The notes under the pieces: generated by a model
Told to the model about the DNA's origin: nothing
What the model saw: only the letters and a program-made list of their open reading frames with translations
Database searches by the model: none
DNA from: Parcubacteria group bacterium
GTDB taxonomy: Bacteria > Patescibacteriota > Minisyncoccia > Moranbacterales > UBA2206
Length of the DNA: 64,000 nt
NCBI GenBank assembly: GCA_041661275.1
Contig: JBAZUU010000002.1
Coordinates: forward strand, 137,148 to 201,147
Direction: 5' to 3'
Shown here: positions 1 through 64,000 of the stretch, in pieces
Numbering within the stretch: the stretch's first letter is position 1
Layout of the letters: the number at the start of each line of letters is the position of its first letter
Position numbers and translations under genes: made by a program

Positions 1-770
1 GGCTCACGCCGCTTAAGATTATAAATTTCAGAAAGCGATTCGGACAGACAGCCGCTTTTGACGCCGGCATAAAAGAAGCCAAGGGCGAGATCATCATCAC
101 TATGGACGGTGATCTGCAAAATGATCCGGCAGACATAAAATTGCTGCTGCAAGAGATGGACAAGGGCTTTGATGTGGTTTCCGGTTGGCGGCAATCAAGA
201 AAAGATCCGATCATGAAAAAAGTTTTCTCGCGCACGGCCAATCTTCTTCGCAAGATTCTTATTCGGGATAATATACATGATTCCGGGTGTTCGCTCAAAG
301 CTTTTCGGCGCGCTTGTTTTCATGACGTCGATCTTTTTGGCGAGATGCACCGATTTATCCCGGCTATATTGGAGATGCAGGGCTATAAAGTTGGTGAGGT
401 TGTCGTGTCGCATCATCCGCGATTGCACGGCAAAACAAAATATAACTGGAAAAGGGGACTCAAGGGTTTTGTTGATATGATTTCTGTCTGGTTCTGGCGA
501 AAATATGCCAATCGGCCACTACACCTTTTTGGCGGTTCCGGAATAGTCGCAGCCATTCTAGGAATGGCCATACTCATTTGGATGGCTATTGAAAAAATAT
601 TCTATGGCGCGTCGCTGGCCGAAAAGATCTGGCCACTTATGGGTGTATTTTTCATTATGATCGGCATCCAACTTTTCATTTTTGGCCTTATGGCGGACAT
701 TATGATCAAAAATTATTACAAAGAAAGGAAGACGATGAATTACTCAATAAAGGAGATTGTGGAGCAGTAG
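1..770 (+). CDS. GT2 glycosyltransferase (dolichol-phosphate mannosyltransferase/ArnC-like), 5' end truncated by the window, C-terminal TM helices
   Basis: Reading frame is open back to position 3 (..IIITMDGDLQND). Conserved GT2 C-terminal region plus two hydrophobic helices. Confidence 0.75.
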   Translation, partial: LTPLKIINFRKRFGQTAAFDAGIKEAKGEIIITMDGDLQNDPADIKLLLQEMDKGFDVVSGWRQSRKDPIMKKVFSRTANLLRKILIRDNIHDSGCSLKAFRRACFHDVDLFGEMHRFIPAILEMQGYKVGEVVVSHHPRLHGKTKYNWKRGLKGFVDMISVWFWRKYANRPLHLFGGSGIVAAILGMAILIWMAIEKIFYGASLAEKIWPLMGVFFIMIGIQLFIFGLMADIMIKNYYKERKTMNYSIKEIVEQ

Positions 771-799
771 GTAAATATTTAACCGATTCGAATCAACGA

Positions 800-1198
800 A
801 TGTATTCGAATTCACGAATAATAAAAAAGAACATACAAGTTTTATATCCAGAACTATCCTATAAGCTAAACGGGATATGTTTTATTGTTCACAATAGAAT
901 TGGCAGATTTAGTAGGGAGAAACAATATGCAGACGAGCTAGAAAACGAATTTAAAAAAGAAAAAATAAAATATTGTCGAGAAATGAGGATTTATAGAGAT
1001 GAAAATTTCTCGGGGAATATAATAGATTTTATTATTGACGATCGTGTTATTTTAGAGATAAAGGCCAAGAGCGTTCTAACTAAGCAGGATTATTATCAGG
1101 CAAAAAGATATTTAATTTCATTGAAAAAGGACTTGTGTTTGTTGGTTAATTTCAGAGATACTTTTCTAAAACCAAAAAGAGTATTAAATAAAGTATAA
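800..1198 (+). CDS. GxxExxY-family PD-(D/E)XK nuclease-like protein
   Basis: IGRFSREKQY motif; IIDDRVILEIKAK matches the D..E.K core; ~130 aa, the typical size. Confidence 0.65.
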   Translation: MYSNSRIIKKNIQVLYPELSYKLNGICFIVHNRIGRFSREKQYADELENEFKKEKIKYCREMRIYRDENFSGNIIDFIIDDRVILEIKAKSVLTKQDYYQAKRYLISLKKDLCLLVNFRDTFLKPKRVLNKV

Positions 1199-1251
1199 AT
1201 TTTTTACGGGACATTCGTAGATTCGGATGATTCGTAGATTCGAATCGGCTT

Positions 1252-2559
1252 ATGAAAATAGCGATAATTGGTACTGGTTATGTCGGGCTAGTCAGCGGAA
1301 CTTGTTTTTCGGAATTTGGTCACACAGTCGTTTGTATTGATAAGGATAAAAATAAAATAGAAGCGCTCAAAAATGGGCAGATGCCTATTTATGAACAGGG
1401 ACTGGAAGAAATGGTGAAAAATAATGTGGAAGCGGGGAAGCTTTCTTTCACGCTTGATTTGGCAGAGGCTATGGCCGACGCGGAGGCTGTTTTTATCGCT
1501 GTTGGCACGCCGACATCACGCCGCGGAGATGGATATGCCGATCTGACCTATGTCTACGAAGCAGCCAAAGATATTGCGCCACACCTGAAAAACTATGCGG
1601 TCATCGTAGGCAAAAGCACAGTTCCAGTGGGGACGGCCAGGGAAGTCAAAAGAATTATAAAAGAAGAAAATCCCGAAGCTGATTTTGACGTGGCGTCCAA
1701 CCCGGAGTTTTTGAAAGAAGGAGTGGCCATCGCTGACTTTATGAACCCGGATAGAGTAGTTATTGGGGTGGAAACTCAAAGGGCGGAAGATGTTTTGCGC
1801 CATATTTATGAGCCATTGAATTCACAAAATACTCCGCTGGTGGTGACAAATCTGGAAACAGCCGAACTGATCAAATACGCTTCCAACGCATTTCTAGCAG
1901 TCAAGATCAGCTATATCAACGATATGGCCAACTTGTGCGAGAAAGTAGGAGCGGATGTAGTAACGCTGGCCGAAGGGATGGGACTGGATCCGCGGATCGG
2001 GGATAAATTTCTCAATGCCGGACCAGGCTACGGAGGCTCATGCTTTCCTAAAGACACCCTGGCGCTCAATAAAACGGCTCAGGAGCGCGGAGCGGCTCTC
2101 CGGATAGTAGAAGCAGCCATCGAGATAAATTCCGCCCAGAAAGCGCGTATGGTGAGGAAAATAAAAGAAGCGCTAGGCGGGTCGGAAGCTGGAAAAACCG
2201 TGGCTTGTCTTGGACTCACTTTCAAAGCGGAAACGGACGATATGCGCGACGCCCAATCATTGACCATTTTGCCGGCACTCACCGAAAAAGGGGCGAAAGT
2301 GCGGGCGCATGATCCACAAGGAGAAGAAGCGGCCAAAAAACTGATGCCGGAACTGGCCTATTGCGATGATATATATGAAACTTGTGAGGGCGCGGATGCC
2401 GTTATTATTATGACTGAATGGAACCAATACCGCGCGCTCGATCTCGACAAAATAAAATCCCTCATGAAAACCCCGGTATTCATAGATTTACGAAATCTTT
2501 ACGACCCGGTACACGTGAAAGAAAAAGGATTCAAGTATTTTGGGGTGGGGAGAAATTAA
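1252..2559 (+). CDS. ugd: UDP-glucose 6-dehydrogenase
   Basis: N-terminal Rossmann motif IAIIGTGYVGL; catalytic GGSCFPKD; 435 aa. Confidence 0.9.
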   Translation: MKIAIIGTGYVGLVSGTCFSEFGHTVVCIDKDKNKIEALKNGQMPIYEQGLEEMVKNNVEAGKLSFTLDLAEAMADAEAVFIAVGTPTSRRGDGYADLTYVYEAAKDIAPHLKNYAVIVGKSTVPVGTAREVKRIIKEENPEADFDVASNPEFLKEGVAIADFMNPDRVVIGVETQRAEDVLRHIYEPLNSQNTPLVVTNLETAELIKYASNAFLAVKISYINDMANLCEKVGADVVTLAEGMGLDPRIGDKFLNAGPGYGGSCFPKDTLALNKTAQERGAALRIVEAAIEINSAQKARMVRKIKEALGGSEAGKTVACLGLTFKAETDDMRDAQSLTILPALTEKGAKVRAHDPQGEEAAKKLMPELAYCDDIYETCEGADAVIIMTEWNQYRALDLDKIKSLMKTPVFIDLRNLYDPVHVKEKGFKYFGVGRN

Positions 2560-2615
2560 ATTTTGAATTTTTGTACCTTATTTTCAACTAATCCGCAGAA
2601 AAGGAGGCAACGGTT

Positions 2616-2732
2616 ATGTTATTACGAAGCTTTCGGGATTTCGCGAGAGAACCAATTTTTGTGAGAGCGGCCATAGTAGTATTTTTGGTTGTTGTAGTTG
2701 GAGCAATGGTTGCGGGCATTTTTTTGCCATAA
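2616..2732 (+). CDS. Small hydrophobic peptide (38 aa), hypothetical
   Basis: Strong SD AAGGAGG 7 nt upstream of the ATG; single TM-like segment; hairpin plus T-run downstream (~2790-2815). Confidence 0.3.
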   Translation: MLLRSFRDFAREPIFVRAAIVVFLVVVVGAMVAGIFLP

Positions 2733-3123
2733 ATCTTCAAGAAAGCATCTTGGTCGGAGTTTCTGCTCCTGAATCCCGCTTGTCGGGAAACAAAGCAGGG
2801 TTCCGACTTTTTTAAATCAAAAAGACCCCGGCGATAACGCTGGAGCCTTTTCTTTCCCTTAATAATCTGCCAATCATAAGTAATTTTGGAACTGAGTAAG
2901 TACTAGAAAAATTTGATGTACATGTTAATCAGGAACTAGTCATTGGCAAGTTGTTAAGGGAAAATCGTACTATCTTTTATTACGACTACCCATTATACAC
3001 CCAAATTAACAAAAAGTCAAGGGCATGTTTGCCGACTGCCAAATTGCGGCTTGTTTAAGGGGAAATATGGCAGGCGAAAAGTTGTACTATTTTAATTGAG
3101 AAATAAATATAGAATAGAAGGGG

Positions 3124-3333
3124 GTGATATATATGATGATGGCAAGTTGCAAGGATATGGGCGCAGATTGTGATTTTGTGGCCAAAGGCGAAACAGCATA
3201 TGATGTGAAAATGAAAATGATGGAGCACGCCAAGATGGATCACAAAGATATGATGGCCAAGATGGAAAGTATGTCTGATGACGAAAAGAAGAAGAATTGG
3301 GAGATGATGCTGAAAAATATGAAATGCGCTTAA
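3124..3333 (+). CDS. DUF1059-family small protein; true start probably one of the ATGs at 3133-3141
   Basis: SCKDMGADCDFVAKGETAYDVKMKMMEHAKMDH matches the DUF1059 pattern (C..G..C.F..R/K.ET..E....AH...H). GGGGGTG RBS precedes the ATG cluster. Confidence 0.55.
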   Translation: MIYMMMASCKDMGADCDFVAKGETAYDVKMKMMEHAKMDHKDMMAKMESMSDDEKKKNWEMMLKNMKCA

Positions 3334-3458
3334 TCTAGCTAGTACTATTTAAATAGTATTTACCAAAAACAACTTCCGCGAGGGGGTTGTTTTTGGTTGG
3401 GGGTGTACAGCTGCTTGGTTTTGTGGGATAATAGAGGTGTAAAAAATAAAATAAAAAA

Positions 3459-6400
3459 ATGAAACTAATCAAGAGAGGGTTAGTTAAAAAAATAGCGAGA
3501 TATTTTTTTGTATTAATATTCTCTTTTTTATTTTTTTCAATTTCTACAACTTTCGCTCAAGATACTGAAAATTCATTTCATATTCCTGGCACTCTTGAGG
3601 GAACGGGAAAACATTTTGAAATTACTGATAGCGAATATCTGAACATATCCTTAGACAGTAGTGAACGTATAGATGTCCGGATAGAATCGATGCCGGAGAT
3701 GATAATTTTACAGTTAAAATCTTCTCCTGACAATGATTCTGCCGAGATTAATATATCAGGGTTATCTTCTAAAACTACTTACCACAAATACGAAGATGAC
3801 TATCAAAATTACGCGCCACTTATAACTAATGAGTATGGCGCGTTTTCTTTTGAACAGGATTTGACCCAAGATCACATTATTTTCATCCAACCAAGAAAAA
3901 GCACAAAGATTATAAAGGATGATGCAACGGGATATGATTGCGGAGGAAGAAATGGCGTTGCCGGGATCGGTAATTGGAACGCATCTTCCAAAACATGCAC
4001 GCTAAACAAGGATGTACAAGAAACTATTCAAATCAATAGTGATGATATAACTCTGGATGGAAATGGGCACAATGTAACTGGATCAAATACGGGAAATGGC
4101 ATTTATGCTTTGGGCAAACGAAACATTATTAAAAATATTAACGTCAGCAATTTTTCATATGGAATTTATCTTCGCAACAGTGGTTCAGTGACTGCCAGTA
4201 CGGCAACAAATAATTATTACGGAATATATGTCTATGGCAATAGCGCAAATCCTCCTGGTGTTACCATTTCAAATAATTCCATTTTCAACAATCATAACTA
4301 TGGCATAAGTTTATTTTACACCAAAGATAATGAAATATCCGATAATATTGTTGGGCCAGGGCATTGGGTTGGTCTTTTTCAAACATCATCAGAGAATAGT
4401 ATCATCGAAAGAAATGATTTTTTTGAAAATCAATACGGGTTAAATCTCAATGGGGATTACAACAATCTCAACGGAAACACAATACGCAACAATAGCACAT
4501 CAAATTTTTATCTTGAAAGTAGTGATATGTCGACAAACAGTATAGGAACAGACAATACAATCGATGGAATGCCAATTTATTATGAAAAAAATGTTTCAAA
4601 TGAAACATATGATTCAATCAATATGGGAGCATTCTATTGCGCTAATTGCCAGAATATCACACTTAAAAATATTTCCTTTTCGGGAAAAGAAGCGCAAATG
4701 TTCTTTTGGCATACTGACAATTCTTTTGTAGAAGAAATAAGTTCTGCGGATAAAAGTATTGATGCCAGGCTGTATTATTCATCCAACAATACAATTGCAA
4801 AAAACACAATTGGCTCCATAAGGATTTATAAATCAAGCAACGAAAACAAGATATATAATAACAATATAATGACCGATGATTCCGGATATACGATAGCAAA
4901 TTCCTCTTTTGGTAATTTATTCAACGAGCCTTTACCGACAGGTGGAAATTATTGGAAGGCAAATGAATCTACTTGCAGGGATTTGAACAATGACAAAATT
5001 TGCGATACTCCGTTCTATTTTGATACCGGCGAAGACGATTATCCCTGGATCCAAGAGAATGATTTCAGTATGCCTTCAGGCAACTCTAACGTAATGTTTT
5101 TGCCGGGGATAAAGGCCAGCCGGCTTTATAAAAAAGATTCCGGCGGAGGCGAAGACCAGCTTTGGGAGCCGAACTATTTTGGAAATGATCTGGAAGATCT
5201 GACTTTGGATGAGAATGGGGAAAGTGTGAATAGCGTCTATACGCGTGATGTGATTGATGAGATAGGAACATCGTGGCTGGGACTCGGACCGAATATCTAT
5301 AAAACATTTATCAATCAACTCGCGTTGTTGAAAAATGACGGTACGATTAATGATTATAATATTTTCGCTTACGACTGGCGGCAAAGTGTGGAAGATATTG
5401 CCGAAAATGGAACGCCGTATAATGGAGAAATAAAATCAGCTATCGCGGAATTAGAAAGTCTGGCGGGAAGTTCCAAGAGCAAAAAAGTGACTTTGGTTGC
5501 CCATTCCAACGGCGGGCTCTTGGCCAAAGCTATAATGTTGGAGCTCGAAAAAACAGGAAAAGCTGACAAAGTGGACAAAATTGTTTTTGTCGGAACGCCG
5601 CAAATGGGCACGCCAAAGGCGATATTATCGATGCTCTATGGCTATGACGAGTCAGCGATTTTTGGAACACTCATTTCGGAGTCAGCTTCCCGTAAACTGG
5701 TCGAGAATATGCCAGGCGCTTATGGTCTTTTGCCGTCAGAAAAATATTTCGAGCGGACGGAGGAACCGTTTATTAATTTTTTGTCGGAGAATACAAAATA
5801 TAAAAGTTTTATGGATGCCTATCAAAGTGGTATTGATAGCTTCGGAGAATTCAGAGAATTTTTGACAGGATCTGGAGATGGCCGGGAAAAGCCGGATGAA
5901 AATGATGTGGAATCGGAGAACAAACTCAGTGGAAATCTTTTTGATCAGGCAGGCGAGTTGCATGATAATTTAGATGGCTGGACGGCACCGGAAAATATTC
6001 AGATAATTGAAATTGCCGGGTGGGGATTGGATACAATAACTGGCGTAGATTATACGGAAAAAGAAAAAGCCGAATGTTATTCTTATTTGGGTTATATCGT
6101 GCCATCCTGCGCCGGAACGGGGAAATATGAACCGGTTTATGAACCAAAATTTACTGTGGATGGAGACAAGGTGGTGACAGCGCCCAGCGCTTTGATGCTT
6201 CCGGAAGGAAGTAATGTGAAGAGGTATTGGGTGGATTTGTATAGGTATAACCACGATCCAATAGTTAATAAAAATCAAAATCATAGTAGTATTTTTGAAG
6301 TTAGTTCTATTCAACAATTTCTTTCAGATATTATTAAAAACACAAGTAATCCTCCCTTACCTGAATATATAAAAACAGCTCGTCCAAATGATTATAATAA

Positions 6401-7724
6401 CGCAAAGCCACGCATTCGCATGTCTCTCTATTCTCCACTGGATATCCATCTCTATGATGAAAATGGAAATCATACTGGACCAAAAAAAGTTACTGATGAA
6501 AATGGAAAAGAGGGAATAATTTTTGAAGAGAATATTCCCAACAGCTACTATTATCAATTCGGTGATCGTAAATATGTTGGTGTGCCAGGTGAAGAAAACA
6601 TCCATATGACTATGGATGGATACGATAATGGAGCTTATACATTGAAGATGGAAGAAGTCATGGAAACTGTCGGCGGCGAAGAAATAATATCTCATACTAC
6701 CTTTGCCGATCTTCCAGTATCGCCTGAAACATCTGTAGCAGTAGATATTCCAGAATCAGGACTTGACAGCTTGTCCAATCTGGAAGCGGATTTTGATGGA
6801 AATGGAGAGGGTGACTATGAAGTTATCCCAATTCCTAATGGTGAAGCTACTCTTCCTGATATGATTCCCCCGCAAACCGCGATTGAGTTATCAGGGACGG
6901 AGGGTGATAATAATTGGTATGCCAGCGATGTCGCGGTGAAGCTTACTGCTGTGGACAATGAAGGAGGATCGGGAGTGAATACAATTTCTTATTCTTTTGA
7001 CAATGGTGCGTCATGGCAAGAATATTTTAATTCGGTGAACATCTCCGGAGAAGGAATATTTAGTTTTCAATATTTTTCCACTGATAAAAAGGGGAACAAG
7101 GAAGAGATAAAAACAGAAAGCATAAAAATAGACAGGACTGCCCCGGAAGCAAAATTTACATTTGATCAAAACAATCAGAAATTTAATATTATTGGGATGG
7201 ATAATTTGTCGCAAAATATTGCGGTTGAGACAGAAGAGCAGGCAGTCAATTCAAAGCCGGAAACCAAAAGGGGGATATTTTTCTGGATTTTTGATATAAT
7301 CAAGAACAGAAAGAAAGAAAAAAACATCATTGCGACTTTGCGTGATGAAGCCGGGAATGAAACGAAAATCAATTTTACGAAGAAAGAAAATAATGATCAT
7401 TTTATCAATATTTTCCCGGAGTCTATTTCGTATAATGGCGTAAAAACGGATTTTTCCAAATCATCGTTGCAATATAAATGGCTTCTGAATTGGAGAAAGA
7501 AAAACTATGTTCTTTTCGGATCGCACATTATGGCAGGAGATGAGCTTTTGGAATCGCACTATCTCCCCAAAAGAAATGAAACGTGGATAATGCAAAGGCC
7601 AAGAGAGCTTGATGACGATGATAATGACGATGACGCGGAGAGGCGTCCAGTCTGGAAAAAGCTTTCTGGAATGGTTGTGCCCTTCATCCAAACGGAACAA
7701 GGAAAAATTGAAATAAAATATTAA
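3459..7724 (+). CDS. Giant secreted/surface protein: signal anchor, parallel beta-helix repeats (~aa 150-480), LCAT/PGAP1-like alpha/beta-hydrolase (lipase/acyltransferase) domain (~aa 540-760), Ig-like domain (~aa 1148-1230), acidic C-terminus
   Basis: N-terminal hydrophobic segment. Repeated NNxxYGI / NxxxGIxL beta-helix units. YDWR motif and AHSNGG (GxSxG) nucleophile elbow. WYASDVAVKL..SGV..ISYSFDNGASW..IDRTAPEA Ig-like motif. Confidence 0.8.
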   Translation: MKLIKRGLVKKIARYFFVLIFSFLFFSISTTFAQDTENSFHIPGTLEGTGKHFEITDSEYLNISLDSSERIDVRIESMPEMIILQLKSSPDNDSAEINISGLSSKTTYHKYEDDYQNYAPLITNEYGAFSFEQDLTQDHIIFIQPRKSTKIIKDDATGYDCGGRNGVAGIGNWNASSKTCTLNKDVQETIQINSDDITLDGNGHNVTGSNTGNGIYALGKRNIIKNINVSNFSYGIYLRNSGSVTASTATNNYYGIYVYGNSANPPGVTISNNSIFNNHNYGISLFYTKDNEISDNIVGPGHWVGLFQTSSENSIIERNDFFENQYGLNLNGDYNNLNGNTIRNNSTSNFYLESSDMSTNSIGTDNTIDGMPIYYEKNVSNETYDSINMGAFYCANCQNITLKNISFSGKEAQMFFWHTDNSFVEEISSADKSIDARLYYSSNNTIAKNTIGSIRIYKSSNENKIYNNNIMTDDSGYTIANSSFGNLFNEPLPTGGNYWKANESTCRDLNNDKICDTPFYFDTGEDDYPWIQENDFSMPSGNSNVMFLPGIKASRLYKKDSGGGEDQLWEPNYFGNDLEDLTLDENGESVNSVYTRDVIDEIGTSWLGLGPNIYKTFINQLALLKNDGTINDYNIFAYDWRQSVEDIAENGTPYNGEIKSAIAELESLAGSSKSKKVTLVAHSNGGLLAKAIMLELEKTGKADKVDKIVFVGTPQMGTPKAILSMLYGYDESAIFGTLISESASRKLVENMPGAYGLLPSEKYFERTEEPFINFLSENTKYKSFMDAYQSGIDSFGEFREFLTGSGDGREKPDENDVESENKLSGNLFDQAGELHDNLDGWTAPENIQIIEIAGWGLDTITGVDYTEKEKAECYSYLGYIVPSCAGTGKYEPVYEPKFTVDGDKVVTAPSALMLPEGSNVKRYWVDLYRYNHDPIVNKNQNHSSIFEVSSIQQFLSDIIKNTSNPPLPEYIKTARPNDYNNAKPRIRMSLYSPLDIHLYDENGNHTGPKKVTDENGKEGIIFEENIPNSYYYQFGDRKYVGVPGEENIHMTMDGYDNGAYTLKMEEVMETVGGEEIISHTTFADLPVSPETSVAVDIPESGLDSLSNLEADFDGNGEGDYEVIPIPNGEATLPDMIPPQTAIELSGTEGDNNWYASDVAVKLTAVDNEGGSGVNTISYSFDNGASWQEYFNSVNISGEGIFSFQYFSTDKKGNKEEIKTESIKIDRTAPEAKFTFDQNNQKFNIIGMDNLSQNIAVETEEQAVNSKPETKRGIFFWIFDIIKNRKKEKNIIATLRDEAGNETKINFTKKENNDHFINIFPESISYNGVKTDFSKSSLQYKWLLNWRKKNYVLFGSHIMAGDELLESHYLPKRNETWIMQRPRELDDDDNDDDAERRPVWKKLSGMVVPFIQTEQGKIEIKY

Positions 7725-7747
7725 TAATTAATAAAGAAAATAAATTT

Positions 7748-8125
7748 ATGGAAAAGACATATCTGTGGAGAATTTTAACAATTTTACTTAGCCTTGTGCT
7801 ATTAGGTGCAGCGTATCTTATGAATGGACGAAATATTCTTTATTTGGAATCAATTAGTAGCCCATTGTTTGTTTTGAGTATGGCCATGTTGTTAGTTTCT
7901 ATCATCCTTCTTTTTATCAACGACAGAATTTTTCTCAAATGGCTTCGGTTTGCCATAGTTTGGGTTATTTTGTCAATAATTCTAATCGCGCTTACTCCCG
8001 AATATTCCGGCGGTTGGGTTCCTATGAATCCTGATCGGGAGTCGGTTTCCATTTGGATGGGTTCGCTTTTTGTTGTTTTGAGCCTGGCTAAAATTATTTG
8101 GGATTCATGGAAAGAGAAAAAATAA
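7748..8125 (+). CDS. Small polytopic membrane protein, hypothetical
   Basis: About four hydrophobic helices; no recognisable family. Confidence 0.5.
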   Translation: MEKTYLWRILTILLSLVLLGAAYLMNGRNILYLESISSPLFVLSMAMLLVSIILLFINDRIFLKWLRFAIVWVILSIILIALTPEYSGGWVPMNPDRESVSIWMGSLFVVLSLAKIIWDSWKEKK

Positions 8126-8320
8126 TAGGAAAAAAACACTGGGTATTCAGTCTAGTAGTGCTCGTGGTTGTTATAATCGCGGTATTAATTATTGTAGACA
8201 TGTTTTCAATTGGAACAATTTATTAATTTTGAAAAAAATATTTGGGACACATGGAAAGAAAAAAATAATCCCCAATCTTAAATTAAGGTTGAATCCTTGA
8301 GCGACGCTCAAGGACTGCTC

Positions 8321-8351
8321 ATAAAAACATAAAAAGGAGCGCGAACTCCTT
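8321..8351 (-). terminator. Candidate rho-independent terminator for the HNH gene
   Basis: Hairpin AAGGAG-CGCGAA-CTCCTT at 8334-8351, followed on the minus strand by TTTTATGTTTTTAT. Confidence 0.4.
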
Positions 8352-8384
8352 CCTATGCTTGCTACAGGTTAGACTTAGATAAAT

Positions 8385-8633
8385 CTAAACGCCGTAACTA
8401 CGTGTTTTTTCATGACAGGGAACGCATAATATTCGACAATTATCAACGGTATCAGAACCGCCAGCTTCTTGTGAAATAATATGGTGCGCATGCCATTTCC
8501 GATCCTCAATTTTATTTTGAGGATCAAGCATCTTGTTGCATCGACCATTATGATTGCAGGCGCCTAAGGTGCATTCACACTTTCCGCCCGCTCTACGCCA
8601 CGCTTGGTTGATGACTTCTTGAGAAAAAGCCAT
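8385..8633 (-). CDS. HNH endonuclease (small, stand-alone)
   Basis: C.C..C.HNGRC ... HAHHII..GGSD..DNCRILCVPCH zinc-finger/HNH signature. Confidence 0.8.
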   Translation of the reverse strand: MAFSQEVINQAWRRAGGKCECTLGACNHNGRCNKMLDPQNKIEDRKWHAHHIISQEAGGSDTVDNCRILCVPCHEKTRSYGV

Positions 8634-8799
8634 TGCGTTACATTATGGCCTTACCCCTAGAATAAAGTCTTGTTGGTTATCCGACTTCTAGGGAATCGGA
8701 AAGACGTCTTCAATTTAATATTATAGCAGCTGTATTATTTTAGTCAAGTGCATTTATGCACAACTATAAAGTTATCCACAATCACTATAATAAAGGTAG

Positions 8800-8836
8800 T
8801 TGACGTGTACAAACAGTCATATATAATGTATATATG
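8800..8836 (+). promoter_or_regulatory. Sigma70-like promoter of the lexA-like gene (TTGACG-N16-TATAAT), apparently leaderless, overlapped by palindrome CATATATA-ATG-TATATATG
   Basis: -35 at 8800-8805 and -10 at 8822-8827. The ATG at 8834 is ~7 nt after the -10. Perfect 8+3+8 palindrome at 8818-8836. Confidence 0.45.
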
Positions 8837-9472
8837 AGTATAAAACTAACGCCAAAACAAAGGAACGTTTTAGAATTTATTTACACATTTTTAGAAAATT
8901 CTGGCTTTCCGCCGTCAATTTCCGAGCTAAAAGAAGAGCTCAATGTTTCCTCCAACCAATCAGTTCTGAATTTTTTGGATACGCTTGAAAAAAAGGGCTA
9001 TATAAAAAGAGAAAAGGATCAAGCAAGAGGGCTAAAAATTTTACCGATGGGAGCCAGGGAAATTGGCAAAGACGTTTTAATAAAAGTAGTTGGAACAAGT
9101 GCGGCTGGACCATATATAGAATCCTACGCAAATGCATTTTCGTTTTATCCAGTACAAAAAGGAATTTTGGAAAAAGAAAATATTGCTGATTCCCAGGAGA
9201 AAGTTTTTGTTATTCAGGTTCAGGGTGATTCAATGACAAATATTGGAATAGAAAATGATGATATGCTTTTGGTGAAAGAAGCTAAGGAATTTAAAAGCGG
9301 TGATATTGTGGTGGCGGAAACTGATGAGGGTGCGACTGTCAAAAGATTTATTGCTGAAGGTGGAAAAAGATATTTGAAGCCTGAAAATCCAAACTACGAA
9401 AATATTCTAATAATACCTGGCGAAGTGAGATTTAGAGGAAGAGTAATTTTAAATTTAAGTAAAATAAAATAA
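8834..9472 (+). CDS. lexA: LexA-family repressor (winged-helix DNA-binding domain + S24 peptidase)
   Basis: N-terminus matches the LexA DNA-binding domain (LTPKQRNVLEFI..SGFPPSISEL). QVQGDSM Ser nucleophile and a downstream Lys form the S24 dyad. Confidence 0.85.
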   Translation: MSIKLTPKQRNVLEFIYTFLENSGFPPSISELKEELNVSSNQSVLNFLDTLEKKGYIKREKDQARGLKILPMGAREIGKDVLIKVVGTSAAGPYIESYANAFSFYPVQKGILEKENIADSQEKVFVIQVQGDSMTNIGIENDDMLLVKEAKEFKSGDIVVAETDEGATVKRFIAEGGKRYLKPENPNYENILIIPGEVRFRGRVILNLSKIK

Positions 9473-9476
9473 CAAG

Positions 9477-11435
9477 ATGCTCGAAAAAAATTTGCCTGTC
9501 GAAATAATCAACAAAGTATTCCGTGATCCGGATATGCAATTTGGTTTGGCAAATTTTAGCGATGTGAAGCTGGACCAGGTTTTGAAAATTTTTGAAGGCA
9601 AGGAAGATAAGGGAAAATTCTATGCCAAATGCTTAAAGCGAGGGAAAGACATTTTGATCTATAATGAAGAAAAAAAATTAGGAAAACCTGAGGAGATAAT
9701 CCGCCAGCTCATGGTCTATAAGCTGGTTAATTTTTATAAATACCCTATCGACCGCATCGATGTTGAAGTCGACGTGCAATTCGGACGTGAAATTGGAAAA
9801 AAAAGAGCAGACATTGTGGTTTATCGGGAAGACTTGAAAACTCCCTATTTACTGGTTGAGGTTAAAAAGCCGGATGTGAAAGATGGATTGGGACAACTCA
9901 AAAGCTACGCCAATGCCACTGGCGCGCCGATCCTGATTCTGACCGACGGAAAAATACAAAATAATATTCTTAGAACGGATCCAAATCTTTTTGAAGACCT
10001 GCCGGAGATTCCAAAATTTAACGAAACAGTTGATGACGTACGCAAGGAAAAAATTTCTTACGCAGATTTAAAAGAAGTTGAAAACTTAAAACAGCTTATT
10101 TATGATCTTCAAGAAGTGGTGTTGGCAAACAGTGGCGTCGATTCATTCGACGAAATTTTTAAACTAGTTTACGCCAAACTTTATGATGAGCTGGAAACTC
10201 CAAGAAGTGATAATAGAAGATTTAGGGTTATCGCTGGCGTAACCAATAAGGAAAATCTAGCTAATATCTGTCGTCTATTCGAAGACGCTAAAAAAGAATG
10301 GAAAGATGTTTTCAAGCCTAACGATGAAATAGAAATTCCGGAAAATGTTATTGTTCCGGCAGTTTCACTTCTTCAGAAATTCCGACTTTTTGGTTCTAAC
10401 CTCCAAGTTATTGATGACGCCTTTGAATATCTCATAAACTTGGATGCCAAAGGAGAAAAGGGGCAATATTTTACTCCCCGTCATGTTATCGATATGGCGG
10501 TCAAAATGCTGGCGCCTACTCCCAAGGATTCCATAATTGACACAGCTGCCGGATCTTGCGGGTTTTTACTTCATGCTATGCAATATGTTTGGGACAAAGA
10601 GATTAACAAAGAAAAATACGGTGATGATTATAAAACCAGACAGAAAAATTATGCCGAAAAGCAATTATTTGGAATTGATTTTGATCCTCGCAGCGTAAAA
10701 ATTGGAAAAGCGATGATGCTCATTGCAGGGGACGGAAAAACCAATGTTACATTTGCAAATTCTCTTGATAGCGAAAATTGGAGCGATGACGCTCGGACGA
10801 GATTCCGCCCGTTTCTTGCTAACTCTAAGGACAGTGAAGAAAACCGAAAAAACCAGGAACGAATGACTGATTTTAATTTTGATATTGTTATGACCAATCC
10901 GCCCTTTGCCGGAGAGATAAAGGGCGTGCTTCTCAATCGCTATGACTTGGGTTTCAAATGGGATAAGGAATTTCAAAAAACATCGAAGCATCAAAACAAG
11001 GTTTCTAGGGATATTCTTTTCATTGAGCGAAATTTGAATTTCCTAAAGCCTGGCGGACGAATGGCAATTGTTTTGCCGCAAGGGGTTTTCAATAATACCA
11101 ATTCCGAATATGTCCGGCGGTTTATTATGAATAAAGCGAAAATCTTAGCAGTGGTCGGACTTCATGGAAATACTTTTAAGCCGCACACCGGAACAAAAAC
11201 ATCGGTTTTGTTTTTGGAAAAGTGGGCCGGAAAACCACTTGAAGATTGTCCAATTTTTATGGCTGTTTCGAAACGCGGCGGAAAAGACACGTCAGGAGAT
11301 TATGTTTATAGGAAAGATAGAGAGGGGAATGTGATGTATGATGCAAGTGGGAAGAAAATCATTGATCATGATTTGGATGAGATTGCGGAGGAGTTTTTGA
11401 AATTCACAAATGAAAGCTATCTTAAATTGCAATAA
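9477..11435 (+). CDS. Bifunctional restriction endonuclease-N6-adenine DNA methyltransferase, BcgI subunit A-like (Type IIB/IIG-like): N-terminal HsdR_N-type PD-(D/E)XK domain + gamma-class MTase
   Basis: ADIVVY..LLVEVKK nuclease core (~aa 110-135). AdoMet motif I DTAAGSCGFLL precedes motif IV NPPFAG. 652 aa. No helicase/HsdR gene nearby. Confidence 0.75.
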   Translation: MLEKNLPVEIINKVFRDPDMQFGLANFSDVKLDQVLKIFEGKEDKGKFYAKCLKRGKDILIYNEEKKLGKPEEIIRQLMVYKLVNFYKYPIDRIDVEVDVQFGREIGKKRADIVVYREDLKTPYLLVEVKKPDVKDGLGQLKSYANATGAPILILTDGKIQNNILRTDPNLFEDLPEIPKFNETVDDVRKEKISYADLKEVENLKQLIYDLQEVVLANSGVDSFDEIFKLVYAKLYDELETPRSDNRRFRVIAGVTNKENLANICRLFEDAKKEWKDVFKPNDEIEIPENVIVPAVSLLQKFRLFGSNLQVIDDAFEYLINLDAKGEKGQYFTPRHVIDMAVKMLAPTPKDSIIDTAAGSCGFLLHAMQYVWDKEINKEKYGDDYKTRQKNYAEKQLFGIDFDPRSVKIGKAMMLIAGDGKTNVTFANSLDSENWSDDARTRFRPFLANSKDSEENRKNQERMTDFNFDIVMTNPPFAGEIKGVLLNRYDLGFKWDKEFQKTSKHQNKVSRDILFIERNLNFLKPGGRMAIVLPQGVFNNTNSEYVRRFIMNKAKILAVVGLHGNTFKPHTGTKTSVLFLEKWAGKPLEDCPIFMAVSKRGGKDTSGDYVYRKDREGNVMYDASGKKIIDHDLDEIAEEFLKFTNESYLKLQ

Positions 11436-12264
11436 ATATATGAATAACCCAAAAAGTACCTTGGGTCAGAAATGGATAAATTTTTTAAATGCTGTTTTTA
11501 GTCCAGTTCCAATTTTTTCATTATTAGGCGGATTAGGGCTTCTTTATTTGTCGGTGCACTATAAAGATGATGGCAGATTTTCAATCCTAATTAATTTGGC
11601 GGGCTCTCTTTTGATTGGTATCGGCGGTGCCTTTATTAAAGACAGATATGTTGAACTATCAAATGAATCAATTCTTATAAAAAAAGGTCAATCGGCAGTA
11701 AGAAATTTAGAATCTATCGCAAAACAAATAGAACAAATAAGATCTTGGCTTAAGTTTTTTATTTCTAGTAAAACATCAGATAAAAGAGATCTTGAAGAAA
11801 TCAATCGTCATTTAAGCACTACCGAAATGAACATTGCATCTGGGTTAGCAGATTGGATTGATATTGTTCCAGAGTTAAATAAAAAGGCGGAAGAAATGGC
11901 TGAAAAAGCAAAAAGCTATGAAGAAGTTGTTAAAACCTATGTTGAGGAATTATTTAAAAATAAAAAGAAGCTTTTAGAAGTGGGAGAGAATAAAAAACTT
12001 AAAGAACGATTACAAGAAAGCATAAAAAACCTGGAAAAAGAAGTAAGAGATTTAAAAAAATATAGGCCAGAATTTACTGCGAGTGGAATAATTAGTAGCT
12101 CATCCTTTGGTTCAAATGGAAACGGTCTTTCTTATTTAAATCGAAACTCTCTTGCACGTGGCCTATCAAAAACTTGTTCAAATTGCGGCAGAGTATTCGA
12201 AGATGATATAAATAGGCTTACCATCGGTCCGGATTTGTGCGAGGAATGCAGAAAAACAATATGA
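11410..12264 (+). CDS. Membrane-anchored coiled-coil protein with C-terminal CxxC..CxxC zinc ribbon, unknown function; alternative start at 11439
   Basis: Two N-terminal TM helices, a long K/E-rich predicted coiled coil, and CSNCGRVF..CEEC. Overlaps both flanking RM genes by 26-28 nt (translational coupling). Confidence 0.5.
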   Translation: MKAILNCNKYMNNPKSTLGQKWINFLNAVFSPVPIFSLLGGLGLLYLSVHYKDDGRFSILINLAGSLLIGIGGAFIKDRYVELSNESILIKKGQSAVRNLESIAKQIEQIRSWLKFFISSKTSDKRDLEEINRHLSTTEMNIASGLADWIDIVPELNKKAEEMAEKAKSYEEVVKTYVEELFKNKKKLLEVGENKKLKERLQESIKNLEKEVRDLKKYRPEFTASGIISSSSFGSNGNGLSYLNRNSLARGLSKTCSNCGRVFEDDINRLTIGPDLCEECRKTI

Positions 12265-13598
12265 TAAACTGTTCAATAATCCAAAAATCCCATCTTGAAG
12301 GCGCGATGCGATTAGATGCTGAATATTATTGTAGCGATTCATTAATCGGGTCTAATTTTCATCTAGGCAAAGACGTTGTTTCTTTTGTTCAGTATGGTAC
12401 ATCAAAAGAATTAAACGAGGAAAATAGAGGCTATCCGGTTTTGCGGCTCAATGAATTTGAGGATTGGTTCGCGGGACAACCGACGAAATATTGCAATAAG
12501 ATTAGTGAACAAACTTTTAATGGTTTAAAGCTCAAAAAAGGGGATGTATTAATTTGCAGAACCAATGGGAATCCTAAGCTTGTAGGAAAAGCTGCTCTCG
12601 TTGCGGAAAATACCAACATTGCTTTTGCTTCGTATTTATTTAGAGTTCAAGCTGATTCTTTAAAAATTAATTCCGCCACACTTACTGCGTTTTTAAATTC
12701 TAAAATCGGCAGAGCAGAGATTGAAAAATTTATTATGCCTAGCATTCAATCTAACTTCAGCCCTGCTCAATTTAGACAAATTAAAATACCTATTTTTCCA
12801 CCAGCCTTACAAAAAGAAATTGAAACGCGTTTATTTGACTCATATGAACTTTTAGCCGATTCGAAATCTTCTTATCAGCAAGCTGAAGATTTACTATTAG
12901 AAGAGCTGGGATTAAAAAATTTTGATTTTGAAAAAATATTGTCATCAGTTGTTAATTATTCCGATGTTCTAGAAGCTGAAAGAATAGACGCAGAATATTT
13001 TCAGCCGAAATATGAAAAACTGATTTCGAAAATAAAGGAAAGAAATTATAAAACCTTGCCGGAAATTATAGAAAATGTGCCTGCTGTTTTTAACGCCGCT
13101 TCAAAACCGTCAGAAAATTTCAAATACGTAGAGTTATCAAATATTAATCCTTCCGTTGGAATAATTGATGGTTTTTCAGAAGTATCAGGAAGAGAAGCGC
13201 CAGGAAGAGCGAAAAGAATATTAAAGTCTGGCGATGTAATAGTTTCAAGTGTAGAAGGATCGCTGGAAAAAGTTGCGCTGGTTGATAAAGAGCAAGATGG
13301 ACATCTTGCATCAACAGGATTTTTTCAATTGCGAAGTGATAAAATTTTGCCAGAAGTTTTACTTGTTATAGCCAGGAGTTTGGTTTTTCAAATGCAACTC
13401 GAAAAGCAATGTGCTGGAACAATTCTTACTGCCGTGCCAAAAGAGGCGATAAAAAATATTGTTGTACCAATCTTACCGAAAGAAACGCAGCAAAAAATCG
13501 CTGATCTTGTGCGACAGTCGCACAAAGCGCGGAAAAAGGCGAAAGAGCTTTTAGAAGAAGCGAAAAGGAAAGTTGAAGGGATGATAGAGAATAAATAA
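12237..13598 (+). CDS. hsdS: Restriction-modification specificity subunit (HsdS/BcgI-B-like, two target-recognition domains)
   Basis: Duplicated halves (RLDAEYY.. / RIDAEYFQP..). Central and C-terminal conserved helical spacers (IPIFPPALQKEIETRL..; ILPKETQQKIADLVR..). Confidence 0.85.
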   Translation: MRGMQKNNMINCSIIQKSHLEGAMRLDAEYYCSDSLIGSNFHLGKDVVSFVQYGTSKELNEENRGYPVLRLNEFEDWFAGQPTKYCNKISEQTFNGLKLKKGDVLICRTNGNPKLVGKAALVAENTNIAFASYLFRVQADSLKINSATLTAFLNSKIGRAEIEKFIMPSIQSNFSPAQFRQIKIPIFPPALQKEIETRLFDSYELLADSKSSYQQAEDLLLEELGLKNFDFEKILSSVVNYSDVLEAERIDAEYFQPKYEKLISKIKERNYKTLPEIIENVPAVFNAASKPSENFKYVELSNINPSVGIIDGFSEVSGREAPGRAKRILKSGDVIVSSVEGSLEKVALVDKEQDGHLASTGFFQLRSDKILPEVLLVIARSLVFQMQLEKQCAGTILTAVPKEAIKNIVVPILPKETQQKIADLVRQSHKARKKAKELLEEAKRKVEGMIENK

Positions 13599-13851
13599 TT
13601 CTATGGAACAAAAAGAATTTGAGAAATTTATATTGTACGTATTGATTGTAGTGTTTTTTACCGAGCAACTTCCTTTTGACATGAATAATGAGAAAAAACA
13701 CCAAAGCCCGCATATACCAGAGGAAAATCGGACTTCTGCAGTCTTGGGTGTTCCCACATATTCTATGTCTATCACAGCCTCTCCCTCACAAGCGCCAGAT
13801 GAGTAAGAATAGTCGAAAAGAAAAAGAAAAGAAAAAGGGGTCAAGAAAAGA

Positions 13852-13898
13852 AAAAGGGGTCAAGTACCTTTAATTACGTAATTAATTACTTACAAAAA
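13852..13898. repeat. Island gene-terminal motif, copy 1 (GGGTCAAGTACCTTTAATTACGTAATTAATTACTTACA)
   Basis: Near-identical to the 5' parts of copies at 14891.. and 18261... Contains the palindrome TTAATTACGTAATTAA. Confidence 0.6.
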
Positions 13899-14210
13899 AA
13901 TAAAAATTATCTTCTTGCTGTTTTGATGTTCCTTCTTGGCATCGGCATTGGGCTTTGGATGGGGAAAATAAAATACTCCCAAAATAAAAGCATAGTTTCG
14001 ACAAGTTAGCAGTTGTCAACTGATGCTCTACGTATGTAAGCAATATTTAGGCTTGCCATAGCCAAAAAATCAAGCTTAGGTACATATCCTACTCCAGAGT
14101 ATACTACTTATGAGTACGATAAATCAATCGAGGACCGTTCTCGATTAGTTGTTAAAAAAATGTATGCACGTTTATGACAGACAAAGAATTGATGGGAATG
14201 AAAAATTTTT

Positions 14211-14861
14211 ATGCGCATAATTGCTAAAGCGATACAATATCTGATGCTGAAGATTATGAAAAGGCTTGGTCCTTCGGATGATGACAGGCCGGCTGTTGCT
14301 GCGGCGGACCAGTTGTTGGATAAATTGCTTCCGTCTGCTTTCGCGGTTTTTCGCGATGAGAGGTTTAGGGAAGTGTGTAATTTTGGGAAAATCAGCCAGG
14401 TCGAGCATGATAGGATCTTTAACGAGCTGGAAGTGTCCGCTATCATCCTTTGTCAGTTTTGTATTGATGATCGTATGGCGATTATCGGAAATCGCGATTT
14501 TCATTTTTGGGAAACCGTCCGCGAGAATATGCCAAAAGTTTTTGTGGATAAGCTTCTGGAATATGGCGTGAAAAAAAGCGATGCTGACTTATATTTCGAC
14601 CTTATCAAGATGAGACATGACCAATATTCGAAAATCGCCGATGGCAACCGCGATCATATGGAAAATGACAAGCTATTTTCAGAATATAAAGATAGCCAGG
14701 CAGCTATGGATACGCTAAATAGGGTGCAGGCGATAATTGTGGGTACGGCGGATCATATTCGCCGGGGAAAATTAAAAAAAGGGGACGAATTGATGCGGCT
14801 GCTCAGGTCATGGCTGTTTCCCCTTGATATGGAAATTTCAAAATTTATTCGGAAACTATAA
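14211..14861 (+). CDS. Hypothetical protein (216 aa), no recognisable family; locally GC-richer
   Basis: Longest ORF in the region with a coding-like profile. Overlapping minus-strand ORFs are judged spurious. Confidence 0.45.
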   Translation: MRIIAKAIQYLMLKIMKRLGPSDDDRPAVAAADQLLDKLLPSAFAVFRDERFREVCNFGKISQVEHDRIFNELEVSAIILCQFCIDDRMAIIGNRDFHFWETVRENMPKVFVDKLLEYGVKKSDADLYFDLIKMRHDQYSKIADGNRDHMENDKLFSEYKDSQAAMDTLNRVQAIIVGTADHIRRGKLKKGDELMRLLRSWLFPLDMEISKFIRKL

Positions 14862-14890
14862 TCGGGATCATACAGAAATGATTCAAAAAA

Positions 14891-15017
14891 GGCCAAGTAC
14901 CTTTAATTACGTCCCGGTTAATTAAAAATTAACCACAGTAGTATAATAAATTAACTACGTGGCAGGCGGGATAAATAATTAACTACTTACATAATAAAAA
15001 ACCAAAAGTTATCCACA
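14891..15017. repeat. Island gene-terminal motif, copy 2 (extended), ending in AAGTTATCCACAGACGG (DnaA-box-like TTATCCACA at 15009-15017)
   Basis: GGCCAAGTACCTTTAATTACGT ... AATTAACTACTTACA ... ACCAAAAGTTATCCACAGACGGATGACCATTTTA is shared with the copy at 18261-18345. Confidence 0.6.
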
Positions 15018-15019
15018 GA

Positions 15020-15220
15020 CGGATGACCATTTTACTGTCTCCGGTAAGATGGTCAAAAACATCAATAATAAAGATCAATTTATCGGAGCCGGTAAAATGA
15101 TGAAAATAACTAAAAATAGAAATCATAAGACAAAAGACCATTTTCGTTATATCAAGAAAATGGTCAAAAAGAGCAATTGGGAAACAGAGGATCATTTTGT
15201 CAGTGCCGACAAAATGATAA
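15020..15220. repeat. Tandem array of four palindromes GA(C/T)CATTTT-N6..10-AAAATG(G/A)TC spaced ~55 nt apart
   Basis: Arms at 15025-35/15045-55, ~15073-15100 (degenerate), 15136-45/15156-65 (perfect 10 bp) and 15189-15200/15207-17 (perfect 11 bp). Confidence 0.6.
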
Positions 15221-15300
15221 AAATCGATCCATGAGACCTGGGAAAGTCTTTCTTGTTAGAAATAACGGGGAGAGTTATCCACAGGCGATAATATTGCCAT

Positions 15301-15344
15301 AAGCTGGTTATAGTGATATGATATCACTGTAAGCAGCTTTTTTA
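15301..15344 (+). terminator. Terminator/attenuator-like hairpin with nested perfect palindrome AGTGATAT-G-ATATCACT, followed by TTTTTT, 5 nt upstream of the recQ start
   Basis: Outer stem AAGCTG/CAGCTT, inner palindrome 15312-15328, T-run 15338-15343. Confidence 0.45.
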
Positions 15345-15348
15345 AATC

Positions 15349-16950
15349 ATGCTTGAAAAACAATTAGAAAAATATTTTAACTTTACCGAATTTCGTCCCG
15401 GTCAAAGGGAAATCGTGGAAACTATTATGTCCGGTCGTGATGTGGTGGCTCTTATGCCGACTGGCGGGGGAAAATCTCTTTGCTATCAATTGCCGGCGAT
15501 CATGAGTGACAAAATTTCGGTCGTCATTTCTCCGCTTATCGCGCTTATGAAAGATCAGGTAGACAGTCTCAACGCGCGCGGAATTCCGGCCACTTTTATA
15601 AACAGCAGTTTAACTTCAGATGAAATAGGAAAACGAATCGAAGACATTAAAAATAACCGGACAAAAATAATTTATGTGGCGCCGGAAAGATTTGGAAACG
15701 CCTCCTGGCAAAAATTGTTTTCCGAACTCGATGTTTTTTTGTTCGCGGTTGATGAAGCTCATTGTGTGTCGCAATGGGGTCATGATTTTCGTCCGGACTA
15801 TCTGGCCATAAAAAAATATATTGCCAACTTGAAGAATCGTCCGGTGGTGGCTGCCTTTACGGCGACGGCCACGCCGGAAGTTAAAAATGATATCATCGAA
15901 CGCCTGGAACTGCAAAATCCCGAAGTTTTTATCCGTGGTTTTGATCGGCCAAATTTGAAATTTTTTGTGGAAAGCAACTTGAAACCGAAGGAAAAATACG
16001 CGGAAGTTTTGCGGATAATTAAGGCTATGGCCGGATCGGGGATAGTTTACGCTTTGACGCGAAAAGACACTGAATTTATCGCCGAATTTTTGCGTCAAAA
16101 TAATATAGTAGCCGCGGCTTATCACGCGGGAATGGAGGCGGAGAAGCGAAAACGGATCCAGGAGGAATTTATGGACAATAAATTCAAGGTAATTGTGGCA
16201 ACCATTGCTTTTGGCATGGGAGTGGACAAAGCGGATATCAGATTTGTGATCCACAGCGGTATGCCCGGAAGCATAGAAGGCTATTATCAGGAAGCCGGAA
16301 GAGCGGGACGCGATGGCGAACAAGCCTTTTGTATCTTGCTTCATGGCAAAAAAGACGTCAGTACCCACAAGTTTTTTATTCGTATGAGTCAGGACGAAAT
16401 GTTTCTGCAAAATAAGACATGGGAAGAGATAAAAAGGGTAGTTGGCATAAAATATGACCGGCTGGAAAAAATGATCGAATATGCTACTCGCCCCAATTGC
16501 CGCCGAAAGATGATCTTGAAATATTTTAGCGATCCGGATTACGAAAGACATAAGGAAAATTGCCGAGGGTGTGATTTTTGCCTGGATTGGAAAAAATCAG
16601 CCGGAGATGCCCAGAAAAGAAAGGAGGCTATCCGTGGTAACAAAAGTTTTCTATCTTCCACTGTTAAAATATCAGCCGATTATTATGAGAAAGGAACGTC
16701 TCTTGAAAATATAGCCAGGATAAGGGGACTTGGTTTAAGGACAATCATTGATCATCTGATCGACTGGTACGCCACCGGAGGAAATCTGCGAGTGGAAGAT
16801 CTTATCAACGCGGAAGAAGAAGGGCTGATAATTTCTGCTATTGAAAAGATCGGAAGCCGAGACAGGCTAAAGCCGATAAAAGATATTCTGCCGGAAGAGA
16901 TCGGTTATGAAAAGATAAAGCTGGTGATAGTTAAGTGGGAAAGAAAGTAG
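15349..16950 (+). CDS. recQ: ATP-dependent DNA helicase RecQ (short form with zinc-binding RQC and C-terminal HTH-like region)
   Basis: FRPGQREIVETIMSGRDVVALMPTGGGKSLCYQLPA; DEAHCVSQWGHDFRPDY; C..C..C.C zinc motif. Confidence 0.9.
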   Translation: MLEKQLEKYFNFTEFRPGQREIVETIMSGRDVVALMPTGGGKSLCYQLPAIMSDKISVVISPLIALMKDQVDSLNARGIPATFINSSLTSDEIGKRIEDIKNNRTKIIYVAPERFGNASWQKLFSELDVFLFAVDEAHCVSQWGHDFRPDYLAIKKYIANLKNRPVVAAFTATATPEVKNDIIERLELQNPEVFIRGFDRPNLKFFVESNLKPKEKYAEVLRIIKAMAGSGIVYALTRKDTEFIAEFLRQNNIVAAAYHAGMEAEKRKRIQEEFMDNKFKVIVATIAFGMGVDKADIRFVIHSGMPGSIEGYYQEAGRAGRDGEQAFCILLHGKKDVSTHKFFIRMSQDEMFLQNKTWEEIKRVVGIKYDRLEKMIEYATRPNCRRKMILKYFSDPDYERHKENCRGCDFCLDWKKSAGDAQKRKEAIRGNKSFLSSTVKISADYYEKGTSLENIARIRGLGLRTIIDHLIDWYATGGNLRVEDLINAEEEGLIISAIEKIGSRDRLKPIKDILPEEIGYEKIKLVIVKWERK

Positions 16951-16990
16951 ATATTTTTTGACAGAGACGCCAAAAAACGGGAGAATAGAG

Positions 16991-17014
16991 AAGTAAGTAA
17001 CTAATTACTTATGC
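16991..17014. repeat. Partial copy of the island gene-terminal motif after recQ (AAGTAAGTAACTAATTACTTATG)
   Basis: Resembles the TAATTAATTACTTACA core of the other copies and sits ~45 nt after the recQ stop. Confidence 0.35.
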
Positions 17015-17222
17015 GCAGATTTGTGAAATTGGAAGAGGAAAGATAGAATATAATTTGGGGGAAGATTGAGGAAAAACTAAAGACGACGCTGAAAGAAAAA
17101 TGTTAAAAAAATTAGTATTTTAGGAACAAGTGATAATGGTCTTGTTGATGACAAATTCAAGAAAACATCAGGTTTAACAAAAGATTTTTTATTAAGCATA
17201 AGAAAGTGGAAAAATAAAAATT

Positions 17223-18242
17223 ATGAAAAATAATATATTAAATAACAATAATTCCGGCGAAATAATTATATATGAAGGCGCGGATGGGGCGCCTAGCATT
17301 GAAGTGCGCGTTGAGGGTGAGACGGTGTGGCTGTCACAATCACAACTCGTTGAGCTTTTTCACTCAAGCAAGGCAAATGTGAGCGAGCATATCAAGCACA
17401 TATTTAAAGAGGCTGAATTAAGCCAAGATGCAGTTGTTCGGAATTTCCGAACAACTGCGAGTGATGGAAAAAATTACAACATTGAGCACTACAATCTCGA
17501 CATGATTATCTCTTTGGGTTATAGAATAAAGTCGGATATTGCCACACATTTTCGCCAGTGGGCGACTTCGCGACTTCGTGAATACCTCGTTCAAGGATTC
17601 ACAATGAATGATGAGTTTTTGAAAAACAATGGCGGTGGCTTATATTGGAAGAAACTCTTGTCTCGCATCCGTGATATTCGATCCAGTGAAAAGATGCTGT
17701 ATAGACAAGTCCTGGATCTCTATGCCACAAGCGCGGATTATGATCCTAAATCTCTACATTCAATTAAGTTTTTCAAAATTGTGCAAAACAAATTGCACTA
17801 CGCCGCGCATAAACAGACAGCATCAGAAGTTATTTATAATCGCGCCGATAGTGATAAAAAATTTATGGGTTTGACGGTTTTTGCAGGAGATTTGCCAGTA
17901 CTCGAAGAAGTGAGAATTGCTAAAAATTATTTGTCCGCGCAAGAGTTGGAAAGATTGAACAGACTTGTCTCGGCATATTTCGAATTGGCGGAATTGCGCG
18001 CTATGGATCAGCAAGTAATGCATATGGCGGATCATATTGCATCTTTAGATAAATTACTTTCTGATTACGGCGAAGGTGTTTTGATTGATGCTGGAAAAGT
18101 AACGCATAAAAAAGCCATAGAAAAAGCAGAAAGTGAATACAAAAAATATCAAACTAAAACACTTTCGCCCGCAGAAGGAGCGTATTTGGAAAGCATTAAA
18201 ACTTTAGAGAAAAAGGTTAAAAATAATAAACCAAAGAAATAA
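17223..18242 (+). CDS. RhuM-family (virulence-associated) protein
   Basis: ETVWLSQSQLVELF..HIKHIFKE..KNYNIEHYNLDMIISLGYRIKS matches the RhuM family signature block. Confidence 0.8.
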   Translation: MKNNILNNNNSGEIIIYEGADGAPSIEVRVEGETVWLSQSQLVELFHSSKANVSEHIKHIFKEAELSQDAVVRNFRTTASDGKNYNIEHYNLDMIISLGYRIKSDIATHFRQWATSRLREYLVQGFTMNDEFLKNNGGGLYWKKLLSRIRDIRSSEKMLYRQVLDLYATSADYDPKSLHSIKFFKIVQNKLHYAAHKQTASEVIYNRADSDKKFMGLTVFAGDLPVLEEVRIAKNYLSAQELERLNRLVSAYFELAELRAMDQQVMHMADHIASLDKLLSDYGEGVLIDAGKVTHKKAIEKAESEYKKYQTKTLSPAEGAYLESIKTLEKKVKNNKPKK

Positions 18243-18260
18243 TATGAGGAGGGAGAAAAA

Positions 18261-18363
18261 GGGTCAAGTACCTTTGGTTTTGTAATTAATTACTTGCATA
18301 TACGAAAGACCAAAAAGTTATCCACAGACGGATGACCATTTTAACCGGTTGGTTAAAATGGTC
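18261..18363. repeat. Island gene-terminal motif, copy 3, with DnaA-box-like TTATCCACA (18318-18326) and perfect palindrome GACCATTTTAACC-GGTT-GGTTAAAATGGTC (18334-18363)
   Basis: GGGTCAAGTACCTTTGG..TAATTAATTACTTGCA..ACCAAAAAGTTATCCACAGACGGATGACCATTTTA. Confidence 0.6.
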
Positions 18364-18435
18364 TGACAGGTTTGTTTTTAGGCGGAAAATGTGCTAAAAA
18401 TAATATATAGCGAACGTTAATTTTCCAGGACTTTT

Positions 18436-19602
18436 ATGAAAGTTTTATTTTTTAATTACGAATATCCGCCACTTGGCGGGGGAGCGGCTTATGCTTCACA
18501 GAATATTTTGAGAGAATATGCCAAACTCACTGATGTTGAAGTGGATTTTGTGACGTCGTCACTGGACAATCAATATCACCTGGAAAAAATGGGCGAAAAT
18601 ATCAGAGTCCATCGGCTTCCCATCGGCAAGAATAAAAATAATCTGACATATCAATCGCAAAAAGATCTCCTGGTCTATGCCTGGAAGTCCTATTTTTTTT
18701 CCAAAAAACTGATCAGCGAGGCTAATAAGAATAAAAAACCATATAATCTGACCCATTCCTTTTTTTCCGTCCCTTGCGGATTTGTTTCTATGATACTAAA
18801 GAAAAAATATAGATTGCCTTACATTGTTTCTCTTCGCGGATCCGATGTTCCGGGCTATTCGGAAAGGTTTTCTTTCATCTACTGTTTTTTGAAACCTCTG
18901 ATAATTCGTATTTGGAAAAAAGCCGGAGCAGTTGTGGCTAACAGTTCGATGCTTCGCGATCTGGCTTTGAAAAGTAATAACCAACAAAAGGTTGATGTTA
19001 TCTATAATGGGATAAATATTGAACATTTTAGGCCTGGAGCTATTTCAAGAGAAAATAAAAATTTCACTATTCTTTGCGCTTCCCGTCTTTCTAGAAGAAA
19101 GGGGTTTGATTATGTTATTGACGCCTTCAATAAAATTCACGAAAAATATCCAGAAGCACGCTTGGTGATTGCCGGTGGGGAGGGGAATGCCGAAGAAGAA
19201 TTAAAAAACCAGACGAAAGAATTAAAATTAGAAAATAAAATAACTTTTACCGGTTTTGTGACACCTAACACCCAATTTTTGAAATATTACAATGCCGCTG
19301 ATGTTTTTGTCCTGCCGTCGCTCAATGAAGGAATGAGCAACAATATGCTGGAAGCGATGGCCAGCGGCCTCCCGATAATTATGACGCCGACCGGCGGGGC
19401 GGAAGAGCTGATAAAAGACGGCGTCAATGGGTGTATCGTCAGATTCAAAGATAGCGCGGACATTGCGGAAAAATTGGAAAAGTTGATAAACAATCCAGAA
19501 CTTTGCAAAAAAATGGGCATTGAAAGCCGTAAGATCGCTGAAAAAATGAGTTGGAAAAGCGTGGCGGAGAAATATTATGAATTATATAAAAACATAGCAT
19601 GA
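18436..19602 (+). CDS. GT4 glycosyltransferase
   Basis: C-terminal EGMSNNMLEAMASGLPII..GG..E (E-x7-E) motif. Confidence 0.85.
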   Translation: MKVLFFNYEYPPLGGGAAYASQNILREYAKLTDVEVDFVTSSLDNQYHLEKMGENIRVHRLPIGKNKNNLTYQSQKDLLVYAWKSYFFSKKLISEANKNKKPYNLTHSFFSVPCGFVSMILKKKYRLPYIVSLRGSDVPGYSERFSFIYCFLKPLIIRIWKKAGAVVANSSMLRDLALKSNNQQKVDVIYNGINIEHFRPGAISRENKNFTILCASRLSRRKGFDYVIDAFNKIHEKYPEARLVIAGGEGNAEEELKNQTKELKLENKITFTGFVTPNTQFLKYYNAADVFVLPSLNEGMSNNMLEAMASGLPIIMTPTGGAEELIKDGVNGCIVRFKDSADIAEKLEKLINNPELCKKMGIESRKIAEKMSWKSVAEKYYELYKNIA

Positions 19603-20528
19603 GTAAAAAAGCAATAAAAATAATTCTAAAAATAACTGTCAGTCTTTTTTTTGTGATTCTCGTTGTCTACAAAACCAATTGGCCGGAGGTGCTTTTTTAT
19701 CTCAAAAAAATACAACTCTGGCAGATCTTTCTTTATATTTTAGTTTACGTTATTAGCATCGCTATCTCATCATATAAGTGGAAAATACTTTCCGAATTTA
19801 AAAATATCAGACATTCTTTCAACACTTATTTTAAGCTCTATCTGACCGGAACATTTATCAATAATTTCATGCCGTCTTTTGTGGCAGGGGATGCCTATAA
19901 AGCCTATGAAATTGCGAAACCCCATAATCGTTATATGGAAGCGTCATCCACTGTTATCATGGACAGAATAACCGGACTCATCGGCGCGATGGTTCTGGCT
20001 CTGGTTTTTTCGGCCATAAATTACAAAACGCTCCTGGCCAATGACCTTTTGATGTTTATCGATGCCCTGATTGTCCTTTCTCTTTGTACGGATGTAATTA
20101 TCGCCAAGTTGAAAACAATTCCGGCTATGCGAAATTTTGTGATGCGGATCTTACCGGAAAAAGCGGTTGATTTTTTGCAGCAAATATACAACTATAGCAA
20201 CAACACTGCCATAATAAAAAAGGCCGTCCTTTGGGGGATGGCGTTCTCTATTATCGGAGTGGCGTTTTTGAATTACATTCTTTTTTGGGGACTGGGAATC
20301 GACGTCAATTTTTTTGATTACATGTCGGTCATTTTTATTATCAGTATTGTTTCCGCTCTGCCCATTACGGTCAATAATATCGGACTCAAGGAATGGGCAT
20401 ATATCACCTTTTTTGGAATTTTTGGTATCAGCTCCGGCGCGGTGGTAGCCATTTCGGTCATTAGTCGTTTTTTGCAGATGGCGATCAGTTTCACGGCATT
20501 ACCGGCATATTTACGGAGTCGAAAATAA
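19599..20528 (+). CDS. Flippase-like / lysylphosphatidylglycerol-synthase-TM-like (UPF0104) membrane protein
   Basis: About eight TM helices; FMPSFVAGDAYKAYE segment typical of the family; 4-nt overlap with the upstream GT4. Confidence 0.65.
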   Translation: MSKKAIKIILKITVSLFFVILVVYKTNWPEVLFYLKKIQLWQIFLYILVYVISIAISSYKWKILSEFKNIRHSFNTYFKLYLTGTFINNFMPSFVAGDAYKAYEIAKPHNRYMEASSTVIMDRITGLIGAMVLALVFSAINYKTLLANDLLMFIDALIVLSLCTDVIIAKLKTIPAMRNFVMRILPEKAVDFLQQIYNYSNNTAIIKKAVLWGMAFSIIGVAFLNYILFWGLGIDVNFFDYMSVIFIISIVSALPITVNNIGLKEWAYITFFGIFGISSGAVVAISVISRFLQMAISFTALPAYLRSRK

Positions 20529-22292
20529 TTTATTCCAGGTAAGAAGTTGTGAGATTTGAAATTCCTCGATGGGAATTTTTTTATCTTCCGGGTCTTGTCT
20601 TTGGGCGGTGATGATTTCATTTTTCGGTTTCAGATAAAAAGCAGTCAGGATGCCAAAATTCTTTTCTTGAATTATATCGTAAGTCGCAAGTATACTGCTA
20701 AGGCCTTTTTTGCCATTTAGGACGGATTCTTGTTCTATGTAAAAATAATTTCCCTGGTCATAAGCTTTGTCGGCGGAAAAGATGTCATAATAATCAATAC
20801 CTCTTTTTTCCAGATAATACCAATAAACCGGCTCATACTCATGGGTTGTCCTTATGCATATCGGATAACCGTTTGCTTTGTATTTTGATTCGATATAGTC
20901 GACGATAGGCAATTGCTGGCTCAGGGTGACGCGGGTATTGTCCGGAAAAATGTCTTCCGTTTGAGCTCTGAATGTTTCGTTTTGAGCTCGGGAAAGTTGG
21001 TTAAAACTGTCTTTTATTCTCGATATGTTGGAATAAGACAAGACTGCGACAATAATGACGGGAATGACAAAGGTTAATTTTTTTCGGGGAAAATACAATT
21101 TTTCCAGCAAGAAACCGAAAAAGATTATGGCCAGAGGCGCGACCGGCAGGAAAAAACGCGGGTAGACATAGAGTCCGTCATAAAGAACCAGAAAGTAACA
21201 GGCGAATGAAAAAATTATCCACAGAAGGATAAGTAGGAGGAGATCTCTGCGTCTCTGGTCGCGTTCTGTTTTTAGGTTAAGTAACAGGATAAAAAAAGAA
21301 GCAATGAAAAGGACAAAGGGCAAAAAAGTTACAGCTAACTTTTTCTGGCAGGATTTGCACAAAATCCCCCAGGAACTTCCGGTGAGATGCGAGCCGTTTA
21401 TGTTGTCAATGCCGCTGTTGATCAAAAAATAGTTACCGACATTATAGCGAATATCCTGGACAACTTTTTCCCATGATTTTTTGTCTTTTGATTCTGTTTT
21501 TTCCGTTTCATTGCCGGAATGGAAGGGCAGTCTTTCCAAAAAATAGCTCAAATTTTGTCCTCCGGTTTTTACATCGCTGATGACGACAGGAGAATAAACC
21601 GCTAAAAATATTGCTATCGCCGCAAGCCATATTTTCCACCGGAAACGCGGGCGCTTGATAAGGAGGAAGAAAAAAGTGACAGCGGGGACTATAAAAAAGG
21701 CGTTAAAATGAATTTGTGAAGTAAGGGCGACAAAAAAAGCGGCCAAAAGAAACCAATATTCTTTTTTTTCTTCTTTTTCCGAAACGCTTTTCAAAAGCGC
21801 GTAAAAGCAAAAAAGAACCAAAAAAGGCAGAACATCGGGACTCCAGGAAAAGCGGGAATATAAAACGAGGTACGAGGAAAAAGAAAAGATGGCCAAAAGC
21901 GCCAGAGATAAATTTTTCGAAAAATATCTCCGGCAGAAAAAATAAAAAAGTGGCATGGCCAGAATTCCCAAAATCAACACTTGGGCGGCGTGCCCGGCCG
22001 GAGTGTTGCCAAAAATGAGGGCGCTCAAATATTCCATATAGTAGAAAGCCGGACCGAGGCGCAAGGATCTTCCGCCGCCGGCTGTTGGTCCCAAAAGCGG
22101 CAAATTTCCCGGACCGTTTTGGACGGCATTGGAAACGATATTGATGTCATAAGTCTGATCAATCTCAAAATGGAGCCAGTCACTGAAATGGTATGAACGC
22201 AAAAAAATCCCTGTTAAAAAAATAACAAGGAAGATGGCCAATGTCAGTTTGTTTTGTTTGGCTTTTTCAAATGAAGATCGAAAAAATTTCAT
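20511..22292 (-). CDS. GT-C fold glycosyltransferase, PMT/ArnT-like (GT39/GT83-type), paralog 1
   Basis: N-terminal block IFLRSYHFSDWLHFEIDQ..NLPLLGP..LRLGPAFYY shared with three paralogs; polytopic. Confidence 0.8.
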   Translation of the reverse strand: MKFFRSSFEKAKQNKLTLAIFLVIFLTGIFLRSYHFSDWLHFEIDQTYDINIVSNAVQNGPGNLPLLGPTAGGGRSLRLGPAFYYMEYLSALIFGNTPAGHAAQVLILGILAMPLFYFFCRRYFSKNLSLALLAIFSFSSYLVLYSRFSWSPDVLPFLVLFCFYALLKSVSEKEEKKEYWFLLAAFFVALTSQIHFNAFFIVPAVTFFFLLIKRPRFRWKIWLAAIAIFLAVYSPVVISDVKTGGQNLSYFLERLPFHSGNETEKTESKDKKSWEKVVQDIRYNVGNYFLINSGIDNINGSHLTGSSWGILCKSCQKKLAVTFLPFVLFIASFFILLLNLKTERDQRRRDLLLLILLWIIFSFACYFLVLYDGLYVYPRFFLPVAPLAIIFFGFLLEKLYFPRKKLTFVIPVIIVAVLSYSNISRIKDSFNQLSRAQNETFRAQTEDIFPDNTRVTLSQQLPIVDYIESKYKANGYPICIRTTHEYEPVYWYYLEKRGIDYYDIFSADKAYDQGNYFYIEQESVLNGKKGLSSILATYDIIQEKNFGILTAFYLKPKNEIITAQRQDPEDKKIPIEEFQISQLLTWNKLFSTP

Positions 22293-22999
22293 AGGCGTTC
22301 AAGAGCTTCATATTCAGGGGCTAGTTCCGGGTGGAAGATGACTTCTACTTCAGAGTTATCTTGAGTATTTTGAAGGCAGGAGTCCAGGTTATGACTCCAG
22401 TCAAAACTGATCATATAATCAGAAGTAACTACGGAAGATTTTTTCATCTGTCCAAAATCCAATTTTTTCAACAAATTCAAAATGGCGCAGACCTTATTTT
22501 TATGACTGTATGGTTTTTTTCCGAAACGTATATAGCTTATGCCATATTTTTTAGAGAGCTTCAGAAATCTCCGAAAATAGGGCGGGAAAAAATGGATATG
22601 CTCATGCGAACTGGCGCCGTCAGGAAATTTTCCGAACAGATTTTTAAAATCCATAATTTGCCGTTCCCATTCCTGTTCAACGATGGCCGGACGGTTGTGG
22701 CCGAAAAAGAAGTTGTAGAGAAAAAGAAAGATCCTTTTTATCGCGCCTTTTTCGATAACTCGAGGGTTATTTTGCCAAAAATCAAGCTTGTCCTTGGCCA
22801 AGTGGAAATGGATATCGAGCTTCACGCCTGAGGCGAGAAGGCGTGAGGCGTGCTCCGGTGAGATATTTTTGCTGACCATTATTTCTACCCGATCGAGCTT
22901 TCCGCTTTCTGCCAACGTCAAAATATTGGCATTGGCTCTCTGGCTGATGCCAAAATCATCCGCAGAAACGATTATCATTTTTCCGCCCAGTTTTATCAT
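22289..22999 (-). CDS. ChbG/HpnK (YdjC) family carbohydrate deacetylase
   Basis: MIIVSADDFGISQRANANIL N-terminal signature; His-rich metal site. Confidence 0.7.
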   Translation of the reverse strand: MIKLGGKMIIVSADDFGISQRANANILTLAESGKLDRVEIMVSKNISPEHASRLLASGVKLDIHFHLAKDKLDFWQNNPRVIEKGAIKRIFLFLYNFFFGHNRPAIVEQEWERQIMDFKNLFGKFPDGASSHEHIHFFPPYFRRFLKLSKKYGISYIRFGKKPYSHKNKVCAILNLLKKLDFGQMKKSSVVTSDYMISFDWSHNLDSCLQNTQDNSEVEVIFHPELAPEYEALERL

Positions 23000-23058
23000 A
23001 ATTTAATTGTAATATATAAATCGAAATAAGGAAAATTAAAAATTTTCAATAGTCAGAC

Positions 23059-24735
23059 TTACAAAGAAGCATTACAAGTCTCGTCTTCTCCCGGCTGGCC
23101 CCCGGGATTTTTCGCTTCCGCGTCTATCACCAGAAGATTTCCGGTTTTTTTCTGGTCGCGGATAAAAAATTGCTCCTCAAGATCTTTTGGCATTTTCTGA
23201 TTGACACTCAATCGATAGACCAGAAAATAATCCAGTTTTCCGGAGGGGTGGAAAGCGCTGGTCTTGACGTAGCAGGCGGGGATATTCTCCTGATAACGGA
23301 GAAGATAGAAAATGGCTCGAGCGAAAGAATTGTCAGCCGCGATTCTTACCATATCGTCCGATCGTCTGTGTTTTTTGATGTATTCAACCGTGTTTTCCAG
23401 CTGTTCCAGGGTTATTTTTTTGTCATTAAAAAATTCTCTCCCGACAGTATTTTCCACCTCGCCTTTGGCCATAGCCGTGTGCTCTTTGAAATAAATGGAA
23501 TCACTCCTTAAATTAAATAGCATGACGGCGACGGACAAGAGGATTATGACTATTTTTCCGTGTTTTCCAGCAAAACATTCTATTTTTTTCAAGGTCATTC
23601 CCAAAAAAACAAGAAGAGGAGCTACGGCCGGCAGATAATAGCGCGGGCTCATGTTATAAATAATCGGTATGGAAATTGCAAACATCGATCCCAGCCACAA
23701 CCAAGCCGAGAAAATATATTTTTTTCTGTCCCGGTCGCGCTCGCGGCGAAAAAAATAAAAACTGGACCAGAGGCCAAAAACAAAAAGAAGAGTTTGCAGA
23801 AAAAGAAAGGGCAGGTCTTGCCGACATTGCCGGTCGCAAACCGGAAGAAATTTTTTCGATAGCGCTACCGAGCTTCCGTGCTCGTCAGAAGTTATCATTT
23901 GCCAGCTGATTATCTCCAGTTTTTGGAAAGCATAAAAAGATTTGTCAACTACATTATGTTTGCTTTCGCCCGACATTCCTCTTTCAAAAGTATTTTTGAT
24001 AAGCAGTTTGGTGTTATTGGCGTTATTTTCCATTTCACTGATGATCATAGGTGAATAGACAGCTAAAACAATCAGCAGTCCCGCTATATAATTTTTTATC
24101 TTTAATCTCGGTCTCCAGGCAATGATGTAAATCAATATCAAAACAGGCGCCATAAAAAAATAAACGTAATGAAGCTGGGTGGCGATAGAGGCGCTGAAAA
24201 TTGCCGCATAAAACCAGCCTGGACGGACAGTGTCTTTCCAGTCGGCCTTCAGAAGCCCGAAAAGCGTCAGGAGCGTAAAAAAGGGCAGAGGATTGGGATT
24301 GGAGGCAAACCGTCCATAGATGACCAAAAAAAGCGAAACGGCGGTGATGGCCGAAAGAGCCAAGGAAATATTTTTAGAAAAATAAAGACGCAAAAAATAA
24401 TACAGGAGAGGGACAAAAAGGATAGAAAAGAGCCAGTCAGGCATGGCGAAAATTTCCGGGCGGGTTCCCAGAAAAAAAGCGGGAACGGCCTGGAGATAAT
24501 AGTATGCCGGACCCAATTGCAAAGTACTGCCGCTGGTATGCGGTCCGAGAAGCGGAATTTTCGAGAGTCCATCGCGGACAAAATCACCGACAATAATAGC
24601 GTCTCGGGATTGATCCAAATGAAAGCCTAAAAATGGCACAAAATGATACGACCGCAAAAAAATTGCCAGAAGAACTATAGTTGTCAGGATTAGATATTCA
24701 GTTCTGACGAGTTTTTTGATATTTGCAAATAGCAT
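23059..24735 (-). CDS. GT-C fold glycosyltransferase, PMT/ArnT-like, paralog 2
   Basis: IFLRSYHF..HLDQSRDA..IPLLGP..LQLGPAYYY block; polytopic. Confidence 0.8.
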   Translation of the reverse strand: MLFANIKKLVRTEYLILTTIVLLAIFLRSYHFVPFLGFHLDQSRDAIIVGDFVRDGLSKIPLLGPHTSGSTLQLGPAYYYLQAVPAFFLGTRPEIFAMPDWLFSILFVPLLYYFLRLYFSKNISLALSAITAVSLFLVIYGRFASNPNPLPFFTLLTLFGLLKADWKDTVRPGWFYAAIFSASIATQLHYVYFFMAPVLILIYIIAWRPRLKIKNYIAGLLIVLAVYSPMIISEMENNANNTKLLIKNTFERGMSGESKHNVVDKSFYAFQKLEIISWQMITSDEHGSSVALSKKFLPVCDRQCRQDLPFLFLQTLLFVFGLWSSFYFFRRERDRDRKKYIFSAWLWLGSMFAISIPIIYNMSPRYYLPAVAPLLVFLGMTLKKIECFAGKHGKIVIILLSVAVMLFNLRSDSIYFKEHTAMAKGEVENTVGREFFNDKKITLEQLENTVEYIKKHRRSDDMVRIAADNSFARAIFYLLRYQENIPACYVKTSAFHPSGKLDYFLVYRLSVNQKMPKDLEEQFFIRDQKKTGNLLVIDAEAKNPGGQPGEDETCNASL

Positions 24736-24737
24736 TT

Positions 24738-25523
24738 CTAATTCAAGATTAGATTCATAAAATATTTTGGATACGCGTCTCCGGAAACGGAAGGCAGGAT
24801 GTAATAATGCACCCCATTATACTCTTTGTCCCAAAGCCGGCTGTGGAGATGTCCCATAAAAACATATTTTACGTTGCCGGAGGAAGAAATGACTTTTTCC
24901 ACTTCGGTATATTGCGGAAGAAGCGTATTTTCATCGCGACTGGGAGAAAAGAAGGGAACGTGAGTGGCAATCAGTACTTTTTTGTTTGTTTTTAATGCCT
25001 CTTTGAGCCAGCTGAGTTCGCCTTGATCAATATCAATATCATGATCCAACATTATGATTCGCCAGCCGGCATTATTGTAGTCATGATAATAATAAGCTTG
25101 ACTGGAAAATGCCGGGAAACAATCCTTGTCGTGATTACCCTTTCCCCACAGGACGTTAAATTTGGATAAAAGAGTTTTCAAGTTGTCGGCGTATGGTTGG
25201 CATTTGGCATTATCATTGACATTATCCCCTAAAGTTATTATCAAATCCGGTCTTGAATCCAGGAGTGGTTTCAGGTTATTTTTGTATGCGCCGGGATGAA
25301 CCACGGCATCCTCATTGCTGATTTCATTATGTCCGTTTTTTCCCGATCCGGCATGAATGTCGGTAACAATATCCACATTGAGTGTTTTTTTATTTTCAAT
25401 ATTGGGCTTTGCCAGCCAAATCAATTCATAATACAAAAAACTGACAGCTACCAACAAAACAGCGGAAATAATTATTCTTTCCTTCTTTTTTGAAAGAATG
25501 ATAAATTTCAACTTTTTAATCAT
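24738..25523 (-). CDS. Membrane-anchored calcineurin-like metallophosphoesterase
   Basis: VTDIHAG, GDNVND, GNHD and GHLH motifs; N-terminal TM helix. Confidence 0.8.
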   Translation of the reverse strand: MIKKLKFIILSKKKERIIISAVLLVAVSFLYYELIWLAKPNIENKKTLNVDIVTDIHAGSGKNGHNEISNEDAVVHPGAYKNNLKPLLDSRPDLIITLGDNVNDNAKCQPYADNLKTLLSKFNVLWGKGNHDKDCFPAFSSQAYYYHDYNNAGWRIIMLDHDIDIDQGELSWLKEALKTNKKVLIATHVPFFSPSRDENTLLPQYTEVEKVISSSGNVKYVFMGHLHSRLWDKEYNGVHYYILPSVSGDAYPKYFMNLILN

Positions 25524-25535
25524 AAATTTAATCCG

Positions 25536-27170
25536 TTAATTTTTTAGGATTAGGACGGTTAGTCCGGTAAATTTTTTTCCAGTGATTATTTCGCGATCCC
25601 AGACTTTTTGGCCGACCGGAATTTCGCCCGACTCATTTTCCCTGAGGTAAAAAACCGGACTTTCCGGAGGAACTTCATCCAGACCGTCATATTTTAGAAG
25701 GTCGGTTCCGATGCCGCGTTTTTTGGTAAAATAATTGACCGGACGGAAAAATCTTTCAGCGAGGCCATTTTGGCCGCCAAGATATGCTTTTGGGAATATG
25801 CCGGACATATTGGCCAATTCATATTGATAGATATGTTCTACTTCAGAAAGGGTGCTATTTTTGGAATTATTTTCCAATCCGGCCATATAGTTTTGAGCTG
25901 TTTTTGCGTCTCTGGCAAGACAAAGGATAATAAGAGTGACAACGACGGCCGCGGCCAAACCTTTTCCCCATAGACCGAATATTTTTTCCGTCTCCAAAAT
26001 TACAAGTCCCAAAAGCACCAGAGGAACCATATAGAGATTGATAAAATAACCGACAAATATAATCTTAGCGATAGGAATCAGTATCACGAAAGATAGGAAA
26101 TTAAAAAGAATAATGATTCCCAAAAAGCGCTTTTTTTTGATTTCTTTTTCCCGAAAAAAATATCTGAATAACAAATAATAGCCGATGACGGAGAAAATGA
26201 CGCTTAAGGTTATGCCGAAATAATATTTATAATTTTCCGCGCTTGTGCCTTGCGGGTCACGAAAAATAATATTGCACGGGTCGTCCGAACTAAAAGCGGA
26301 GATAGTGTGCGAATTGGCCTGGATCTGGCAGGCAAAGATGTGAAAAGTGTCCCTCCCGAGATGGCTGCCGGAACCGGAGCTGGAAGTGAAGCCTTTTAAA
26401 AAATATTGCGTGTTTTTCCAATGGGAATCAAATTCTGACATTATCTGCGTAGTGTTGAGGACGAGAGTGGCGGCCAGAATAACCAGGGAAATCTTCCAGA
26501 TGTCGGGCGTTTTTTTCCGCCAAAGATAGAAAAAAATCACCAAAGACATCGGCGGCAAAACGATGAGCAAGGTAGTATGAAGCTGGACGCAAATCCCCGT
26601 GCCGATTCCGATCAAGATGCCCCAAAAGTAGGCCATTTTTCCGCTTGAATCCATCAATTTTAGCAGAGAATATAAATAGACAAGAATAAAAAAAGGAATA
26701 AGGTTGGGATTAGATGAGAAGCGAGCGTTTATTATCATAAAATAAGAAACACTCATAATGGCAGTGAGCGCAAGTGACACATTTTTTCCAAAATACTCTC
26801 GCAAAAAGAAAAAGAGAAGCGGGATGGCCAGGATAGAAAAAAAGACGCTCGGGTAGGCCATCTTGTCCGGATAATTGCCGAATATTTCTTCTGATATATA
26901 GGAAAACTGATAATATACCGGGCCGAGCCTGAATCTGGTGACGCCGGCATTGGGTCCCAGGTACGGCAAATGGTCATTCTTGTTTTCCAGGGCATTGCTG
27001 ATGAGTGACGCGTCTCTCACTTGATCGCGGCTGAACCGCAACCAGTCGTGGAAGTTATAAGTTCTGAGAAATATTCCTGCCAGAACGATAAGAGACAAAA
27101 TGATGACGGTTTTTTTGTTTTTTTTTAATGTGTCATAAAAGATATGCATTGTTTTGTTTTGAAATACCAT
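25536..27170 (-). CDS. GT-C fold glycosyltransferase, PMT/ArnT-like, paralog 3
   Basis: IFLRTYNFHDWLRFSRDQVRDA..LPYLGP..FRLGPVYYQ block. Confidence 0.8.
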   Translation of the reverse strand: MVFQNKTMHIFYDTLKKNKKTVIILSLIVLAGIFLRTYNFHDWLRFSRDQVRDASLISNALENKNDHLPYLGPNAGVTRFRLGPVYYQFSYISEEIFGNYPDKMAYPSVFFSILAIPLLFFFLREYFGKNVSLALTAIMSVSYFMIINARFSSNPNLIPFFILVYLYSLLKLMDSSGKMAYFWGILIGIGTGICVQLHTTLLIVLPPMSLVIFFYLWRKKTPDIWKISLVILAATLVLNTTQIMSEFDSHWKNTQYFLKGFTSSSGSGSHLGRDTFHIFACQIQANSHTISAFSSDDPCNIIFRDPQGTSAENYKYYFGITLSVIFSVIGYYLLFRYFFREKEIKKKRFLGIIILFNFLSFVILIPIAKIIFVGYFINLYMVPLVLLGLVILETEKIFGLWGKGLAAAVVVTLIILCLARDAKTAQNYMAGLENNSKNSTLSEVEHIYQYELANMSGIFPKAYLGGQNGLAERFFRPVNYFTKKRGIGTDLLKYDGLDEVPPESPVFYLRENESGEIPVGQKVWDREIITGKKFTGLTVLILKN

Positions 27171-29519
27171 TTAATTTTGCAATATTTTCTCACTGGAAAC
27201 AATTTTTACGAAATTATTCGGCCGGCCTCCGATTTCCAACTTATAATCATAAGAGTCTTGCGAATAAATATTATTCACTGCTTCTGACATTTTGTCTCCG
27301 GAAACTATCTTTCCGGCAGTCATTTTTGACGTTCTTGATTCCCGTCCCGAAGAGACGACGAAGAAGTCTATTTTTTCCGGCTGGCTGAAATCAAACCCGC
27401 TCGTGCAAGCTCCCGCGAAAAAAGAGCAAACACCTTTCTTGTCGGTCCATACGACCAAATTTTTTGCATCAGGCAATTTATTGAGATAATCAGCCGCTTC
27501 ATAGCTTCCGTCTCCCATATCTTTCAAATTCAAGACATATTGATTGGGCAGGAAGTCTGACGCGTAGCTGAAATAGAACGGTCTGATCGAATTAAGACTA
27601 TATATACTGATAATAAGAACGCCCAAATAGACAAAGCCGGGAATGAGGTATTTTTTGATCTGCTCGATGTTTATGAATTGGCTGATTCCGATGGCCGAAA
27701 GAATCATGGCCAAAGGATAAAGAATAATCTGGTATCTGACGGTAGCGCTTACGCCTTCGACCGTTGAAGCCAGATAATAAAAAAGGATAAAAAGTGTGAT
27801 ATAGGTGAACCAGATGGTTGCTTCTTTATTTTTTTTCCCGGGAAAAATATTGGACAGGCTGGAAAAAAACATTGCCAAAAAAGCGAGAGGCGTGAGGCCA
27901 AAAACCAGAGAATAGAAATTGGCCAGCATAAGACCTAAAAATCCTCCAAAATCTTTGGAAGATTTGGGAGAGGCCAGGATTGATTCCAAATCATAAAACT
28001 TCATTCCCGAATAAGTATTGATGATGGTCAGAATAATCAGGGCGGCGAATGACAGATTGAAAATTATGATAAACACCAGTCTGTATCTGGACAAAAAATC
28101 AGTGGCGGTTGATATAAATTTATTTTTGAAAATGAATATGTGCGCCATTATCAAACCGATGATTCCGAGGAAGGCCGGCCAAATAGAAATAAAAGCTTTG
28201 GACATAATGGTTCCTTCCAGGACCCTATTGATATCGACCCAGGCGGCCGGAAGAAGCAGAAAAAAAGTCATGAGAGATAAAAAGATCAGTATAAAATAGT
28301 CGGCAAAAGCTTTTTTAAAATAATTCGCGGCGCTTGAATTTTCGTATTTTGACCGGTTTATGACGTATTCAAGAAAAATAAGCCCGAAGAAGAAAACATA
28401 CATAATATTGGCCACGTATTTCGTGAGGACGGCCAGCCCTAAAAATATTCCCGTGAGATACAAATATCTATTTTCTTGATCTTTAAGATAGGCCAGATAG
28501 GCAAGAAGAGATAGCGGGGCGAATATCCAAAGAAGGCTGTCCGGATTGACGATGGTGGAAATGCCCAAAAGCAGGGGGGAAAGCCCGATCAAAACAAGAG
28601 AAACGAGCGCGACGGTTTTTCCCAGCAATTTTTTAATAAAGGAATAAAAAACCAAAAGCATCAGGCAATTGAAAAGAAGGATGGGAAACCGCAGATCAAA
28701 ATTAAGATTTCCTATGCCTATATATTCTCTCAGGGAATCTTCATTCCAACTTGCGCTTTTATAATATACCGGACTTATCCAATGCATGCCGACTCCTGAA
28801 ATTATGGCGGTGGTTATGCCCGGTTTGTCGCTGACCATAGTTTTCCAGAATTCTCCGTCGGCCACATTAGTCCAAAATTTAGGGATGCGGTCATGAGTCC
28901 AAAGCGGCTCATCAACAGCGGCAAATTCGGCCAAATGATAGCTTCCGAATCCCAAATTGACGATTATCACAGAAAGTATTATCAGTGTAGTCAGAGTTTT
29001 CCTCTTTTTGAGCCAAAGCGACATTTTTTCAAAAAAAGAAGGGCTTTTGGGCGCGGGCAGTTCTTTTCCGTTTTTTTCTTTTCCAAAATCTCTGAAAAAG
29101 TCTCCCGGTTTTTTATATTTTTTATATTTGAATAAAAAGTAAAAGCAAACCAATATGAGATATAGCCCTATAAAAGGGCGAAGTGTGTAGGTGAAAACGC
29201 TTTTGTCATAGCCAATCTTGTTGAAAACATATCCATAAAAAAGAACCAGCTCCATAGGAAGAAGAGTCAAAAATATTCTTTTTAGTAGGTAACTTGAACC
29301 GATCGGATTTCTAAGGATATAAACCAAAATGGCCATGGAACCAAAGATAGCGAAAAAATATATATAGCCGATTTTTCCTACACCTATCACTTGAAAAAAG
29401 TTGGCGCGATGAAGCTTTAGATACATATAGAGGAAAGTGTTTGCGGCAAAAACGAGAGAGATGAAAATCAGCAAGCAATTTTCCAGATTGAAGAATTTTT
29501 TAATCTTCGAATAATCCAT
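27171..29519 (-). CDS. Large polytopic membrane protein, GT-C-like (putative carrier-dependent glycosyltransferase)
   Basis: 782 aa, more than 12 TM helices, AVDEPLW acidic motif in the first periplasmic loop; no other family match. Confidence 0.55.
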   Translation of the reverse strand: MDYSKIKKFFNLENCLLIFISLVFAANTFLYMYLKLHRANFFQVIGVGKIGYIYFFAIFGSMAILVYILRNPIGSSYLLKRIFLTLLPMELVLFYGYVFNKIGYDKSVFTYTLRPFIGLYLILVCFYFLFKYKKYKKPGDFFRDFGKEKNGKELPAPKSPSFFEKMSLWLKKRKTLTTLIILSVIIVNLGFGSYHLAEFAAVDEPLWTHDRIPKFWTNVADGEFWKTMVSDKPGITTAIISGVGMHWISPVYYKSASWNEDSLREYIGIGNLNFDLRFPILLFNCLMLLVFYSFIKKLLGKTVALVSLVLIGLSPLLLGISTIVNPDSLLWIFAPLSLLAYLAYLKDQENRYLYLTGIFLGLAVLTKYVANIMYVFFFGLIFLEYVINRSKYENSSAANYFKKAFADYFILIFLSLMTFFLLLPAAWVDINRVLEGTIMSKAFISIWPAFLGIIGLIMAHIFIFKNKFISTATDFLSRYRLVFIIIFNLSFAALIILTIINTYSGMKFYDLESILASPKSSKDFGGFLGLMLANFYSLVFGLTPLAFLAMFFSSLSNIFPGKKNKEATIWFTYITLFILFYYLASTVEGVSATVRYQIILYPLAMILSAIGISQFINIEQIKKYLIPGFVYLGVLIISIYSLNSIRPFYFSYASDFLPNQYVLNLKDMGDGSYEAADYLNKLPDAKNLVVWTDKKGVCSFFAGACTSGFDFSQPEKIDFFVVSSGRESRTSKMTAGKIVSGDKMSEAVNNIYSQDSYDYKLEIGGRPNNFVKIVSSEKILQN

Positions 29520-29611
29520 AGTTTTAGTCCATTACGTTTAGTTATTGCTAAAATACTCAAAATACCCTAAAATTTAAAATAGCCTACAGAATATATTGTA
29601 CAGGCAAACTT

Positions 29612-31402
29612 ATGAAAAATAAAGCCTTGGGTTTCATCAGGCAAAATCGATTGCCTATCATTTTTCTAGCAATATTTCTTTTGGGCGCTTTTCTGCGCGC
29701 CTACCATTTCTCCGACTGGTTGCATTTTGAGCTGGATCAGTCGCGAGACGCTAAGGTCATCGACCTGGCTATAGTCGAAGGGCCGTCCAATTTGCCGCTT
29801 CTCGGACCCAAGGCGGCCGGAACATTTTTGCGCTTGGGACCGGCTTTTTATTATTTCAAATATTTAAGCGCTTTGGTTTTCGGCGATACTCCGGCGGGAG
29901 TGGCGATGATAGTTATGCTTTTTGGAGTTTTGGCTATCCCGATCTTCTATCTTTTCGCGAAAAGGTATTTTGGCAGTAAACTTTCGCTCGGTATTACTTT
30001 TATTTTTTCCGTTTCCCTGTATCTTGTGATGTATTCCCGTTTTTCCTGGAATCCCAATCCTTTGCCGCTCTTCACTTTGCTCACTTTCTATTCTCTTTTG
30101 AGAACGGTGGATAAAAATGAAAAAAGACAAGGTCTTTGGCTGATGGCCACGGCGTTGTTTTTAGCTATCGCCACCCAGATGCATTTTTTGGCTTTTGTGG
30201 CAGTGCCGGCCATAACATTTCTTTTTTTAGTCTATAAAAGGCCGCGGATAAAACTAAAGTATTGGCTTGGAGCGGTAGCGATAGCAGTCTTTTTGTATGT
30301 TCCGGCCATAATCAACGATATTGAAACCGGCGGTGATAATATTGGCCAATTTTTGGAAGTAGCCCAGGGTAAGTCGGGGAAAAGCGACCATGACCTGATA
30401 GAGAAGAGCATAAAAAGCTATAACGAAAATGCCTTGGGATACGCGACAGTAATATTCGGCCTGGAAAAAAGAGAACTTCCCCGGGTCATTTTTGAAAAAA
30501 GCAAATTGTTTAGTTCTATTTGTGATGATGGCTGTAAGAACGAATTAGGAGGGGGAATTTTTGCGCTTTTGTTTTTCACTCTGGGAATAATACTGCTTAT
30601 CATAAACATCAAAAAAGAAAAAGACCCTCAAAAAAAAGATTTTTTGGTTCTGACTTCTTTCTGGTTTTTTGTAGTTTTGGGACTTTATGTCCCTATATCT
30701 TATGACATTTCGCCCCGCTTTTTCCTCTTGGTGGCGGCCATTCCGTTTATTTTTTTGGGATTAATGCTGAAATCTCTGAAAAGTCTTATGAAAAACAAAA
30801 AAATAAACATGGTCATCGTATCGGTTGTAATTTTGGCGGTTGCCGGATATAATTTACAGAAAATAAAACAGCGCTTCTGGCAACTGGGAAATGCGTCTGG
30901 CGCGTCATTTAAAGTGGAAACAGACAGAATTCTCAAAGAAAAAACAAGAGTGACTCTGGAACAGCAGGAAAAAATAATCAGCTATGTATTATTCACCCAG
31001 AAAAAAAACGGTTTTCCGGTCTATCTCAATAGCGATCCGGAATACAGAAGATCGTTTCTATTCCATCTGGATCAGAATAATATCCCAAGAGACGATTTTC
31101 GCAACGCGACCAATAGCGGGAAAGTTTATGAACATGGGAATTATTTTTTGATCTATCCGACCCTTTCCAACTGGAAGAAAGATTTGAAAAAATATTCGGC
31201 CAATTTTGACCTGCAAAACCAAAAAGAATTCGGGACGCTAACTCTTTTTGAACTCAAGCCAAAGCCGGAAGCTATAAACGCGACAGAACAAGATTTTGCT
31301 CCAAAGGGAAAAGCAAAGAACCAATCCGGCACGCCGGTGAGATACAAATGGGAAGAGATTTTCAATGATAGCGCCAGCGATGAAAACGCCACGAATAATT
31401 AA
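29612..31402 (+). CDS. GT-C fold glycosyltransferase, PMT/ArnT-like, paralog 4
   Basis: AFLRAYHFSDWLHFELDQSRDA..NLPLLGP..LRLGPAFYY block. Confidence 0.8.
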   Translation: MKNKALGFIRQNRLPIIFLAIFLLGAFLRAYHFSDWLHFELDQSRDAKVIDLAIVEGPSNLPLLGPKAAGTFLRLGPAFYYFKYLSALVFGDTPAGVAMIVMLFGVLAIPIFYLFAKRYFGSKLSLGITFIFSVSLYLVMYSRFSWNPNPLPLFTLLTFYSLLRTVDKNEKRQGLWLMATALFLAIATQMHFLAFVAVPAITFLFLVYKRPRIKLKYWLGAVAIAVFLYVPAIINDIETGGDNIGQFLEVAQGKSGKSDHDLIEKSIKSYNENALGYATVIFGLEKRELPRVIFEKSKLFSSICDDGCKNELGGGIFALLFFTLGIILLIINIKKEKDPQKKDFLVLTSFWFFVVLGLYVPISYDISPRFFLLVAAIPFIFLGLMLKSLKSLMKNKKINMVIVSVVILAVAGYNLQKIKQRFWQLGNASGASFKVETDRILKEKTRVTLEQQEKIISYVLFTQKKNGFPVYLNSDPEYRRSFLFHLDQNNIPRDDFRNATNSGKVYEHGNYFLIYPTLSNWKKDLKKYSANFDLQNQKEFGTLTLFELKPKPEAINATEQDFAPKGKAKNQSGTPVRYKWEEIFNDSASDENATNN

Positions 31403-31415
31403 ATTTTTATAAAAT

Positions 31416-32948
31416 ATGAATTTAACAAAAAAGAATACGATATCAATACTGATAGCGATAGTATTAATCGGCGCTTTTCTTAGATTATATAATCTCGGCG
31501 CCACATCTTTTGTGGCTGATGAATTTTTGGACATCAACTCTTCCATGGCCTATGCCAAAACGGGGACATGGCAGAATTGGGATTTTAACTTCGGAAAAAT
31601 TAACACCGAGAATGAATTTGCCGCAAGAGATGAGCGAGCTTGGCCGTATAAATGGCAAGTAGCGCAAGTTTTGAAATTGTCCAAACCTGCGGAATCTACT
31701 GCTAGAACCGTGAGTGTCCTTTGGGGCATCATTTCCATAATTCTCATCTATTATGTCGCCACATATTTCACCAAAAAGAAAGAAATCGGACTCATAGCCG
31801 CCTTTCTTTTTGCTGTTTCTATGACGGGGATAATTTTTGATCGGCGACTGCGGATGTATTCCATGTTTTTTCCAATGTATTTGGCTTTTTCCTGGATGAC
31901 CTTCCGGTTTTTGGAAGAAGAATACAAGGGAAAAATAAAATTAGTAAAATTCTTCTATGACAAATGGAAAATCAATTTAATTTATGCGATCCCAGTCGTC
32001 GTTTTAGGAGCGATAAGCATTCTGACTCACCAGCTAACGGCTAATATTATTTTTGTTATTCTTTTTTATGCGGCTTTTCAACTCTATGGCGAGAAAAAGC
32101 GGTCCAGCCTGTATAATAAATATTTTCTGATTATTATTGCTCTAGTAGCCGGCTATATAGTCGCGGCTATATTTTTTTCCAAGAACTTGGCGGCCTATAC
32201 GGCTGGATTAGGAATGACTAATCACGCTACTTATATCATAAAAGTATTTGCCGATTATTCTCATTGGATTATTGCTGCTTTAATTTTAGGATATGGGATT
32301 TGGTGGTTATATAAAAAAGCTTCTTTACCCAAGGAATCTTTATGGTTGTCGGTATCTTTTTTGGGAGTATTGTTGTTGGCGTCTTTTTTTTGGAACAGGA
32401 ATGTTGGTGAACAATATATATTTTTTATAGAATCATTCGGAATAATTCTGATTGCTTCAGGGATTTATGCTACTTCTGAATTTTTTGGCCGGAATTTGAG
32501 TCAATATGGCAAACGCGCGCTATATGTGCCTATAATACTGGCACTTCTCATTCTTCCTAATTGGGCTTATTTTTTTGAAGATTCTAATACTTATAAACAA
32601 ACTTCCGATTCATCTTCTGCCAATTATAAAAAAATATTCTACTATTTTAATAAAGCTCGAAAGCCAGACGATGTCCTCATCACTCGCAATTTCCGCAATT
32701 TTTATTGGGCGGGAGATAAAGTAAGAGTTTATGATTTTGGCGGAGAACTTTCCAAAACTAAATTGTCTGTTGACGACATCAAAAAAATCCAATCTGAAAA
32801 TGTTTCCGGATGGCTTATTATTTCCGACAACGACACGGATTATATTGCCAACGACGCGATGGATTATGTTTCCAAAAATCTGGAAAAAGTAAGCAATACT
32901 TATGTTCGGGGGCAAGTAAGTGTGTATCGATGGGGGAATCAGCAGTAA
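31416..32948 (+). CDS. GT-C fold glycosyltransferase (ArnT/PMT_2-like)
   Basis: LIGAFLRLYNLG..FVADEF acidic loop motif; polytopic; 510 aa. Confidence 0.7.
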   Translation: MNLTKKNTISILIAIVLIGAFLRLYNLGATSFVADEFLDINSSMAYAKTGTWQNWDFNFGKINTENEFAARDERAWPYKWQVAQVLKLSKPAESTARTVSVLWGIISIILIYYVATYFTKKKEIGLIAAFLFAVSMTGIIFDRRLRMYSMFFPMYLAFSWMTFRFLEEEYKGKIKLVKFFYDKWKINLIYAIPVVVLGAISILTHQLTANIIFVILFYAAFQLYGEKKRSSLYNKYFLIIIALVAGYIVAAIFFSKNLAAYTAGLGMTNHATYIIKVFADYSHWIIAALILGYGIWWLYKKASLPKESLWLSVSFLGVLLLASFFWNRNVGEQYIFFIESFGIILIASGIYATSEFFGRNLSQYGKRALYVPIILALLILPNWAYFFEDSNTYKQTSDSSSANYKKIFYYFNKARKPDDVLITRNFRNFYWAGDKVRVYDFGGELSKTKLSVDDIKKIQSENVSGWLIISDNDTDYIANDAMDYVSKNLEKVSNTYVRGQVSVYRWGNQQ

Positions 32949-32957
32949 ATATTTTTT

Positions 32958-33569
32958 ATGCAGCACATATTCGATCTGGTTGCGTCAGCTTTTGTGGCTC
33001 TTGGGATATATAAATACGCCTTTCTTTTTGTGATGGCTTTGATTGAGGGCCCAATCATTATGACGGCTACCGGCTTTCTTCTTCATTTTGGCCAATTTGA
33101 TTTGCTCGGAGCCTATATGGCATTGACGCTCGGAGATCTGGCCGGGGATTTTTGCTGGTATGGTTTAGGATATATTGCCGGAAAAAGAATGGCTATAAAA
33201 TTCGGAAAATATTTTAGTCTTGATGAAAAAACAATAAACAGGATCGAAAAAATCTTTCACAGGCATCACGAAAAAATTATTTTCATATCAAAAATTACGA
33301 TGGGATTCGGATTTTCTCTGGCCACGCTCATTACTGCCGGAGTAGCCAGAGTTTCGCTCAAAAAATTCGGTTTCTATAATCTTTTGGGCGGTTTCATCTG
33401 GACTGGACTTATTATGGGATTGGGGTATGCTTTGGGAAGCGCGTACACGGTCATAAACGAGGGTTTTAGGGTGGTATTTGTCGTCGCCTCGATTATAACG
33501 ATTATGGCCGCGCTTTATGGCATACAAAGGTTTATCCGAGCTAAATTTTCTAATAACAATGGATTATGA
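32958..33569 (+). CDS. DedA/VTT-family membrane protein
   Basis: FVMALIEGPIIMTATGFLLHFG ... GDLAGDFCWYGLGYIAGKR matches the DedA consensus. Confidence 0.8.
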   Translation: MQHIFDLVASAFVALGIYKYAFLFVMALIEGPIIMTATGFLLHFGQFDLLGAYMALTLGDLAGDFCWYGLGYIAGKRMAIKFGKYFSLDEKTINRIEKIFHRHHEKIIFISKITMGFGFSLATLITAGVARVSLKKFGFYNLLGGFIWTGLIMGLGYALGSAYTVINEGFRVVFVVASIITIMAALYGIQRFIRAKFSNNNGL

Positions 33570-34291
33570 TATCAATTATCGTTCCCACACTCAATGAGGA
33601 AAAAATTATCGAAGACACTCTCAAAAATCTCAAAAAAATAACTGTTGTGCCAACGGAGCTCATAGTAACGGATGGAAAAAGTACGGACAGGACAGCAGAG
33701 ATTGCCAGAAAATATGCAGACGAGGTGATCGTGCATACCGGAGAAACCAGACAAAATATTCCGAAAGGAAAAAACGCGGGAGCAGCCGCAGCCCAGGGAA
33801 AATACCTGATGTTTTTTGACGCCGATTGTTCCATTCCCGATCCGAATGCTTTTGTGAAAAGAGTATTTGACGAATTTGAACGTAATGAAAAATTGCTGGG
33901 AGCCACCGCGAAATTGAAAATTCTCAAAGAAAATGAAACGCTGACTGACAAAATATTTTCCGCGCTATTCATCAATTGGCCGCACTATCTTTTTAACAAC
34001 ATATTAAGTCATGGCAGTTCCTCGGGGGAGTTCCAGTTTATAAGGCGCGAGTATTTTGAAAAACTCAATGGTTATGACGAAAACTTGTCACTCGGGGAAG
34101 ACAATGAATTCTTTTGGAGACTGGCGAAACTCGGTAAAACTAAGTTTTTTAATGATCTCACCGTTTTTCATACCGGTCGAAGATTCCACAGCGTAGGTTG
34201 GGCTAAAATTCTTTGGAAATGGACAGTCAATTTGGTTTATATGAAATTTTTCAAAAAATCCAATCATGAAGAATGGACGCCCATAAGATAA
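33566..34291 (+). CDS. GT2 glycosyltransferase
   Basis: ISIIVPTLNEE ... FFDADC (DxD). Confidence 0.85.
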   Translation: MISIIVPTLNEEKIIEDTLKNLKKITVVPTELIVTDGKSTDRTAEIARKYADEVIVHTGETRQNIPKGKNAGAAAAQGKYLMFFDADCSIPDPNAFVKRVFDEFERNEKLLGATAKLKILKENETLTDKIFSALFINWPHYLFNNILSHGSSSGEFQFIRREYFEKLNGYDENLSLGEDNEFFWRLAKLGKTKFFNDLTVFHTGRRFHSVGWAKILWKWTVNLVYMKFFKKSNHEEWTPIR

Positions 34292-34295
34292 TTAT

Positions 34296-35054
34296 ATGAA
34301 AATATCCTTTGTCATTCCGGCCTGGAATGAAGAAAAATATATAGCCCAATCTCTTGAATCGATAATAGAGCGGGCAAAATATACATCGCATGAGGTGGAG
34401 ATTATTGCTGTCAACAATGCCAGCGTGGATAAGACTCGAGATATAATCCTTCAGTATTCCGAGGTGATATTGGTAGATGAACCCAAAAAAGGCTTGCCGC
34501 AAGCCAGGCAGGCCGGGTTTTTGGCGTCTACTGGCGATATTATCGCCAATATGGATGCCGATTCAATTCTGCCTCCGAAATGGATCGGAAGAGCGGTATA
34601 TGAATTTTCGAAAGATGAAAAGCTGGTGGCACTTTCGGGGCCTTATAGATTTTATGATATGCCGGGAATTATTAATTTTTCGGCCAACATTTTTTATTTC
34701 CCTGGATATCTCATTCATCTTTTCAATCACCATATTCTAGGCAAAGGCGCTATGCTTCAAGGAGGGAACTTTGTGCTCAGACGCTCGGCACTGGAGTCAA
34801 TCGGCGGATTTGATGTCAATATAAAATTTTATGGGGAAGATACGGATATTGCCCGGCGTATTTCCAAAGCGGGAAAGGTTAAATTTTCTCACAATTTTAT
34901 CATGACTACTTCCGGAAGACGGCTAAAAAAAGAAGGATTGTTTACTACGTTGGGAAGATATGTCATCAATCATTTGTGGATACTGCTATTCAAAAAGCCT
35001 CTCACAAAAAACTATGCCTATGTAGGCGATGAAAAAGCGGAGAATAGAAAATAA
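34296..35054 (+). CDS. GT2 glycosyltransferase
   Basis: ISFVIPAWNEE ... MDADS (DxD). Confidence 0.85.
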   Translation: MKISFVIPAWNEEKYIAQSLESIIERAKYTSHEVEIIAVNNASVDKTRDIILQYSEVILVDEPKKGLPQARQAGFLASTGDIIANMDADSILPPKWIGRAVYEFSKDEKLVALSGPYRFYDMPGIINFSANIFYFPGYLIHLFNHHILGKGAMLQGGNFVLRRSALESIGGFDVNIKFYGEDTDIARRISKAGKVKFSHNFIMTTSGRRLKKEGLFTTLGRYVINHLWILLFKKPLTKNYAYVGDEKAENRK

Positions 35055-35062
35055 TATAATTT

Positions 35063-36595
35063 CTAGGCCGCCGGTTCATTACCGGAAAATTCTTCTTCGA
35101 TTTCTTCTGTTTTTTTACGGCTGACAAGTTTTTGGATGACAGCGATGTCATCCTTTTTGATTTCTTTCAAAAGATAAAGGATGAAAAGATATAGAGCGAA
35201 TAATATCGCTGACCAGAGGATAAAAATGAGCTCGCCGCGATTGAAAAGAAATGACGCGGCGTACATGATGGCGCCGGCAGCCGCCATTTTCAGAAAGCTT
35301 TTTATTTTTATCGTGACACCAAAATCCTTCCAAATATAGTAGAGCATAATAAAAGTGATAAATGCGGAAGTGATGGAGGTGGCGATGGCGGAACCGGTAA
35401 TGCCGTAACGTTTGATGAATATATAATTTAAGATCGTGTTTATAACAAGGCCAACGGATGACAAAACCATGGGAATTTTTACTTTTCCTGCGCCGCTCAT
35501 GACAAAACAGAAGACATAATAGATGGTCAAGAATCCGACGCCCCAGACCAAAATAGACATAGGGGTTGCCGCATCGATATAGATGTGGCTATAAAATAAT
35601 CTGATCAAGGGTCTTGCGAAGACACTCATTAGAATTACCGAGGGAATCAGAAGCATCAGCATCAATCTTAGGGATTGCTCAATAATTTTGGAGGTTTCTT
35701 TGTGGTTGTTTTCTGATGTTGTTTTGGAAACAACAGGAAGAAGAACCACGGTGAGAGCGTAGAAAATATAATAGGGGATGCGGCCGATAGTGAGTGAAGC
35801 ATTATATATTCCTGTTAGATAGTCATCGCGCAGGATTCCTTTAACTAAATACAGATCGATACTGATAAGAAGTTCATAGGCTAAAAAGAATATGACAATC
35901 TGCCAGGCGTAGTTAACTAGTTTTCGCCAGTCAAATGTCGGCTCCGGTAGAGATGCAAAATTTTGCGTCTCTACGTTTGCCTGTAATTTTTTTGAGATTT
36001 TAAATTTATCAATGCCGACAGCGACAAGGAAGACCAAAAAAGCAGCGGCGGAATACCCCATTACTGATCCGGGAACGCGGAAAAAATATGCCAGGCCGAT
36101 TATGGTAATAATTTTAAAGATAGAGCGTAGTGTTTTCAGGACGGACTGGATATTGAACTCGTGAAGTCCGGTGTAATAGGAGAAATAGAACGAAGCGGCG
36201 GCAAAGGCCGGAATGATAAGTGAGGAGAGCTGGAATAGGGGAGTGAGCGTTGGATCGTTCAAAATTCTGGCGATGAGCGGCGCGGACAGGAAAAAGATGA
36301 CAGTTATTGCGCCGATGACGATGCTTTGAAGAATAATAGCTTGCCTTTTAATGACGCCAACCAATCTTGGATTACATTCAAAACATTCACTCAAATATTT
36401 ACTCATGGCGGTCGGAATGCCATTGCCAATCAGGATGATGACCATTGTTGTCATGGTGATAACGAGGCCATACCGTCCATAATCAGAGGGACCCAACATC
36501 CGTCCGACGACAGAGTGGATAACAAAACCGGAGACATTGAAAATTATCTCCGAAACCGTAACCCAGAATGTTGATTTAGCGAGACTAGGCGACAT
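35063..36595 (-). CDS. Polysaccharide/oligosaccharide flippase (MOP superfamily, Wzx-like)
   Basis: 510 aa, ~14 TM helices, characteristic N-terminal half. Confidence 0.75.
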   Translation of the reverse strand: MSPSLAKSTFWVTVSEIIFNVSGFVIHSVVGRMLGPSDYGRYGLVITMTTMVIILIGNGIPTAMSKYLSECFECNPRLVGVIKRQAIILQSIVIGAITVIFFLSAPLIARILNDPTLTPLFQLSSLIIPAFAAASFYFSYYTGLHEFNIQSVLKTLRSIFKIITIIGLAYFFRVPGSVMGYSAAAFLVFLVAVGIDKFKISKKLQANVETQNFASLPEPTFDWRKLVNYAWQIVIFFLAYELLISIDLYLVKGILRDDYLTGIYNASLTIGRIPYYIFYALTVVLLPVVSKTTSENNHKETSKIIEQSLRLMLMLLIPSVILMSVFARPLIRLFYSHIYIDAATPMSILVWGVGFLTIYYVFCFVMSGAGKVKIPMVLSSVGLVINTILNYIFIKRYGITGSAIATSITSAFITFIMLYYIWKDFGVTIKIKSFLKMAAAGAIMYAASFLFNRGELIFILWSAILFALYLFILYLLKEIKKDDIAVIQKLVSRKKTEEIEEEFSGNEPAA

Positions 36596-37154
36596 AATTT
36601 TTTATCTCTTCAAAAATAACATCTTTATTTCTGTTCCCGTTGATCATCTTCCAATTCCAATCAGTTATTTTTTCATCGTATAGTTTCTTTTTCTTTTTCA
36701 AATATTCCATTCCCTGATCAGGGGTTCTCTCGCGTTGCATTATCATCTTGGGAGAAATTTGGAGATAAATGGATAGATCTGGTTTAGGAATAGCCCTGTT
36801 ATTATGATAGTCATCTGATAGAAATTCGATATTAACAACAGTGTCATAAAAATAGCGGTCTGATACTAGATAGTCATAGCCTTCCGATTCTAGTCTTTTT
36901 AGCAATGTCTTAAAACGTCCAATATCAATTTTCAGAAACAATTTTCGTAGTTGAATGGAAATTGTTCCGGCTCTAGCGACACTTTTTGGTGCGTCTTCTT
37001 TTTTGGCAGTTTTGGCAATCTTATTAGCCATACTAAACTCCACTGCGTGGAAATAAAAAACTTTCTTGCCTTGGGACTCAAGATAATTCTTTAGTAGTTC
37101 TATTTGAGTTGATTTTCCCGAGCCATCGAGGCCGGAAATGGTGATGATTTTCAT
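36585..37154 (-). CDS. tmk: Thymidylate kinase-like P-loop kinase
   Basis: ITISGLDGSGKSTQ P-loop, VSDRYFYD (DRY) motif, and PDLSIYLQISP resembling the Tmk PDLT.YLD region. Confidence 0.55.
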   Translation of the reverse strand: MKIITISGLDGSGKSTQIELLKNYLESQGKKVFYFHAVEFSMANKIAKTAKKEDAPKSVARAGTISIQLRKLFLKIDIGRFKTLLKRLESEGYDYLVSDRYFYDTVVNIEFLSDDYHNNRAIPKPDLSIYLQISPKMIMQRERTPDQGMEYLKKKKKLYDEKITDWNWKMINGNRNKDVIFEEIKNYVA

Positions 37155-37172
37155 GATTTATAGCGATTCCTT

Positions 37173-37239
37173 CCTCTCCCTTCGAGAGAGGATGTCAGCC
37201 AGAATTTTAAGAAAAATTCAGGCTGACAGGGGAGGGCTC
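37173..37239. repeat. MITE/REP-like element family 2, type A (CCTCTCCC-TTCG-AGAGAGG + GTCAGCC..GGCTGAC + GGGAGGG)
   Basis: Nested hairpins; near-identical to 57848-57913 and related to 62425-62481. Confidence 0.6.
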
Positions 37240-37285
37240 TTAATTAAATTCACTAAAATATATATTTTTTCCGTTTTCTATAGTA

Positions 37286-37340
37286 CTCTCTCTGTCACTA
37301 TAAGAATCGTGACATCTCTCCCAAAGGGAGAGAGGGACAC
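37286..37340. repeat. MITE/REP-like element family 2, type B
   Basis: CTCTCTC-TGTCAC..GTGACA-TCTCTCCC-AAAG-GGAGAGAGGG; same architecture as 62525-62573 and 41760-41808. Confidence 0.55.
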
Positions 37341-37348
37341 TTTAAATC

Positions 37349-38866
37349 CTAATACATCAAAACAGCGACAGGCTCCATTTTAGCCACGACATGGGCGATG
37401 CCGTTGGCTTCTACTCCTTCAATCACTTTATCAATGTTTTTATATCGTGCAGAATCTTGGTTTATAACGATTGAGGACTGCGCGTTATACAGTTTTACGC
37501 CCTTGATTTCCATTTTTTCAAACAATTCTTTCTTATTAGTAATAGATTTTTCATTTTGATTAGCGCCTTTGCCGGTTCCGTGCGGAGCGGAAAAGAAACT
37601 TTCCTCATTTCGGTCTGTGCCAACACAAAGATAGGCGTCAGTGCTCATGGAAGAGGGGATGAAAACAGGTTCGCCGGTTTCTCGATAAATCGGATGATGA
37701 GACATTTTGCTTGGACCATATGCGCGAGAGGTGTTGCTGCGGTGCACATATACATCAGATCCAAAATGATTTTCTCCGGATATCGAAATGTGGGGCATGT
37801 CATAGATCAAATCCATTTCCGGATCTTTACCCAAGACTTTTTTTATCGTTTCCGAGATATTATGAGTGATAACGGCACGATTAGCAGTGCCGAAATTAGA
37901 AGCAGCCGCTCGGGCATCCATATACAGCTTCCCATCTTCTCCTTTGGCGTCATATTTCAAAAGTGTCTCGTCTCCGGACATATGTTTTTTTATTCTTTCC
38001 TGCATTTTTCTATAAATATCATTTTTGCGCGTGCTGAAAATTAGTTTTCCCAGATTTACCATGAGGGATTGAGACAGATGTTCACGTTTTTTAGCCGTGT
38101 GGGTGTACATCGTATATTGGCCAAGGATTCCTGATCCGGTGTGAACGAGGAAAAGATATTGGCCTTTTTTGACGCCTAATTTTTCGGCTATCACTGGGTC
38201 AAGAATATCGTTCACTTTCATAAGATCCAAAAAGTGGTTTCCTGCGGCTCCCAAGATTCCCAAGCGGAATTTGGCGAAGAATAAATATAATTTCGGAATA
38301 ACATCAAAAATATTTTTTTTTGTCATTTCGCGAGGGAAAAAATTTCCGCCATTCTGGGTATTTTCTAGCTCATTTTTGGTTTTTATTCCAAGATGTTCAA
38401 TTGCGGCCTGAGTACCTTTCCGGCAAATATCCACTACAACATCAATTGGAACCTTGGTGCCAACAAATTTTTTAGTAGGGACGACTCTGACCAATTTTTT
38501 GAAAAGTTTATCAATTTCTTCTGGGGATAGATTTTCTTCCGTCAGGCTTGTTTTGACTAATCTCATTCCGCAATTTGGATCAGAATCATTAACTTGAGGC
38601 AAAATATAGTTTTCAGAAACAACAGTGGTTCCTGACGCATTTTTCCGTCCAGGTTTTGAGCAAACATCGGGCATAGCTACAAGACTGTGAAAAAGAGTGT
38701 TTTCATTAGAAGCAACATCTTCCAATTTAGAAAAAGTATCATCCTCGGGAAGCAGGTCTTCACTCATAAAGAAAACCGCCGGCACTTTCATTTGGTCAGT
38801 GTTTAGTTCTTTTTTATGGGGGGATATGTTTTTTAATATGTAATTGGGCATAATCCATGTTGTCAT
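37349..38866 (-). CDS. rtcB: RtcB-family RNA ligase (divergent)
   Basis: PDV..G..SGTTV, DSDPNCGMRL (D..CG), VHRSNTSRA and SAPHGTGKG blocks in RtcB order. Confidence 0.6.
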   Translation of the reverse strand: MTTWIMPNYILKNISPHKKELNTDQMKVPAVFFMSEDLLPEDDTFSKLEDVASNENTLFHSLVAMPDVCSKPGRKNASGTTVVSENYILPQVNDSDPNCGMRLVKTSLTEENLSPEEIDKLFKKLVRVVPTKKFVGTKVPIDVVVDICRKGTQAAIEHLGIKTKNELENTQNGGNFFPREMTKKNIFDVIPKLYLFFAKFRLGILGAAGNHFLDLMKVNDILDPVIAEKLGVKKGQYLFLVHTGSGILGQYTMYTHTAKKREHLSQSLMVNLGKLIFSTRKNDIYRKMQERIKKHMSGDETLLKYDAKGEDGKLYMDARAAASNFGTANRAVITHNISETIKKVLGKDPEMDLIYDMPHISISGENHFGSDVYVHRSNTSRAYGPSKMSHHPIYRETGEPVFIPSSMSTDAYLCVGTDRNEESFFSAPHGTGKGANQNEKSITNKKELFEKMEIKGVKLYNAQSSIVINQDSARYKNIDKVIEGVEANGIAHVVAKMEPVAVLMY

Positions 38867-38872
38867 TCCCGC

Positions 38873-38935
38873 GAAAGCGGGAATCTAGTGTATAAATTTA
38901 ATTTTTAAGATTGGATCCCGGGTCAAGCCCGGGAT
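38873..38935. repeat. Pair of GC-rich perfect hairpins in inverted orientation (GTCATTCCCGC-GAAA-GCGGGAATC and GGATCCCGGG-TCAAG-CCCGGGATGAC)
   Basis: Both begin with GTCATYCC, like the TIRs of MITE family 1. They lie between two minus-strand genes. Confidence 0.5.
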
Positions 38936-38940
38936 GACAT

Positions 38941-40107
38941 CTAAAGTTTGTCATAAATCTTTCTATAAATCTCCGCAATATTTTTTATATCAAAATTTTC
39001 TTCCGCAAATTTTCTAGCCTCTTTTCCGATACTTGTGCATTTTTCGCTATTCTCATATAGATCCAGTATTGCTTGATAGAGAGCATCGACATCGTCCTGT
39101 GGGATTATAACAGAGTTATGCTCATTGGTCAGTTCCTTGAGGATCGGCAGATCGGAAATAATCACTGGTTTTTCACAGGCCATAGCTTCTGGAACGAATA
39201 GGGGAATGTCGAACTTTCCTTTCATATTTTTTACTGGAAAAAGAACAGCATCGCAAGTATTATTTACCTTGCTCATCCAATCCGGTCCGCGTGACTGAAG
39301 ACTGGCCTGGGCTTCAATTTCATCGGAATATCTGACGATATCTTCAGCTCCAGCTTCTTTTATTATTTTCTTGACCTCGGCTTTTTTCTCAAAATCTTTT
39401 TCGTCTTTCATCCTTCCGGGAAAACAAATAATGATCTTTCTTTTTCTTAGTTCCGTAGAGAATTTTGTTATCAGGGAAACGATATTATCCATTGCTCCCA
39501 GACGGGCATACTCTCCGCCGATGTATTGGAAGACAAAATCATCATCGCTTATGTTGAACAGTTTTTGTATCTCTCTATCTTTAGGTGTTTTTTTATACAG
39601 ATCAAGATCAATTCCTGGGTAAACTCGTTTGATGTTATTAAAGCCGATAGCATTAAGTTTATTCTTAGCATAGTCAGAGTAGGTGATGATAAGATCAGCG
39701 AAAAGAATATCTTTAAAATCTTTGTCTTTGAATAAATCCTCTCGCAATGTCGCGATAGTTTGAATAGTGCGAGCCCTCTTTTTGTTTATAAAAGTCTTAA
39801 ATGAAAAAGCATTGAGCTTGGTCGGGGTAAGCATATAATGAATAACATCAAAATCTTCCCGAAGAATATGACGCAATTTTAATAATCTTATTCGCTGCAT
39901 GTATGTCAACTTGTTAGAGGTGTAAATAGCTTTTTGATGGATGTGTGGCGGGAGATCAGGGAGAAAACCGTTAGTCAGAAGATAGAAATCGTGCATATCG
40001 AGCGTTTTAGCCAGATAATACGCAAAATTCTTGGAAGCTTCATCCCAAGGCGGAGCGATCGGACGTGTGACCAGTAATATTTTTTTTCTTGGATTTTCTT
40101 CGGTCAT
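38941..40107 (-). CDS. GT4 glycosyltransferase
   Basis: C-terminal EAMACEKPVIISD block (E-x7-E). Confidence 0.8.
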   Translation of the reverse strand: MTEENPRKKILLVTRPIAPPWDEASKNFAYYLAKTLDMHDFYLLTNGFLPDLPPHIHQKAIYTSNKLTYMQRIRLLKLRHILREDFDVIHYMLTPTKLNAFSFKTFINKKRARTIQTIATLREDLFKDKDFKDILFADLIITYSDYAKNKLNAIGFNNIKRVYPGIDLDLYKKTPKDREIQKLFNISDDDFVFQYIGGEYARLGAMDNIVSLITKFSTELRKRKIIICFPGRMKDEKDFEKKAEVKKIIKEAGAEDIVRYSDEIEAQASLQSRGPDWMSKVNNTCDAVLFPVKNMKGKFDIPLFVPEAMACEKPVIISDLPILKELTNEHNSVIIPQDDVDALYQAILDLYENSEKCTSIGKEARKFAEENFDIKNIAEIYRKIYDKL

Positions 40108-40282
40108 ATTTTGGCTTTATTGAGCCAATAGTTTGATTTTAGGCAATCAGCTATTGACAAATTTATAAAATAGGAGTACAATGTATGCAATTATTATTCG
40201 GGTCGTTTGTGGAAGCGTTCGAAAGATGGAGTGACGATTCTCCTCCTATAAACTTTCGAAACACACAACCGGCCCATTTTTT

Positions 40283-40654
40283 TTAAAAATTCTTATAAAT
40301 CTCTTTTTTCTCATCACCAGTTGAAACTTCAATGGTGATTTTTTTGTTTTCTAAATTCCTAGAGTTCAACTCTTGGAAATTCCTAGAGCTAAACTCTAGG
40401 AGGCCATCTTTTCTAATATTTTCATCAGCTTCTTTTATTCTTTCTTTGTCAATTAAAATTACATAATGAAAATTAGTTTTGCCACTGTGATTTTCTATGA
40501 CAAAATTCAAGCTATTATCCTTGGGACTGACAAAATAAATAGACCACCAGTTTTTGCCAAAATTTAAAGTTTCAAATTTTGAGCCTACAGAAAGAAGATA
40601 AGCAGAGCTTAGGATGAATAACGCAACTATAAATATTATTAATTTTTTTTGCAT
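40283..40654 (-). CDS. Small exported/membrane-anchored protein, hypothetical
   Basis: N-terminal signal anchor; internal direct DNA repeats (TTCCTAGAG x2). Confidence 0.45.
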   Translation of the reverse strand: MQKKLIIFIVALFILSSAYLLSVGSKFETLNFGKNWWSIYFVSPKDNSLNFVIENHSGKTNFHYVILIDKERIKEADENIRKDGLLEFSSRNFQELNSRNLENKKITIEVSTGDEKKEIYKNF

Positions 40655-40657
40655 AAA

Positions 40658-42649
40658 TTATTTCCTATAATACACAGCAATATCGTTACTCATATAAACC
40701 TGATTGAATTCTGGCAGTTTTTGGAATTGGGGAGCGTCATACATTGGATTAATAACCAAAAAATCAGTTTTAGTGTCTGAAAAACATTGTTTTGCCTCAT
40801 CGGAACCGGGGCTGGAGATCATAACTAGCGTACAAATTTCGCCGCTGCGGCTGCCTTGCGCTTCATAGCGGCTAAAAAATCCACGTGATTGGGGATATTT
40901 ATACCCGCGCATAAAAAACAATTTCATCCAGGAATCGGCAGTGATATAGTTGTGATCTTTGAGGATCTGGTCGTTGGCGTTTGTATTATCGGCCAGATAT
41001 TTTGAAACATCAAAAGTCTGATTGAGTTGGGTGAGTTCCGCTTGTTTTTTGAAAGCTTGGGCGGAGTCATTGAGTCCTGTAACCAAAACAAAAGCTAAAA
41101 GGATGAGAAATGCTGATTTCAGAAGTTTGTCCATCACATACGGTTTTTCGCATAATTTCTTGCCCCAAAGTGTTTCGTATGATTCCGGACGAAAAACAGT
41201 ATAAAAAGCAAAGGCGGAGAGAATGGCCAGGGGATAGCTTAGATAATTTCCAATGCGGCTTGATGGCAAATCAACAAATAGCAAATTAGGAAAAGATGAC
41301 ATAATAAAAAGCATAAAAGTCCAAGAGGCAAGAAGCGCATATCCGAAATTTTTTCTTCGGAAAGTCAAGATCAGTAATAGAAATCCCAAAAATCCAAGTG
41401 CAAGACGCGGCTCACCGACTGTTTGTTTGATGTTGGTGATGGTGAGGCCGACCCGCGTTGATTTTGTGGCTGCTCCGACAGCGGTGTCAACGGCTTTAGT
41501 GTTGACATAAGTCGGAGTAAAGACAAAAAAGAAAAATATGAGGCCAAGGACAAAAATTCCCAAAACTTGCGGCGAAAAAATAATTTTAGCGGATTTTTTG
41601 AGAACAACTTCTACGTCTTTATAGTTAACGATCAAAAATAGGGGAATGAGCAAGAGGAATATGAACAAAAATATAAAAGACGTGAGGTGGTGGGTGTAGA
41701 AAAGGCCAAAGGTGGTGAAGACGGCGAGGGAAAGGAAAGTCTTACTATTTTTAATAAGAGCCCTCTCCTGTCGCGAAGACGCGACATCCTCTCCCAGAAG
41801 GAGAGGAGGATATTGATTTTTCGAATTAAGAAATTCGAAAGTTCTGTAGTAGAAATAAAATGCCAGTGGCATAAGGAAATTACCGAAAATATTTCCCATG
41901 ACACCACCACTGACATATTTGGCTTGGGGGGATGCGACTGCAAAAAGAACGCCCAAAAAAAGTAATGTTAAAATAGCAATTAATTTATTCTTAAAAATTC
42001 GCAAAGTTAAAATGAAAACAGTCAGGATCCCTAGTAAATTTATTAAGAATAAAACAACAACGGGCCAGCCGGTAAGAAAATTTAATCCGGTCAAAATGTT
42101 AATGCTGGCAAACATGGTGTGTTCGCCAATAATGAAATCAGGCATTCCTTCATAACTGGTCAGTTGATGAGTTTCGGCAATAGTTTTGGCCCAATAGAGA
42201 TGATGGCCAAAATCAGTGGCTGTCGGCGCTATGGCGGTGGAAAGATAGGCAGTCTTAATGAAAATGGTCAGAAATAGCAAAAGTAAAATTAATATAAATT
42301 GGTTTTTGGAGAAAGAAAATAATTTATCTTCGGGCTCGTTTTGGACACGGAGTGTCCAATTGGACACTCCGTGTCCAAGGAATTTATAAATGGAAAAACA
42401 AACCGCTGAAAAAAATAAAACTCCTAAAATTATAGATATTCGTGTAATGCCTATATTTAACTTCGAATAAGTAAAAAGAATAAAATCAACAACAATTATA
42501 CTTAGGCCAAAAGAAATAATAAATCTTTCCAATGTGCTTAGTGCTGCGCTTTTTCTAAACACAGCCAAAAGCAAACAAAATCCCGGCAAAAACATCAAAA
42601 ATCCCACGGCCAGGAAAAATAATATTTGGTTTTGGATAATATTAAGCAT
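40658..42649 (-). CDS. Large polytopic membrane protein, GT-C-like (putative glycosyltransferase); contains in-frame palindromic inserts
   Basis: 663 aa, more than 12 TM helices. Insert-encoded peptide PPLLLGEDVASSRQERAL from the family-2 element (41760-41808). A 38-nt perfect palindrome at 42341-42378 encodes GHGVSNWTLRV. Confidence 0.55.
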   Translation of the reverse strand: MLNIIQNQILFFLAVGFLMFLPGFCLLLAVFRKSAALSTLERFIISFGLSIIVVDFILFTYSKLNIGITRISIILGVLFFSAVCFSIYKFLGHGVSNWTLRVQNEPEDKLFSFSKNQFILILLLLFLTIFIKTAYLSTAIAPTATDFGHHLYWAKTIAETHQLTSYEGMPDFIIGEHTMFASINILTGLNFLTGWPVVVLFLINLLGILTVFILTLRIFKNKLIAILTLLFLGVLFAVASPQAKYVSGGVMGNIFGNFLMPLAFYFYYRTFEFLNSKNQYPPLLLGEDVASSRQERALIKNSKTFLSLAVFTTFGLFYTHHLTSFIFLFIFLLLIPLFLIVNYKDVEVVLKKSAKIIFSPQVLGIFVLGLIFFFFVFTPTYVNTKAVDTAVGAATKSTRVGLTITNIKQTVGEPRLALGFLGFLLLILTFRRKNFGYALLASWTFMLFIMSSFPNLLFVDLPSSRIGNYLSYPLAILSAFAFYTVFRPESYETLWGKKLCEKPYVMDKLLKSAFLILLAFVLVTGLNDSAQAFKKQAELTQLNQTFDVSKYLADNTNANDQILKDHNYITADSWMKLFFMRGYKYPQSRGFFSRYEAQGSRSGEICTLVMISSPGSDEAKQCFSDTKTDFLVINPMYDAPQFQKLPEFNQVYMSNDIAVYYRK
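41760..41808. mobile_element. MITE family 2 (type B) copy inserted in-frame within a CDS
   Basis: CCCTCTCCTGTCGCGAAGACGCGACATCCTCTCCCAGAAGGAGAGGAGG, ~92% identical to the intergenic copy at 62525-62573. Confidence 0.6.
42341..42378. repeat. 38-nt perfect palindrome inside a CDS (TTGGACACGGAGTGTCCAATTGGACACTCCGTGTCCAA)
   Basis: Two self-complementary 15-mers (GGACAC-NNN-GTGTCC) in inverted arrangement around AATT. Confidence 0.6.
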
Positions 42650-43760
42650 TGATAGTTTTTTCTATCTCTTCTAAATATTTTTTAGAAATTTTGTCCCAAG
42701 TAAAATTATCCAGCACATATTGCCGGGCTTTTTCACCGAAAGATTTTCTGAATTCATCATCGGCCAGCACTTCATTTATTTTTTTCACCCAGGCATCAGC
42801 ATCTCCCCAGGGAAGCAAAAATCCATTTTCTCCGTCTTTTATAGCGTCTTTTAGACCTTCAATTCCTGAAGCCAGGATAACTCTTTTACAAACAGCACTT
42901 TCAATGGCTGTGATACCAAAACCTTCCATAGACCCAGGGACTTTTATGTTAGGTGAAACTGAAAGGTCACAAGTGTTAAAAATAATATTCATTTCCGATT
43001 GAGGTAAGTTTGGTAATAGTTTAACCCGTTTTTCCAACCCAAGATCCATTACTGCTTTTTCGCATTTCGGAAAATAATTTTCATCACCAGCGGAATTGGG
43101 CATACCGCCGGCACAGACAAGGATATAATTTTCTTGGAGTTTTGACATTATATTTTTAATAAACCATTCCGTTCCTTTATGTGGTGTAAATCTTCCAGCG
43201 CGAAAAATTACTTTTTTTCCTTCAAGGTCTATGCCTAATACTTTTTCAAGATCTTTTTTAGTCGCGTCAGTATGCGTTCTCTCTAAAATGAGTCCATTGG
43301 GAATAAATACGCATTGTTCCCGTGGTATACCGATTTTTACCGCTTGTTCAATGGATTCATTTCCTACCATAAACAATTTATCCATTTTTTTAAGCGCGGG
43401 GATATTCACTTCTCTATAAATTTTTCCAAAAAGTGATTTTTTGTAGGCGAAAGTAATGTCGAGTCCATGGACGATGGAAATATATTTTTTTCGATTGTAG
43501 AAAAATTTCCAAAGCCGACAAATAGGTGTCAAGACGCCGTCTCCTACAAGAACGACATCATAACGCGGGACAATAAAAAATCCTTTAAACATTAGCCAGG
43601 GTAAAAAAACAGGCAAGAACCTTTTGCCACGTTTATTGGCGATGATTTTTGTAGTAGTAATTTTAGTCAGAGCCTGTGCGATTCCGTAATTCTGATTTTC
43701 GATGCCACCAAGCACTGGCGGATAGGCGCGGGATATAAAAAGTATTTTAGGATTCTTCAT
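42642..43760 (-). CDS. GT4 glycosyltransferase
   Basis: FISRAYPPVLGGIENQNYGIAQAL N-terminal domain plus C-terminal GT1 domain. Confidence 0.85.
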   Translation of the reverse strand: MKNPKILFISRAYPPVLGGIENQNYGIAQALTKITTTKIIANKRGKRFLPVFLPWLMFKGFFIVPRYDVVLVGDGVLTPICRLWKFFYNRKKYISIVHGLDITFAYKKSLFGKIYREVNIPALKKMDKLFMVGNESIEQAVKIGIPREQCVFIPNGLILERTHTDATKKDLEKVLGIDLEGKKVIFRAGRFTPHKGTEWFIKNIMSKLQENYILVCAGGMPNSAGDENYFPKCEKAVMDLGLEKRVKLLPNLPQSEMNIIFNTCDLSVSPNIKVPGSMEGFGITAIESAVCKRVILASGIEGLKDAIKDGENGFLLPWGDADAWVKKINEVLADDEFRKSFGEKARQYVLDNFTWDKISKKYLEEIEKTINA

Positions 43761-43795
43761 AATAAACTTACTTAGACATCAAATGTCTAAGTGGA

Positions 43796-44779
43796 TTATT
43801 TCTTGTCGTATTTGTCTTTTTTCCATTGGTAGAACTGTTCCTCGGTCAGTTGGCGGTTAGATTTGATCATATCGGCGATGAGGGCGAAGATAAGAAGCTG
43901 AATGCCGAGAAAAATTAGGATGGCTGAAAAAAGAATGTAGTTTATGTAGGGAGTAATCTTAAAACTAATAAAATAGTTGATCAAGAAAATTAGGAAGAAA
44001 ACAAGGCCGATGGAAATCATAAACAATCCCGGCCAACCAAAAAATTTCATGGGACGGACATCTCTGATGGCCTTAAGGATAACTTTAAAGGAATTACTGA
44101 CAAATTTATATATCGACTTGGCCATCTTGGATTTCCGATCATGGTAATAAGTGACAGTTAGCGGAACCCAAATTGGTTTCAAGTTTTTTCCTATAGCATC
44201 GATAATTGTTTCGGCGGTATAGGTGAAATGAGTATTTACTAAATTTAAACGTAGCATGGCTTCGCGGCTATACACTCGGAATCCGCAAGTTAAATCATCG
44301 GTTTTGCAACCCAAAAAGAATCCTATAATATTGGAAGCTAGTCTGTTTCCAAAGTTTTTAATCCAGGGAATATCTTTGGCTTTTTTTTCGCCGAAACGAC
44401 TGGCGACAGATATATCGGTTTGTTTGTTCAGTATTGGCAATAAGAGTTTTGGGATATCATTCGGATTGAATTGTCCATCGGCATCGATGTTTACCATAAT
44501 ATCGGCGCCATTAGCCAGTGAATTTTCCACAGCTTGTTTGAAAGCATAAGCCAGACGACGGTTTGGTTTATATGACACAATCAAATTAACGCCGTGGGCC
44601 TTGGCAATTTCTACGGACCGGTCAGAGGAACCGTCATCTACGATCTGGATCAACTTTTCAGTTATTTTTGATCCATCTTGTGAATAAAATGGAAGATTAA
44701 AACTTTTCTTGATCCTTTCTATGGTTTCGCCCAATTTTTCTTCTTCATTGAAAACGGGCATATTGACTACGAGTTTCAT
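43796..44779 (-). CDS. GT2 glycosyltransferase (DPM1/GtrB-like) with C-terminal TM helices
   Basis: VVNMPVFNEEE ... DDGSSD ... DADGQ; two C-terminal TM helices. Confidence 0.85.
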   Translation of the reverse strand: MKLVVNMPVFNEEEKLGETIERIKKSFNLPFYSQDGSKITEKLIQIVDDGSSDRSVEIAKAHGVNLIVSYKPNRRLAYAFKQAVENSLANGADIMVNIDADGQFNPNDIPKLLLPILNKQTDISVASRFGEKKAKDIPWIKNFGNRLASNIIGFFLGCKTDDLTCGFRVYSREAMLRLNLVNTHFTYTAETIIDAIGKNLKPIWVPLTVTYYHDRKSKMAKSIYKFVSNSFKVILKAIRDVRPMKFFGWPGLFMISIGLVFFLIFLINYFISFKITPYINYILFSAILIFLGIQLLIFALIADMIKSNRQLTEEQFYQWKKDKYDKK

Positions 44780-45012
44780 TATCGTTTCTTCTTAATGATT
44801 AGTTGCGGGTCAACGCATTTGAAATCGCATTTAGCGTTATTTGTTCCTTCAGTTACCAGATTTTTTCCACATTCGTTCAGTTTTTGCTCACATCCAGCTT
44901 TACTTTCTTTGAAATAGTTGAGATTTGGTTCATAACCAAAATAGCCCAGGACAAACCAGGCGACTACCAGGAGTCCGGCAAGCCATATTATTGATTTTAT
45001 TAGTGAAAACAT
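44779..45012 (-). CDS. Small Cys-rich membrane-anchored protein, hypothetical
   Basis: N-terminal TM helix; CEQKLNECGK..CDFKC. Confidence 0.4.
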   Translation of the reverse strand: MFSLIKSIIWLAGLLVVAWFVLGYFGYEPNLNYFKESKAGCEQKLNECGKNLVTEGTNNAKCDFKCVDPQLIIKKKR

Positions 45013-45037
45013 ATGTTGATTTTATGCCCCTAATAAG

Positions 45038-45078
45038 CCAAAAATTAACAACAAAAGCAGCTTATCCGAGCTGCTTTT
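45038..45078 (-). terminator. Rho-independent terminator for the dehydrogenase gene
   Basis: Hairpin AAAGCAGCT-TATCCG-AGCTGCTTT (45054-45077), followed on the minus strand by TTTTGTTGTTAATTTTT. Confidence 0.55.
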
Positions 45079-45097
45079 ATTATAGCTTAAATTCAAT

Positions 45098-46378
45098 CTA
45101 ACGTCCAATACCTTTGTAGATAACTCCGGACCTTCTAATAGCGTCTTTGTCGAGGCAATTCTTGCCGTCGATCACTACTTTTATGCCATATTTCTTCCAA
45201 GTCTTGGGTTCAATGGATTTGAATTCGTCATGATCAGTGACCAGGATTATGGCTTGTGATTTTTTGAGAATTGATTCCAGTTTTTTCTCGGTGGACTTTT
45301 CCAAGATATGCGGATCGTATGTCAAAACATTGGCGCCATAGTTTTTGGCCAGCTCGATTATTTTTTTAGAAGGTGATTCGCGGATATCATCAACATTAGC
45401 CTTATAGGCAATTCCCAGGATTCCGACTGTTGTTCCTTTCATCGGCATCTTGATCTCATTTAAGGAATCCTGCAATAGTTCCACAGTATAAGCCGGCATA
45501 GAATTATTAATTTCTCTGGCAGTGCGCAAAAATTTATGATCAAAACCATTTTCTTTGGCGCGTTCGATAAGATAATACGGATCAACCGGTATGCAATGGC
45601 CACCAACGCCGCAACTAGGCCAGTGCGGCATAAAAGCAAAAGGTTTATTAGAAGCGCCTTCGATGACATCTTTGACATCAATGCCAAATTTGTCAAAAGA
45701 CTTGGCTAGTTCGTTGACGAAAGCTATGTTAATATCTCGGAAAGAATTTTCCACGATTTTTACTGCTTCGGCCGCTCGGATGGATTTCATCTTGCGAACT
45801 TCTCCAGTCGTTATGCTGGTGTAATAGTCATAAGCCATATCAAGGCCATTTTTATCGAATGACCCGACTACTCGAGGTAAATTAGCCACTGTCCATTTGA
45901 TGTCGCCTGGGTTGACTCGTTCCGGACAATGAGCGATGAACACATCTTTTCCGATCTTACATCCGGCTTTTTTGAATATCGGCGCGATAATCTCTTCTGA
46001 AACTCCGGGATTGACGGTCGATTCAAGAATGACAAGCGCCCCTTTTTTCAAATTTCTAGCGGCTATCTCTGAAGCTGTGATGACCGGAGTGTAGTCTGGA
46101 AAGAATTTTTCATCGACTGGAGTGGGAACGCAAATGAGGATTATATCCGCTTGCTTCAATATTTTTTCGTTTGTCGTCGCCTTTGGTTTAAAGCGAGACA
46201 AATTATCTATCAGATACTTCTCTTCTATCGGACTTTTCCCGGAATTAATGAGATCAACTTTTTTCTTGACATTATCCAATCCATAAACTTTATATCCGAC
46301 TTCGACGCTTCGAACAGCCATCGGCAAACCGACATAACCAAGGCCGATGACGCAGACAGTTTGATTTTTCTTTTCCAT
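45098..46378 (-). CDS. Nucleotide-sugar dehydrogenase (UDP-ManNAc/UDP-GlcNAc/UDP-Glc dehydrogenase family)
   Basis: VCVIGLGYVGLPMAV Rossmann motif and catalytic Cys region; 426 aa. Confidence 0.85.
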   Translation of the reverse strand: MEKKNQTVCVIGLGYVGLPMAVRSVEVGYKVYGLDNVKKKVDLINSGKSPIEEKYLIDNLSRFKPKATTNEKILKQADIILICVPTPVDEKFFPDYTPVITASEIAARNLKKGALVILESTVNPGVSEEIIAPIFKKAGCKIGKDVFIAHCPERVNPGDIKWTVANLPRVVGSFDKNGLDMAYDYYTSITTGEVRKMKSIRAAEAVKIVENSFRDINIAFVNELAKSFDKFGIDVKDVIEGASNKPFAFMPHWPSCGVGGHCIPVDPYYLIERAKENGFDHKFLRTAREINNSMPAYTVELLQDSLNEIKMPMKGTTVGILGIAYKANVDDIRESPSKKIIELAKNYGANVLTYDPHILEKSTEKKLESILKKSQAIILVTDHDEFKSIEPKTWKKYGIKVVIDGKNCLDKDAIRRSGVIYKGIGR

Positions 46379-46457
46379 TATATTTCCAGTTAAAAATTAA
46401 TGCCTATCTATTTTAGGTAAGTTTGGAAAAAAAGACAAATTGGTTTAAAATATAGCT

Positions 46458-47639
46458 ATGAAAACAATTGGCATTAATGCGTCGTTTATCAGAAAGCCTA
46501 ATACTGGTATTGGGCAGGTTACAATTAATTTTTTAAGGAAATTAATTGAGTTAAAAGTTCAAAGTGAAAAATTAAAAGTTATTTTGTACCTGGAAGAGGA
46601 TTTGCCTAAAAACTTTAAATTACCTGATAATTTTGAATGTCGAGTTTTTTTGCCGATATGGAAACGGGATGATCTTATTCGCAAAATTTGGTGGGAAAAA
46701 TGTTTGTTACCACGGCAAGTAAAAAAAGATAATTGTGATGTATTTTTCAGCGTTTACCAATGCCCGACAGCGATAGAAAACATCAAGCATATAATGTTGG
46801 TGCATGACATAATTCCAAAATTATTTCCCGAATATCTTAATAATTTTAGAAAAAAACATTATCAAAAATTGACGGAAAAAGCCATCAGATCAGCGGATAA
46901 GATTTTGGCCGTTTCTAGAAGAACAGAAAAGGATCTGATTCAGCATTTGGGGGTTGAGCCGGAAAAAATTACGGTAAACTACATTGATATTGATGAAATT
47001 TATAAAAATAAACCGGACGAAAAGAAAATTGCCAAGGTTTTGAAAAAATATTCCGCCTATGGCGGAAGATTAAAGCCGGGATATATTTTGGCTGGCGGGG
47101 GATTGGAAGTGCGGAAAAATGTGGAAGGAGTGATCCGGGCTTATGATTATTTATATAAACGAAACAAACAAGAACATTTTATTGGCGAAATGCCAAAATT
47201 GGTGGTTTATGGCAAGCTTTTGCCCCAACTGGCACCGCTTGTCACTGATGGGGAAAAATTGGCACGCGAATTAAATCTGACCAAGCAAATACGATTTCTT
47301 GATATGACGCCACAAGATGATATGCCGGCGATATTTTCTGAAAGTTTAATGTTCGTCTACCCGTCGCATTATGAAGGATTTGGCATGCCTCCGCTCGAAG
47401 CGATGAATATAGGCGTGCCTACGATAATTTCTAAATCATCTTCTCTCCCGGAAGTAGGCGGCGACGGTGCTTTATATTGCAAGGACGATGATATTCATGA
47501 TATAGCTATGGTGATGCGAAATGTGCTGCTCAATAAAAATTTACGTGAGACCTTGAAGGTACGCGCCAAAATGCAAGCCCAAAAATTTTCGTGGGATAAG
47601 TTTGTGGAGAAGTTTTTGAATATAATTGAAAATGTTTGA
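46458..47639 (+). CDS. GT4 glycosyltransferase
   Basis: PSHYEGFGMPPLEAMNIGVPTIIS..E motif. Confidence 0.85.
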   Translation: MKTIGINASFIRKPNTGIGQVTINFLRKLIELKVQSEKLKVILYLEEDLPKNFKLPDNFECRVFLPIWKRDDLIRKIWWEKCLLPRQVKKDNCDVFFSVYQCPTAIENIKHIMLVHDIIPKLFPEYLNNFRKKHYQKLTEKAIRSADKILAVSRRTEKDLIQHLGVEPEKITVNYIDIDEIYKNKPDEKKIAKVLKKYSAYGGRLKPGYILAGGGLEVRKNVEGVIRAYDYLYKRNKQEHFIGEMPKLVVYGKLLPQLAPLVTDGEKLARELNLTKQIRFLDMTPQDDMPAIFSESLMFVYPSHYEGFGMPPLEAMNIGVPTIISKSSSLPEVGGDGALYCKDDDIHDIAMVMRNVLLNKNLRETLKVRAKMQAQKFSWDKFVEKFLNIIENV

Positions 47640-49260
47640 ATTTTTAAACAAACCCAAAACCTATCTTCTTCTTGGCAATGTTTTACTTGTTTTCTTTTTG
47701 ATATTGCTAAATAACTTGAAAATTTTGCCGCTGGCATTTGGTGACTTTTTGTTTTTTGCATTTTTGGCATTGGCAGTTGCGCTATATCGTCCCGGCTGGT
47801 GTTTTTTGCTTTTTGTCGGAATGATACCGCTGGAAAACATCAATTTGGCGCCGGCAGAATTAGGAATTGCCATTCGTCCATATCAATTTATCGGCGCCAT
47901 CATAATTTTGGCGCTTCTGATTCGTCTGGCGACAAAAAGATTATCGTTTAAACTGATAAAGCCGGAATGGTACGATTGGCTGGTCTTGATTTTTGTGGCG
48001 TCAGGATTTTTGAGTATTATTGGCGCGCCGGATAAAATAGCAAGCTTTAAATTATCGATAATTATCGCTACTTTCGTGGCGCTATATTATTTAGTCAGAA
48101 ATTATATCCAAAACAGTGAAGACTTGAAAAGAGTGATCCCGTTTTTCGTTAGTTCATCAGTTATTGTGGTTTTTTATGGTATTTGGCAAAATTGGCGTTT
48201 TTTGCATAGCTTGTCTAATTTTGAAGCGATGCCGGGAAGGCCGAACGCGACATTCACGGAAGCGGATTGGTTGGGTATGTTTCTAGTGTTATTAATAAGT
48301 GCAATATTTATCCTCATCCGTCATTCTGAGCGGAATGAGGCCTTTGGCCGAATGCAGTCGAAGAATCTACCAAACAATATTACTAGTTATAATCAAGAGC
48401 AGATCCCTCGACTACGTTCGGATAAAATCCTCACTTCGCTCGGGATGACGGGTTACTATATTTTTCTTATTTTAACTTTTATCTTACTAGCTCTCACTGT
48501 CTCTCGCAGCGCATGGCTGGCGGCGCTTGTTGTTTATGTTGTATTTGTGACTGTATTTTTTACTGATTTACGCCTAAAAGATTGGAAATGGCGTGAAACG
48601 AGCTGGCTTAAATTTAAAATAATAGCGTCTTTAGCTGTTGCCATCGCCATTGTTTACATTTTTCATTTGACTAATTTCCAACTTTTTAACCGTGTGCAAA
48701 GCACCGGAACGGGGCAACAAAAAATTACTGTCAGCTGTGAGGAGAACAAGGAATTGCCGGAGTATATTGATGTAGTTGGTGAACTGGAAGAATTCAGTTG
48801 TCGGCATATCAACCTGGAAGAAATTGAAAGTGAAAAGGCGGTTGGTCATTTTGTAAAAGAAGTATTTCGAAAAGATCCAAATGTAAGCACTCGAAATGAA
48901 ATATATAAGAAATCGTGGGTGGAAATAAAAAAACATCCAATCCTGGGCATTGGATGGGGAAATATTAACCAAATTTTAGGCAAAGATGGTCGAGGAACAC
49001 CATTGAATTCTAGCAATATTTTCCTGGAAACTTGGCTCGGAGCGGGGATGTTCGGACTGTTGTCTCTAGTAATCTTGCTTGGGTATATTTTACTGAAATC
49101 CGTCAAAAATTATTATCAAGCTCAAAATGATGTACAAAAGGTCGTAAATCTGTTTATATTGATCAGCTGGCTTGGATTAGTCACGACAAACCTATTTAAC
49201 GCCGGAATATTTTTAGGAATACTTTGGGTGTGGCTGGCGATAGCTCAAATTAAGGAATAG
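47626..49260 (+). CDS. O-antigen ligase-like (Wzy_C) polytopic membrane protein, carrying an in-frame MITE insertion
   Basis: LTVSRSAWLAALVVYVV Wzy_C signature; ~12 TM helices. The hydrophilic insert ..HSERNEAFGRMQSKNLPNNITSYNQEQIPRLRSDKILTSLGMTG is encoded by the element at 48318-48451. Confidence 0.7.
   Translation: MKMFEFLNKPKTYLLLGNVLLVFFLILLNNLKILPLAFGDFLFFAFLALAVALYRPGWCFLLFVGMIPLENINLAPAELGIAIRPYQFIGAIIILALLIRLATKRLSFKLIKPEWYDWLVLIFVASGFLSIIGAPDKIASFKLSIIIATFVALYYLVRNYIQNSEDLKRVIPFFVSSSVIVVFYGIWQNWRFLHSLSNFEAMPGRPNATFTEADWLGMFLVLLISAIFILIRHSERNEAFGRMQSKNLPNNITSYNQEQIPRLRSDKILTSLGMTGYYIFLILTFILLALTVSRSAWLAALVVYVVFVTVFFTDLRLKDWKWRETSWLKFKIIASLAVAIAIVYIFHLTNFQLFNRVQSTGTGQQKITVSCEENKELPEYIDVVGELEEFSCRHINLEEIESEKAVGHFVKEVFRKDPNVSTRNEIYKKSWVEIKKHPILGIGWGNINQILGKDGRGTPLNSSNIFLETWLGAGMFGLLSLVILLGYILLKSVKNYYQAQNDVQKVVNLFILISWLGLVTTNLFNAGIFLGILWVWLAIAQIKE
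48318..48451. mobile_element. MITE family 1 copy (~134 nt, 23-nt hairpin-forming TIRs CCGTCATTCTGAGCGGAATGAGG / CCTCACTTCGCTCGGGATGACGG) inside the O-antigen ligase ORF
   Basis: TIRs and internal GCAGTCGA.G..ATCT / AGCAGATCC.TCGACT.CGTTCGGATAAA blocks are shared with the intergenic copy at 60261-60425. Confidence 0.65.
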
Positions 49261-49337
49261 AAAAAGCCCAGGTTGATACCTCGGGCTTGGTCGGCGAGCG
49301 TGAACGATGAAGTTTCATCGAATCATGCCGCCTTTCT

Positions 49338-49358
49338 GGAACGTTTCCGTTCCTTTTT
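49338..49358 (+). terminator. Weak candidate terminator after the O-antigen ligase gene
   Basis: GGAACG-TTTC-CGTTCC followed by TTTTT. Confidence 0.3.
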
Positions 49359-49554
49359 GGAAATAATTTTGTCAGAGTAGCAGGGCTTGGGATTGCCCCT
49401 GCAAACAAATGGAAAGCATTTTCCGTGAAAAAGAACAAAAAATAAGCAGTTCTGTCTCATCTCTTCGGTGATGGTTGGCGACATTAATCACTCCTTCCTT
49501 AGTGTTGCCGGGATTTTTACACACGAAAACCAATTATAACTCACATATCAATTT

Positions 49555-50691
49555 ATGTCAAATATCGGAATAGATATTCGTAATATCGGGAAATATAGAA
49601 CTGGTGATGAAGTGGTGTTTTTTAATTTGGTAAAGAATTTGGCTGTTATTGATGCGAATAATGATTACAAATTATTTACCGACATTGCAGATGCTGAAAC
49701 GCTCAAAAGTATCAAAAAAAGCTTGGAAATAGAAAATAAGAGCAATTTTGAAATTATTTCTCTCCCGGCTGCCAACAAATTCACTTGGAATTTTTGGACG
49801 CTTCCGCGATATCTTCAAAAAAATGAAGTAGACACATATTTGACGCAATATATCACGCCATTTTTTGTGCCAAAGCGCATCAAGATAATAACAATTATCC
49901 ACGATGTTTCTTTCAAGGTGTATAAACAATTCATCAAATTTAGCGATCTATTTTTTCTAAATATTCTGATCCCGAGAAGTTTAAAAAGAGCGGACAAGAT
50001 CATCGCTGTTTCGCAGTTTACCAGGGATGAGATTATAAAATTATATAAAATTGATGCAGATAAGGTAGAATGGATTCATAATGCTGTTGCTGGTGATTTT
50101 TTGAGTGCTGATTTGTCCGAAGAAAAATTGAAAAAAGTTCGAGAAAAATATAAATTGCCAGACAAGTATATTTTGTATCTCGGAACGCTTCAGCCGAGAA
50201 AAAATATCCCGATGCTAATCGAAGCTTTTTCTGTTTCCAAGGTTGAACCTTGGAAGTTGGTCATTGCTGGCGGAAAAAGCCATAATTTTGATCCAAAAAT
50301 CGACGAAATGGTGGAAAAATATAATTTGCAAGACAAAGTAGTTTTTCCAGGGTTTATTGATGAAGAAGACAAAGCGGCGGTTATGAAGGCAGCAAATATA
50401 TTTTGCTTTCCTTCATTTTATGAAGGCTTTGGCATTCCAATTTTGGAAGCGATGTCGGTTGGCACTCCGGTTATCGCGTCCAATATCGCGCCACACAAAG
50501 AAATAGCGGAATACGCAATATTATATTTTGATCCAGAAAGTTCGCAAGAGCTGGCCGATAGAATTAATTCACTGGTGGGTAATGACAATTTACGGCGAGA
50601 ACTGATCCAAAAAGGACTGGAACAGGTAAAAAAATTCTCCTGGGAAAAAACAGCCAGAAAGATGATAGGTATTTTTGAAGGGATGAAATAA
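49555..50691 (+). CDS. GT4 glycosyltransferase
   Basis: PSFYEGFGIPILEAMSVGTPVIAS..E motif. Confidence 0.85.
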   Translation: MSNIGIDIRNIGKYRTGDEVVFFNLVKNLAVIDANNDYKLFTDIADAETLKSIKKSLEIENKSNFEIISLPAANKFTWNFWTLPRYLQKNEVDTYLTQYITPFFVPKRIKIITIIHDVSFKVYKQFIKFSDLFFLNILIPRSLKRADKIIAVSQFTRDEIIKLYKIDADKVEWIHNAVAGDFLSADLSEEKLKKVREKYKLPDKYILYLGTLQPRKNIPMLIEAFSVSKVEPWKLVIAGGKSHNFDPKIDEMVEKYNLQDKVVFPGFIDEEDKAAVMKAANIFCFPSFYEGFGIPILEAMSVGTPVIASNIAPHKEIAEYAILYFDPESSQELADRINSLVGNDNLRRELIQKGLEQVKKFSWEKTARKMIGIFEGMK

Positions 50692-50696
50692 TCTTG

Positions 50697-50755
50697 CCCC
50701 GTAAGAAATCGGTATAATATTTTTGTCTGATTTCTGTACGGGGTTGCTTTTTATC
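50697..50755 (+). terminator. Terminator-like long hairpin (family 3 inverted repeat CCCCGTA.AGAAATC / GATTTCTGTACGGGG) plus T-run after the GT4 gene
   Basis: ~14-bp stem, 18-nt loop, then TTGCTTTTTATC. Confidence 0.5.
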
Positions 50756-50875
50756 AGCAATTAAGATAGTTTTTATATAGTTTTGTAAGGAGGCCGAGCG
50801 TAGGTTTCGAGTTTTTTGTATCTTGAAAACGAAATAAATCATTTTTTCCAAACATATTTCTATAGGGGGAGGAAA

Positions 50876-51178
50876 ATGAAAAGTGAATGCAAGAGATCTT
50901 TGTACTGGCATCAGGTTCCTGGATATACGGGAACTCTCAGTGAAAATCCTGAATCTGACGGCGTGAAGGGGAAATTAGTATTTGAGGAGGGGAAGAAATA
51001 CAAAATTATTGCTCTTCCCTATCGAGACACGAACACACTGGAGTATGTTTCCATTTATGCCGTCGGTGAAGATGGGAGTATGTACTGTGTTATGCACCAA
51101 GAATTGCACTATGGCGCAACTAAGTTGATATTGGGAAGTTTCGATTTTACTGCAATAAAAACAAAGAAACCGGAATGA
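50876..51178 (+). CDS. Hypothetical protein (ATG at 50876 preferred over the 50816 start in the track)
   Basis: GGGGGAGG RBS-like sequence 6 nt before the 50876 ATG; no family match. Confidence 0.45.
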   Translation: MKSECKRSLYWHQVPGYTGTLSENPESDGVKGKLVFEEGKKYKIIALPYRDTNTLEYVSIYAVGEDGSMYCVMHQELHYGATKLILGSFDFTAIKTKKPE

Positions 51179-51190
51179 AAGGAGAAAACT

Positions 51191-51715
51191 ATGACAGAGC
51201 TTCAGATTTTGGTTGGAATTATCATGGGGAGTTTTTCTGATAGAAGGCTCATGTACGGCGCCAAGGCTGTTCTGGAAAAATTTCTCATTCCGTACGACTA
51301 CCACATCTGTTCAGCCCACAGAACTCCCGATGACATTCCACCAATCATCAATGAGTGGAAAGGAAGGGGTTGTAAAGTACTTATTGTTGGAGCTGGTTGG
51401 GCTGCGCATCTAGCTGGTGCGGTTGCTGCTCAAACTATTTTGCCGGTCATTGGAGTGCCACTTTCTTCCTCTGTTCTTAAGGGTTTGGATTCGCTCTTAG
51501 CTACTGTTCAGATGCCACCTGGTATTCCAGTAGCAACAGTTGCTATTGATTGTTCGGAGAATGCGGCTCACTTGGCGATTCAAATGTTGGCGATCAGCAA
51601 CGATAAATTAGCAATGGAACTTCGGGCTCATCGCATAGCAACGATGGGTGAGGATGTCCGAGATAAAGACAGAAAGCTGCGGGCATCTGGTTGGCCCGAC
51701 GAAACAAAAAGTTAA
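51191..51715 (+). CDS. purE: N5-carboxyaminoimidazole ribonucleotide mutase / AIR carboxylase PurE
   Basis: GIIMGSFSD, SAHRTP and GAGWAAHLAG motifs; 174 aa. Confidence 0.85.
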   Translation: MTELQILVGIIMGSFSDRRLMYGAKAVLEKFLIPYDYHICSAHRTPDDIPPIINEWKGRGCKVLIVGAGWAAHLAGAVAAQTILPVIGVPLSSSVLKGLDSLLATVQMPPGIPVATVAIDCSENAAHLAIQMLAISNDKLAMELRAHRIATMGEDVRDKDRKLRASGWPDETKS

Positions 51716-51763
51716 TAATTGACATGAAAAAAGAAAGAAGAAAAGGAAATAAACATTTTCACC

Positions 51764-51809
51764 CCCGCCGGGCGTGCCAATTGTGGTGCCCGGCGGTTTT
51801 TTATTTTTA
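51764..51809 (+). terminator. Rho-independent terminator after purE
   Basis: CCGCCGGGC..GCCCGGCGG stem followed by TTTTTTATTTTT. Confidence 0.7.
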
Positions 51810-51850
51810 CGAAATACGAAATTAAGTACGAAATACGAAGGTACGAAAAT
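51808..51850. repeat. TACGAAA repeat element (TTTTACGAAATACGAAATTAAGTACGAAATACGAAGGTACGAAAATCG)
   Basis: Near-identical to the 45-nt in-frame insert in iscS at 63147-63192; weaker relative at 55807-55840. Confidence 0.6.
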
Positions 51851-51966
51851 CGTGTCAAAAATTTAACCCGAATCGTATAAAGTTATAGATTGACGAAAAG
51901 ACTGATTATATGTAAAATGATAATATTGCAAAAAGACTAAAAATCTTAATTATTTTTTATTTTTTT

Positions 51967-53187
51967 ATGACGTATTTCCGAAATAATAACTTGAGCAATA
52001 AAAATACAAGAGCAGGCAATTATCAGACACCAAAAGTGAAATTTTATAAAAAACGTTGGTTCAAGATTGTGGGAGTAATTCTCATCTTGCTGGTTATCGG
52101 TGGCGGTGCTTTTGCCTGGAAAACCGGAAGCGTGCTCACAAAAATTTCCAATGGCGGACTGCTTTCAAGCATCGCTCACAATATCCCCGGCGTGAAAGAC
52201 GAGCTAAAAGGAGAAAAAGACGGGCGGATAAATATATTAGTATTAGGAATGAGAGGCGCTGACCTTCCCGGGGGAGGACTTTTGGCGGATACCATTATGG
52301 TGGTGAGCGTAAAACCGGCTGAAAACAAAGCGTCTATTATTTCTATTCCCAGAGATTTGTATGTCACGGTTCCGGGAACGCAAGACAGGCAGAAGATCAA
52401 TGCTGTCCACGCTTATGGCGAAGAGAATGGAAAAGAGCAAGGACTGGAACAGATGAAAAAGGCCGTAACTGAAGTGACCGGACTGCCTATCCATTATGCC
52501 GCCAGCATTAATTTTACCGGATTTAAACAGTTGGTAGATGCCATCGGCGGAGTGGACGTGACTCTCGACAAACCTTTCGAAGAAACTATGCAGTTTAACG
52601 AAGCCAAGGTTTGCGATCCTAATGTTTTTACTGTTCCGACTGGAAAATATGAAACTAAAAAGGACACAACCAAAACAGGAAAGATAAAAATTGTAGCGCA
52701 ATACCCGCTTTGTACTAATCCTAAAACGGAGTGCGGAGGCGATTTCAAGTTGCCTGCCGGAAAAAATACACTAAATGGTGATCAGGCATTGTGTTTTGCA
52801 AGATCGAGAGTAACTTCCAGTGATTTTGAAAGAGCTAAGCGCCAACAACTGGTTATGCAACTAGTCAAAGATAAAATGTTGAGCATTGGAACACTGGCTG
52901 ACTTTTCCAAAGTGAACGGTGTTTTAGACTCTTTGGGTGACAATGTCCGCACAGATATGCAGCTTTGGGAAATGCAAAAACTGTACGATATCTATAAAAA
53001 AGTTCCCAATCCGGAAATTCATCAAAGGGTATTAGAAGACAGTGAAGAGGGATTGCTTTACGCGCCAACCGAAGGAGTGTCTGGATATATTCTTCTTCCG
53101 AGAGGCGACAACTATGACAAAATTCATGATATGGCACAGAATATTTTCACTATGCCAGAGCAAAAAGATATAAAGCCGAAGATATAA
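51967..53187 (+). CDS. LCP (LytR-CpsA-Psr) family cell-envelope glycopolymer ligase
   Basis: N-terminal TM helix; INILVLGMRGADLPGGGLLADTIMVVSV..ISIPRDLYV signature. Confidence 0.85.
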   Translation: MTYFRNNNLSNKNTRAGNYQTPKVKFYKKRWFKIVGVILILLVIGGGAFAWKTGSVLTKISNGGLLSSIAHNIPGVKDELKGEKDGRINILVLGMRGADLPGGGLLADTIMVVSVKPAENKASIISIPRDLYVTVPGTQDRQKINAVHAYGEENGKEQGLEQMKKAVTEVTGLPIHYAASINFTGFKQLVDAIGGVDVTLDKPFEETMQFNEAKVCDPNVFTVPTGKYETKKDTTKTGKIKIVAQYPLCTNPKTECGGDFKLPAGKNTLNGDQALCFARSRVTSSDFERAKRQQLVMQLVKDKMLSIGTLADFSKVNGVLDSLGDNVRTDMQLWEMQKLYDIYKKVPNPEIHQRVLEDSEEGLLYAPTEGVSGYILLPRGDNYDKIHDMAQNIFTMPEQKDIKPKI

Positions 53188-53199
53188 AACCTAAGTAAT

Positions 53200-54009
53200 A
53201 TGGAGTTATCCATCATTATTACCAGCTATAAAAATCCTGAACTTTTGAAGGTTTGTATTGATTCGATAAAAAAGAATATCACTCTGACCGATTATGAAAT
53301 GATTGAAATAGATTGCGAGTCGGAAGAGGCTACCCAACTAATGATGAGAGAGGATTATCCGGAAATAAAATTTTATGCGTTCAAAGAAAATGTTGGCTAT
53401 CAGGCTCTTTTAAAAAAAGGATTCGAGATGGCAGAGGGTAAATATATCCTGATTATGAATGGGGATGCGGTCGTCAAAAAAGGATCGATCGAAAAATTAT
53501 TGGAATATGTGAGAAGCAATAAACAAGTGGGTCTTGTCGGCCCACAACTCCTCGGATTTAACGAAGAATTGCAATATTCATGCTTCCGGTTTTATACGCC
53601 GATGACCATAGTTTATCGGCGGACATTTTTAGGAAGATTAAAGTTCGCCCAAAAGAAATTAGACCTGTTTCTAATGAAAGATTTTGACCATAAGAGCGAA
53701 AAAGAGGTAGACTGGTTGATGGGTTCGGCGCTGATGACTTCGCGCGAAGTTATTAAAAAGGTAGGACTGATGGATCCGCGGTTCAAGATGTATTTTGAAG
53801 ACGTGGACTGGTGCCGAAGATTTTGGGAAGCTGGATACAAAGTCATATATTATCCGAGTTCCCGGATGTACCATTACCACGGTAAAGGTTCGTCCGGAAA
53901 AAGCATAATAAAAACCTTAATATTCAACCGTTTAGCCTGGCTGCATATTATTAGCGCGGTCAAATATTTCCTTAAATACTGGGGCAAACCGTTGCCTCAA
54001 CATAATTAA
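53200..54009 (+). CDS. GT2 glycosyltransferase
   Basis: SIIITSYKNPELL..MNGDAV..DVDWCRR family-2 blocks. Confidence 0.85.
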   Translation: MELSIIITSYKNPELLKVCIDSIKKNITLTDYEMIEIDCESEEATQLMMREDYPEIKFYAFKENVGYQALLKKGFEMAEGKYILIMNGDAVVKKGSIEKLLEYVRSNKQVGLVGPQLLGFNEELQYSCFRFYTPMTIVYRRTFLGRLKFAQKKLDLFLMKDFDHKSEKEVDWLMGSALMTSREVIKKVGLMDPRFKMYFEDVDWCRRFWEAGYKVIYYPSSRMYHYHGKGSSGKSIIKTLIFNRLAWLHIISAVKYFLKYWGKPLPQHN

Positions 54010-55286
54010 TGATGGAACTGAATAAAATATTAGAGGAATCCGCCAATCTGGAAAAAAACAGAAAGCTTTTCAAGAAGTACGTCACTTTTTTTGTGGTTAT
54101 TTTTCTTGTCGCTGGCAGTTATTTTTTGGGCGTGAACCAAGGGAAAAAGCAAACAACTGAACAGAAAGTCATTCCACTAAGCCAGTCGTTGATTGAGAAT
54201 AAATTGCCAAGCTCGGATGAAAAAGTTGATTTTTCTCTTTTCTGGAAAGTATGGGATTTGGTCAAGGACAAACATATCGATAAGGACAAACTGGACGCGC
54301 AAAAAATGGTATACGGCGCGATAAATGGATTTTTGAAAGCCACCGGTGATCCATATTCCACTTTTTTTGATCCCACTGAATCAAAATCATTTACCGAAGA
54401 GATTGGAGGATCTTTTGAAGGGATCGGCGCGGAATTGGGCGTGAAAGATGATGTTTTGACCGTCATTGCTCCTCTTGACAGTTCGCCGGCGCAAAAAGCC
54501 GGATTGCGCGCAGGTGACAAGATTTTAAAGATTGACGGAAAAATCACCACCGATTTTAATGTTTATCAAGCCGTAGATCTTATTCGCGGGAAAAAAGGCA
54601 CTACGGTAACATTGACCATTCTTCATCAGGGCGAACAAGAAACCAGGGATGTGGTGGTAACGCGAGATACGATTGAGGTAAAAAGCGTCAAAATGGAATT
54701 TAAGGACGACAAGATTGCTTATATAAAAATTACCAAATTTGGTGATAATACGGGAAAGGAATTTAGTGATGCACTGAGTAAGATTACGTCCCAAAATACC
54801 AAGGGAGTTATTATTGATCTTCGCAATAATCCGGGCGGGCTTCTGGACAAGGCGGTGGAAATTGCCAGCAAGATGATCCCCAATGGAAAAGTGGTGGTGA
54901 CAGAAGAGGATAGCGCTGGAAATAAAGAAAGCCTGAAGACAGCTGGCGGAGACAGATTGAGCTCTATTCCAACAGTGATTCTTATTAACGAAGGAAGCGC
55001 CAGCGCCTCGGAAATTCTGGCCGGGGCTCTTCGAGATGACCAGGGGCTGACGCTTATTGGCAAAAAAACTTTTGGGAAAGGGTGTGTCCAACAGCTTATT
55101 GATCTTCCGGGCGGGTCAAGCGTAAAAATTACCATTGCCAAATGGCTGACGCCAAACGGTGATTATATAATGGAAAGGGGAATCAATCCTGATATTGAAG
55201 TGGATTTGAGCCTTGATGATTTCAATAATAATCGTGATCCGCAACTGGATAAGGCGATAGAAGTGATAAAGGAGAAAATTAAGTAG
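54009..55286 (+). CDS. ctpA: S41 C-terminal processing protease (Ctp/Prc-like) with PDZ domain
   Basis: PDZ GLRAGDKILKIDG; IDLRNNPGG; INEGSASASEILAGAL. Confidence 0.85.
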   Translation: MMELNKILEESANLEKNRKLFKKYVTFFVVIFLVAGSYFLGVNQGKKQTTEQKVIPLSQSLIENKLPSSDEKVDFSLFWKVWDLVKDKHIDKDKLDAQKMVYGAINGFLKATGDPYSTFFDPTESKSFTEEIGGSFEGIGAELGVKDDVLTVIAPLDSSPAQKAGLRAGDKILKIDGKITTDFNVYQAVDLIRGKKGTTVTLTILHQGEQETRDVVVTRDTIEVKSVKMEFKDDKIAYIKITKFGDNTGKEFSDALSKITSQNTKGVIIDLRNNPGGLLDKAVEIASKMIPNGKVVVTEEDSAGNKESLKTAGGDRLSSIPTVILINEGSASASEILAGALRDDQGLTLIGKKTFGKGCVQQLIDLPGGSSVKITIAKWLTPNGDYIMERGINPDIEVDLSLDDFNNNRDPQLDKAIEVIKEKIK

Positions 55287-55298
55287 CTTAGGAAACTT

Positions 55299-55739
55299 AT
55301 GAAGGTTATTTTTCTTCAGGATGTGAAAAGTGTTGCTCGAAAAGGCGACATCAAAGACGTGGCCGAGGGCTATGCCCGAAATTTTTTGTTTCCCAAAAAG
55401 ATGGCTGAAATGGCGACTGACGAGGCGATAAAAAATGTCACCGCTCAAAAAGAAAAAGAAAGAGTTGAGGAAGCAAAAAATACTGAAAAAATGAGGCAAT
55501 TGGCGGGCGTTTTGAGAGATATGGAAATTGTGCTAAAATCAAAAGAGAAGAATGGAAAACTTTTTGGTTCGATTTCTAAAAAAGACATTGCCGAAAACTT
55601 GAAAAGAGAAGGATCCGAAATTACGGAAGAAAAAATAATTCTAGAAAATCCTATCAAAAAAATAGGAGAATACAAAATAGAAATAAAATTAACATCCGAC
55701 ATAGTATCGTATATTAAGTTGAAGGTTGAGGGAGTGTAG
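55299..55739 (+). CDS. rplI: 50S ribosomal protein L9
   Basis: [28 protein letters not shown]. Confidence 0.9.
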
Positions 55740-55848
55740 CTGATCTTATAAATATTTATTTTTTCTAAAGTCGCAGGGGAAGGCGGCTTTTTATCTATAA
55801 AAGTATGCGAACGCGCGCTACGAACGCGCACATACGAATATTAAAAAT

Positions 55849-57480
55849 ATGAAAAACCGAAAGTACATCTTTGTTGTCGGGGGAGTGATGAGTGGTGTGG
55901 GAAAAGGGATAACCACATCTTCCATTGGGGCGATTCTGAAAGCGCGCGGATTCAATATTACGGCGCTAAAGATTGATCCTTATATCAATGTTGACGCGGG
56001 AACGATGAATCCGACCGAACACGGAGAAGTATTTGTTTTGGATGATGGCGATGAAACCGACCAGGATATGGGGAATTATGAGAGATTTTTGGATATAACT
56101 TTGACTCGCGATAATTATATGACCACTGGCCGAGTCTATGAAACAGTAATCCACAAAGAAAGAAATTTGGAATATAAAGGAAGATGTGTGGAAGTAGTTC
56201 CGCATATTCCTATGGAAGTCATTGAGCGGATCGAAAAAGCTTCTCGCAAAGCCAAATCAGACATCACTCTCGTGGAAATAGGCGGAACAGTCGGGGAATA
56301 TCAGAATATACTTTTTCTGGAAGCGGCCAGGATGATGAAAATAAAATATCCGGACGACGTGATGTTTGTTATGGTAAGCTATGTTCCTATTCCATCGAAG
56401 GTCGGCGAAATGAAAACAAAACCGACGCAATATGCTGTCCGAACGCTAAATGGTGCCGGAATTTTGCCGGACGTTATCATTGCCAGAAGTGAAACCTATC
56501 TTGACCAGAAAAGAAAAGAAAAGATCGCTATGTTTTGCAATATTCCGGAGCGCTATGTCATTTCCGCGCCTGACGTGGAAAGTATTTACGAAGTGCTTAT
56601 CAACTTTGAGCGCGATGATTTGAGCCGGTTAATTTTGAAAAAATTAGACCTACCATACAAAAAAACCAATCTTAATGATTGGTATAATTTGATGGACAAT
56701 ATTAAAAATGCCAAAGAGAAAGTAAAAATTGGGGTGGTGGGAAAATATTTCGGTACCGGTGATTTTATCCTTTCCGACGCGTATATTTCGGTTTTGGAAG
56801 CTATCAAGCATGCAGCGTATAAGCTAAAAGTAAAGCCGGAGATCAGCTGGATAAATAGTGAACTTTTTGAGCGTGAACCGGAAAAACTGGAGGAGCTTAA
56901 AAATTATGACGGTGTTATCATTCCGGGCGGGTTTGGTTCTCGTGGAGTAGAAGGAAAAATTGCTGCCATAAAATATCTTCGTGAAAACAAAATTCCATTT
57001 TTTGGACTTTGTTATGGAATGCAGTTAGCAGTGATTGAATATACCAGAAATGTTTTAGGCTGCAAAGATGCTAATACCACGGAAATAAATAGAAATACAA
57101 GTTGCCCAGTGATTGACATTATGCGGGAACAAAAGAAAAATCTGAAGGATTCTAACTATGGCGCCACAATGCGACTTGGAGCTTATCCGGCGATTTTGAA
57201 AAAGGGAACAACTGCATATCGAGCTTATGGGAAAGGGAAAATTTCCGAACGTCACAGGCACAGGTGGGAAGTTAATCCTGAATATATCGAGAAACTGGAA
57301 AAAGCCGGGCTAGTTTTTTCCGGAATTTCTCCTGACCGAAAACTGATGGAAATTACAGAACTGCCGAAAACTATCCACCCATTCTTTCTTGGCACGCAAT
57401 TTCATCCGGAGTTGAAATCAAAACCATTGAATGCTCACCCACTTTTTTATGAATTTGTGAAAGTAGCCAGCAAAAAATAG
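55849..57480 (+). CDS. pyrG: CTP synthase
   Basis: KYIFVVGGVMSGVGKGI..; GATase domain GLCYGMQ; 543 aa. Confidence 0.95.
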   Translation: MKNRKYIFVVGGVMSGVGKGITTSSIGAILKARGFNITALKIDPYINVDAGTMNPTEHGEVFVLDDGDETDQDMGNYERFLDITLTRDNYMTTGRVYETVIHKERNLEYKGRCVEVVPHIPMEVIERIEKASRKAKSDITLVEIGGTVGEYQNILFLEAARMMKIKYPDDVMFVMVSYVPIPSKVGEMKTKPTQYAVRTLNGAGILPDVIIARSETYLDQKRKEKIAMFCNIPERYVISAPDVESIYEVLINFERDDLSRLILKKLDLPYKKTNLNDWYNLMDNIKNAKEKVKIGVVGKYFGTGDFILSDAYISVLEAIKHAAYKLKVKPEISWINSELFEREPEKLEELKNYDGVIIPGGFGSRGVEGKIAAIKYLRENKIPFFGLCYGMQLAVIEYTRNVLGCKDANTTEINRNTSCPVIDIMREQKKNLKDSNYGATMRLGAYPAILKKGTTAYRAYGKGKISERHRHRWEVNPEYIEKLEKAGLVFSGISPDRKLMEITELPKTIHPFFLGTQFHPELKSKPLNAHPLFYEFVKVASKK

Positions 57481-57554
57481 GAATTAATCCGAGATTTTGA
57501 AGTCAAAAAGCCCCGCTCAAGCAGGACTTTTGATATTTTCAATTTTAATACGAC

Positions 57555-57827
57555 CTACTCTACCGAAACCAATCTTCGCATGGTCAATTTTCCTGTGAAT
57601 GAGGGCATTTTTCTGGTAGAAAATTTTACCACACCGTCTTTCATCGCAAAAAGAGTATCATCTTCGCCACGCTTAACATTTTTTCCGGGATGAAATTTGG
57701 TTCCGCGCTGACGGATGATAATTTGTCCGATTTTTACTTTTTCTCCACCAAAAAGCTTCACTCCTAATCTTTTAGAAATGGAATCTCGTCCTAGTTGGGT
57801 AGAGCCGCCGGCTTTTCTGTGCGCCAT
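57555..57827 (-). CDS. rpmA: 50S ribosomal protein L27
   Basis: [29 protein letters not shown]. Confidence 0.9.
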
Positions 57828-57847
57828 ATAATTAGTAACTTACATTA

Positions 57848-57913
57848 TCCTCCTCTCCCTTTGGGAGAGGATGTCAGCCTGAATTTTCTTAAATTCTGGC
57901 TGACAGGAGAGGG
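57848..57913. repeat. MITE/REP-like element family 2, type A copy
   Basis: CCTCTCCCTTTGGGAGAGGATGTCAGCCTGAATTTTCTTAAATTCTGGCTGACAGGAGAGGGA, ~90% identical to 37173-37239. Confidence 0.6.
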
Positions 57914-57981
57914 ACAATATAGCTAAAAAGATAAACTTTATTTACAGAACGTAGTTTATCAAGTATATGATATAATGTCAA

Positions 57982-58082
57982 CCCCGTATAGAAATCAGAC
58001 AACTTTAATGGTATATTATATATAGTCTTAATCTATAATAAAATATTGGTTAAGAAAATAACTCGTCTGATTTCTAACGGGG
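57982..58082. repeat. Family 3 inverted-repeat element (arms CCCCGTATAGAAATCAGAC / GTCTGATTTCTAACGGGG, ~60-nt AT-rich loop)
   Basis: Arm sequence shared with the 50697-50743 hairpin. The right arm overlaps the annotated TTG start region of the next gene. Confidence 0.5.
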
Positions 58083-58087
58083 TAAAT

Positions 58088-58498
58088 ATGCTGGTTAAAA
58101 TAAAAGAAATACTAAAAAATAATGAATATAAGATCATTCTTGTTTTTGGCTTTATCTTGGTAGCTGTTCTATCGTTTGAGGCGGGAATGATGAAAGGTCA
58201 AGCTATAAAACAAAATCAAGTGGTTGTCAATAGCAACAGTGCTGAAACTGTTTGTGGGGCGAGTTCCGGCCAGGCTACCGAAGCCTCAAATTTGACCTCT
58301 GAGGACGCCAAACCCGGAGATAATAAAAATATACCACCCCAAAACTGTGCCTTTGTTGGTTCTAAAAATTCCAATAAATATCATCTTCCAACCTGCCAAT
58401 ATGCCAAGAGGATTAAGCCGGAAAATACCACTTGCTTTAAGGATAAAAATGAGGCAGAATTAAGAGGGTATCAGCCCGATAAGAGTTGCATCAAATAA
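58088..58498 (+). CDS. Membrane-anchored protein with C-terminal Ada-type zinc-binding-like domain; ATG at 58088 preferred over the TTG at 58046
   Basis: TM helix ILVFGFILVAVLSF. KYHLPTCQYAKRIKPENTTCFKDKNEAELRGYQPDKSC resembles the Ada metal-binding motif (YH.P.C...I...N..F....EA...GY.PC). Confidence 0.5.
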   Translation: MLVKIKEILKNNEYKIILVFGFILVAVLSFEAGMMKGQAIKQNQVVVNSNSAETVCGASSGQATEASNLTSEDAKPGDNKNIPPQNCAFVGSKNSNKYHLPTCQYAKRIKPENTTCFKDKNEAELRGYQPDKSCIK

Positions 58499-58502
58499 AC
58501 TT

Positions 58503-59219
58503 TTGCATATACATAATCTTATGAAAAACGGCAAAAAAATAATTGTCATATCTTTGGGTGGGTCGCTTATCGTTCCAAAGCATATTGACTGGCGTTTTTT
58601 GAAAAAATTCAGGGAACTGATATTAAAACAGATAAAGAAAGGAAAAAAATTTATTATTATCACCGGCGGAGGTTATGCCGCCCGTGAATACCAGAATGAT
58701 GCCTGCAAAGTGACAGAACTGACGACTAATGATCGCGACTGGCTGGGAATCCACGCCACCCGCATGAACGCGCATCTTGTTCGCACTATTTTCAGAGATT
58801 TCTCCCACCCCAGAATCAACAAAAATCCCAATGATCTTGAGGATTTTTTTAATTTCAAGGAAAGCATCCTGGTAGCGGCCGGATGGCGTCCTGGATTTTC
58901 CACCGATTTTGACGCAGTGACTTTGGGAAAATATTTTGGCGTGAAAAATGTTGTCAATTTGTCTAATATAGATTATGTTTATAATAAGGATCCAAAAAAA
59001 TTCAAAAGTGCCAAAAAGATTCGAGAAATTTCCTGGACAGAATTTAGGAAGATAGTAGGGGATAAGTGGGATCCGGGACTTAATGCTCCTTTTGACCCGA
59101 TTGCTTCCAAAATTGCGCAGGAGGCTCAAATGGAAGTAGTCATCATGAATGGAAAAAAATTGAAAAATTTGGAAAGTTACTTGGAAGGAAAAAAATTCAC
59201 CGGGACGGTGATAAAATAA
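58503..59219 (+). CDS. pyrH: Amino-acid-kinase family protein, probably archaeal-type UMP kinase
   Basis: KIIVISLGGSLI and ITGGGYAAREY motifs; 238 aa. Confidence 0.55.
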   Translation: MHIHNLMKNGKKIIVISLGGSLIVPKHIDWRFLKKFRELILKQIKKGKKFIIITGGGYAAREYQNDACKVTELTTNDRDWLGIHATRMNAHLVRTIFRDFSHPRINKNPNDLEDFFNFKESILVAAGWRPGFSTDFDAVTLGKYFGVKNVVNLSNIDYVYNKDPKKFKSAKKIREISWTEFRKIVGDKWDPGLNAPFDPIASKIAQEAQMEVVIMNGKKLKNLESYLEGKKFTGTVIK

Positions 59220-59242
59220 ATCAAACCATAAATTTCTATGCT

Positions 59243-59707
59243 TTGAACAAAGCGAATAGGGAGGGGTTTATGAAACGATTTACGGCTGGTGATGCAAGGT
59301 TAGTAACTAAAAAGAACGGAAAAGAAGTCCTGTCGGCTAGCGACGACCCAGACGAGAGCATTAAACAGCGAATTATAGAGGTGATGCGCAAGAAAGCCGT
59401 TGGTGATGAAAAAAAAGCGCATGTTTATTTCGATCCGGATGGCGCGCCTGGGTCTCATCTCTATTTTGATCCAAGGGACGAATCCTTGCTGGATCAGCTC
59501 CGGTATCTGGATAAGAAAAGAAGATGGATCGTCAAAGAACTGGTCGCGGTTGGATATCGCGTCATTGTTTCGAAGGAGATGGTTTGTCGTATATGTACTG
59601 GCTTGCCCAGTAATCCGTGCGATGAGTGCAATGGCAAAAAACCTGTTGGCATCTCATTTGAACGTCAGGATTGGATTTCCTACAGTTACATAGAAGTACG
59701 CTGGTAA
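59243..59707 (+). CDS. Hypothetical protein with C-terminal CxxC..CxxC zinc ribbon
   Basis: CRICTGLPSNPCDECNGK; no family match. Confidence 0.45.
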   Translation: MNKANREGFMKRFTAGDARLVTKKNGKEVLSASDDPDESIKQRIIEVMRKKAVGDEKKAHVYFDPDGAPGSHLYFDPRDESLLDQLRYLDKKRRWIVKELVAVGYRVIVSKEMVCRICTGLPSNPCDECNGKKPVGISFERQDWISYSYIEVRW

Positions 59708-59796
59708 AAGCAACGTGGGTCGGGGAGAACTCTCTCCGACCCAAGAAATATAAAAACAAAACCCCGAAAGGGATTTTTTTGTTTGTGAAAAAATAT

Positions 59797-60267
59797 TTAT
59801 TTGAATCTGATCTTGTGATATTTGAGCAAAAAATAAAGAAGAAAATAAAAGACCAGGGAAATAGCAAGAGAGACAATTATAAATCCGGTGATAAGTGGCA
59901 GGAGCAAGTTAGTGAAAATTGTTTCTGTAAAAAAATATTTCCAGCCCAAATTATGAGTGGCTTTAAAGTTATTTATAAGAGTTTCGGAATTAGTATGAAA
60001 TAAAAATCCGCCCACTGTTGCGGCCAGAGACATAATGAGAAAGGTCGTCCACATGTTGACGGCTAAAACGCCAGCAGTAGCCGAGAGGCGGTTAAAACGC
60101 AAAATAGAAGCCGTAATCAGCGTTGTGGCCACGCCTTCCCCGGGCATAATGCCCCAAAAAATACCCAAAGCCGCTCCGGCTGCGACTTTATGGGGAGAAT
60201 CGTCAATGAGGAAGAATTTTTTGATGAAGTTTTTGATTTTTTGAAGCATATAATAATGCGCCGTCAT
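59797..60267 (-). CDS. DUF2062-family membrane protein
   Basis: DDSPHKVAAGAALGIFWGIMPGEGVATTLITASILR matches the DUF2062 core. Confidence 0.6.
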   Translation of the reverse strand: MTAHYYMLQKIKNFIKKFFLIDDSPHKVAAGAALGIFWGIMPGEGVATTLITASILRFNRLSATAGVLAVNMWTTFLIMSLAATVGGFLFHTNSETLINNFKATHNLGWKYFFTETIFTNLLLPLITGFIIVSLAISLVFYFLLYFLLKYHKIRFK

Positions 60268-60425
60268 CCCGAGCGTAGTGATGTCGCATAGCGACAGAAC
60301 GCAGTCGAGGGATCTGCTTTACATTATTTCTGGCTATAATTTCTGCCAGTAATAAAACTAGAAGTAGTCATTAGCAGATCCTTCGACTTCGTTCGGATAA
60401 ATCCTCACTCCGCTCAGAATGACGG
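60261..60425. mobile_element. MITE family 1 copy (~165 nt), intergenic
   Basis: TIRs CCGTCATCCCGAGCGTAGTGATG / CCTCACTCCGCTCAGAATGACGG and internal blocks matching 48318-48451. Confidence 0.65.
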
Positions 60426-60434
60426 GAAACGGGG

Positions 60435-61559
60435 TTATTTCTTTTTTACTATTAAACTGGCACTTTCCTTATCCACTACTTTGGCTTTTTCCACTCCTTG
60501 TCTGGCTTCCAGCGGCAAAACACCCAAAATATTTCTAAGCGCGATACCGTCAACTTTTCTGATGTCGTCCCACTTTCCAAGCGGTTCCAAAATTTCTTTT
60601 AATTTTTTATCATCATATTTATATGTCTTGCGCAAAGTTCTGGCGATTATCCCACCTTCGGAAAAAACCCGTTCCACGCCTTCCTGGTTCATATAATTGA
60701 CAATATCTTCCTGCAACTTTCCAATTCTTTCTTTGGTTATATTCATGGCCGAGCGTAGTTCGATAAATTCAGAAATCAGATTATTAACTTCTTCTGTATC
60801 AATTTTTCGCAGCTCCTTAAATTTATGTTTCCACATCGGGCATTGATTTTGATATCCGCACCAGTCGCAAAGAGGGGATACTTGCGGCTCAAATTTGCTT
60901 TCTTTTATTTTGGCGATAGTTTCCAGAAATTGTTTGCGGCTTGATTCCAATTGTTCTTCGGTTCTTGTGGCCGAAAGTTTTACGCCGTGCTTTAGAAAAT
61001 ATAAACTGACTTTTATTTTATCCAAATTATTTTTTTCGTTGGGGTATTGAGAAAGAAAAGCGTTCAGATATACCGAAAGCTGGATGTCGTTTTCCACTCG
61101 CTCTTGCGTCGGCATCTTTTTGGTCGTTTTATAATCAATAATTTCATATCCATCATCCGTCCGGTCAATGCGGTCAATGATGCCAGAGATGATATGATTC
61201 TCGTCCTCGCCTGGCAGTTCGATTTGAAAGCGCGATTCCAAGTTCACGATATTAAAATCAACCGGATTATTCCGCTTGAAATAGTCCTGGATAATTTTCA
61301 CGCCCTGGGTAAAAGCAGCCCGTTCTTCGTCCGGATTTTCGAAAATTACCGGATTCCAGGAATTAGAAAAATGTTCCATGGCCTGGTCTAGGTTGGGGGA
61401 TATGATACCCGGAGTATGGATAAATTTCATAACATCATGCAAGGTCGAGCCAAAAACCGCCTCTTTGGATTTGGGCGTCCTGATCTTGTCAATTTCCTGA
61501 AACTTATATTTCAGGGGGCAAGTTCTGTATGTGTCAAAAGCACTGTATGAAATACGCAT
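60435..61559 (-). CDS. PD-(D/E)XK nuclease superfamily protein (RecB/Cas4-like domain) with C-terminal Cys cluster
   Basis: IDRIDRTDDGYEIIDYKT (D..E.DYK) motif; C-terminal CDWCGYQNQCPMW cysteines. Confidence 0.65.
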   Translation of the reverse strand: MRISYSAFDTYRTCPLKYKFQEIDKIRTPKSKEAVFGSTLHDVMKFIHTPGIISPNLDQAMEHFSNSWNPVIFENPDEERAAFTQGVKIIQDYFKRNNPVDFNIVNLESRFQIELPGEDENHIISGIIDRIDRTDDGYEIIDYKTTKKMPTQERVENDIQLSVYLNAFLSQYPNEKNNLDKIKVSLYFLKHGVKLSATRTEEQLESSRKQFLETIAKIKESKFEPQVSPLCDWCGYQNQCPMWKHKFKELRKIDTEEVNNLISEFIELRSAMNITKERIGKLQEDIVNYMNQEGVERVFSEGGIIARTLRKTYKYDDKKLKEILEPLGKWDDIRKVDGIALRNILGVLPLEARQGVEKAKVVDKESASLIVKKK

Positions 61560-61729
61560 AAAAATGGTATAAAGTATACGGTATTTAGTAGCTAGTATGG
61601 GAATTATAGCATAAATATCGAGGCTGTGGATAACTTTCTTTGACTTAATTTTTAATCAATGAAAGAATAAAAATAACAGTTCTTTCTTCGAATATGATTG
61701 GTGAGGCGTGGAATTAGCCCAAACTCTAG

Positions 61730-61972
61730 CCTATACGAGTGGAGGGTTGCAGGATTGCTGTCTGTCAATAACGGACCGACAGAGACAAAAAGGATAGGAG
61801 ATATACACAATATGGCTCTTTCCTTGCATATCCTGAGTAGGATCATAGATCCGAAGCAGGGAGTTACCTCCCAAGGCTAAACCCTCGCCAATTATCTTTT
61901 CATCACATTTCATCACATTTTTTCTCTTTCCGGCACTATCTTATCTCTATCAGATAGTGCTTTTTCTTTTTG
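61730..61972 (+). ncRNA. Candidate structured non-coding RNA (unknown class) with its own terminator, upstream of iscR
   Basis: Enclosing helix TGGAGGGTT/AACCCTCGCCA around four local hairpins. Terminator CACTATCT-N10-AGATAGTG plus CTTTTTCTTTTTG (61934-61972) on the plus strand, although the upstream gene is on the minus strand. Confidence 0.3.
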
Positions 61973-62001
61973 TTGACAAAATTTGATACGCTTAGTATTA
62001 T
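61973..62001 (+). promoter_or_regulatory. Sigma70-like promoter of iscR (TTGACA-N17-TATTAT)
   Basis: Consensus -35 (61973-61978) and near-consensus -10 (61996-62001), ~30 nt upstream of the start codon. Confidence 0.55.
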
Positions 62002-62032
62002 TAACATATACTAATATAGTAGGAATAAGAAA

Positions 62033-62419
62033 ATGAAATTTTCAACTAGAGCTGAATATGGGTTAAAAGCTATGGTCAATTTGGCCAGATGTTATCCGGA
62101 ACAAAAAAATATCAAGGCTATAAGTCGCGATGAAAATATCTCGGTGAAATATCTGGAACGACTAGTAGGGGAATTGAGAAAAAATAATCTAGTCACCAGC
62201 CAGATCGGAAAAAGTGGGGGATATACCCTGGCTAAAAAACCAGCTCTCATAAAAGTCGGAGAAATTATTGAAATTGTTGAAGGGCCGATCGCGCCGATGG
62301 GATGCGTGGGAAAGAAATGTGCTATGGAAAAGAAATGTACATCTTCTATTGTATGGAATAAGGTAGGAGTGCAAATAAAAAAGACTTTGTATGGGATAAA
62401 ATTAAGTGAATTAATATAA
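62033..62419 (+). CDS. iscR: Rrf2-family transcriptional regulator (IscR-like)
   Basis: MKFSTRAEYGLKAMVNLA.. wHTH plus three Cys (C92, C97, C103-like); directly upstream of iscS. Confidence 0.85.
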   Translation: MKFSTRAEYGLKAMVNLARCYPEQKNIKAISRDENISVKYLERLVGELRKNNLVTSQIGKSGGYTLAKKPALIKVGEIIEIVEGPIAPMGCVGKKCAMEKKCTSSIVWNKVGVQIKKTLYGIKLSELI

Positions 62420-62424
62420 GCGAG

Positions 62425-62481
62425 CTCTCCTTCTCTCCCTTTGGGAGAGAAGTCCTGATTCTTATCAGGACAGAGAGGGAA
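62425..62481. repeat. MITE/REP-like element family 2, type A variant
   Basis: TCTCTCCC-TTTG-GGAGAGA + AGTCCTGAT-TCT-TATCAGGAC + AGAGAGGGA. Confidence 0.55.
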
Positions 62482-62524
62482 CTTAGTAAGGCAAAATATA
62501 TAATTTAGTGAATTTAACATAAAA

Positions 62525-62573
62525 CCCTCTCCTGTCGCGAAGACGCGACCTCCTCTCCCGAAGGGAGAGGAGG
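62525..62573. repeat. MITE/REP-like element family 2, type B copy
   Basis: CCCTCTCCTGTCGCGAAGACGCGACCTCCTCTCCCGAAGGGAGAGGAGG; paralog of the intragenic 41760-41808 copy. Confidence 0.6.
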
Positions 62574-62594
62574 AAGAGGAATAAATAATTTTTT

Positions 62595-63860
62595 ATGAGA
62601 AAAATTTATTTAGATCACGGAGCAACAACGCCAGTTGATAAAAAAGTATTAGCGGCCATGATGCCGTATTTTTCCGATAAGTTTGGCAATGCTATGTCTA
62701 TCCATAATTTTGGCTCTGTTGCCAATGAAGCGGTGGAAAAATCAAGGAAGCAAACTGCGGATTTTTTTGGCGCGCAGCCAGAAGAAATGATTTTTACCAG
62801 TGGCGCGACAGAATCAAATAATTTAGTGGTAAAGGGCGTATTAAATGCATATTATTTTACTCCTAAGGCACTCGGTGCCCAACACGAAGGAATAGAGAGG
62901 CACCGAGTGCCTTCAAGGCCTCATATAATCACCACTGCCTTTGAGCATCATTGCGTCCTGGATTCTTGTAAAGAAGTAGAAAAAGAAGGACTGGCTGAGG
63001 TGACTTATATTAAGCCAAATAAAGACGGGATTATAAAAGTGGAAGATATCAAAAAAGCCATCAAGTCTAACACCATTTTAGTGTCTGTTATGTATGTTAA
63101 CAACGAAATTGGAACAGTTCAGTCTATTGCCGAAATTGGAAATCTTTTACGAAATACGAAAAAAATACGAAATACGAAAGTACGAACGAAATATCCCATA
63201 TTTCACACTGACGCGACACAAGCAATTAATTATTTTGACTGTAATGTTGATAAGTTCGGTGTAGACTTATTGTCTATGTCCGCGCACAAAATTTATGGAC
63301 CGAAAGGAATCGGCGCTTTGTATATTAGAAAAGGTACGCCAATAAAAAGAGTCCAGGACGGCGGGGGACAGGAAAATAATAAACGAGCCGGGACGCATAA
63401 TGTTCCAGGTATTGTGGGCTTGGGCGCGGCCATGGAATTAGTTAAAAAGGAAAAAGTAAAAGGTAAAAGTATTTTAGAAATAAGAAATTATCTTATAGAA
63501 AGAGTATTAAAAGAAATTCCGCAGGCGAAACTGAATGGATCAAAAATAAAACGTTCTCCGAACAATGCTAATTTTTCTTTTAAAAACGTAGAAGGGGAGA
63601 GTCTTCTTATGATGCTTGATATGGAAGGTATTGCCGCTTCAACTGGCAGCGCTTGTACCTCTGGTAATCTTGAACCGTCGCACGTTCTTATGTCTCTTGG
63701 CATGAAACACGAAGACGCTCATGGGTCGCTCAGATTAACGCTTGGAAAAAGCACAACAAAAAAAGAAATTGACTATACGGTAAATAAATTAAAAAAAATC
63801 GTGGAAAAGATCAGGAAAGTCTCGGGGAAAGTTTTGGAAGAATATTATTCGAAAAAATAA
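62595..63860 (+). CDS. iscS: Cysteine desulfurase IscS/NifS, with two in-frame repeat-derived insertions
   Basis: YLDHGATTP, SAHKIYGPKG (PLP Lys) and STGSACTSG (active Cys). Insert peptides TPKALGAQHEGIERHRVPSRP and RNTKKIRNTKVRTKY come from 62865-62913 and 63147-63192. Confidence 0.9.
   Translation: MRKIYLDHGATTPVDKKVLAAMMPYFSDKFGNAMSIHNFGSVANEAVEKSRKQTADFFGAQPEEMIFTSGATESNNLVVKGVLNAYYFTPKALGAQHEGIERHRVPSRPHIITTAFEHHCVLDSCKEVEKEGLAEVTYIKPNKDGIIKVEDIKKAIKSNTILVSVMYVNNEIGTVQSIAEIGNLLRNTKKIRNTKVRTKYPIFHTDATQAINYFDCNVDKFGVDLLSMSAHKIYGPKGIGALYIRKGTPIKRVQDGGGQENNKRAGTHNVPGIVGLGAAMELVKKEKVKGKSILEIRNYLIERVLKEIPQAKLNGSKIKRSPNNANFSFKNVEGESLLMMLDMEGIAASTGSACTSGNLEPSHVLMSLGMKHEDAHGSLRLTLGKSTTKKEIDYTVNKLKKIVEKIRKVSGKVLEEYYSKK
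62865..62913. mobile_element. Perfect 15-bp-arm palindrome (AAGGCACTCGGTGCC-N19-GGCACCGAGTGCCTT) in-frame inside iscS
   Basis: Seen directly; falls between conserved IscS blocks where homologs have no extra residues. Confidence 0.6.
63147..63192. mobile_element. TACGAAA-repeat element copy, in-frame inside iscS
   Basis: TTTTACGAAATACGAAAAAAATACGAAATACGAAAGTACGAACGAAAT is almost identical to the intergenic copy at 51808-51850. Confidence 0.6.
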
Positions 63861-63883
63861 TTATTAAGATACATCTACCTATA

Positions 63884-64000
63884 TGCAATACTCGAAAAAA
63901 GTGCTGGAACATTTTACCCGCCCCCATAACCAAGGTGTTTTGAAAAATGCCGATGGTGTTGGTAGTGTCGGCAATCCTCAATGCGGAGATATAATGAAAA
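63884..64000 (+). CDS. iscU: Fe-S cluster assembly scaffold IscU/NifU, 3' end truncated by the window
   Basis: MQYSKKVLEHFTRPHNQGVLKNADGVGSVGNPQCGDIMK matches the IscU N-terminus including the first conserved Cys. Confidence 0.8.

Follow-up and report, generated by a model that had tools for sequence, protein, structure and literature searches.

What a membrane protein is doing between the methyltransferase and specificity genes of a restriction operon, and whether it belongs to the enzyme encoded around it, are the questions raised by a gene, here called X, in a Parcubacteria group bacterium. The gene lies in a window of 64,000 nucleotides (assembly GCA_041661275.1, contig JBAZUU010000002.1, positions 137,148 to 201,147), and all coordinates below refer to this window. 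Restriction-modification is the commonest bacterial defence, and to our knowledge no membrane-anchored accessory common to all restriction types has been described.

The operon and the reading frame of X

X is a translationally coupled gene of an operon encoding a LexA-like protein, a nuclease-methyltransferase, X and HsdS (Table 1). The successive genes are separated by 4 nt and 4 nt and then joined by an ATGA overlap, in which the TGA of X (12262-12264) overlaps the hsdS ATG at 12261, as the earlier note had stated; this hsdS start is backed by the N-termini of homologues (MINCSIIQKSHLEG in the window, MNNYSIIQKSQLEG at locus L001). The -10 element of the promoter ends 6 nt ahead of the LexA-like ATG, and within the four-gene stretch no comparable forward-strand promoter and no terminator was found. 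The promoter spacer contains a degenerate copy of a palindrome seen at the same spot in related cassettes, and the layout of TTGAC, palindrome and TATAAT is common to L005, L008, L009, L014, L026 and L033. A LexA-like gene is found directly 5' of the methyltransferase gene in the window and in L001, L005, L008, L009, L014 and L033, and upstream of the type II cassette of L026 (LexA-MTase-MTase-HNH-X). The nuclease-methyltransferase, which is the "RM catalytic" gene of the earlier note, matches the PADLOC MTase_I model PDLC03034 over its full length with 602 bits. Downstream of hsdS lie, by Pfam, a 216-aa open reading frame without assignment, RecQ and RhuM; no tRNA was found at the cassette edges, where the dip in GC content is mild only.

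Table 1. Coordinates of the operon and of the parts of X within the window
Feature	Position	Strand	Remarks
sigma-70-like promoter	8800..8827	+	TTGACG-16-TATAAT; best of the operon; 11/12 match
LexA-like repressor	8834..9472	+	LexA_DNA_bind E 3.7e-18, Peptidase_S24 E 3.1e-26; first cassette gene
nuclease-fused N6-adenine methyltransferase	9477..11435	+	N-terminal HSDR_N_2 PD-(D/E)xK (1.4e-23) and N6_Mtase (1.9e-37)
gene X	11440..12264	+	274 aa (284 aa from the less likely start at 11410)
membrane hairpin of X (predicted)	11494..11643	+	TM1 about residues 19-40, short loop, TM2 about residues 45-68
juxtamembrane helical core of X	11644..11877	+	residues 69-146; most conserved part of X
distal K/E-rich helices of X	11878..12060	+	residues 147-207; predicted helix-turn-helix
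Ser/Gly/Asn low-complexity linker of X	12061..12168	+	predicted disordered: pLDDT <50, column identity 0.33
C-terminal CxxC-N17-CxxC ribbon of X	12169..12261	+	Cys246, 249, 267 and 270 (274-aa numbering)
HsdS-type specificity subunit	12261..13598	+	two target-recognition domains; Specificity_I models down to 4.8e-34

Judged by sequence comparison, X is a genuine gene, far beyond a chance open reading frame. Its forward-strand frame is unbroken up to the stop at 12264, there are 32 full-length homologues at 39-57% identity, and the family as a whole comprises 545 clusters at 50% identity, all of about 260-310 aa and spread across very different phyla. The earlier note had considered that the frame might not be conserved at homologous loci; both the frame and the position flanked by methyltransferase and specificity genes are kept in many of them. 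The true start is most likely ATG 11440, 4 nt past the methyltransferase stop (11433-11435), and not ATG 11410, because all of the homologues start at the position matching ATG 11440 (the W12 register), the NCBI annotation gives 274 aa, and the 10 additional residues from ATG 11410 are unconserved. The overlap with the methyltransferase stop that had been claimed therefore applies only to the less likely upstream start. Spacing is tight in most related loci, where X starts between -14 and +16 nt relative to the stop codon ahead of it.

Architecture of the X protein and searches for relatives

In all members of the X family a two-helix membrane hairpin leads into a highly conserved juxtamembrane core and then a helical hairpin; a disordered linker comes next, usually with a four-cysteine ribbon at the end. 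The two N-terminal transmembrane helices predicted in the earlier note were also found here, with Kyte-Doolittle windows exceeding 1.3 over residues 22-51 and 55-78 (284-aa numbering) and both segments helical in the AF2 model (pLDDT 88-95). TM1 carries a conserved Pro22 and TM2 a small-xxx-small motif (GSLLIGIGGAF) with a column identity of 0.70. Since the N-terminus ahead of the hairpin is positively charged (mean net charge +2.7) and the loop between the helices has only about 6 residues, both termini are predicted to be cytoplasmic.

The core that follows has a mean column identity of 0.74 and a length of 77-80 residues in all members. Its motifs are KKGQSA(I/V)RNL, LEEINRHL and SGLADWIDIVPEL, and G83, A86, R88, E120, W139 and D141 are invariant in both clades. 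A K/E-rich, heptad-like coiled coil of about 150 residues had been proposed for this part of the protein, of which the helical character stands and the rest does not: the helical region covers about 130 aa (residues 78-207, 274-aa numbering), only its distal 60 aa or so are K/E-rich, and a crude heptad test gave p values of 0.004-0.05 against shuffles in a few windows and was non-significant in most. The proximal 78 aa are not generic coiled coil, as they are the most conserved part and have specific invariant polar residues. The distal helices vary in sequence and are conserved in length (54-61 aa). The four terminal cysteines (256, 259, 277 and 280 in 284-aa numbering) are placed as the earlier note had them and are each at least 90% conserved across the family; the motif and two short strands of a putative zinc ribbon are present, with a Pfam Zn_Ribbon_TF match at E 0.089. 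The ribbon is missing in homologues P0023, P0024, P0250 and P0234 and has been lost repeatedly within the family. The mean net charge is -0.9 for the core and +1.2 for the ribbon; as the cytoplasmic part carries no strong positive charge, direct DNA binding by X is not indicated.

No significant match to X was found in Pfam, NCBIfam, PADLOC, PHROG, PDB sequences or Foldseek, in agreement with the statement of the earlier note that no restriction accessory of this architecture is known. The remote-homology check that it had proposed, including Foldseek with the predicted structure, yielded no significant relative among characterised proteins, and tblastn of X against 72,556 plasmids and against phage records returned nothing. 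Sub-threshold matches to DUF4795, Macoilin, Rad50, SMC, the ZorA tail, GldL and holin fall in compositionally biased helices and were set aside as coiled-coil noise. Nothing better than such noise came from Pfam, NCBIfam and PADLOC when X was considered as a type I subunit (HsdR, HsdM or HsdS) with homology to N6_Mtase, Methylase_S or HSDR_N/ResIII domains, and this was rejected. The JGI label of homologue P0015 suggests ElaB/YqjD/DUF883, but the window protein has no DUF883 match in Pfam, and its anchor is an N-terminal hairpin where those proteins have a C-terminal one. A controller (C) protein or transcriptional regulator was rejected for want of any match to a helix-turn-helix (HTH) family, the operon's candidate regulator being the separate LexA-like gene, and so was SLATT or another catalogued effector with two transmembrane helices (no match to Pfam SLATT_1-6 or to a PADLOC effector). 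A HEPN or PrrC-like RNase had been suggested by a conserved R and H; there is no Pfam HEPN match and no HEPN structure in Foldseek, and the idea was rejected because the two residues are adjacent (NRHL) and not spaced as in the Rx4-6H motif, are not retained by the distant clade and have no fold support. A ClyA-type alpha-pore-forming toxin was rejected as well (NF033928 at 17.4 bits, its cutoff being 125; AhlC in Foldseek at E 1.7-2.3).

Genomic neighbourhoods of the family

We considered the identities of nearby genes in the close clade of X, defined by at least 33% identity and comprising 47 distinct loci. X is inside or directly beside restriction genes in about 40 of these, mostly in the order methyltransferase-X-specificity subunit (M-X-S), although type II systems (Tsp45I, HNH) and type III systems (Mod-X-Res in L052, X-Mod-Res in L011) also occur. 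At L022 a type II methylase and Tsp45I are followed by an X protein that is 53% identical to the window protein, and at L044 X is beside an SMODS-SLATT pair, the SLATT_4 protein being a separate neighbour gene. The homologues in the type II and III operons and beside SMODS-SLATT are 34-53% identical to the window X, and the type II and III cases nest among the type I cases in a neighbour-joining tree. Two subclades, A and B, of this tree broadly track the two cassette kinds. Every one of the nine subclade-A loci whose upstream sequence is long enough has a LexA-like gene, whereas subclade B and the distant clade are without it.

In the distant clade the neighbours of X are Mrr, HinP1I, NgoFVII/KAP NTPase and, within a DUF5906 element, a type I system, and members are also found in mobile elements. 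Restriction genes are within one to three genes of X in four of six long distant-clade contigs; in these, and in the close-clade loci with restriction genes, X is usually in the same operon. Some distant members adjoin lnt, polA or radical-SAM genes. A complete homologue is encoded in a 46.9-kb SU10-like phage. The other genes embedded in the same operons, namely those between S and R (244-449 aa), a 150-aa gene in L005 and the 216-aa open reading frame of the window, are mutually unrelated and offer no second conserved partner, so X is the sole recurrent cargo. As a portable companion, the X family goes with restriction systems of every type, and it occurs in other defence or mobile settings too, a phage among them.

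The overlaps had been taken in the earlier note as typical of obligatory operon partners. The neighbourhoods argue otherwise, as X is found in type II and III operons, beside SMODS-SLATT, Mrr, HinP1I and NgoFVII, and in a phage, and homologues of the window's M and S occur without it. A Klebsiella plasmid has a methyltransferase homologue (42.5% identity) followed after 8 nt by S, and in Picosynechococcus pAQ6 a homologue is fused to S, both without X; such X-less nuclease-methyltransferases are 42-43% identical to that of the window. X is therefore an accessory, and probably a portable anti-invader accessory rather than a subunit of this particular enzyme. On the Klebsiella plasmid S is followed by a 263-aa gene, which was considered as a relative of X and rejected (hhalign probability 0.3%).

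Possible roles and comparison with known systems

We favour, with a probability of roughly 0.35, the reading that X faces the cytoplasm from the membrane and works autonomously, adding one more layer against invaders where DNA enters the cell. It would act alone at the inner face of the membrane, where its helical hairpins and the small-xxx-small TM2 would let it self-associate. Most likely it would behave as superinfection-exclusion proteins do, and hold or obstruct incoming DNA or the ejection machinery of a phage at the site of entry; this would also aid whichever nuclease is co-expressed. The invariant TM2 and the juxtamembrane core would be the working part, with the ribbon as an optional binding add-on. 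Action at the entry site would explain both the co-transfer with any restriction type and the carriage by phage, and defence at the membrane against entering DNA has a precedent in SNIPE (doi 10.1101/2025.11.03.685801). Against this, the cytoplasmic part shows no strong positive charge, some distant members have housekeeping genes such as lnt and polA next to them, and the subclades that track the kind of cassette also fit co-evolution with a bound partner. In addition, no defence genes are commoner than restriction systems, so generic clustering in islands could account for part of the linkage seen in the distant clade. A more ambitious version would make X a universal membrane-coupling factor for restriction endonucleases of types I-IV, with a core that marks the DNA entry site or holds the DNA or ejection complex as a spatial layer of self/non-self discrimination, and with phages having captured the module for superinfection exclusion; we regard this as speculative and unlikely.

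It is possible, if somewhat doubtful, that X is instead an abortive-infection membrane effector, one that would stay idle until its core or ribbon sensed a cue; the glycine-rich TM2, together with the helical hairpins, would then drive oligomerisation and the membrane would collapse, as a second line if restriction fails. The back-up logic may be likened to that of PrrC beside EcoprrI, and SLATT proteins are effectors with two transmembrane helices. Such a role is consistent with a single-gene module having a transmembrane hairpin with small-xxx-small motifs, with the AbiTii, SMODS-SLATT, RT-like and KAP NTPase genes that neighbour it in defence islands, and with the phage-borne homologue. Sub-threshold likenesses to alpha-pore-forming toxins (the XaxA model at E 0.0022 and 17 bits against a cutoff of 125; AhlC in Foldseek at E 1.7) and a holin PHROG match (E 0.017) point the same way, but all of them are non-significant and confined to compositionally biased helices. 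Furthermore, the most conserved part of X is the juxtamembrane domain and not a pore-like segment, no sensor domain is identifiable (the sole candidate, the ribbon, is dispensable), and constitutive co-transcription with the methyltransferase offers no obvious trigger.

The indifference of X to restriction type and its lack of any DNA-binding or HTH feature weaken the scaffold and regulator roles suggested in the earlier note. As a dedicated tether, the helices and ribbon of X would hold the restriction complex at the inner membrane, off the nucleoid and near entering DNA, in a spatial self/non-self arrangement like that of SNIPE, whose membrane anchoring prevents autoimmunity. The M-X-S position with coupled translation in most close-clade loci and the two subclades that follow the cassette kinds would suit this, and partners could be accommodated by variation in the distal helices and the ribbon loops; nevertheless we think it unlikely, since X proteins at 34-53% identity serve enzymes as unrelated as Tsp45I, HNH and type III Mod/Res, and those of the distant clade Mrr and HinP1I, since X adjoins SMODS-SLATT and in the phage has no restriction gene with it at all, and since the same methyltransferase/S family does without X. 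That X tunes the expression, assembly or activity of the enzyme as a regulator or restriction-alleviation factor, for example with the LexA-like repressor under DNA damage, seems improbable: the constant LexA-like gene of subclade A would fit, and binding of nucleic acids or proteins is common among zinc ribbons, but X is membrane-anchored, lacks both a basic surface and any DNA-binding domain, HTH included, can dispense with its ribbon, and is without a LexA-like gene in subclade B and the distant clade. Very improbable, finally, is a generic membrane protein or selfish cargo that hitch-hikes with restriction genes. The members adjoining lnt, polA or radical-SAM genes would be expected of such a protein, while the usually operonic restriction genes, within one to three genes of X in about 40 of 47 close-clade loci and in four of six long distant-clade contigs, would not.

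Should X prove to work where DNA enters or as a back-up effector, defence would gain a new, experimentally tractable component made of a single gene, and the old proposal of a membrane-organised restriction could be put to a concrete test. The 545 clusters, from very different phyla, are named by no domain or defence database; their link to restriction operons is consistent, and stop and start codons often overlap there. The LexA-like repressor at the head of CPR restriction cassettes points to DNA-damage control of restriction in these tiny-genome organisms.

The order of regulator, methylase, small gene and S subunit resembles that of MADS, in which the small accessory genes mad3 and mad4 lie between methylase and S subunit and MAD6-8 are mandatory (doi 10.1101/2023.03.30.534895). 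The best NCBIfam matches of the window's M and S are the MAD2 and MAD5 models, but both are far under the cutoffs (300 bits against 720, and 137 against 400), X has no match to the PADLOC mad models, nor have the 216-aa protein and RhuM, and judged by Pfam content no downstream gene has a size or domain fitting MAD6-8. We therefore do not assign the cassette to MADS. Proteins of the COG1579 type (HP0958, CT398) have, like X, a helical hairpin followed by a four-cysteine ribbon; they are soluble and have no transmembrane hairpin, and we know of no linkage to restriction. This relationship was rejected (Foldseek 4ilo_A, CT398: E 2.5, probability 0.41, TM-score 0.30-0.34; no Pfam match).

PrrC in EcoprrI is an extra gene carried inside a type I restriction operon. 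Likewise, rloA and rloB of Campylobacter jejuni are extra non-hsd genes conserved inside a type I operon (PMC2928727). X shares with these its place within a restriction operon but has no sequence or domain kinship to them; it is membrane-anchored, is without an ATPase, nuclease or HEPN domain, and accompanies type II, III and IV systems too. Genes inserted in type I loci are usually described between hsdR and hsdMS (PMC12255300), whereas X lies between M and S.

SNIPE is a membrane-anchored defence that acts on the phage genome during injection, the anchoring preventing autoimmunity (doi 10.1101/2025.11.03.685801). X is similar in its N-terminal membrane anchor and elongated cytoplasmic part, although SNIPE has one transmembrane helix, DUF4041 and its own GIY-YIG/Mug113 nuclease where X has a hairpin. 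X was rejected as a SNIPE member, since neither DUF4041 nor a nuclease domain was found in it by Pfam, and any nuclease would therefore have to come in trans.

The superinfection-exclusion proteins T4 Imm, HK97 gp15 and lactococcal Sie2009 are small inner-membrane proteins without enzymatic domains, encoded on phages or mobile elements. They form a functional class without a common sequence signature, and are usually prophage-encoded rather than embedded in restriction operons. X, to which no homology was found, differs from them in its greater size, its conserved cytoplasmic domain and its mostly operonic association with restriction genes, but it resembles these proteins in its membrane anchor, its lack of an enzyme domain and its complete phage-borne homologue.

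X in the restriction operon

The plus strand of the window carries four closely packed genes: a LexA-like repressor gene, the nuclease-methyltransferase gene (M), the gene considered here (X) and the specificity gene (S); no HsdR gene is present in the window. This strand has only one strong sigma-70-like promoter, the one preceding the repressor gene, and no convincing terminator was found within the four genes, so we read them as one operon in which X is co-transcribed with the restriction genes. The window comes from a Parcubacteria (CPR) metagenome-assembled genome, and an identical 274-aa protein has been deposited as 'hypothetical protein [Parcubacteria group bacterium]'.

The earlier note had the start of X overlap the methyltransferase stop. 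The ten residues that ATG 11410 would add have no counterpart in homologues, in each of the 28 homologues aligned about 11 residues precede an invariant Trp, and the NCBI call likewise gives 274 aa; X therefore most likely starts at ATG 11440, 4 nt past that stop. Neither candidate start has a well-spaced Shine-Dalgarno, and the 4-nt spacing fits re-initiation. The proposed overlap of the X stop with the hsdS start does exist (ATGA), the latter being backed by homologous S N-termini.

These overlaps had been taken as a sign of obligatory partnership, a reading that did not survive comparison with relatives of the enzyme, whose nuclease-methyltransferase plus S layout we presume to be like that of type IIB enzymes such as BcgI. 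A Klebsiella pneumoniae plasmid encodes a nuclease-methyltransferase 42.5% identical to the window M, followed after 8 nt by S, with no X. The closest plasmid homologue of M (43% identity), on Picosynechococcus pAQ6, is a single 1179-aa protein that reaches well past the methyltransferase match, suggesting that nuclease, methylase and specificity regions are fused in it. The host enzyme thus does not require X. Neither the 72,556 plasmids nor the 50,697 phage records searched with tblastn gave a match to X.

The region past hsdS has the look of a small defence island. Next to X, insertions of RhuM or Bro-N genes also occur in loci L013, L015, L031 and L034.

Coordinates of features in the window and, where a locus is named, in collected loci
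Feature	Position	Strand	Remarks
HNH endonuclease, 82 aa	8385-8633	-	divergent from LexA-like gene; own strong promoter-like site 8747-8720
Promoter TTGACG-16-TATAAT	8800-8827	+	directly 5' of LexA-like ATG
LexA-like repressor	8834-9472	+	LexA_DNA_bind and Peptidase_S24
M, 652 aa	9477-11435	+	N-terminal HSDR_N_2 (PD-(D/E)xK nuclease) fused to N6-adenine methyltransferase
X, 274 aa	11440-12264	+
S, HsdS-type	12261-13598	+	start ATG 12261
216-aa ORF	14211-14861		downstream of hsdS; no family match
RecQ-type helicase	15349-16950		downstream of hsdS
RhuM-family gene	17223-18242		downstream of hsdS; PADLOC candidate PDC-S05, E 1.5e-148
DnaA-box 9-mer	8772-8780, 14543-14551(-), 15009-15017, 15275-15283, 18318-18326, 21215-21223, 61625-61633(-)
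M homologue, pAQ6	L101 3977-7516
Protein of ~155-170 aa	L013 7461-7928; L036 1470-1985; L057 2-256		upstream of X
Small membrane protein	L028 6801-7136; L039 1413-1676		downstream of X
LexA-methylase fusion, 620 aa	L028 1814-3676	-
Free LexA-like gene	L026 273-929		head of type II cassette

A new protein family

The gene is genuine and conserved, it belongs to a new family, and the finding is broader than first supposed. A profile searched exhaustively against 1.84 billion cluster representatives returned 545 clusters with E at most 1e-3 (372 at 1e-10 or below); among the best 150, most measure about 260-310 aa and align over their full length. In species-representative genomes, members come from Parcubacteria-related groups (Moranbacteria), Saccharibacteria, Melioribacteraceae and Chloroflexia. 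Judged by source names, Planctomycetes, Deltaproteobacteria and Thiodiazotropha have members as well.

No match above threshold was found in Pfam, NCBIfam, PADLOC or PHROGs, nor any meaningful one in a profile search of all PDB sequences. Foldseek, run with AF2 models of full-length X and of its soluble part (mean pLDDT 75), gave nothing below E 0.1 in PDB or BFVD. Recurring matches are weak and lie in biased helices (Rad50/SMC, ZorA tail, GldL, holin, XaxA/AhlC, CT398). X failed every test of membership in MADS, HEPN/PrrC, SNIPE, SLATT, COG1579, the alpha-pore-forming toxins and DUF883.

The two predicted hydrophobic helices and the CxxC-N17-CxxC motif are present, the four cysteines being at least 90% conserved. 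The claimed K/E-rich coiled coil of about 150 residues is indeed helical, but it comprises two distinct parts: a helical core (residues 69-146), where conservation peaks (mean column identity 0.74), and a helix-turn-helix (147-207), variable in sequence and constant in length, to which the K/E richness is confined. A simple test for heptads gave results only marginally above shuffles. A disordered Ser/Gly/Asn linker (pLDDT <50) leads to the small ribbon, and X has no strongly basic region. The N-terminal 20 residues average a net charge of +2.7, and a loop of about 6 residues separates the two helices; the positive-inside rule thus predicts a cytoplasmic location for both ends. A proline in TM1 is invariant, and TM2 (GSLLIGIGGAF) shows a small-xxx-small spacing that would be typical of helix-helix packing; X probably self-associates.

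Among the residues that never vary in the close family are K82, G83, S85, A86, R88, N89, E120, R123, H124, D138, W139, D141, P144 and E145; W12, G83, A86, R88, E120, W139 and D141 are invariant in close and distant clades together. The ribbon is missing from homologues P0023 and P0024 (cassette L001, otherwise intact) and from the distant P0250 and P0234, and is thus inessential to core function, which we would place in TM2 and the juxtamembrane core.

Neighbourhoods and promoter sites

We collected about 100 X loci and labelled neighbours by seed-based HMM searches and Pfam. In the close clade (at least 33% identity, 47 distinct sequences), restriction genes surround or directly adjoin X in about 40, the remainder being mostly contig fragments, and X lies between M and S in many loci. 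Two arrangements predominate: LexA-like, nuclease-methyltransferase, X, S (window, L001, L005, L008, L009, L014, L033), and a classical type I order of HTH-HsdM, X, HsdS, variable gene, HsdR, often with YgjP (L010, L012, L013, L015, L016, L031, L036, L040/41, L046, L049, L050). In L022, a type II operon, an X protein with 53% identity to that of the window is encoded behind a Tsp45I endonuclease; in L026 X follows a LexA-like gene, a pair of N6_N4 methylases and an HNH endonuclease. Type III operons carry it as X-Mod-Res-DpnI-like (L011) or Mod-X-Res (L052), and in L044 it comes after a SMODS-SLATT pair. A neighbour-joining tree of X, without bootstrap, nests the type II and III cases among type I cases, and two of its subclades broadly track the two main cassette kinds.

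Long contigs of the distant clade (<32% identity) show Mrr-X; N6_N4 methylase, HinP1I, X; X, KAP NTPase, C5 methylase, NgoFVII; and X near a type I system within a DUF5906 element, with transposases among the neighbours. Shorter contigs carry SDH-protease-X-AbiTii or PHP/Schlafen-X-RT-like-Hsp70-like, and in some the neighbours are housekeeping genes, lnt and polA among them. A full copy that retains the ribbon lies in a 46.9-kb SU10-like phage contig: P0161 (300 aa, TM hairpin plus CxxC...CxxC), between portal and major-capsid regions, on L097-L099 (Logan contigs of 46,872 bp and 33,911 bp); the longest contig is 20-50 kb in 35 of the 37 collection blocks listing it. Other embedded genes (RhuM, Bro-N, unknowns of 150-449 aa) change from locus to locus, and X is the only recurrent cargo of these operons. 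It is an accessory that moves with any restriction type and in other mobile or defence contexts, neither a subunit nor an obligatory partner.

Two other proteins recur beside X: an unannotated one (…FENLMKLVYLGNWMANANR…) directly 5' of it in three type I loci, and a small membrane protein (…FLIFI(I/V)PGF(V/I)(A/T)VWTFRYFT…KKGDFEF…) 3' of it in two loci without M and S neighbours.

Cassette promoters share a layout, TTGAC(A)...TATAAT with a palindrome in the spacer (window 8690-8833; L005, L008, L009, L014, L026, L033). The palindrome, GACCATATGGTC, GACTAAATAGTC or CCCGACTATTTGGTCGGG upstream of the LexA-like gene and degenerate in the window, is probably the repressor's operator. The -10 element ends about 6 nt 5' of the ATG, suggesting a leaderless or near-leaderless mRNA. 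The LexA DNA-binding and S24 peptidase module fused to an N6_N4 DNA methylase in L028, together with the free gene of L026, makes LexA-like control seem a recurrent trait of CPR restriction cassettes. The perfect DnaA-box 9-mer TTATCCACA occurs 7 times in the window against 0.62 expected. At least four copies (8772, 15009, 15275, 18318) fall in gaps separating called ORFs, where they precede the LexA-like, RecQ and glycosyltransferase genes. Loci L026 and L033 have the 9-mer 5' of their LexA-like promoter too, and L008 has it there in reverse orientation. In these CPR genomes it may serve as a site for a factor that acts near promoters.

Possible function and known systems

How X works can only be approached by inference. 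Our tentative preference, at a probability of roughly 0.35, is an autonomous membrane factor working where foreign DNA enters: X would act at the inner membrane, with a logic like that of superinfection exclusion, and SNIPE is proof of entry-site defence (doi 10.1101/2025.11.03.685801). This would account for the indifference to restriction type, including the methylase-less Mrr, for the phage-borne copy, for the lack of any enzymatic domain, and for a selective advantage of co-transfer with a nuclease. That X is instead an abortive-infection membrane effector is possible, if rather unlikely. A dedicated tether of the restriction complex would agree with the correlation of subclade and cassette, but the partner enzymes are diverse, and we consider it improbable. 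We doubt strongly that X is a regulator or restriction-alleviation factor, and a non-defence hitch-hiker seems very unlikely indeed.

X is an accessory gene of restriction operons, a known kind of gene; closest to it are the 'restriction-linked' genes embedded in type I loci. PrrC is one such gene. Others are rloA/B (PMC2928727), and surveys place inserted genes usually between hsdR and hsdMS (PMC12255300). There is a modest chance that X is a categorically new, general membrane-coupling module for restriction. It differs from the restriction-linked class in four ways: it has a membrane anchor, its place is between M and S, it accompanies all restriction types, and neither its sequence nor its fold is related to anything described.

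What the first reader, a model, noticed from the sequence alone, without database searches (positions are those of the whole stretch)
13852..18363. A conserved ~40-100 nt motif follows the stop codon of every plus-strand island gene
GG(G/C)(T/C)CAAGTACCTTT(A/G)(A/G)TT..TAATTAATTACTT(A/G)CA occurs after hsdS (13852-13898), after ORF 14211-14861 (14891-14996, with an inserted GGTTAATT-AAAA-ATTAACC palindrome) and after rhuM (18261-18298). A degenerate version follows recQ (16991-17014). Two copies continue into an identical ACCAAAAGTTATCCACAGACGGATGACCATTTTA block. The cores are perfect palindromes (TTAATTACGTAATTAA; GTAATTAATTAC). The gene-by-gene punctuation resembles cassette boundaries (attC-like or recombination sites) or a shared terminator/insulator module.
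Basis: seen in the sequence. Interest (0 to 1): 0.6.

Follow-up and report, generated by a model that had tools for sequence, protein, structure and literature searches.

The report
Conserved junction repeat in CPR defence island
A 24-base AT-rich repeat sits at the joints between swappable gene modules in a restriction-modification island of an uncultured Parcubacteria bacterium. It is identical in a distantly related island, so it is probably a recombination or junction signal of an undescribed kind; the "identical block" beside it is a duplicated piece of the neighbouring gene's control region.

Summary
The repeats are real, but the finding merges three separate things.

- **Box 2** (AATTACGTAATTAATTACTTACA[T]) is the conserved core. 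It follows orf67, orf216 (split by a 62-nt insert) and rhuM, with a degenerate copy after recQ. An orthologous LexA-methylase-HsdS island from another Patescibacterium has five copies. All are co-oriented and lie in the spacers between unshared small genes. Identity is 23-26 nt, although the shared proteins are only 39-64% identical. One 24/24 copy lies on a phage/plasmid-like contig. None was found elsewhere in the window or in 439 kb of distant RM loci.
- **Box 1** (GGYCAAGTACCTTT) is specific to this lineage.
- **The "identical block"** is the native upstream region of the adjacent glycosyltransferase gene. It holds an AGTTATCCACAG box and a covarying hairpin. It is present in a relative that lacks the island. 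Homology resumes about 14 nt after the rhuM copy.

The pair "island end plus chromosomal flank" is therefore duplicated around recQ-rhuM, which looks like an insertion footprint.

Box 2 is not attC-like, not a canonical dif site, not a terminator and not a REP. No recombinase is encoded in the 64 kb. The best reading is a module-junction or recombination element (confidence about 0.45). The main rival is a cis-regulatory or insulator signal.

The parts
13872..13895 (+). Box 2, copy A (AATTACGTAATTAATTACTTACA), 66 nt after the stop of orf67. It sits at the position orthologous to a box 2 copy in the related island L029.
   Evidence: (26/26 identity to L029 1676-1701)
13858..13871 (+). Box 1, copy A (GGTCAAGTACCTTT), forming a small AAAGG/CCTTT stem. 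Its 5' edge is tandemly duplicated (19-nt unit, 13824-13864).
14891..14992 (+). Copy B after orf216. Order: box 1 (14891-14904), left part of box 2 (AATTACGT, 14905-14912), a 62-nt insert with its own stems (14913-14974), then the right part of box 2 (AATTAACTACTTACAT, 14977-14992).
   Evidence: (z -2.4)
16989..17013 (+). Degenerate box 2 after recQ (AAGTAAGTAACTAATTACTTATG), 39 nt after the stop codon.
18262..18300 (+). Copy C after rhuM: box 1 (18262-18275), GGTTTT, then the box 2 core GTAATTAATTACTTGCAT. It is the last island sequence before the chromosomal flank, which resumes at 18313.
18309..18435 (+). Native upstream region of the GT4 glycosyltransferase gene. It holds the AGTTATCCACAG box (18316-18327), a 13-bp hairpin (18334-18363) and a promoter region. 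It is orthologous to L014 5922-6046, from a relative without the island.
15001..15055 (+). Duplicate of the first 55 nt of the GT4 upstream region (box plus hairpin), directly after copy B. Together with copy B it forms the left member of a direct repeat of about 110 nt. The right member is 18256-18364. The pair brackets recQ-rhuM.
   Evidence: D1, D2; 87% to L014
15073..15219 (+). Three further hairpins of the same family (GAYCAWTTT-N12-AAAATGRT) at 15073-15102, 15136-15165 and 15190-15219.
   Evidence: (z -11.8 for 14995-15345)
15273..15328 (+). Third AGTTATCCACAG box (15273-15284). Next come the recQ promoter TTGCCA-17-TATGAT (15294-15322) and an overlapping perfect palindrome, AGTGATATGATATCACT (15312-15328).
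8770..8833 (+). Left end of the conserved LexA-RM unit: AGTTATCCACAA box (8770-8781), 19 nt upstream of the lexA promoter TTGACG-16-TATAAT (8800-8827). L029 has the same layout.
8126..18312 (+). Inserted region relative to the closest island-free relative. Genes: HNH (-), LexA, HSDR_N_2/N6_Mtase methylase, coiled-coil protein, HsdS, orf67, orf216, RecQ, RhuM. The left limit is approximate because flank homology is lost. The right limit is exact.

Best explanation
The repeat has three layers.

**1. Box 2 is a junction element.** The sequence is AATTACGTAATTAATTACTTACA(T). It is two overlapping palindromes, or equivalently two 12-nt direct units TAATTACGTAAT/TAATTACTTACA. It marks the joints between gene modules of a LexA-linked type I-like restriction-modification island family in Parcubacteria. 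I infer that a DNA-binding protein, most likely a site-specific recombinase encoded elsewhere, recognises it, and that modules are gained, lost or exchanged there. The modules include orf216, recQ and rhuM here. In the related island they include a GNAT acetyltransferase, an AbrB-like protein, small membrane proteins and a lycopene-cyclase-domain protein. That would leave every module followed by one co-oriented copy.

**2. Box 1 is a lineage-specific extension.** GGYCAAGTACCTTT travels with box 2 in this genome only.

**3. The "identical block" is chromosomal, not part of the element.** It is the native control region of the neighbouring GT4 gene, made of an AGTTATCCACAG box and a hairpin. 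The unit [quoted passage not shown] occurs twice in direct orientation around recQ-rhuM. That is the expected footprint if this segment entered by a single crossover (Campbell-type, site-specific or homology-driven) within the shared 33-nt core.

**Shown:** the anatomy, the conservation, the junction positions, the duplication, and the native status of the block. **Inferred:** that recombination, rather than expression control, is the selected function, and the identity of the enzyme.
For: - **Copies in the window.** Only three full copies plus one degenerate copy exist in 64 kb. All are on the + strand, 19-66 nt after stop codons of island modules.
- **Orthologous island L022/L029.** Identity to the window proteins is LexA 59%, methylase 52%, HsdS 39% and orf216 64%. 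It carries five co-oriented box 2 copies, at L029 1678, 2197 (variant), 7921 (variant), 8283 and 9466. Three are identical to copy A over 23-26 nt. Otherwise blastn aligns only coding segments, at 64-87%.
- **Position of those copies.** They lie in spacers of 0-30 nt between ORFs. One stop codon lies inside the element, and two ATGs are formed by its last bases.
- **What they flank.** The flanked genes are absent from the window. Only LexA, the methylase, HsdS and orf216 are shared. No copy lies inside the conserved operon.
- **Orthologous position.** Copy A and L029 7921 both sit after the small ORF that follows hsdS. Sequence to the right of them is unrelated.
- **Right junction.** The relative L014 (GT4 88% identical) lacks the island. 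Homology resumes at window 18313, about 14 nt after copy C.
- **Duplicated junction.** Copy B is followed by a second copy of that flank. Its hairpin is closer to L014's than to copy C's, so it is not a recent local copy.
- **Variable content.** Between hsdS and rhuM the window has orf216 and recQ. L023 has orf216 directly followed by rhuM. A third island has two small ORFs and then rhuM.
- **Mobile replicon.** A 24/24 copy lies on a phage/plasmid-like contig that encodes Phage_rep_O.
- **Negative control.** No box 2-like site (up to 5 mismatches in 24) was found in 439 kb of distant RM loci or in the other related loci held.
- **Assembly behaviour.** Short-read assemblies of the same strain break at these repeats.
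Against: - No integrase, transposase or Xer-type gene is present in the 64 kb window or in the 10.6 kb of L029.
- No excised or empty-site variant, and no circular junction, was observed.
- Only two islands with DNA and one mobile-element copy support the generalisation. The public scans used a pattern that required box 1, so they could not find box 2-only islands.
- The element is short and very AT-rich. It carries stop codons in two + frames and all three - frames. It can therefore only survive between genes, which by itself explains part of the "after stop codons" pattern.
- The AGTTATCCACAG box also lies upstream of lexA in both islands and upstream of an unrelated nuclease gene at 61.6 kb. 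It is more likely a promoter-associated operator than an att core.
- Homologous exchange or segmental duplication could produce the same direct repeats without any dedicated site.
Confidence: 0.45

Rival explanations
1. Box 2 is a cis-acting expression signal kept after each transcription unit. It could be an operator for an island or host DNA-binding protein, an insulator that stops translation (stops in five of six frames), or an RNA processing or stability site. On this reading its position at module joints is a by-product, because such a sequence can only exist between genes.
For: - The double-palindrome architecture is typical of dimeric repressor sites.
- It contains stop codons in 2 of 3 frames on the + strand and 3 of 3 on the - strand.
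- It has a strictly constant orientation relative to the genes and abuts stop and start codons.
- Exact conservation across diverged islands implies protein or RNA recognition, not necessarily recombination.
- lexA here appears leaderless, with the -10 box ending about 6 nt before the ATG. Very short 5' regions such as those after box 2 are therefore usable.
Against: - It is absent from lexA's own promoter and from all joints inside the conserved operon.
- There is no G+C-rich stem with a T-run, and folding is not better than shuffled sequence for copies A and C.
- No -35/-10 pair in the gene direction is conserved within the element.
- It does not explain why copy C sits at the very edge of the inserted DNA, or why the edge plus flank is duplicated.
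- It is absent from the other 54 kb of the window and from related loci.
Confidence: 0.28
2. Read on the minus strand, the repeat is an antisense promoter module. The reverse complement of box 1 gives a -35 hexamer (TTGACC) preceded by the AT-rich box 2 acting as an UP-like element. This would drive antisense RNA into the 3' end of the preceding gene, for example to silence rhuM or orf216.
For: - The promoter scan finds TTGACC-17-TATTAT at 18267-18239 (-) and TTGGCC-18-TATGAT at 14896-14867 (-).
- The reverse complement of box 1 (AAAGGTACTTGACC) matches the -35 region of the lexA promoter in 12 of 14 positions. The window has AAAGGTAGTTGACG (8792-8805) and L033 has AAAGGTGCTTGACT.
Against: - Copy A has no -10 box at the correct spacing.
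- The -10 hexamers lie outside the conserved repeat.
- Box 1 is missing from all box 2 copies of L029 and L024, so this cannot be the conserved function.
- The 12/14 match was found at a stringency where 1.3 chance hits are expected.
Confidence: 0.1
3. The copies are passive leftovers of segmental duplication or gene conversion inside one island, for example repeated use of the same 3' flank during homologous exchange between strains. They would have no function of their own.
For: - The copies in the window are 70-86% alike, and two of them extend into a duplicated chromosomal flank.
- A 19-nt tandem duplication sits at the edge of copy A.
- No enzyme is linked to the repeat.
Against: - Identity of 23-26 nt to copies in an island whose proteins are 39-64% identical, with flanks that cannot be aligned.
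- Five copies in that island and one on a phage-like contig.
- Together these require selection or active spread.
Confidence: 0.07

Closest known systems
Integron cassette arrays (attC sites; sedentary chromosomal integrons and CALINs)
   Same: Co-oriented, mostly small accessory genes (GNAT, AbrB-like, small membrane proteins, unknowns) are each followed by a copy of a conserved repeat. The repeats are homogeneous within a lineage, as Vibrio VCRs are. ORFs are packed tightly against the repeat. Arrays can occur without an integrase nearby (CALIN-like).
   Different: The repeat is 24 nt, not 57-141 nt. It has no RYYYAAC/GTTRRRY boxes. Two of three copies show no significant bottom-strand hairpin. 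No IntI, attI or Pc is present. One "module" is a 5-kb promoter-bearing operon.
Xer-dependent dif/pdif modules and IMEX tandem arrays
   Same: Simple sites of about 26-28 bp with partial dyad symmetry flank small accessory modules. They need no element-encoded recombinase. Tandem IMEX arrays are separated by direct dif-like sites. A single copy on a phage/plasmid-like replicon would fit a resolution or integration site.
   Different: There is no ATAA-N6-TTAT inner core. The locus is not at a GC-skew switch. All copies are direct, whereas pdif modules alternate in orientation. No Xer gene is visible and the host dif site is unknown.
Accessory genes embedded in type I restriction-modification loci (RhuM and similar) / defence islands
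   Same: rhuM, a helicase and unknown genes are embedded in or appended to an hsd-type operon, and the content differs between relatives. That such embedding is common in hsd loci is from my own knowledge, not from a tool result.
   Different: To my knowledge such loci are not described as having a conserved junction repeat. Here a LexA-family gene heads the operon and no HsdR is present.
REP/BIME elements and intrinsic terminators
   Same: They are palindromic, extragenic and located just after genes. The neighbouring GACCATTTT-N12-AAAATGGTC hairpins do resemble a small REP-like cluster.
   Different: Box 2 is confined to the island, not spread across the genome. Its stems are weak, no T-run follows it, and its sequence rather than its structure is conserved.

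Membership tests
Integron attC site | R''(RYYYAAC)...R'(GTTRRRY) boxes at the two ends | tested here: not met
   Read directly from the sequences of all copies. None has GTTRRRY or RYYYAAC at its ends.
Integron attC site | Imperfect single-strand hairpin of 57-141 nt | tested here: not met
   Copies A and C span about 40 nt. Folding z-scores are -0.28 and +0.20 (+ strand) and +0.26 and +0.36 (- strand). Only the insert-bearing copy B folds moderately (z -2.4).
Integron attC site | IntI tyrosine recombinase with attI and Pc next to the array | tested here: not met
   There is no Phage_integrase or other recombinase domain in any ORF of 110 aa or more in the window or in the L029 gene list. The rest of the genome is not visible.
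Integron attC site | Co-oriented cassettes, each followed by one site | tested here: met
   The window has 3 copies plus 1 degenerate copy and L029 has 5. All are co-oriented with the genes and lie in inter-ORF spacers.
Xer dif / pdif site | 28-bp 11-6-11 layout with conserved inner arms (..ATAA N6 TTAT..) | tested here: inconclusive
   By eye, a loose 11-6-11 reading is possible (TTAATTACGTA ATTAAT TACTTACAAAA, with 7 of 11 arm positions symmetric). The canonical inner ATAA/TTAT is absent. The host's own dif site is unknown.
Xer dif / pdif site | Chromosomal dif lies at the replication terminus (GC-skew switch) | tested here: not met
   Cumulative GC skew rises almost monotonically across the whole window (only brief, small dips) and shows no switch at 8-18 kb.
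Xer dif / pdif site | pdif modules are bounded by sites in alternating orientation | tested here: not met
   All copies are in direct orientation.
Rho-independent terminator | G+C-rich stem-loop followed by a T-run | tested here: not met
   The terminator scan reports no site at any copy. The stems are A/T-rich, and copies A and B are followed by A-runs.
REP/BIME | Many copies dispersed in extragenic regions across the genome | tested here: not met
   There are no copies outside 13.8-18.3 kb in 64 kb, and none in about 125 kb of related Patescibacteria loci other than the L029 island. The whole genome is not available.
MITE / IS end | Terminal inverted repeats with target-site duplication | tested here: not met
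   No inverted partner copy exists. Minus-strand hits are only self-overlaps of the palindrome.
DnaA box (for the AGTTATCCACAG part of the 'identical block') | Match to the TTATCCACA consensus | tested here: met
   Exact TTATCCACA occurs at 8772, 15009, 15275, 18318 and 61625(-). These five sites are intergenic. The 12-mer occurs 4 times against 0.01 expected. Binding by DnaA is not testable here.
DnaA box (for the AGTTATCCACAG part of the 'identical block') | Clustering at oriC next to dnaA/dnaN with a skew switch | tested here: not met
   There is no dnaA or dnaN and no skew inversion in the window. The boxes sit singly upstream of promoters.

The most novel reading that the evidence does not exclude
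Box 2 is the recombination site of a previously unrecognised cassette-capture system in Patescibacteria. On this reading a 24-nt double-palindromic site is used by a trans-encoded recombinase, possibly a Xer-like host enzyme, to assemble and shuffle small defence and accessory gene modules behind a LexA-controlled restriction-modification operon. Copies on phage/plasmid-like replicons would serve as donors.
Probability: 0.3. Interest if true: 0.75.

Novelty: new variant of a known kind. Interest (0 to 1): 0.5.

Why it matters
Candidate Phyla Radiation bacteria have tiny genomes and few recognised mobile elements, and how they acquire and reshuffle defence genes is poorly understood. A short, exactly conserved junction element that brackets variable genes next to a widespread LexA-linked restriction-modification operon would give a concrete sequence handle. 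It could be used to map gene flux in these uncultured lineages and to search for the enzyme that uses it. The methylase family has thousands of Patescibacteria homologues, many about 80% identical.

The work also corrects the finding. Half of the reported motif is host regulatory DNA: an AGTTATCCACAG box shared by the lexA, recQ, nuclease and glycosyltransferase promoter regions. That box is itself a candidate regulon signal.

Tried and rejected
- **Rfam.** Scans at gathering threshold and at E up to 5 over 13.5-18.5 kb gave nothing relevant. ARAGORN found no tRNA or tmRNA, so no tRNA-type att site is detectable.
- **Public DNA scans.** The pattern CAAGTACCTTT-N(4-30)-AATTAAYTACTT was run against GTDB genomes, JGI metagenomes and IMG/VR and gave only chance hits.
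- **Box 2 scans.** Sub-patterns run against IMG/VR gave one convincing hit (L024); the others looked like chance. Phage and plasmid BLAST gave nothing significant, and the best plasmid hit was not a pdif site.
- **IMG/VR protein scans.** The methylase profile returned 28 loci at 55% identity or less, none with box 2, which served as a negative control. The orf216 profile returned no loci.
- **Coding hypothesis.** For box 1, KGQVPLI is read in frame but has no start codon. A 13-aa mini-ORF exists only in copy C. Rejected.
- **DHFxxxxKMV ORF (15049-15234).** This reading and its weak DinD-like hit (E 0.04) are a by-product of translating the palindrome arms GACCATTTT and AAAATGGTC.
- **LexA operator idea for box 2.** The three lexA promoters share a different dyad, TGAC-N11-GTCA, and lack box 2.
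- **Patescibacteria SOS paper.** The paper on the Patescibacteria SOS regulon (PMID 28618189) is not held in the library, so the published LexA motif could not be compared.
Full report
**Source and setting**

The window is part of ENA contig ERZ27249449:k141_90163 (114.8 kb), a Parcubacteria-group (CPR/Patescibacteria) MAG. Positions 8.1-18.3 kb carry the following genes:
- an HNH gene on the minus strand;
- a tight operon of LexA, an HSDR_N_2/N6_Mtase/Eco57I methylase, a coiled-coil protein and HsdS;
- a 67-aa ORF, orf216 (no Pfam family), RecQ and RhuM.

All but the HNH gene are on the + strand. The region is embedded in a cell-envelope glycosylation cluster. No integrase, transposase or Xer-type protein is encoded anywhere in the 64 kb.

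**Check of the observation**

- GGYCAAGTACCTTT (box 1) occurs exactly three times, at 13858, 14891 and 18262, always on the + strand.
- Each copy is followed by AATTAAYTACTTRCA (13880, 14977, 18284).
- The quoted palindromes are perfect.
- In the copy after orf216, a 62-nt insert with its own stems (14913-14974) splits the AT-rich half.
- The copy after recQ (16997-17010) is a one-mismatch match to the 14-nt core.
- That core, allowing up to 2 mismatches, gives 11 hits against 1.7 expected, and 9 of them are in the island.
- The "identical" block is at 15001-15034 and 18309-18343, with a one-base length difference.

Two points are overstated. There is no copy between the four operon genes. The first copy follows orf67, not hsdS. 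As RNA or DNA, the box 1 + box 2 unit does not fold better than shuffled sequence in copies A and C (z -0.28 and +0.20). Copy B reaches z -2.4. The terminator scan finds nothing at any copy.

**The "identical block" is host DNA**

The GT4 glycosyltransferase gene just right of the island has an 88%-identical orthologue on JGI contig L014. In L014 an LCAT-like gene is followed directly by GT4, with no island. The 160-nt spacer there reads AAAAGTTATCCACAGGCGGATGACCATCTTACTGCATTCAGTAAAATGGTC and continues into the same promoter region as window 18313-18435. blastn homology starts at window 18313. More distant relatives have UDP-glucose dehydrogenase directly before GT4 and lack this element.

The block therefore has two native parts.
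- **An AGTTATCCACAG box.** It contains the DnaA-box consensus. The 12-mer occurs four times in the window against 0.01 expected.
- **A 13-bp hairpin.** Its arms are GACCATTTT and AAAATGGTC, and its inner stem changes by compensatory substitutions.

For the hairpin, six family members (five in the window and one in L014) give 91% paired cells. Five of 13 pairs have changes on both sides. None of 500 shuffles reaches the observed covariation score. Three extra hairpins of this family lie at 15073-15219. The 351-nt spacer before recQ folds with z -11.8.

The same box lies upstream of lexA (8770), recQ (15273) and a PD-(D/E)XK nuclease gene (61624, minus strand). It also lies 18 nt upstream of the lexA -35 hexamer in a second island. 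It behaves like a promoter-associated operator, not like a cassette boundary.

**The conserved core is box 2**

orf216 has a 64%-identical homologue on Logan contig SRR21359975_32 (L022/L029). That contig carries an orthologous island:

Transglut - orf101 - GNAT - AbrB-like - LexA - methylase - orf214 - orf190 - HsdS - orf77 - orf107 - orf127 - lycopene-cyclase-domain protein - orf121 - orf216 homologue

The shared proteins are only 39-64% identical. tblastn finds only LexA, the methylase, HsdS and orf216 in common. Despite this, AATTACGTAATTAATTACTTACA(T) occurs there five times (L029 1678, 2197, 7921, 8283, 9466), all co-oriented with the genes. Three copies are identical to window copy A over 23-26 nt, and two are variants.
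- Every copy lies in a spacer of 0-30 nt between two ORFs.
- One stop codon is the TAA inside the element, and two start codons are formed by its last bases (ACATG).
- The copies bracket exactly the genes that the two islands do not share.
- None lies within the conserved operon.
- One sits at the position orthologous to copy A, after the small ORF that follows hsdS. Beyond that point the two islands are unrelated.

Box 1 is absent from L029, so it is a lineage-specific extension.

Other searches were as follows.
- A 24/24 copy lies 38 nt after a gene on an IMG/VR contig that encodes Phage_rep_O, LPD38 and an M23 peptidase.
- No box 2-like site (up to 5 mismatches in 24) occurs in 439 kb of distantly related RM loci.
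- None occurs in the rest of the window or in the other related loci.
- None appears at significant levels in annotated phages or plasmids.

**Junction anatomy**

Copy C ends at 18300 and chromosomal homology resumes at 18313. Box 1 + box 2 plus a spacer of about 12 nt ending in ACC is therefore the right terminus of the inserted DNA.

Copy B has the same arrangement: a spacer ending in ACC, then AAAAGTTATCCACAG and the hairpin. Its hairpin matches L014 at 87% and is closer to L014's than to copy C's.

The direct repeats 14885-15055 and 18256-18364 thus bracket the hairpin cluster, recQ and rhuM, and they share a 33-nt identical core. This is the pattern left by a single-crossover (Campbell-type) insertion at a pre-existing "island end/chromosome" junction. 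It could also arise by exchange with a relative that had orf216 as the last island gene.

Gene content between hsdS and rhuM differs among relatives. L023 has orf216 directly followed by rhuM. A third island, for which no DNA is held, has two small ORFs and then rhuM. Short-read assemblies of the same strain break at these repeats.

**Interpretation**

Exact conservation of 23-26 nt, where all other non-coding sequence has diverged beyond alignment, means that box 2 is recognised as a sequence. Several features fit a module-junction or recombination site best:
- its restriction to joints between variable modules;
- its constant orientation;
- its presence at the very edge of the insertion;
- the duplicated junction;
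- a copy on a mobile replicon.

It resembles integron attC arrays and Xer-dependent dif modules in how it appears to work. It fails their membership tests: no R/L boxes, no significant hairpin in two of three copies, no IntI, no canonical dif core, no location at a skew switch, and no alternating orientation.

Three limits apply.
- No recombinase is in view and no polymorphism at the site was observed.
- The element's stop-codon content (2 of 3 frames on the + strand, 3 of 3 on the - strand) means it can only persist between genes.
- A cis-regulatory or insulator role therefore remains a serious rival.

An antisense-promoter reading of box 1 (TTGACC on the minus strand) is possible for two copies. 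It cannot be the conserved function, because box 1 is missing elsewhere.

**Verdict**

The cassette-boundary idea is partly supported for box 2. It is not supported for the attC or terminator readings, and it is wrong for the "identical block". The element appears undescribed, and I file it as a new variant of repeat-punctuated cassette arrays. Confidence in the recombination reading is about 0.45, and interest is moderate.

Noticed in passing
window 8770-8781, 15007-15018, 15273-15284, 18316-18327, 61624-61635(-); L014 5926-5937; L029 2449-2460: An AGTTATCCACAG box (DnaA-box consensus inside it) lies upstream of, and co-oriented with, lexA, recQ, GT4 and a PD-(D/E)XK nuclease gene. There are 4 exact 12-mers against 0.01 expected. 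A partial inverted copy (GGATGA, GATAA or TGGATA) usually follows 4-10 nt later. It is a candidate operator for a small regulon rich in DNA-repair genes.
   Followed up: partly
window 15025-15054, 15073-15102, 15136-15165, 15190-15219, 18334-18363; L014 5944-5973: A family of 30-nt hairpins (GAYCATTTT-N12-AAAATGRTC) shows compensatory changes in the inner stem. Four copies are tandemly arrayed before recQ, and that 351-nt spacer folds with z -11.8. One copy is native to the GT4 leader. Function is unknown (REP-like, or a structured leader).
   Followed up: partly
window 15049-15234 (+) and 14983-15195 (-): ORFs across the hairpin array read DHFxxxxKMV four times, because GACCATTTT translates to DHF and AAAATGGTC to KMV. 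This gives a weak DinD-like hit (E 0.04). A gene caller annotated the minus-strand ORF. Both ORFs are probably artefacts of the palindromes.
   Followed up: yes
window 15294-15328: The recQ promoter TTGCCA-17-TATGAT has a perfect 17-nt palindrome, AGTGATATGATATCACT, over its -10 box. This is a likely repressor operator, different from box 2 and from the lexA dyad.
   Followed up: no
window 8800-8836; L029 2479-2514; L033 331-371: Three lexA promoters share TTGAC(G/T), a TGAC-N11-GTCA dyad and a -10 box that ends about 6 nt before the ATG. This suggests a leaderless, autoregulated lexA heading the RM operon.
   Followed up: partly
L029 9896-9922 and 10618-10644 (= L022 5896-5922, 6618-6644): A different 27-29-nt perfect palindrome (ATTCTCACAYTCTCGAGAATGTGAGAAT) lies on both sides of the orf216 homologue, and the contig ends inside it. 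This is a second kind of gene-flanking repeat in the related island.
   Followed up: no
window 13824-13864: An exact 19-nt tandem duplication (AAGAAAAGAAAAAGGGGTC, 2.2 copies) duplicates the 5' edge of box 1 in copy A.
   Followed up: no
window 14913-14974: A 62-nt insert lies inside box 2 of copy B. It is closed by CCCG/CGGG and holds two internal stem-loops and an internal box-2-like unit (AATTAACTACGT). It could be a scar of two adjacent sites or a miniature insertion. There is no Rfam match.
   Followed up: partly
window 8834-13598; The LexA - HSDR_N_2/N6_Mtase methylase - variable gene(s) - HsdS operon has no HsdR. It is very widespread in Patescibacteria: 7656 methylase homologues at E<=1e-100, many about 80% identical across named candidate phyla. 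RhuM is often at its end. A LexA-family gene as the first cistron of an RM operon is unusual.
   Followed up: partly
window 2560-18435 compared with L015, L018, L019, L021: In relatives, UDP-glucose dehydrogenase is followed directly by GT4. Here 16 kb lie between them (DUF1059, a 1421-aa beta-helix/LCAT protein, DUF202, HNH and the island). In L021 the gap is about 1 kb. This intergenic spot is an insertion hotspot. A PDDEXK_3 gene (800-1198) is also inserted before the dehydrogenase.
   Followed up: partly
L024 12175-12198 (-), IMG/VR UViG_3300031949_000100: A phage/plasmid-like contig (Phage_rep_O, LPD38, M23 peptidase; GC 0.37) carries ATAATTACGTAATTAATTACTTAC, identical over 24 nt to the island element. 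It lies 38 nt after a PaaX_M (Cas2-like) domain gene and before a truncated TspO-like ORF.
   Followed up: partly
L010, L012, L013 (Logan assemblies of the same strain): Short-read contigs end about 170 nt after orf216, inside copy B and its duplicated flank, and start 122 nt before GT4. This shows that the repeats exceed the assembler's k-mer length and fragment assemblies of this island.
   Followed up: yes

Follow-up and report, generated by a model that had tools for sequence, protein, structure and literature searches.

A probable cell-envelope glycosylation locus of Moranbacteria with seven predicted GT-C fold membrane proteins

Introduction

Multi-component glycosylation systems have been described in which a GT-A enzyme that makes a C55-P-sugar works with a flippase (GtrA-, Wzx- or MATE-type) and a GT-C enzyme, and the precedents include the PMT_2-type protein GtlB and several GT-A/GT-C pairs with one shared flippase (PMC8035078; PMC11127046). 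The Gram-positive three-component systems GtlA/GtcA/GtlB, CsbB/GtcA/YfhO and L. lactis CsdAB/CD/EF with CflA belong here (PMC8035078). They combine a membrane-linked GT-A enzyme for the polyprenyl-P-sugar, an exporting flippase and a polytopic GT-C with a (modified) DxD-type motif; one flippase can serve several GT-Cs, and the systems adjoin Wzx/Wzy/LCP polymer genes. Batteries of GT-Cs are typical of glycopolymer assembly. In the mycobacterial battery (EmbA/B/C, AftA-D, PimE, and Rv3779 with PpgS) many GT-Cs draw on few polyprenyl-P-sugar donors, and wall glycans are built or decorated outside the membrane. Two further points of comparison are the ArnT/ArnC/ArnD/Ugd pathway for lipid A aminoarabinose (GT83) and the GT39 protein O-mannosyltransferases (Pmt1/2/4 and actinobacterial Pmt).

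Here we analyse a 64-kb stretch of DNA, referred to as the window, from Moranbacteria (Parcubacteria, CPR). The region is probably a conserved cell-envelope glycosylation locus of this group, seen here in the version of one lineage. It shares the three kinds of component with the Gram-positive systems, and five of its GT-Cs (A-E) are of the PMT_2 type, as is GtlB. Unlike those systems, it holds four GT-Cs in a backbone conserved across a CPR lineage. The mycobacterial battery is similar in its many GT-Cs for few donors, and AftA, AftD and PpgS are among the matches described below, although there is no detectable sequence relationship and no carbohydrate-binding-module extensions were recognised in the GT-Cs of the window.

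Results and Discussion

All seven ORFs of the original prediction are present at exactly their predicted coordinates, and an independent gene caller recovered them too where identical contigs had been assembled from other samples. In NCBI, six of these proteins bear the name "glycosyltransferase family 39". Four are paralogues, A (20511-22292, minus strand, 593 aa), B (23059-24735, minus, 558 aa), C (25536-27170, minus, 544 aa) and D (29612-31402, plus, 596 aa); the others are E (27171-29519, minus, 782 aa), F (31416-32948, plus, 510 aa) and G (40658-42649, minus, 663 aa). A simple hydropathy scan predicts 8-14 TM helices in each. Pfam, profile and structure-model evidence together predict a GT-C fold for all seven, as was originally proposed. 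A to E exceed the Pfam gathering threshold of PMT_2 (44, 35.7, 34.2, 51.6 and 57.6 bits, respectively), and B, D and E also that of PMT (PF02366; 32.4 bits for B and 42.9 for E). F, a divergent PMT_2-like protein without any Pfam match, and G, without a GT-C Pfam match, are GT-C proteins by predicted fold: the AlphaFold models of both are confident, and their significant PDB matches include nothing but GT-C enzymes. For F (AF2 pLDDT 88) these make up 26/26 matches at E <= 0.001 and the top 33 overall, including ArnT, AftA and AftD; for G (pLDDT 82, pTM 0.88) they make up 13/13 and the top 15 overall, including DPY19, STT3, AftA, PglB and AftD. Moreover, profile-profile alignment (hhalign) relates F to the D family with a probability of 96.8%.

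G has three extra TM helices ahead of its GT-C module, and a search of 1.84 billion representatives gave only 113 clusters at E <= 1e-30. Most aligned members match DUF1616 (56/57, G included) or DUF6541 (41/57, G not among them). Both are uncharacterised membrane protein families, for which the Pfam output gives no function, nor does the literature mention found for DUF1616. The structure model assigns this DUF1616/DUF6541-type family to the GT-C fold.

Each of the GT-C families carries an invariant Asp-containing motif approximately 10 residues after a TM helix. Across 40 D-family members D42, Q43, D46, P62, L64, G65, P66, L75, G76, P77 and Y80 (D numbering) are invariant, giving DQ where PMT has DE. 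E and F have DE as in PMT. In E the PMT/PMT_2 core follows an N-terminal extension of ~170 residues with about four predicted TM helices, and D203, E204, W207 and R211 are invariant in 99 sequences of E and its relative E', a further GT-C of other genomes that likewise passes the PF02366 threshold. The F family has invariant D35, E36 and D39 within an ADEFLD motif, and the G family D146, G148, H149 and H150. Some automatic JGI names of homologues read antiporter or DMT permease, and a transporter or permease rather than glycosyltransferase identity is scarcely credible: neither Pfam nor NCBIfam gives a transporter family above threshold, the fold searches of F and G list transporters only at E > 0.04 and a probability of ~0.3 or less, beneath all GT-C matches, and the acidic loop motifs are invariant. 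We rejected this identity on the family and fold assignments; HMM searches placed none of the seven in an unrelated transporter family lacking the acidic loop. The description "PMT/ArnT-like" holds at the level of the PMT_2 superfamily and not beyond it. No paralogue reaches the NCBIfam ArnT cut-off (ArnT equivalog 17.7 bits against 567), and none of the seven has a sequence-level match to a solved GT-C structure, including ArnT, PMT (Pmt1, Pmt2, Pmt4) and PglB. Therefore, donor and acceptor are not transferable by homology.

A to D match one another in pairwise BLASTP at E-values of 1e-45 to 2e-142 and 29-42% identity, A being 42% identical to D. The N-terminal block that they had been said to share was found, with small deviations in each: FLRA in D, YNF and YYQ in C, D-I for D-A in A, and IP and LQLGP in B. 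Their N-terminal donor/catalytic module is 36-55% identical and the remainder 13-35%, a sequence pattern that fits different acceptors or linkages.

Synteny comparison revealed a backbone common to 80 species-level Moranbacteria loci. Its first part runs ArnC-like GT2, UDP-Glc dehydrogenase, GT4, flippase-like protein, a variable slot, E' and E; the second part, divergent from E, runs D, F, a second variable slot, MOP flippase, Tmk, RtcB, GT4, small protein, G and GT4. E, D, F and G are backbone genes, E being syntenic in most loci, and E', the usual fifth GT-C, is missing from the window. D and E are separated by 92 bp, with promoter-like sites on both strands (29520-29611). Because the housekeeping genes Tmk and RtcB sit inside the block, the locus may be a single functional unit only in part and otherwise reflect conserved synteny.

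The backbone begins with an ArnC/GtrB-type membrane-linked GT2 (3-770, plus), a candidate polyprenyl-phosphate sugar synthase whose N-terminal third is lost at the window start. It covers positions 97-313 of the 316 in the ArnC model (5e-29), has two C-terminal TM helices and, with orthologues in 24 loci (identity 72-79% for the best six listed), is better conserved than any other gene of the locus. A TuaD/AglM-like UDP-glucose 6-dehydrogenase follows (1252-2559, plus; NCBIfam TuaD 565 bits; Pfam UDPG_MGDP_dh N, central and C domains), and its orthologues, identified in 31 loci, range over 49-76% identity among the best six listed. In 19 loci in which it and the backbone GT4 could both be identified, that GT4 lies 4-1065 bp downstream of it. 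The window has a cytoplasmic GT4 at 18436-19602 (plus; Glycos_transf_1 8e-46), its position kept in most of the 80 loci, and always after the GT4 comes an LPG_synthase_TM/flippase-like 7-TM protein (19599-20528, plus; PF03706 1e-31; TIGR00374 70 bits, above cut-off), by its family a candidate flippase for lipid-linked sugar. In the first variable slot, A, B and C are joined by an accessory gene for a cytoplasmic YdjC-family carbohydrate deacetylase without a TM helix (22289-22999, minus; Pfam 1e-26), which is lineage-specific, being missing from the 80 GTDB loci and present in the close relatives L084 and L085. The slot also holds an accessory metallophosphoesterase (24738-25523, minus; Metallophos 1.7e-12), probably extracytoplasmic, with one N-terminal TM helix as anchor. 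Across loci the latter is weakly associated with accessory D-like paralogues (odds ratio 4.7, p=0.024).

The second slot contains lineage-specific inserts: a DedA/UptA-like protein (32958-33569, plus; VTT_dom 1.5e-13; NCBIfam UptA 66 bits, under the cut-off of 250), which is not at the same position in L084 and L085 and is a candidate polyprenyl-phosphate recycling transporter judging by family, and two soluble GT2 enzymes of 241 and 252 aa (33566-35054, plus; Glycos_transf_2) with generic GT2 matches only and no TM helices. Beyond lie the MOP-superfamily flippase (Wzx/MurJ/SpoVB/MATE-like; 35063-36595, minus; Pfam Polysacc_synt, MatE and MurJ, all NCBIfam models below cut-off), conserved in most of the 80 loci, and a syntenic backbone GT4 (38941-40107, minus; Glycos_transf_1). 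A 123-aa protein with one N-terminal TM helix and no Pfam match (40283-40654, minus) lies immediately downstream of G, and beside G wherever the flank extends that far. Another backbone GT4 (42642-43760, minus; Glycos_transf_1 1.4e-29) is syntenic where the flank extends. The second candidate polyprenyl-phosphate sugar synthase is an ArnC/DPMS/AglJ/PpgS-like membrane-linked GT2 with two C-terminal TM helices (43796-44779, minus), matching solved ArnC (9hwj, 5e-9) and dolichol-P-mannose synthase (5mlz, 1e-7) over its full length, NCBIfam AglJ (108 bits) and PpgS (58 bits), and the ArnC model. Next to it is a UDP-ManNAc dehydrogenase-like nucleotide-sugar dehydrogenase (45098-46378, minus; TIGR03026 411 bits; UDP-ManNAc dehydrogenase models 248-325 bits, below cut-offs). 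Conventional glycopolymer genes recognised by Pfam and NCBIfam (46458-53187, plus) comprise a GT4, Wzy_C (O-antigen ligase/polymerase-like, 47626-49260), a GT4 and an LCP ligase (51967-53187), among which sits an unrelated AIR carboxylase gene. The interleaved genes are thus largely as originally described (YdjC, phosphoesterase, DedA, GT2s, MOP flippase and GT4s), except that the O-antigen-ligase-like Wzy_C gene lies outside the range given for it.

Are the paralogues a recent, lineage-specific expansion giving variable surface glycans, for example as antigenic or phage-receptor variation? The first variable slot does differ among genomes, with no accessory D-like paralogue in 60/80 loci, one in 14/80, two in 6/80 and three in the window and its two close relatives; the slot that separates F from the MOP flippase is variable too. 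However, in a neighbour-joining tree A, B and C each cluster with orthologues from other genomes and never with one another: A with L008, L018 and L020 (bootstrap 100), B in a clade of 5 sequences (64) and C in one of 12 sequences from 11 loci (84). The A clade is sister (bootstrap 90) to the D orthologue clade, which has 81 sequences from 80 loci (85). Moreover, the order A-YdjC-B-Mphos-C-E|D-F is kept in relatives with 75% identical D, one extra Mphos gene being the sole change, and there A, B and C diverge by 53-78%, compared with 57-75% for backbone genes. D proteins are identical and gene order is the same in three independent samples. A, B and C are, on this tree, old accessory paralogues of D with orthologues elsewhere, and by these divergences evolve at ordinary rates, no faster than the backbone. 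A recent expansion is therefore very improbable and already largely refuted. The same data, with E, D, F and G in a gene order common to the 80 loci, speak against the original terms "expansion" and paralogue diversification as a source of surface variation.

What remains is best read as a multi-component transmembrane glycosylation locus, which we consider probable. The two ArnC/DPMS-type GT2s would charge polyprenyl phosphate with sugars at the inner membrane face, using nucleotide sugars partly supplied by the two NDP-sugar dehydrogenases. The lipid-linked sugar would then be flipped outward, the LPG_synthase_TM-type and the MOP/MATE-like proteins being candidates, and the seven GT-Cs would transfer it to outer-face acceptors through the invariant Asp just past the TM helix. 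The free carrier may be brought back by DedA/UptA. YdjC may remove an N-acetyl group from the donor. With regard to the components, the window has only two GT-A donor synthases for seven GT-Cs, unlike the Gram-positive GT-A/GT-C pairs, and no GtrA-type flippase; a search of the 64 kb for an initiating phosphoglycosyltransferase found none.

Two other acceptors must be weighed. In protein O-glycosylation the GT-Cs would work as Pmt does in actinobacteria or eukaryotes: mannose or another sugar would pass from polyprenyl phosphate to Ser/Thr residues of proteins that are secreted or belong to the S-layer or pili, with the classes of substrate divided among the paralogues. The PMT matches of B, D, E and E', the GT39 names, the DE motif of E and F, the ArnC/DPMS-like synthase and an implied donor of the polyprenyl/dolichyl-P-mannose type are in keeping with this. 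We nevertheless regard it, and such a division of substrates, as unlikely. In Pfam the seven proteins showed neither a PMT_4TMC nor a MIR domain, the D-family motif is DQ, solved Pmt1, Pmt2 and Pmt4 show no sequence match, the adjoining genes are the polymer genes LCP, Wzy_C and GT4, and no Ser/Thr-rich secreted substrate gene is conspicuous in the cluster. Furthermore, characterised bacterial Pmt is, to our knowledge, single-copy, compared with seven enzymes here. The GT-Cs might instead add deacetylated amino sugars or uronic acids to membrane lipid head groups, or to a glycolipid made by the conserved GT4 and flippase-like pair, much as ArnT modifies lipid A; this is quite improbable. The gene set does recall the Arn pathway in its Ugd-like dehydrogenase, ArnC-like GT2s with two C-terminal TM helices, YdjC for de-N-acylation in the place of ArnD and PMT_2-type GT-Cs; the GT4 and MprF-type flippase domain form a conserved pair, and ArnT is a structural neighbour of F. 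Against this, ArnA, ArnB and ArnE/F homologues are absent from the window, the ArnT equivalog scores far below its cut-off, YdjC is unrelated to ArnD and lineage-specific, its absence from the 80 other loci keeping it out of the core mechanism, and CPR bacteria are not known to have lipid A.

Taken together, lipid-linked-donor surface glycosylation, as originally suggested, remains the natural reading of seven GT-Cs among GT2/GT4 enzymes, flippase candidates, DedA, YdjC and phosphoesterase, and its protein O-glycosylation variant lacks specific support. Rather than a protein, the acceptor is most likely a lipoglycan or a glycopolymer linked to the wall, produced by the GT4, Wzy_C and LCP genes nearby. 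In summary, this is a real but fairly ordinary locus and not a fresh gene expansion: a glycosylation system that Moranbacteria probably maintain for their cell envelope.

Seven membrane glycosyltransferases of the GT-C type

All seven ORFs of the original prediction are present at exactly the coordinates it gave. A (20511-22292), B (23059-24735), C (25536-27170), E (27171-29519) and G (40658-42649) lie on the minus strand, and D (29612-31402) and F (31416-32948) on the plus strand; A, B and C are accessory paralogues, and D to G are backbone genes. The description of A to D as paralogues with a common N-terminal block was likewise borne out, with only small deviations within the block, and in pairwise BLASTP comparisons the four are 29-42% identical (E-values 1e-45 to 2e-142). 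Hydropathy predicts 8-14 transmembrane (TM) helices in each of the seven, and the models of F and G are agreeing helical bundles.

A to E were assigned to a predicted GT-C fold via the Pfam family PMT_2 (PF13231; gathering threshold 26.1 bits), which they match with 44.3, 35.7, 34.2, 51.6 and 57.6 bits, respectively; the threshold of PF02366 (PMT) is passed by B, D and E only. The Pfam search returned no PMT_2 match for G and no match to any family for F. Some F orthologues carry a precomputed PF13231 match, and the F-family profile aligns with the D-family profile at 96.8% probability (hhalign). The AlphaFold model of F (pLDDT 88, pTM 0.88) retrieved GT-C proteins as 26/26 structural matches at E ≤ 0.001 and as the top 33 overall, including STT3, AglB, ArnT, PglB, AftA, DPY19, ALG9/12 and Pmt4, with query-normalised TM-scores up to 0.60. 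For the model of G (pLDDT 82, pTM 0.88), GT-C enzymes (DPY19, STT3, AftA, PglB and AftD) account for every one of the 13 matches at E ≤ 0.001 and hold the first 15 places overall, and transporters appeared at E > 0.1 only, with low probability. By this structural similarity to solved GT-C enzymes, F and G are also predicted to adopt the GT-C fold.

Moreover, each family has an acidic motif approximately 10 residues past a predicted TM helix, which probably faces outward. The invariant residues are D42-Q43..D46 in the D family (40 sequences), D35-E36..D39 in F (56 sequences), D146..H149-H150 in G (57 sequences) and D203-E204 in E together with E' (99 sequences), a GT-C that is usual in Moranbacteria loci. 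The loop-1 motif thus reads DE in E and F, invariant DQ in A to D and D-F-G-H-H in G. An alternative raised alongside the original prediction, that these proteins are transporters without an acidic loop, fails in the face of the GT-C assignments and because an invariant acidic motif follows a TM helix in every family.

NCBI naming applies a generic GT39 label to 6/7 of the GT-Cs, F included. GT39 proper combines PF02366 with a C-terminal PMT_4TMC domain (and MIR in eukaryotes), a combination absent from the seven proteins; neither PMT_4TMC nor MIR was matched in any of them at E ≤ 0.01 (Pfam). Against NCBIfam, F and G gave no match and A to E sub-threshold matches only: the ArnT (GT83) equivalog NF009784 was matched solely by D, with 17.7 bits against a cut-off of 567, Agl23 (TIGR03663) with at best 41.8 bits against 126, and the LA_3751/LA_3752 putative glycosyltransferase family with at best 34.1 against 200. 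Sequence searches of all PDB chains with F, G and E, and with D-family profiles of 4 and 40 sequences, returned noise at E > 0.1 and no GT-C; the solved ArnT had no sequence match from the GT-Cs searched. Therefore, placement by sequence relative to ArnT, PMT or AglB is not possible. Our literature search found nothing specific on GT39, PMT, ArnT or GT-C enzymes in CPR, Patescibacteria or Moranbacteria.

The only Pfam match of G itself is to DUF1616, at the N-terminus, and 41/57 aligned family members also match DUF6541. Its family profile shows no significant relation to that of D (3% probability, hhalign). Among 1.84 billion representatives searched, the G family numbered 113 clusters at E ≤ 1e-30, rising to 734 at E ≤ 1e-3; it is small and lineage-restricted. 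Pfam gives no function for DUF1616, nor does the one literature mention found, which concerns a Haloferax glycoprotein substrate only. DUF1616/DUF6541 may be put forward as a family of GT-C enzymes. Directly downstream of G, wherever the flank reaches, is a gene for an N-terminally anchored 123-aa protein with no family match (40283-40654; counterpart adjoining G in locus L011 at 18916-19269), which may be an accessory subunit of G. This ORF was ruled out as a GtrA-type flippase, having a single TM helix.

A conserved backbone with variable slots

E, C, B and A belong to a tightly packed minus-strand block, in the order E, C, Mphos (an N-terminally anchored metallophosphoesterase, 24738-25523), B, YdjC, A, with gaps of -4 to 60 bp. 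The plus-strand block D, F, DedA, GT2a, GT2b, ending in a pair of soluble GT2s (33566-35054), diverges from it; the 92 bp between the two blocks (29520-29611) contain promoter-like sites on each strand. A second minus-strand run comprises a nucleotide-sugar dehydrogenase, an ArnC-like GT2, a GT4, G, the 123-aa protein, a GT4, RtcB, Tmk and a MOP flippase. The plus strand upstream carries an ArnC-like GT2 truncated at the start of the window, followed by UDP-glucose dehydrogenase and, beyond an insertion, by a GT4 and an LPG_synthase_TM flippase-like protein; the downstream genes encode Wzy_C flanked by two GT4s, then an LCP ligase and a GT2. The interleaved genes have the identities first described for them, except that the Wzy_C gene falls just beyond the range originally given. 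Genes for LexA, CTP synthase, ribosomal protein L9 and the LCP ligase mark the window as bacterial; its G+C content is ~39%, and no tRNA or Rfam element was found in it. At 60435-61559 there is a stand-alone PD-(D/E)XK/Cas4-like nuclease of 374 aa that also matches DUF2800, with no CRISPR/cas context in the window.

A pattern scan of GTDB species representatives yielded 80 loci, whose ORFs were compared by BLAST with the window genes. The first half of the backbone reads ArnC-like GT2 > UDP-Glc dehydrogenase > GT4 > flippase-like > (variable slot) < E' < E, and the second half D > F > (variable slot) < MOP flippase < Tmk < RtcB < GT4 < small protein < G < GT4. E', a PMT/PMT_2 paralogue of E of ~620 aa, is present in most loci and absent from the window, where C-Mphos-B-YdjC-A fills its slot. 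A typical Moranbacteria locus therefore has five GT-Cs (E', E, D, F, G) compared with seven in the window. Within 10 kb on each side of D, the 37 full-length loci contain 1-6 GT-C-like ORFs (mode 4). Accessory D-like paralogues are missing from 60/80 loci, single in 14 and paired in 6; the window has three.

In a neighbour-joining tree (Poisson correction, 100 bootstraps), the D clade (bootstrap 85) unites 81 sequences and covers all 80 loci. Window A and sequences from three loci form a clade (bootstrap 100) that is sister to the D clade (bootstrap 90), and C and B fall into clades of 12 and 5 sequences (bootstraps 84 and 64). Two window paralogues are never nearest neighbours, and thus the duplications are old. 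Two close relatives with a ~75%-identical D, L084 and L085, have the order A-YdjC-(extra Mphos)-B-Mphos-C-E|D-F, matching the window save for the extra Mphos. Identities to these relatives are 78%/53% for A, 60%/61% for B, 76%/72% for C, 67%/64% for E, 74%/75% for D and 72%/66% for F, and the orthologues diverge at ordinary rates. Order and divergence together show that the A-B-C set is stable in this sub-lineage, rather than freshly expanded or turning over fast. The expansion, and the paralogue diversification behind surface variation, suggested in the original prediction are not supported by a backbone conserved in 80 loci and old duplications whose order is kept in both relatives.

The D protein has a 100%-identical NCBI entry and recurs in the same gene order on contigs from three independent samples. 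Candidatus Moranbacteria/Moraniibacteriota MAGs are the overwhelming source of D, F and G homologues at 50-80% identity, and the window is therefore assigned to a Moranbacteria-type member of the CPR (Patescibacteria). Many GTDB MAG records in which this locus is clearly present, those of L004, L006, L007 and L010 among them, bear the title 'uncultured Bdellovibrionales bacterium', evidently a mislabel.

Several intervals differ between loci. The second variable slot of the window holds a DedA/UptA-like + GT2 + GT2 insert (32958-35054) between F and the MOP flippase, which is absent from L084, L085 and most other loci. A 60-bp gap (22999-23059) corresponds to the second Mphos gene of L084 (2589-3425) and L085 (2634-3494), implying either recent loss of this gene between YdjC and B in the window lineage or gain in the relatives. 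Between Tmk and RtcB, L084 has an insertion (15433-19827) with a gene for a phage-type integrase and several small genes; this interval is another insertion hotspot inside the conserved block. A further difference lies between UDP-Glc dehydrogenase and GT4, where the window carries an insert of ~15.9 kb (2560-18435) and 19 other Moranbacteria loci have 4-1065 bp. It encodes a 1421-aa beta-helix/NosD + LCAT-lipase protein, a DUF202 protein and a LexA-like S24 repressor. Also present are the methyltransferase and S subunit of a type I R-M system, whose R subunit is not obvious, together with a RhuM/PDC-S05 protein and a DpdF/RecQ-like helicase carrying HTH_40. The insert looks like a defence or mobile island within a conserved glycosylation locus.

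Donor synthesis, export and acceptor

Two GT2s of the window, each with two C-terminal TM helices, are candidate polyprenyl-phosphate-sugar synthases, resembling in sequence the membrane-linked GT-A enzymes of ArnC/GtrB/DPMS type. The GT2 at 43796-44779 aligns over its full length with solved ArnC (5e-9) and Pyrococcus dolichol-phosphate-mannose synthase (1e-7), and also matches AglJ, PpgS and ArnC models. The upstream ArnC-like GT2 (3-770) matches ArnC positions 97-313 (5e-29) and is the best-conserved gene of the locus, its best-matching orthologues being 72-79% identical. GT2a and GT2b, which are soluble and match generic GT2 models only, were rejected as clear donor-synthase candidates. 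These two synthases are joined by genes for UDP-Glc 6-dehydrogenase, a UDP-ManNAc-dehydrogenase-like enzyme and the UptA-like DedA protein. Export could be the task of the LPG_synthase_TM/TIGR00374 protein or of the MOP/MatE protein, the two flippase candidates; the window showed neither a GtrA-family ORF nor an initiating phosphoglycosyltransferase. An ORF at 800-1198, between the ArnC-like GT2 and UDP-Glc dehydrogenase, was ruled out as a GtrA-type flippase, as it encodes a GxxExxY PD-(D/E)XK nuclease-family protein; the 80 related loci lack an equivalent gene.

In the published multi-component scheme, a GT-A enzyme makes a C55-P-sugar, a flippase exports it and a GT-C, for example the PMT_2-type GtlB, transfers the sugar outside the membrane; the flippase may be of GtrA, Wzx or MATE type and several GT-Cs may share one (PMC8035078; PMC11127046). 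The gene set of the window fits this scheme. The ArnC/DPMS-like GT2s would make polyprenyl-P-sugar, a candidate flippase would export it and the GT-Cs would transfer the sugar extracytoplasmically, the putative polyprenyl-phosphate-linked donor being suggested by the presence of the two ArnC/DPMS-like GT2s. Identity among A to D is 36-55% over the N-terminal 260 alignment columns and 13-35% over the remainder, from which we infer a common donor/catalytic module joined to divergent acceptor-facing parts. YdjC, a cytoplasmic deacetylase, and the anchored Mphos are both accessory. YdjC is absent from the 80 loci; for Mphos, there is a weak association with accessory paralogues (odds ratio 4.7, p=0.024). 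As guesses, YdjC might de-N-acetylate the donor and Mphos might process phosphodiesters.

The original prediction named both protein O-glycosylation and a surface glycopolymer. Protein O-glycosylation by these GT-Cs is possible. However, the PMT-specific PMT_4TMC and MIR domains are missing and the D family has DQ in place of DE. A wall glycopolymer or lipoglycan is the favoured acceptor because of these absences, because LCP, Wzy_C and GT4 genes adjoin, and because batteries of GT-Cs typify polymer assembly.

Taken together, the observation behind the original prediction is confirmed and its interpretation supported in part: the cluster is a conserved locus for envelope glycosylation, typical of its lineage and carrying three accessory paralogues of old origin. 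The system is of a known kind, to which the cluster contributes further members, and no new mechanism is revealed. Modestly new are the phylum-wide backbone, the unusual excess of GT-C over GT-A enzymes in the window (7:2), and the GT-C fold predicted for the DUF1616/DUF6541 family, together with the conserved small partner of that family. A more far-reaching joint reading, to which we give little credence, is that Moranbacteria make a lineage-specific envelope glycoconjugate largely outside the membrane, with at least five distinct GT-Cs (E', E, D, F, G) acting as a fixed relay and a single, very conserved ArnC-like synthase supplying them with a polyprenyl-phosphate (possibly uronic-acid) sugar, and that G and its small anchored partner represent a new lineage-restricted GT-C family. 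Mycobacterial arabinan/mannan assembly would be an analogue of such a relay.

CPR/Patescibacteria have very small genomes, and to our knowledge almost none of their envelope biology has been experimentally characterised. The surface of these episymbionts is the supposed site of contact with their hosts. The Moranbacteria lineage keeps five to seven large GT-C genes together with donor-synthesis genes in one conserved neighbourhood. Their retention despite small genomes suggests that extracytoplasmic glycosylation is core to the surface of these organisms. The conserved backbone is a defined, testable gene set, of which the ArnC-like GT2, D, E, F and G could be expressed heterologously.
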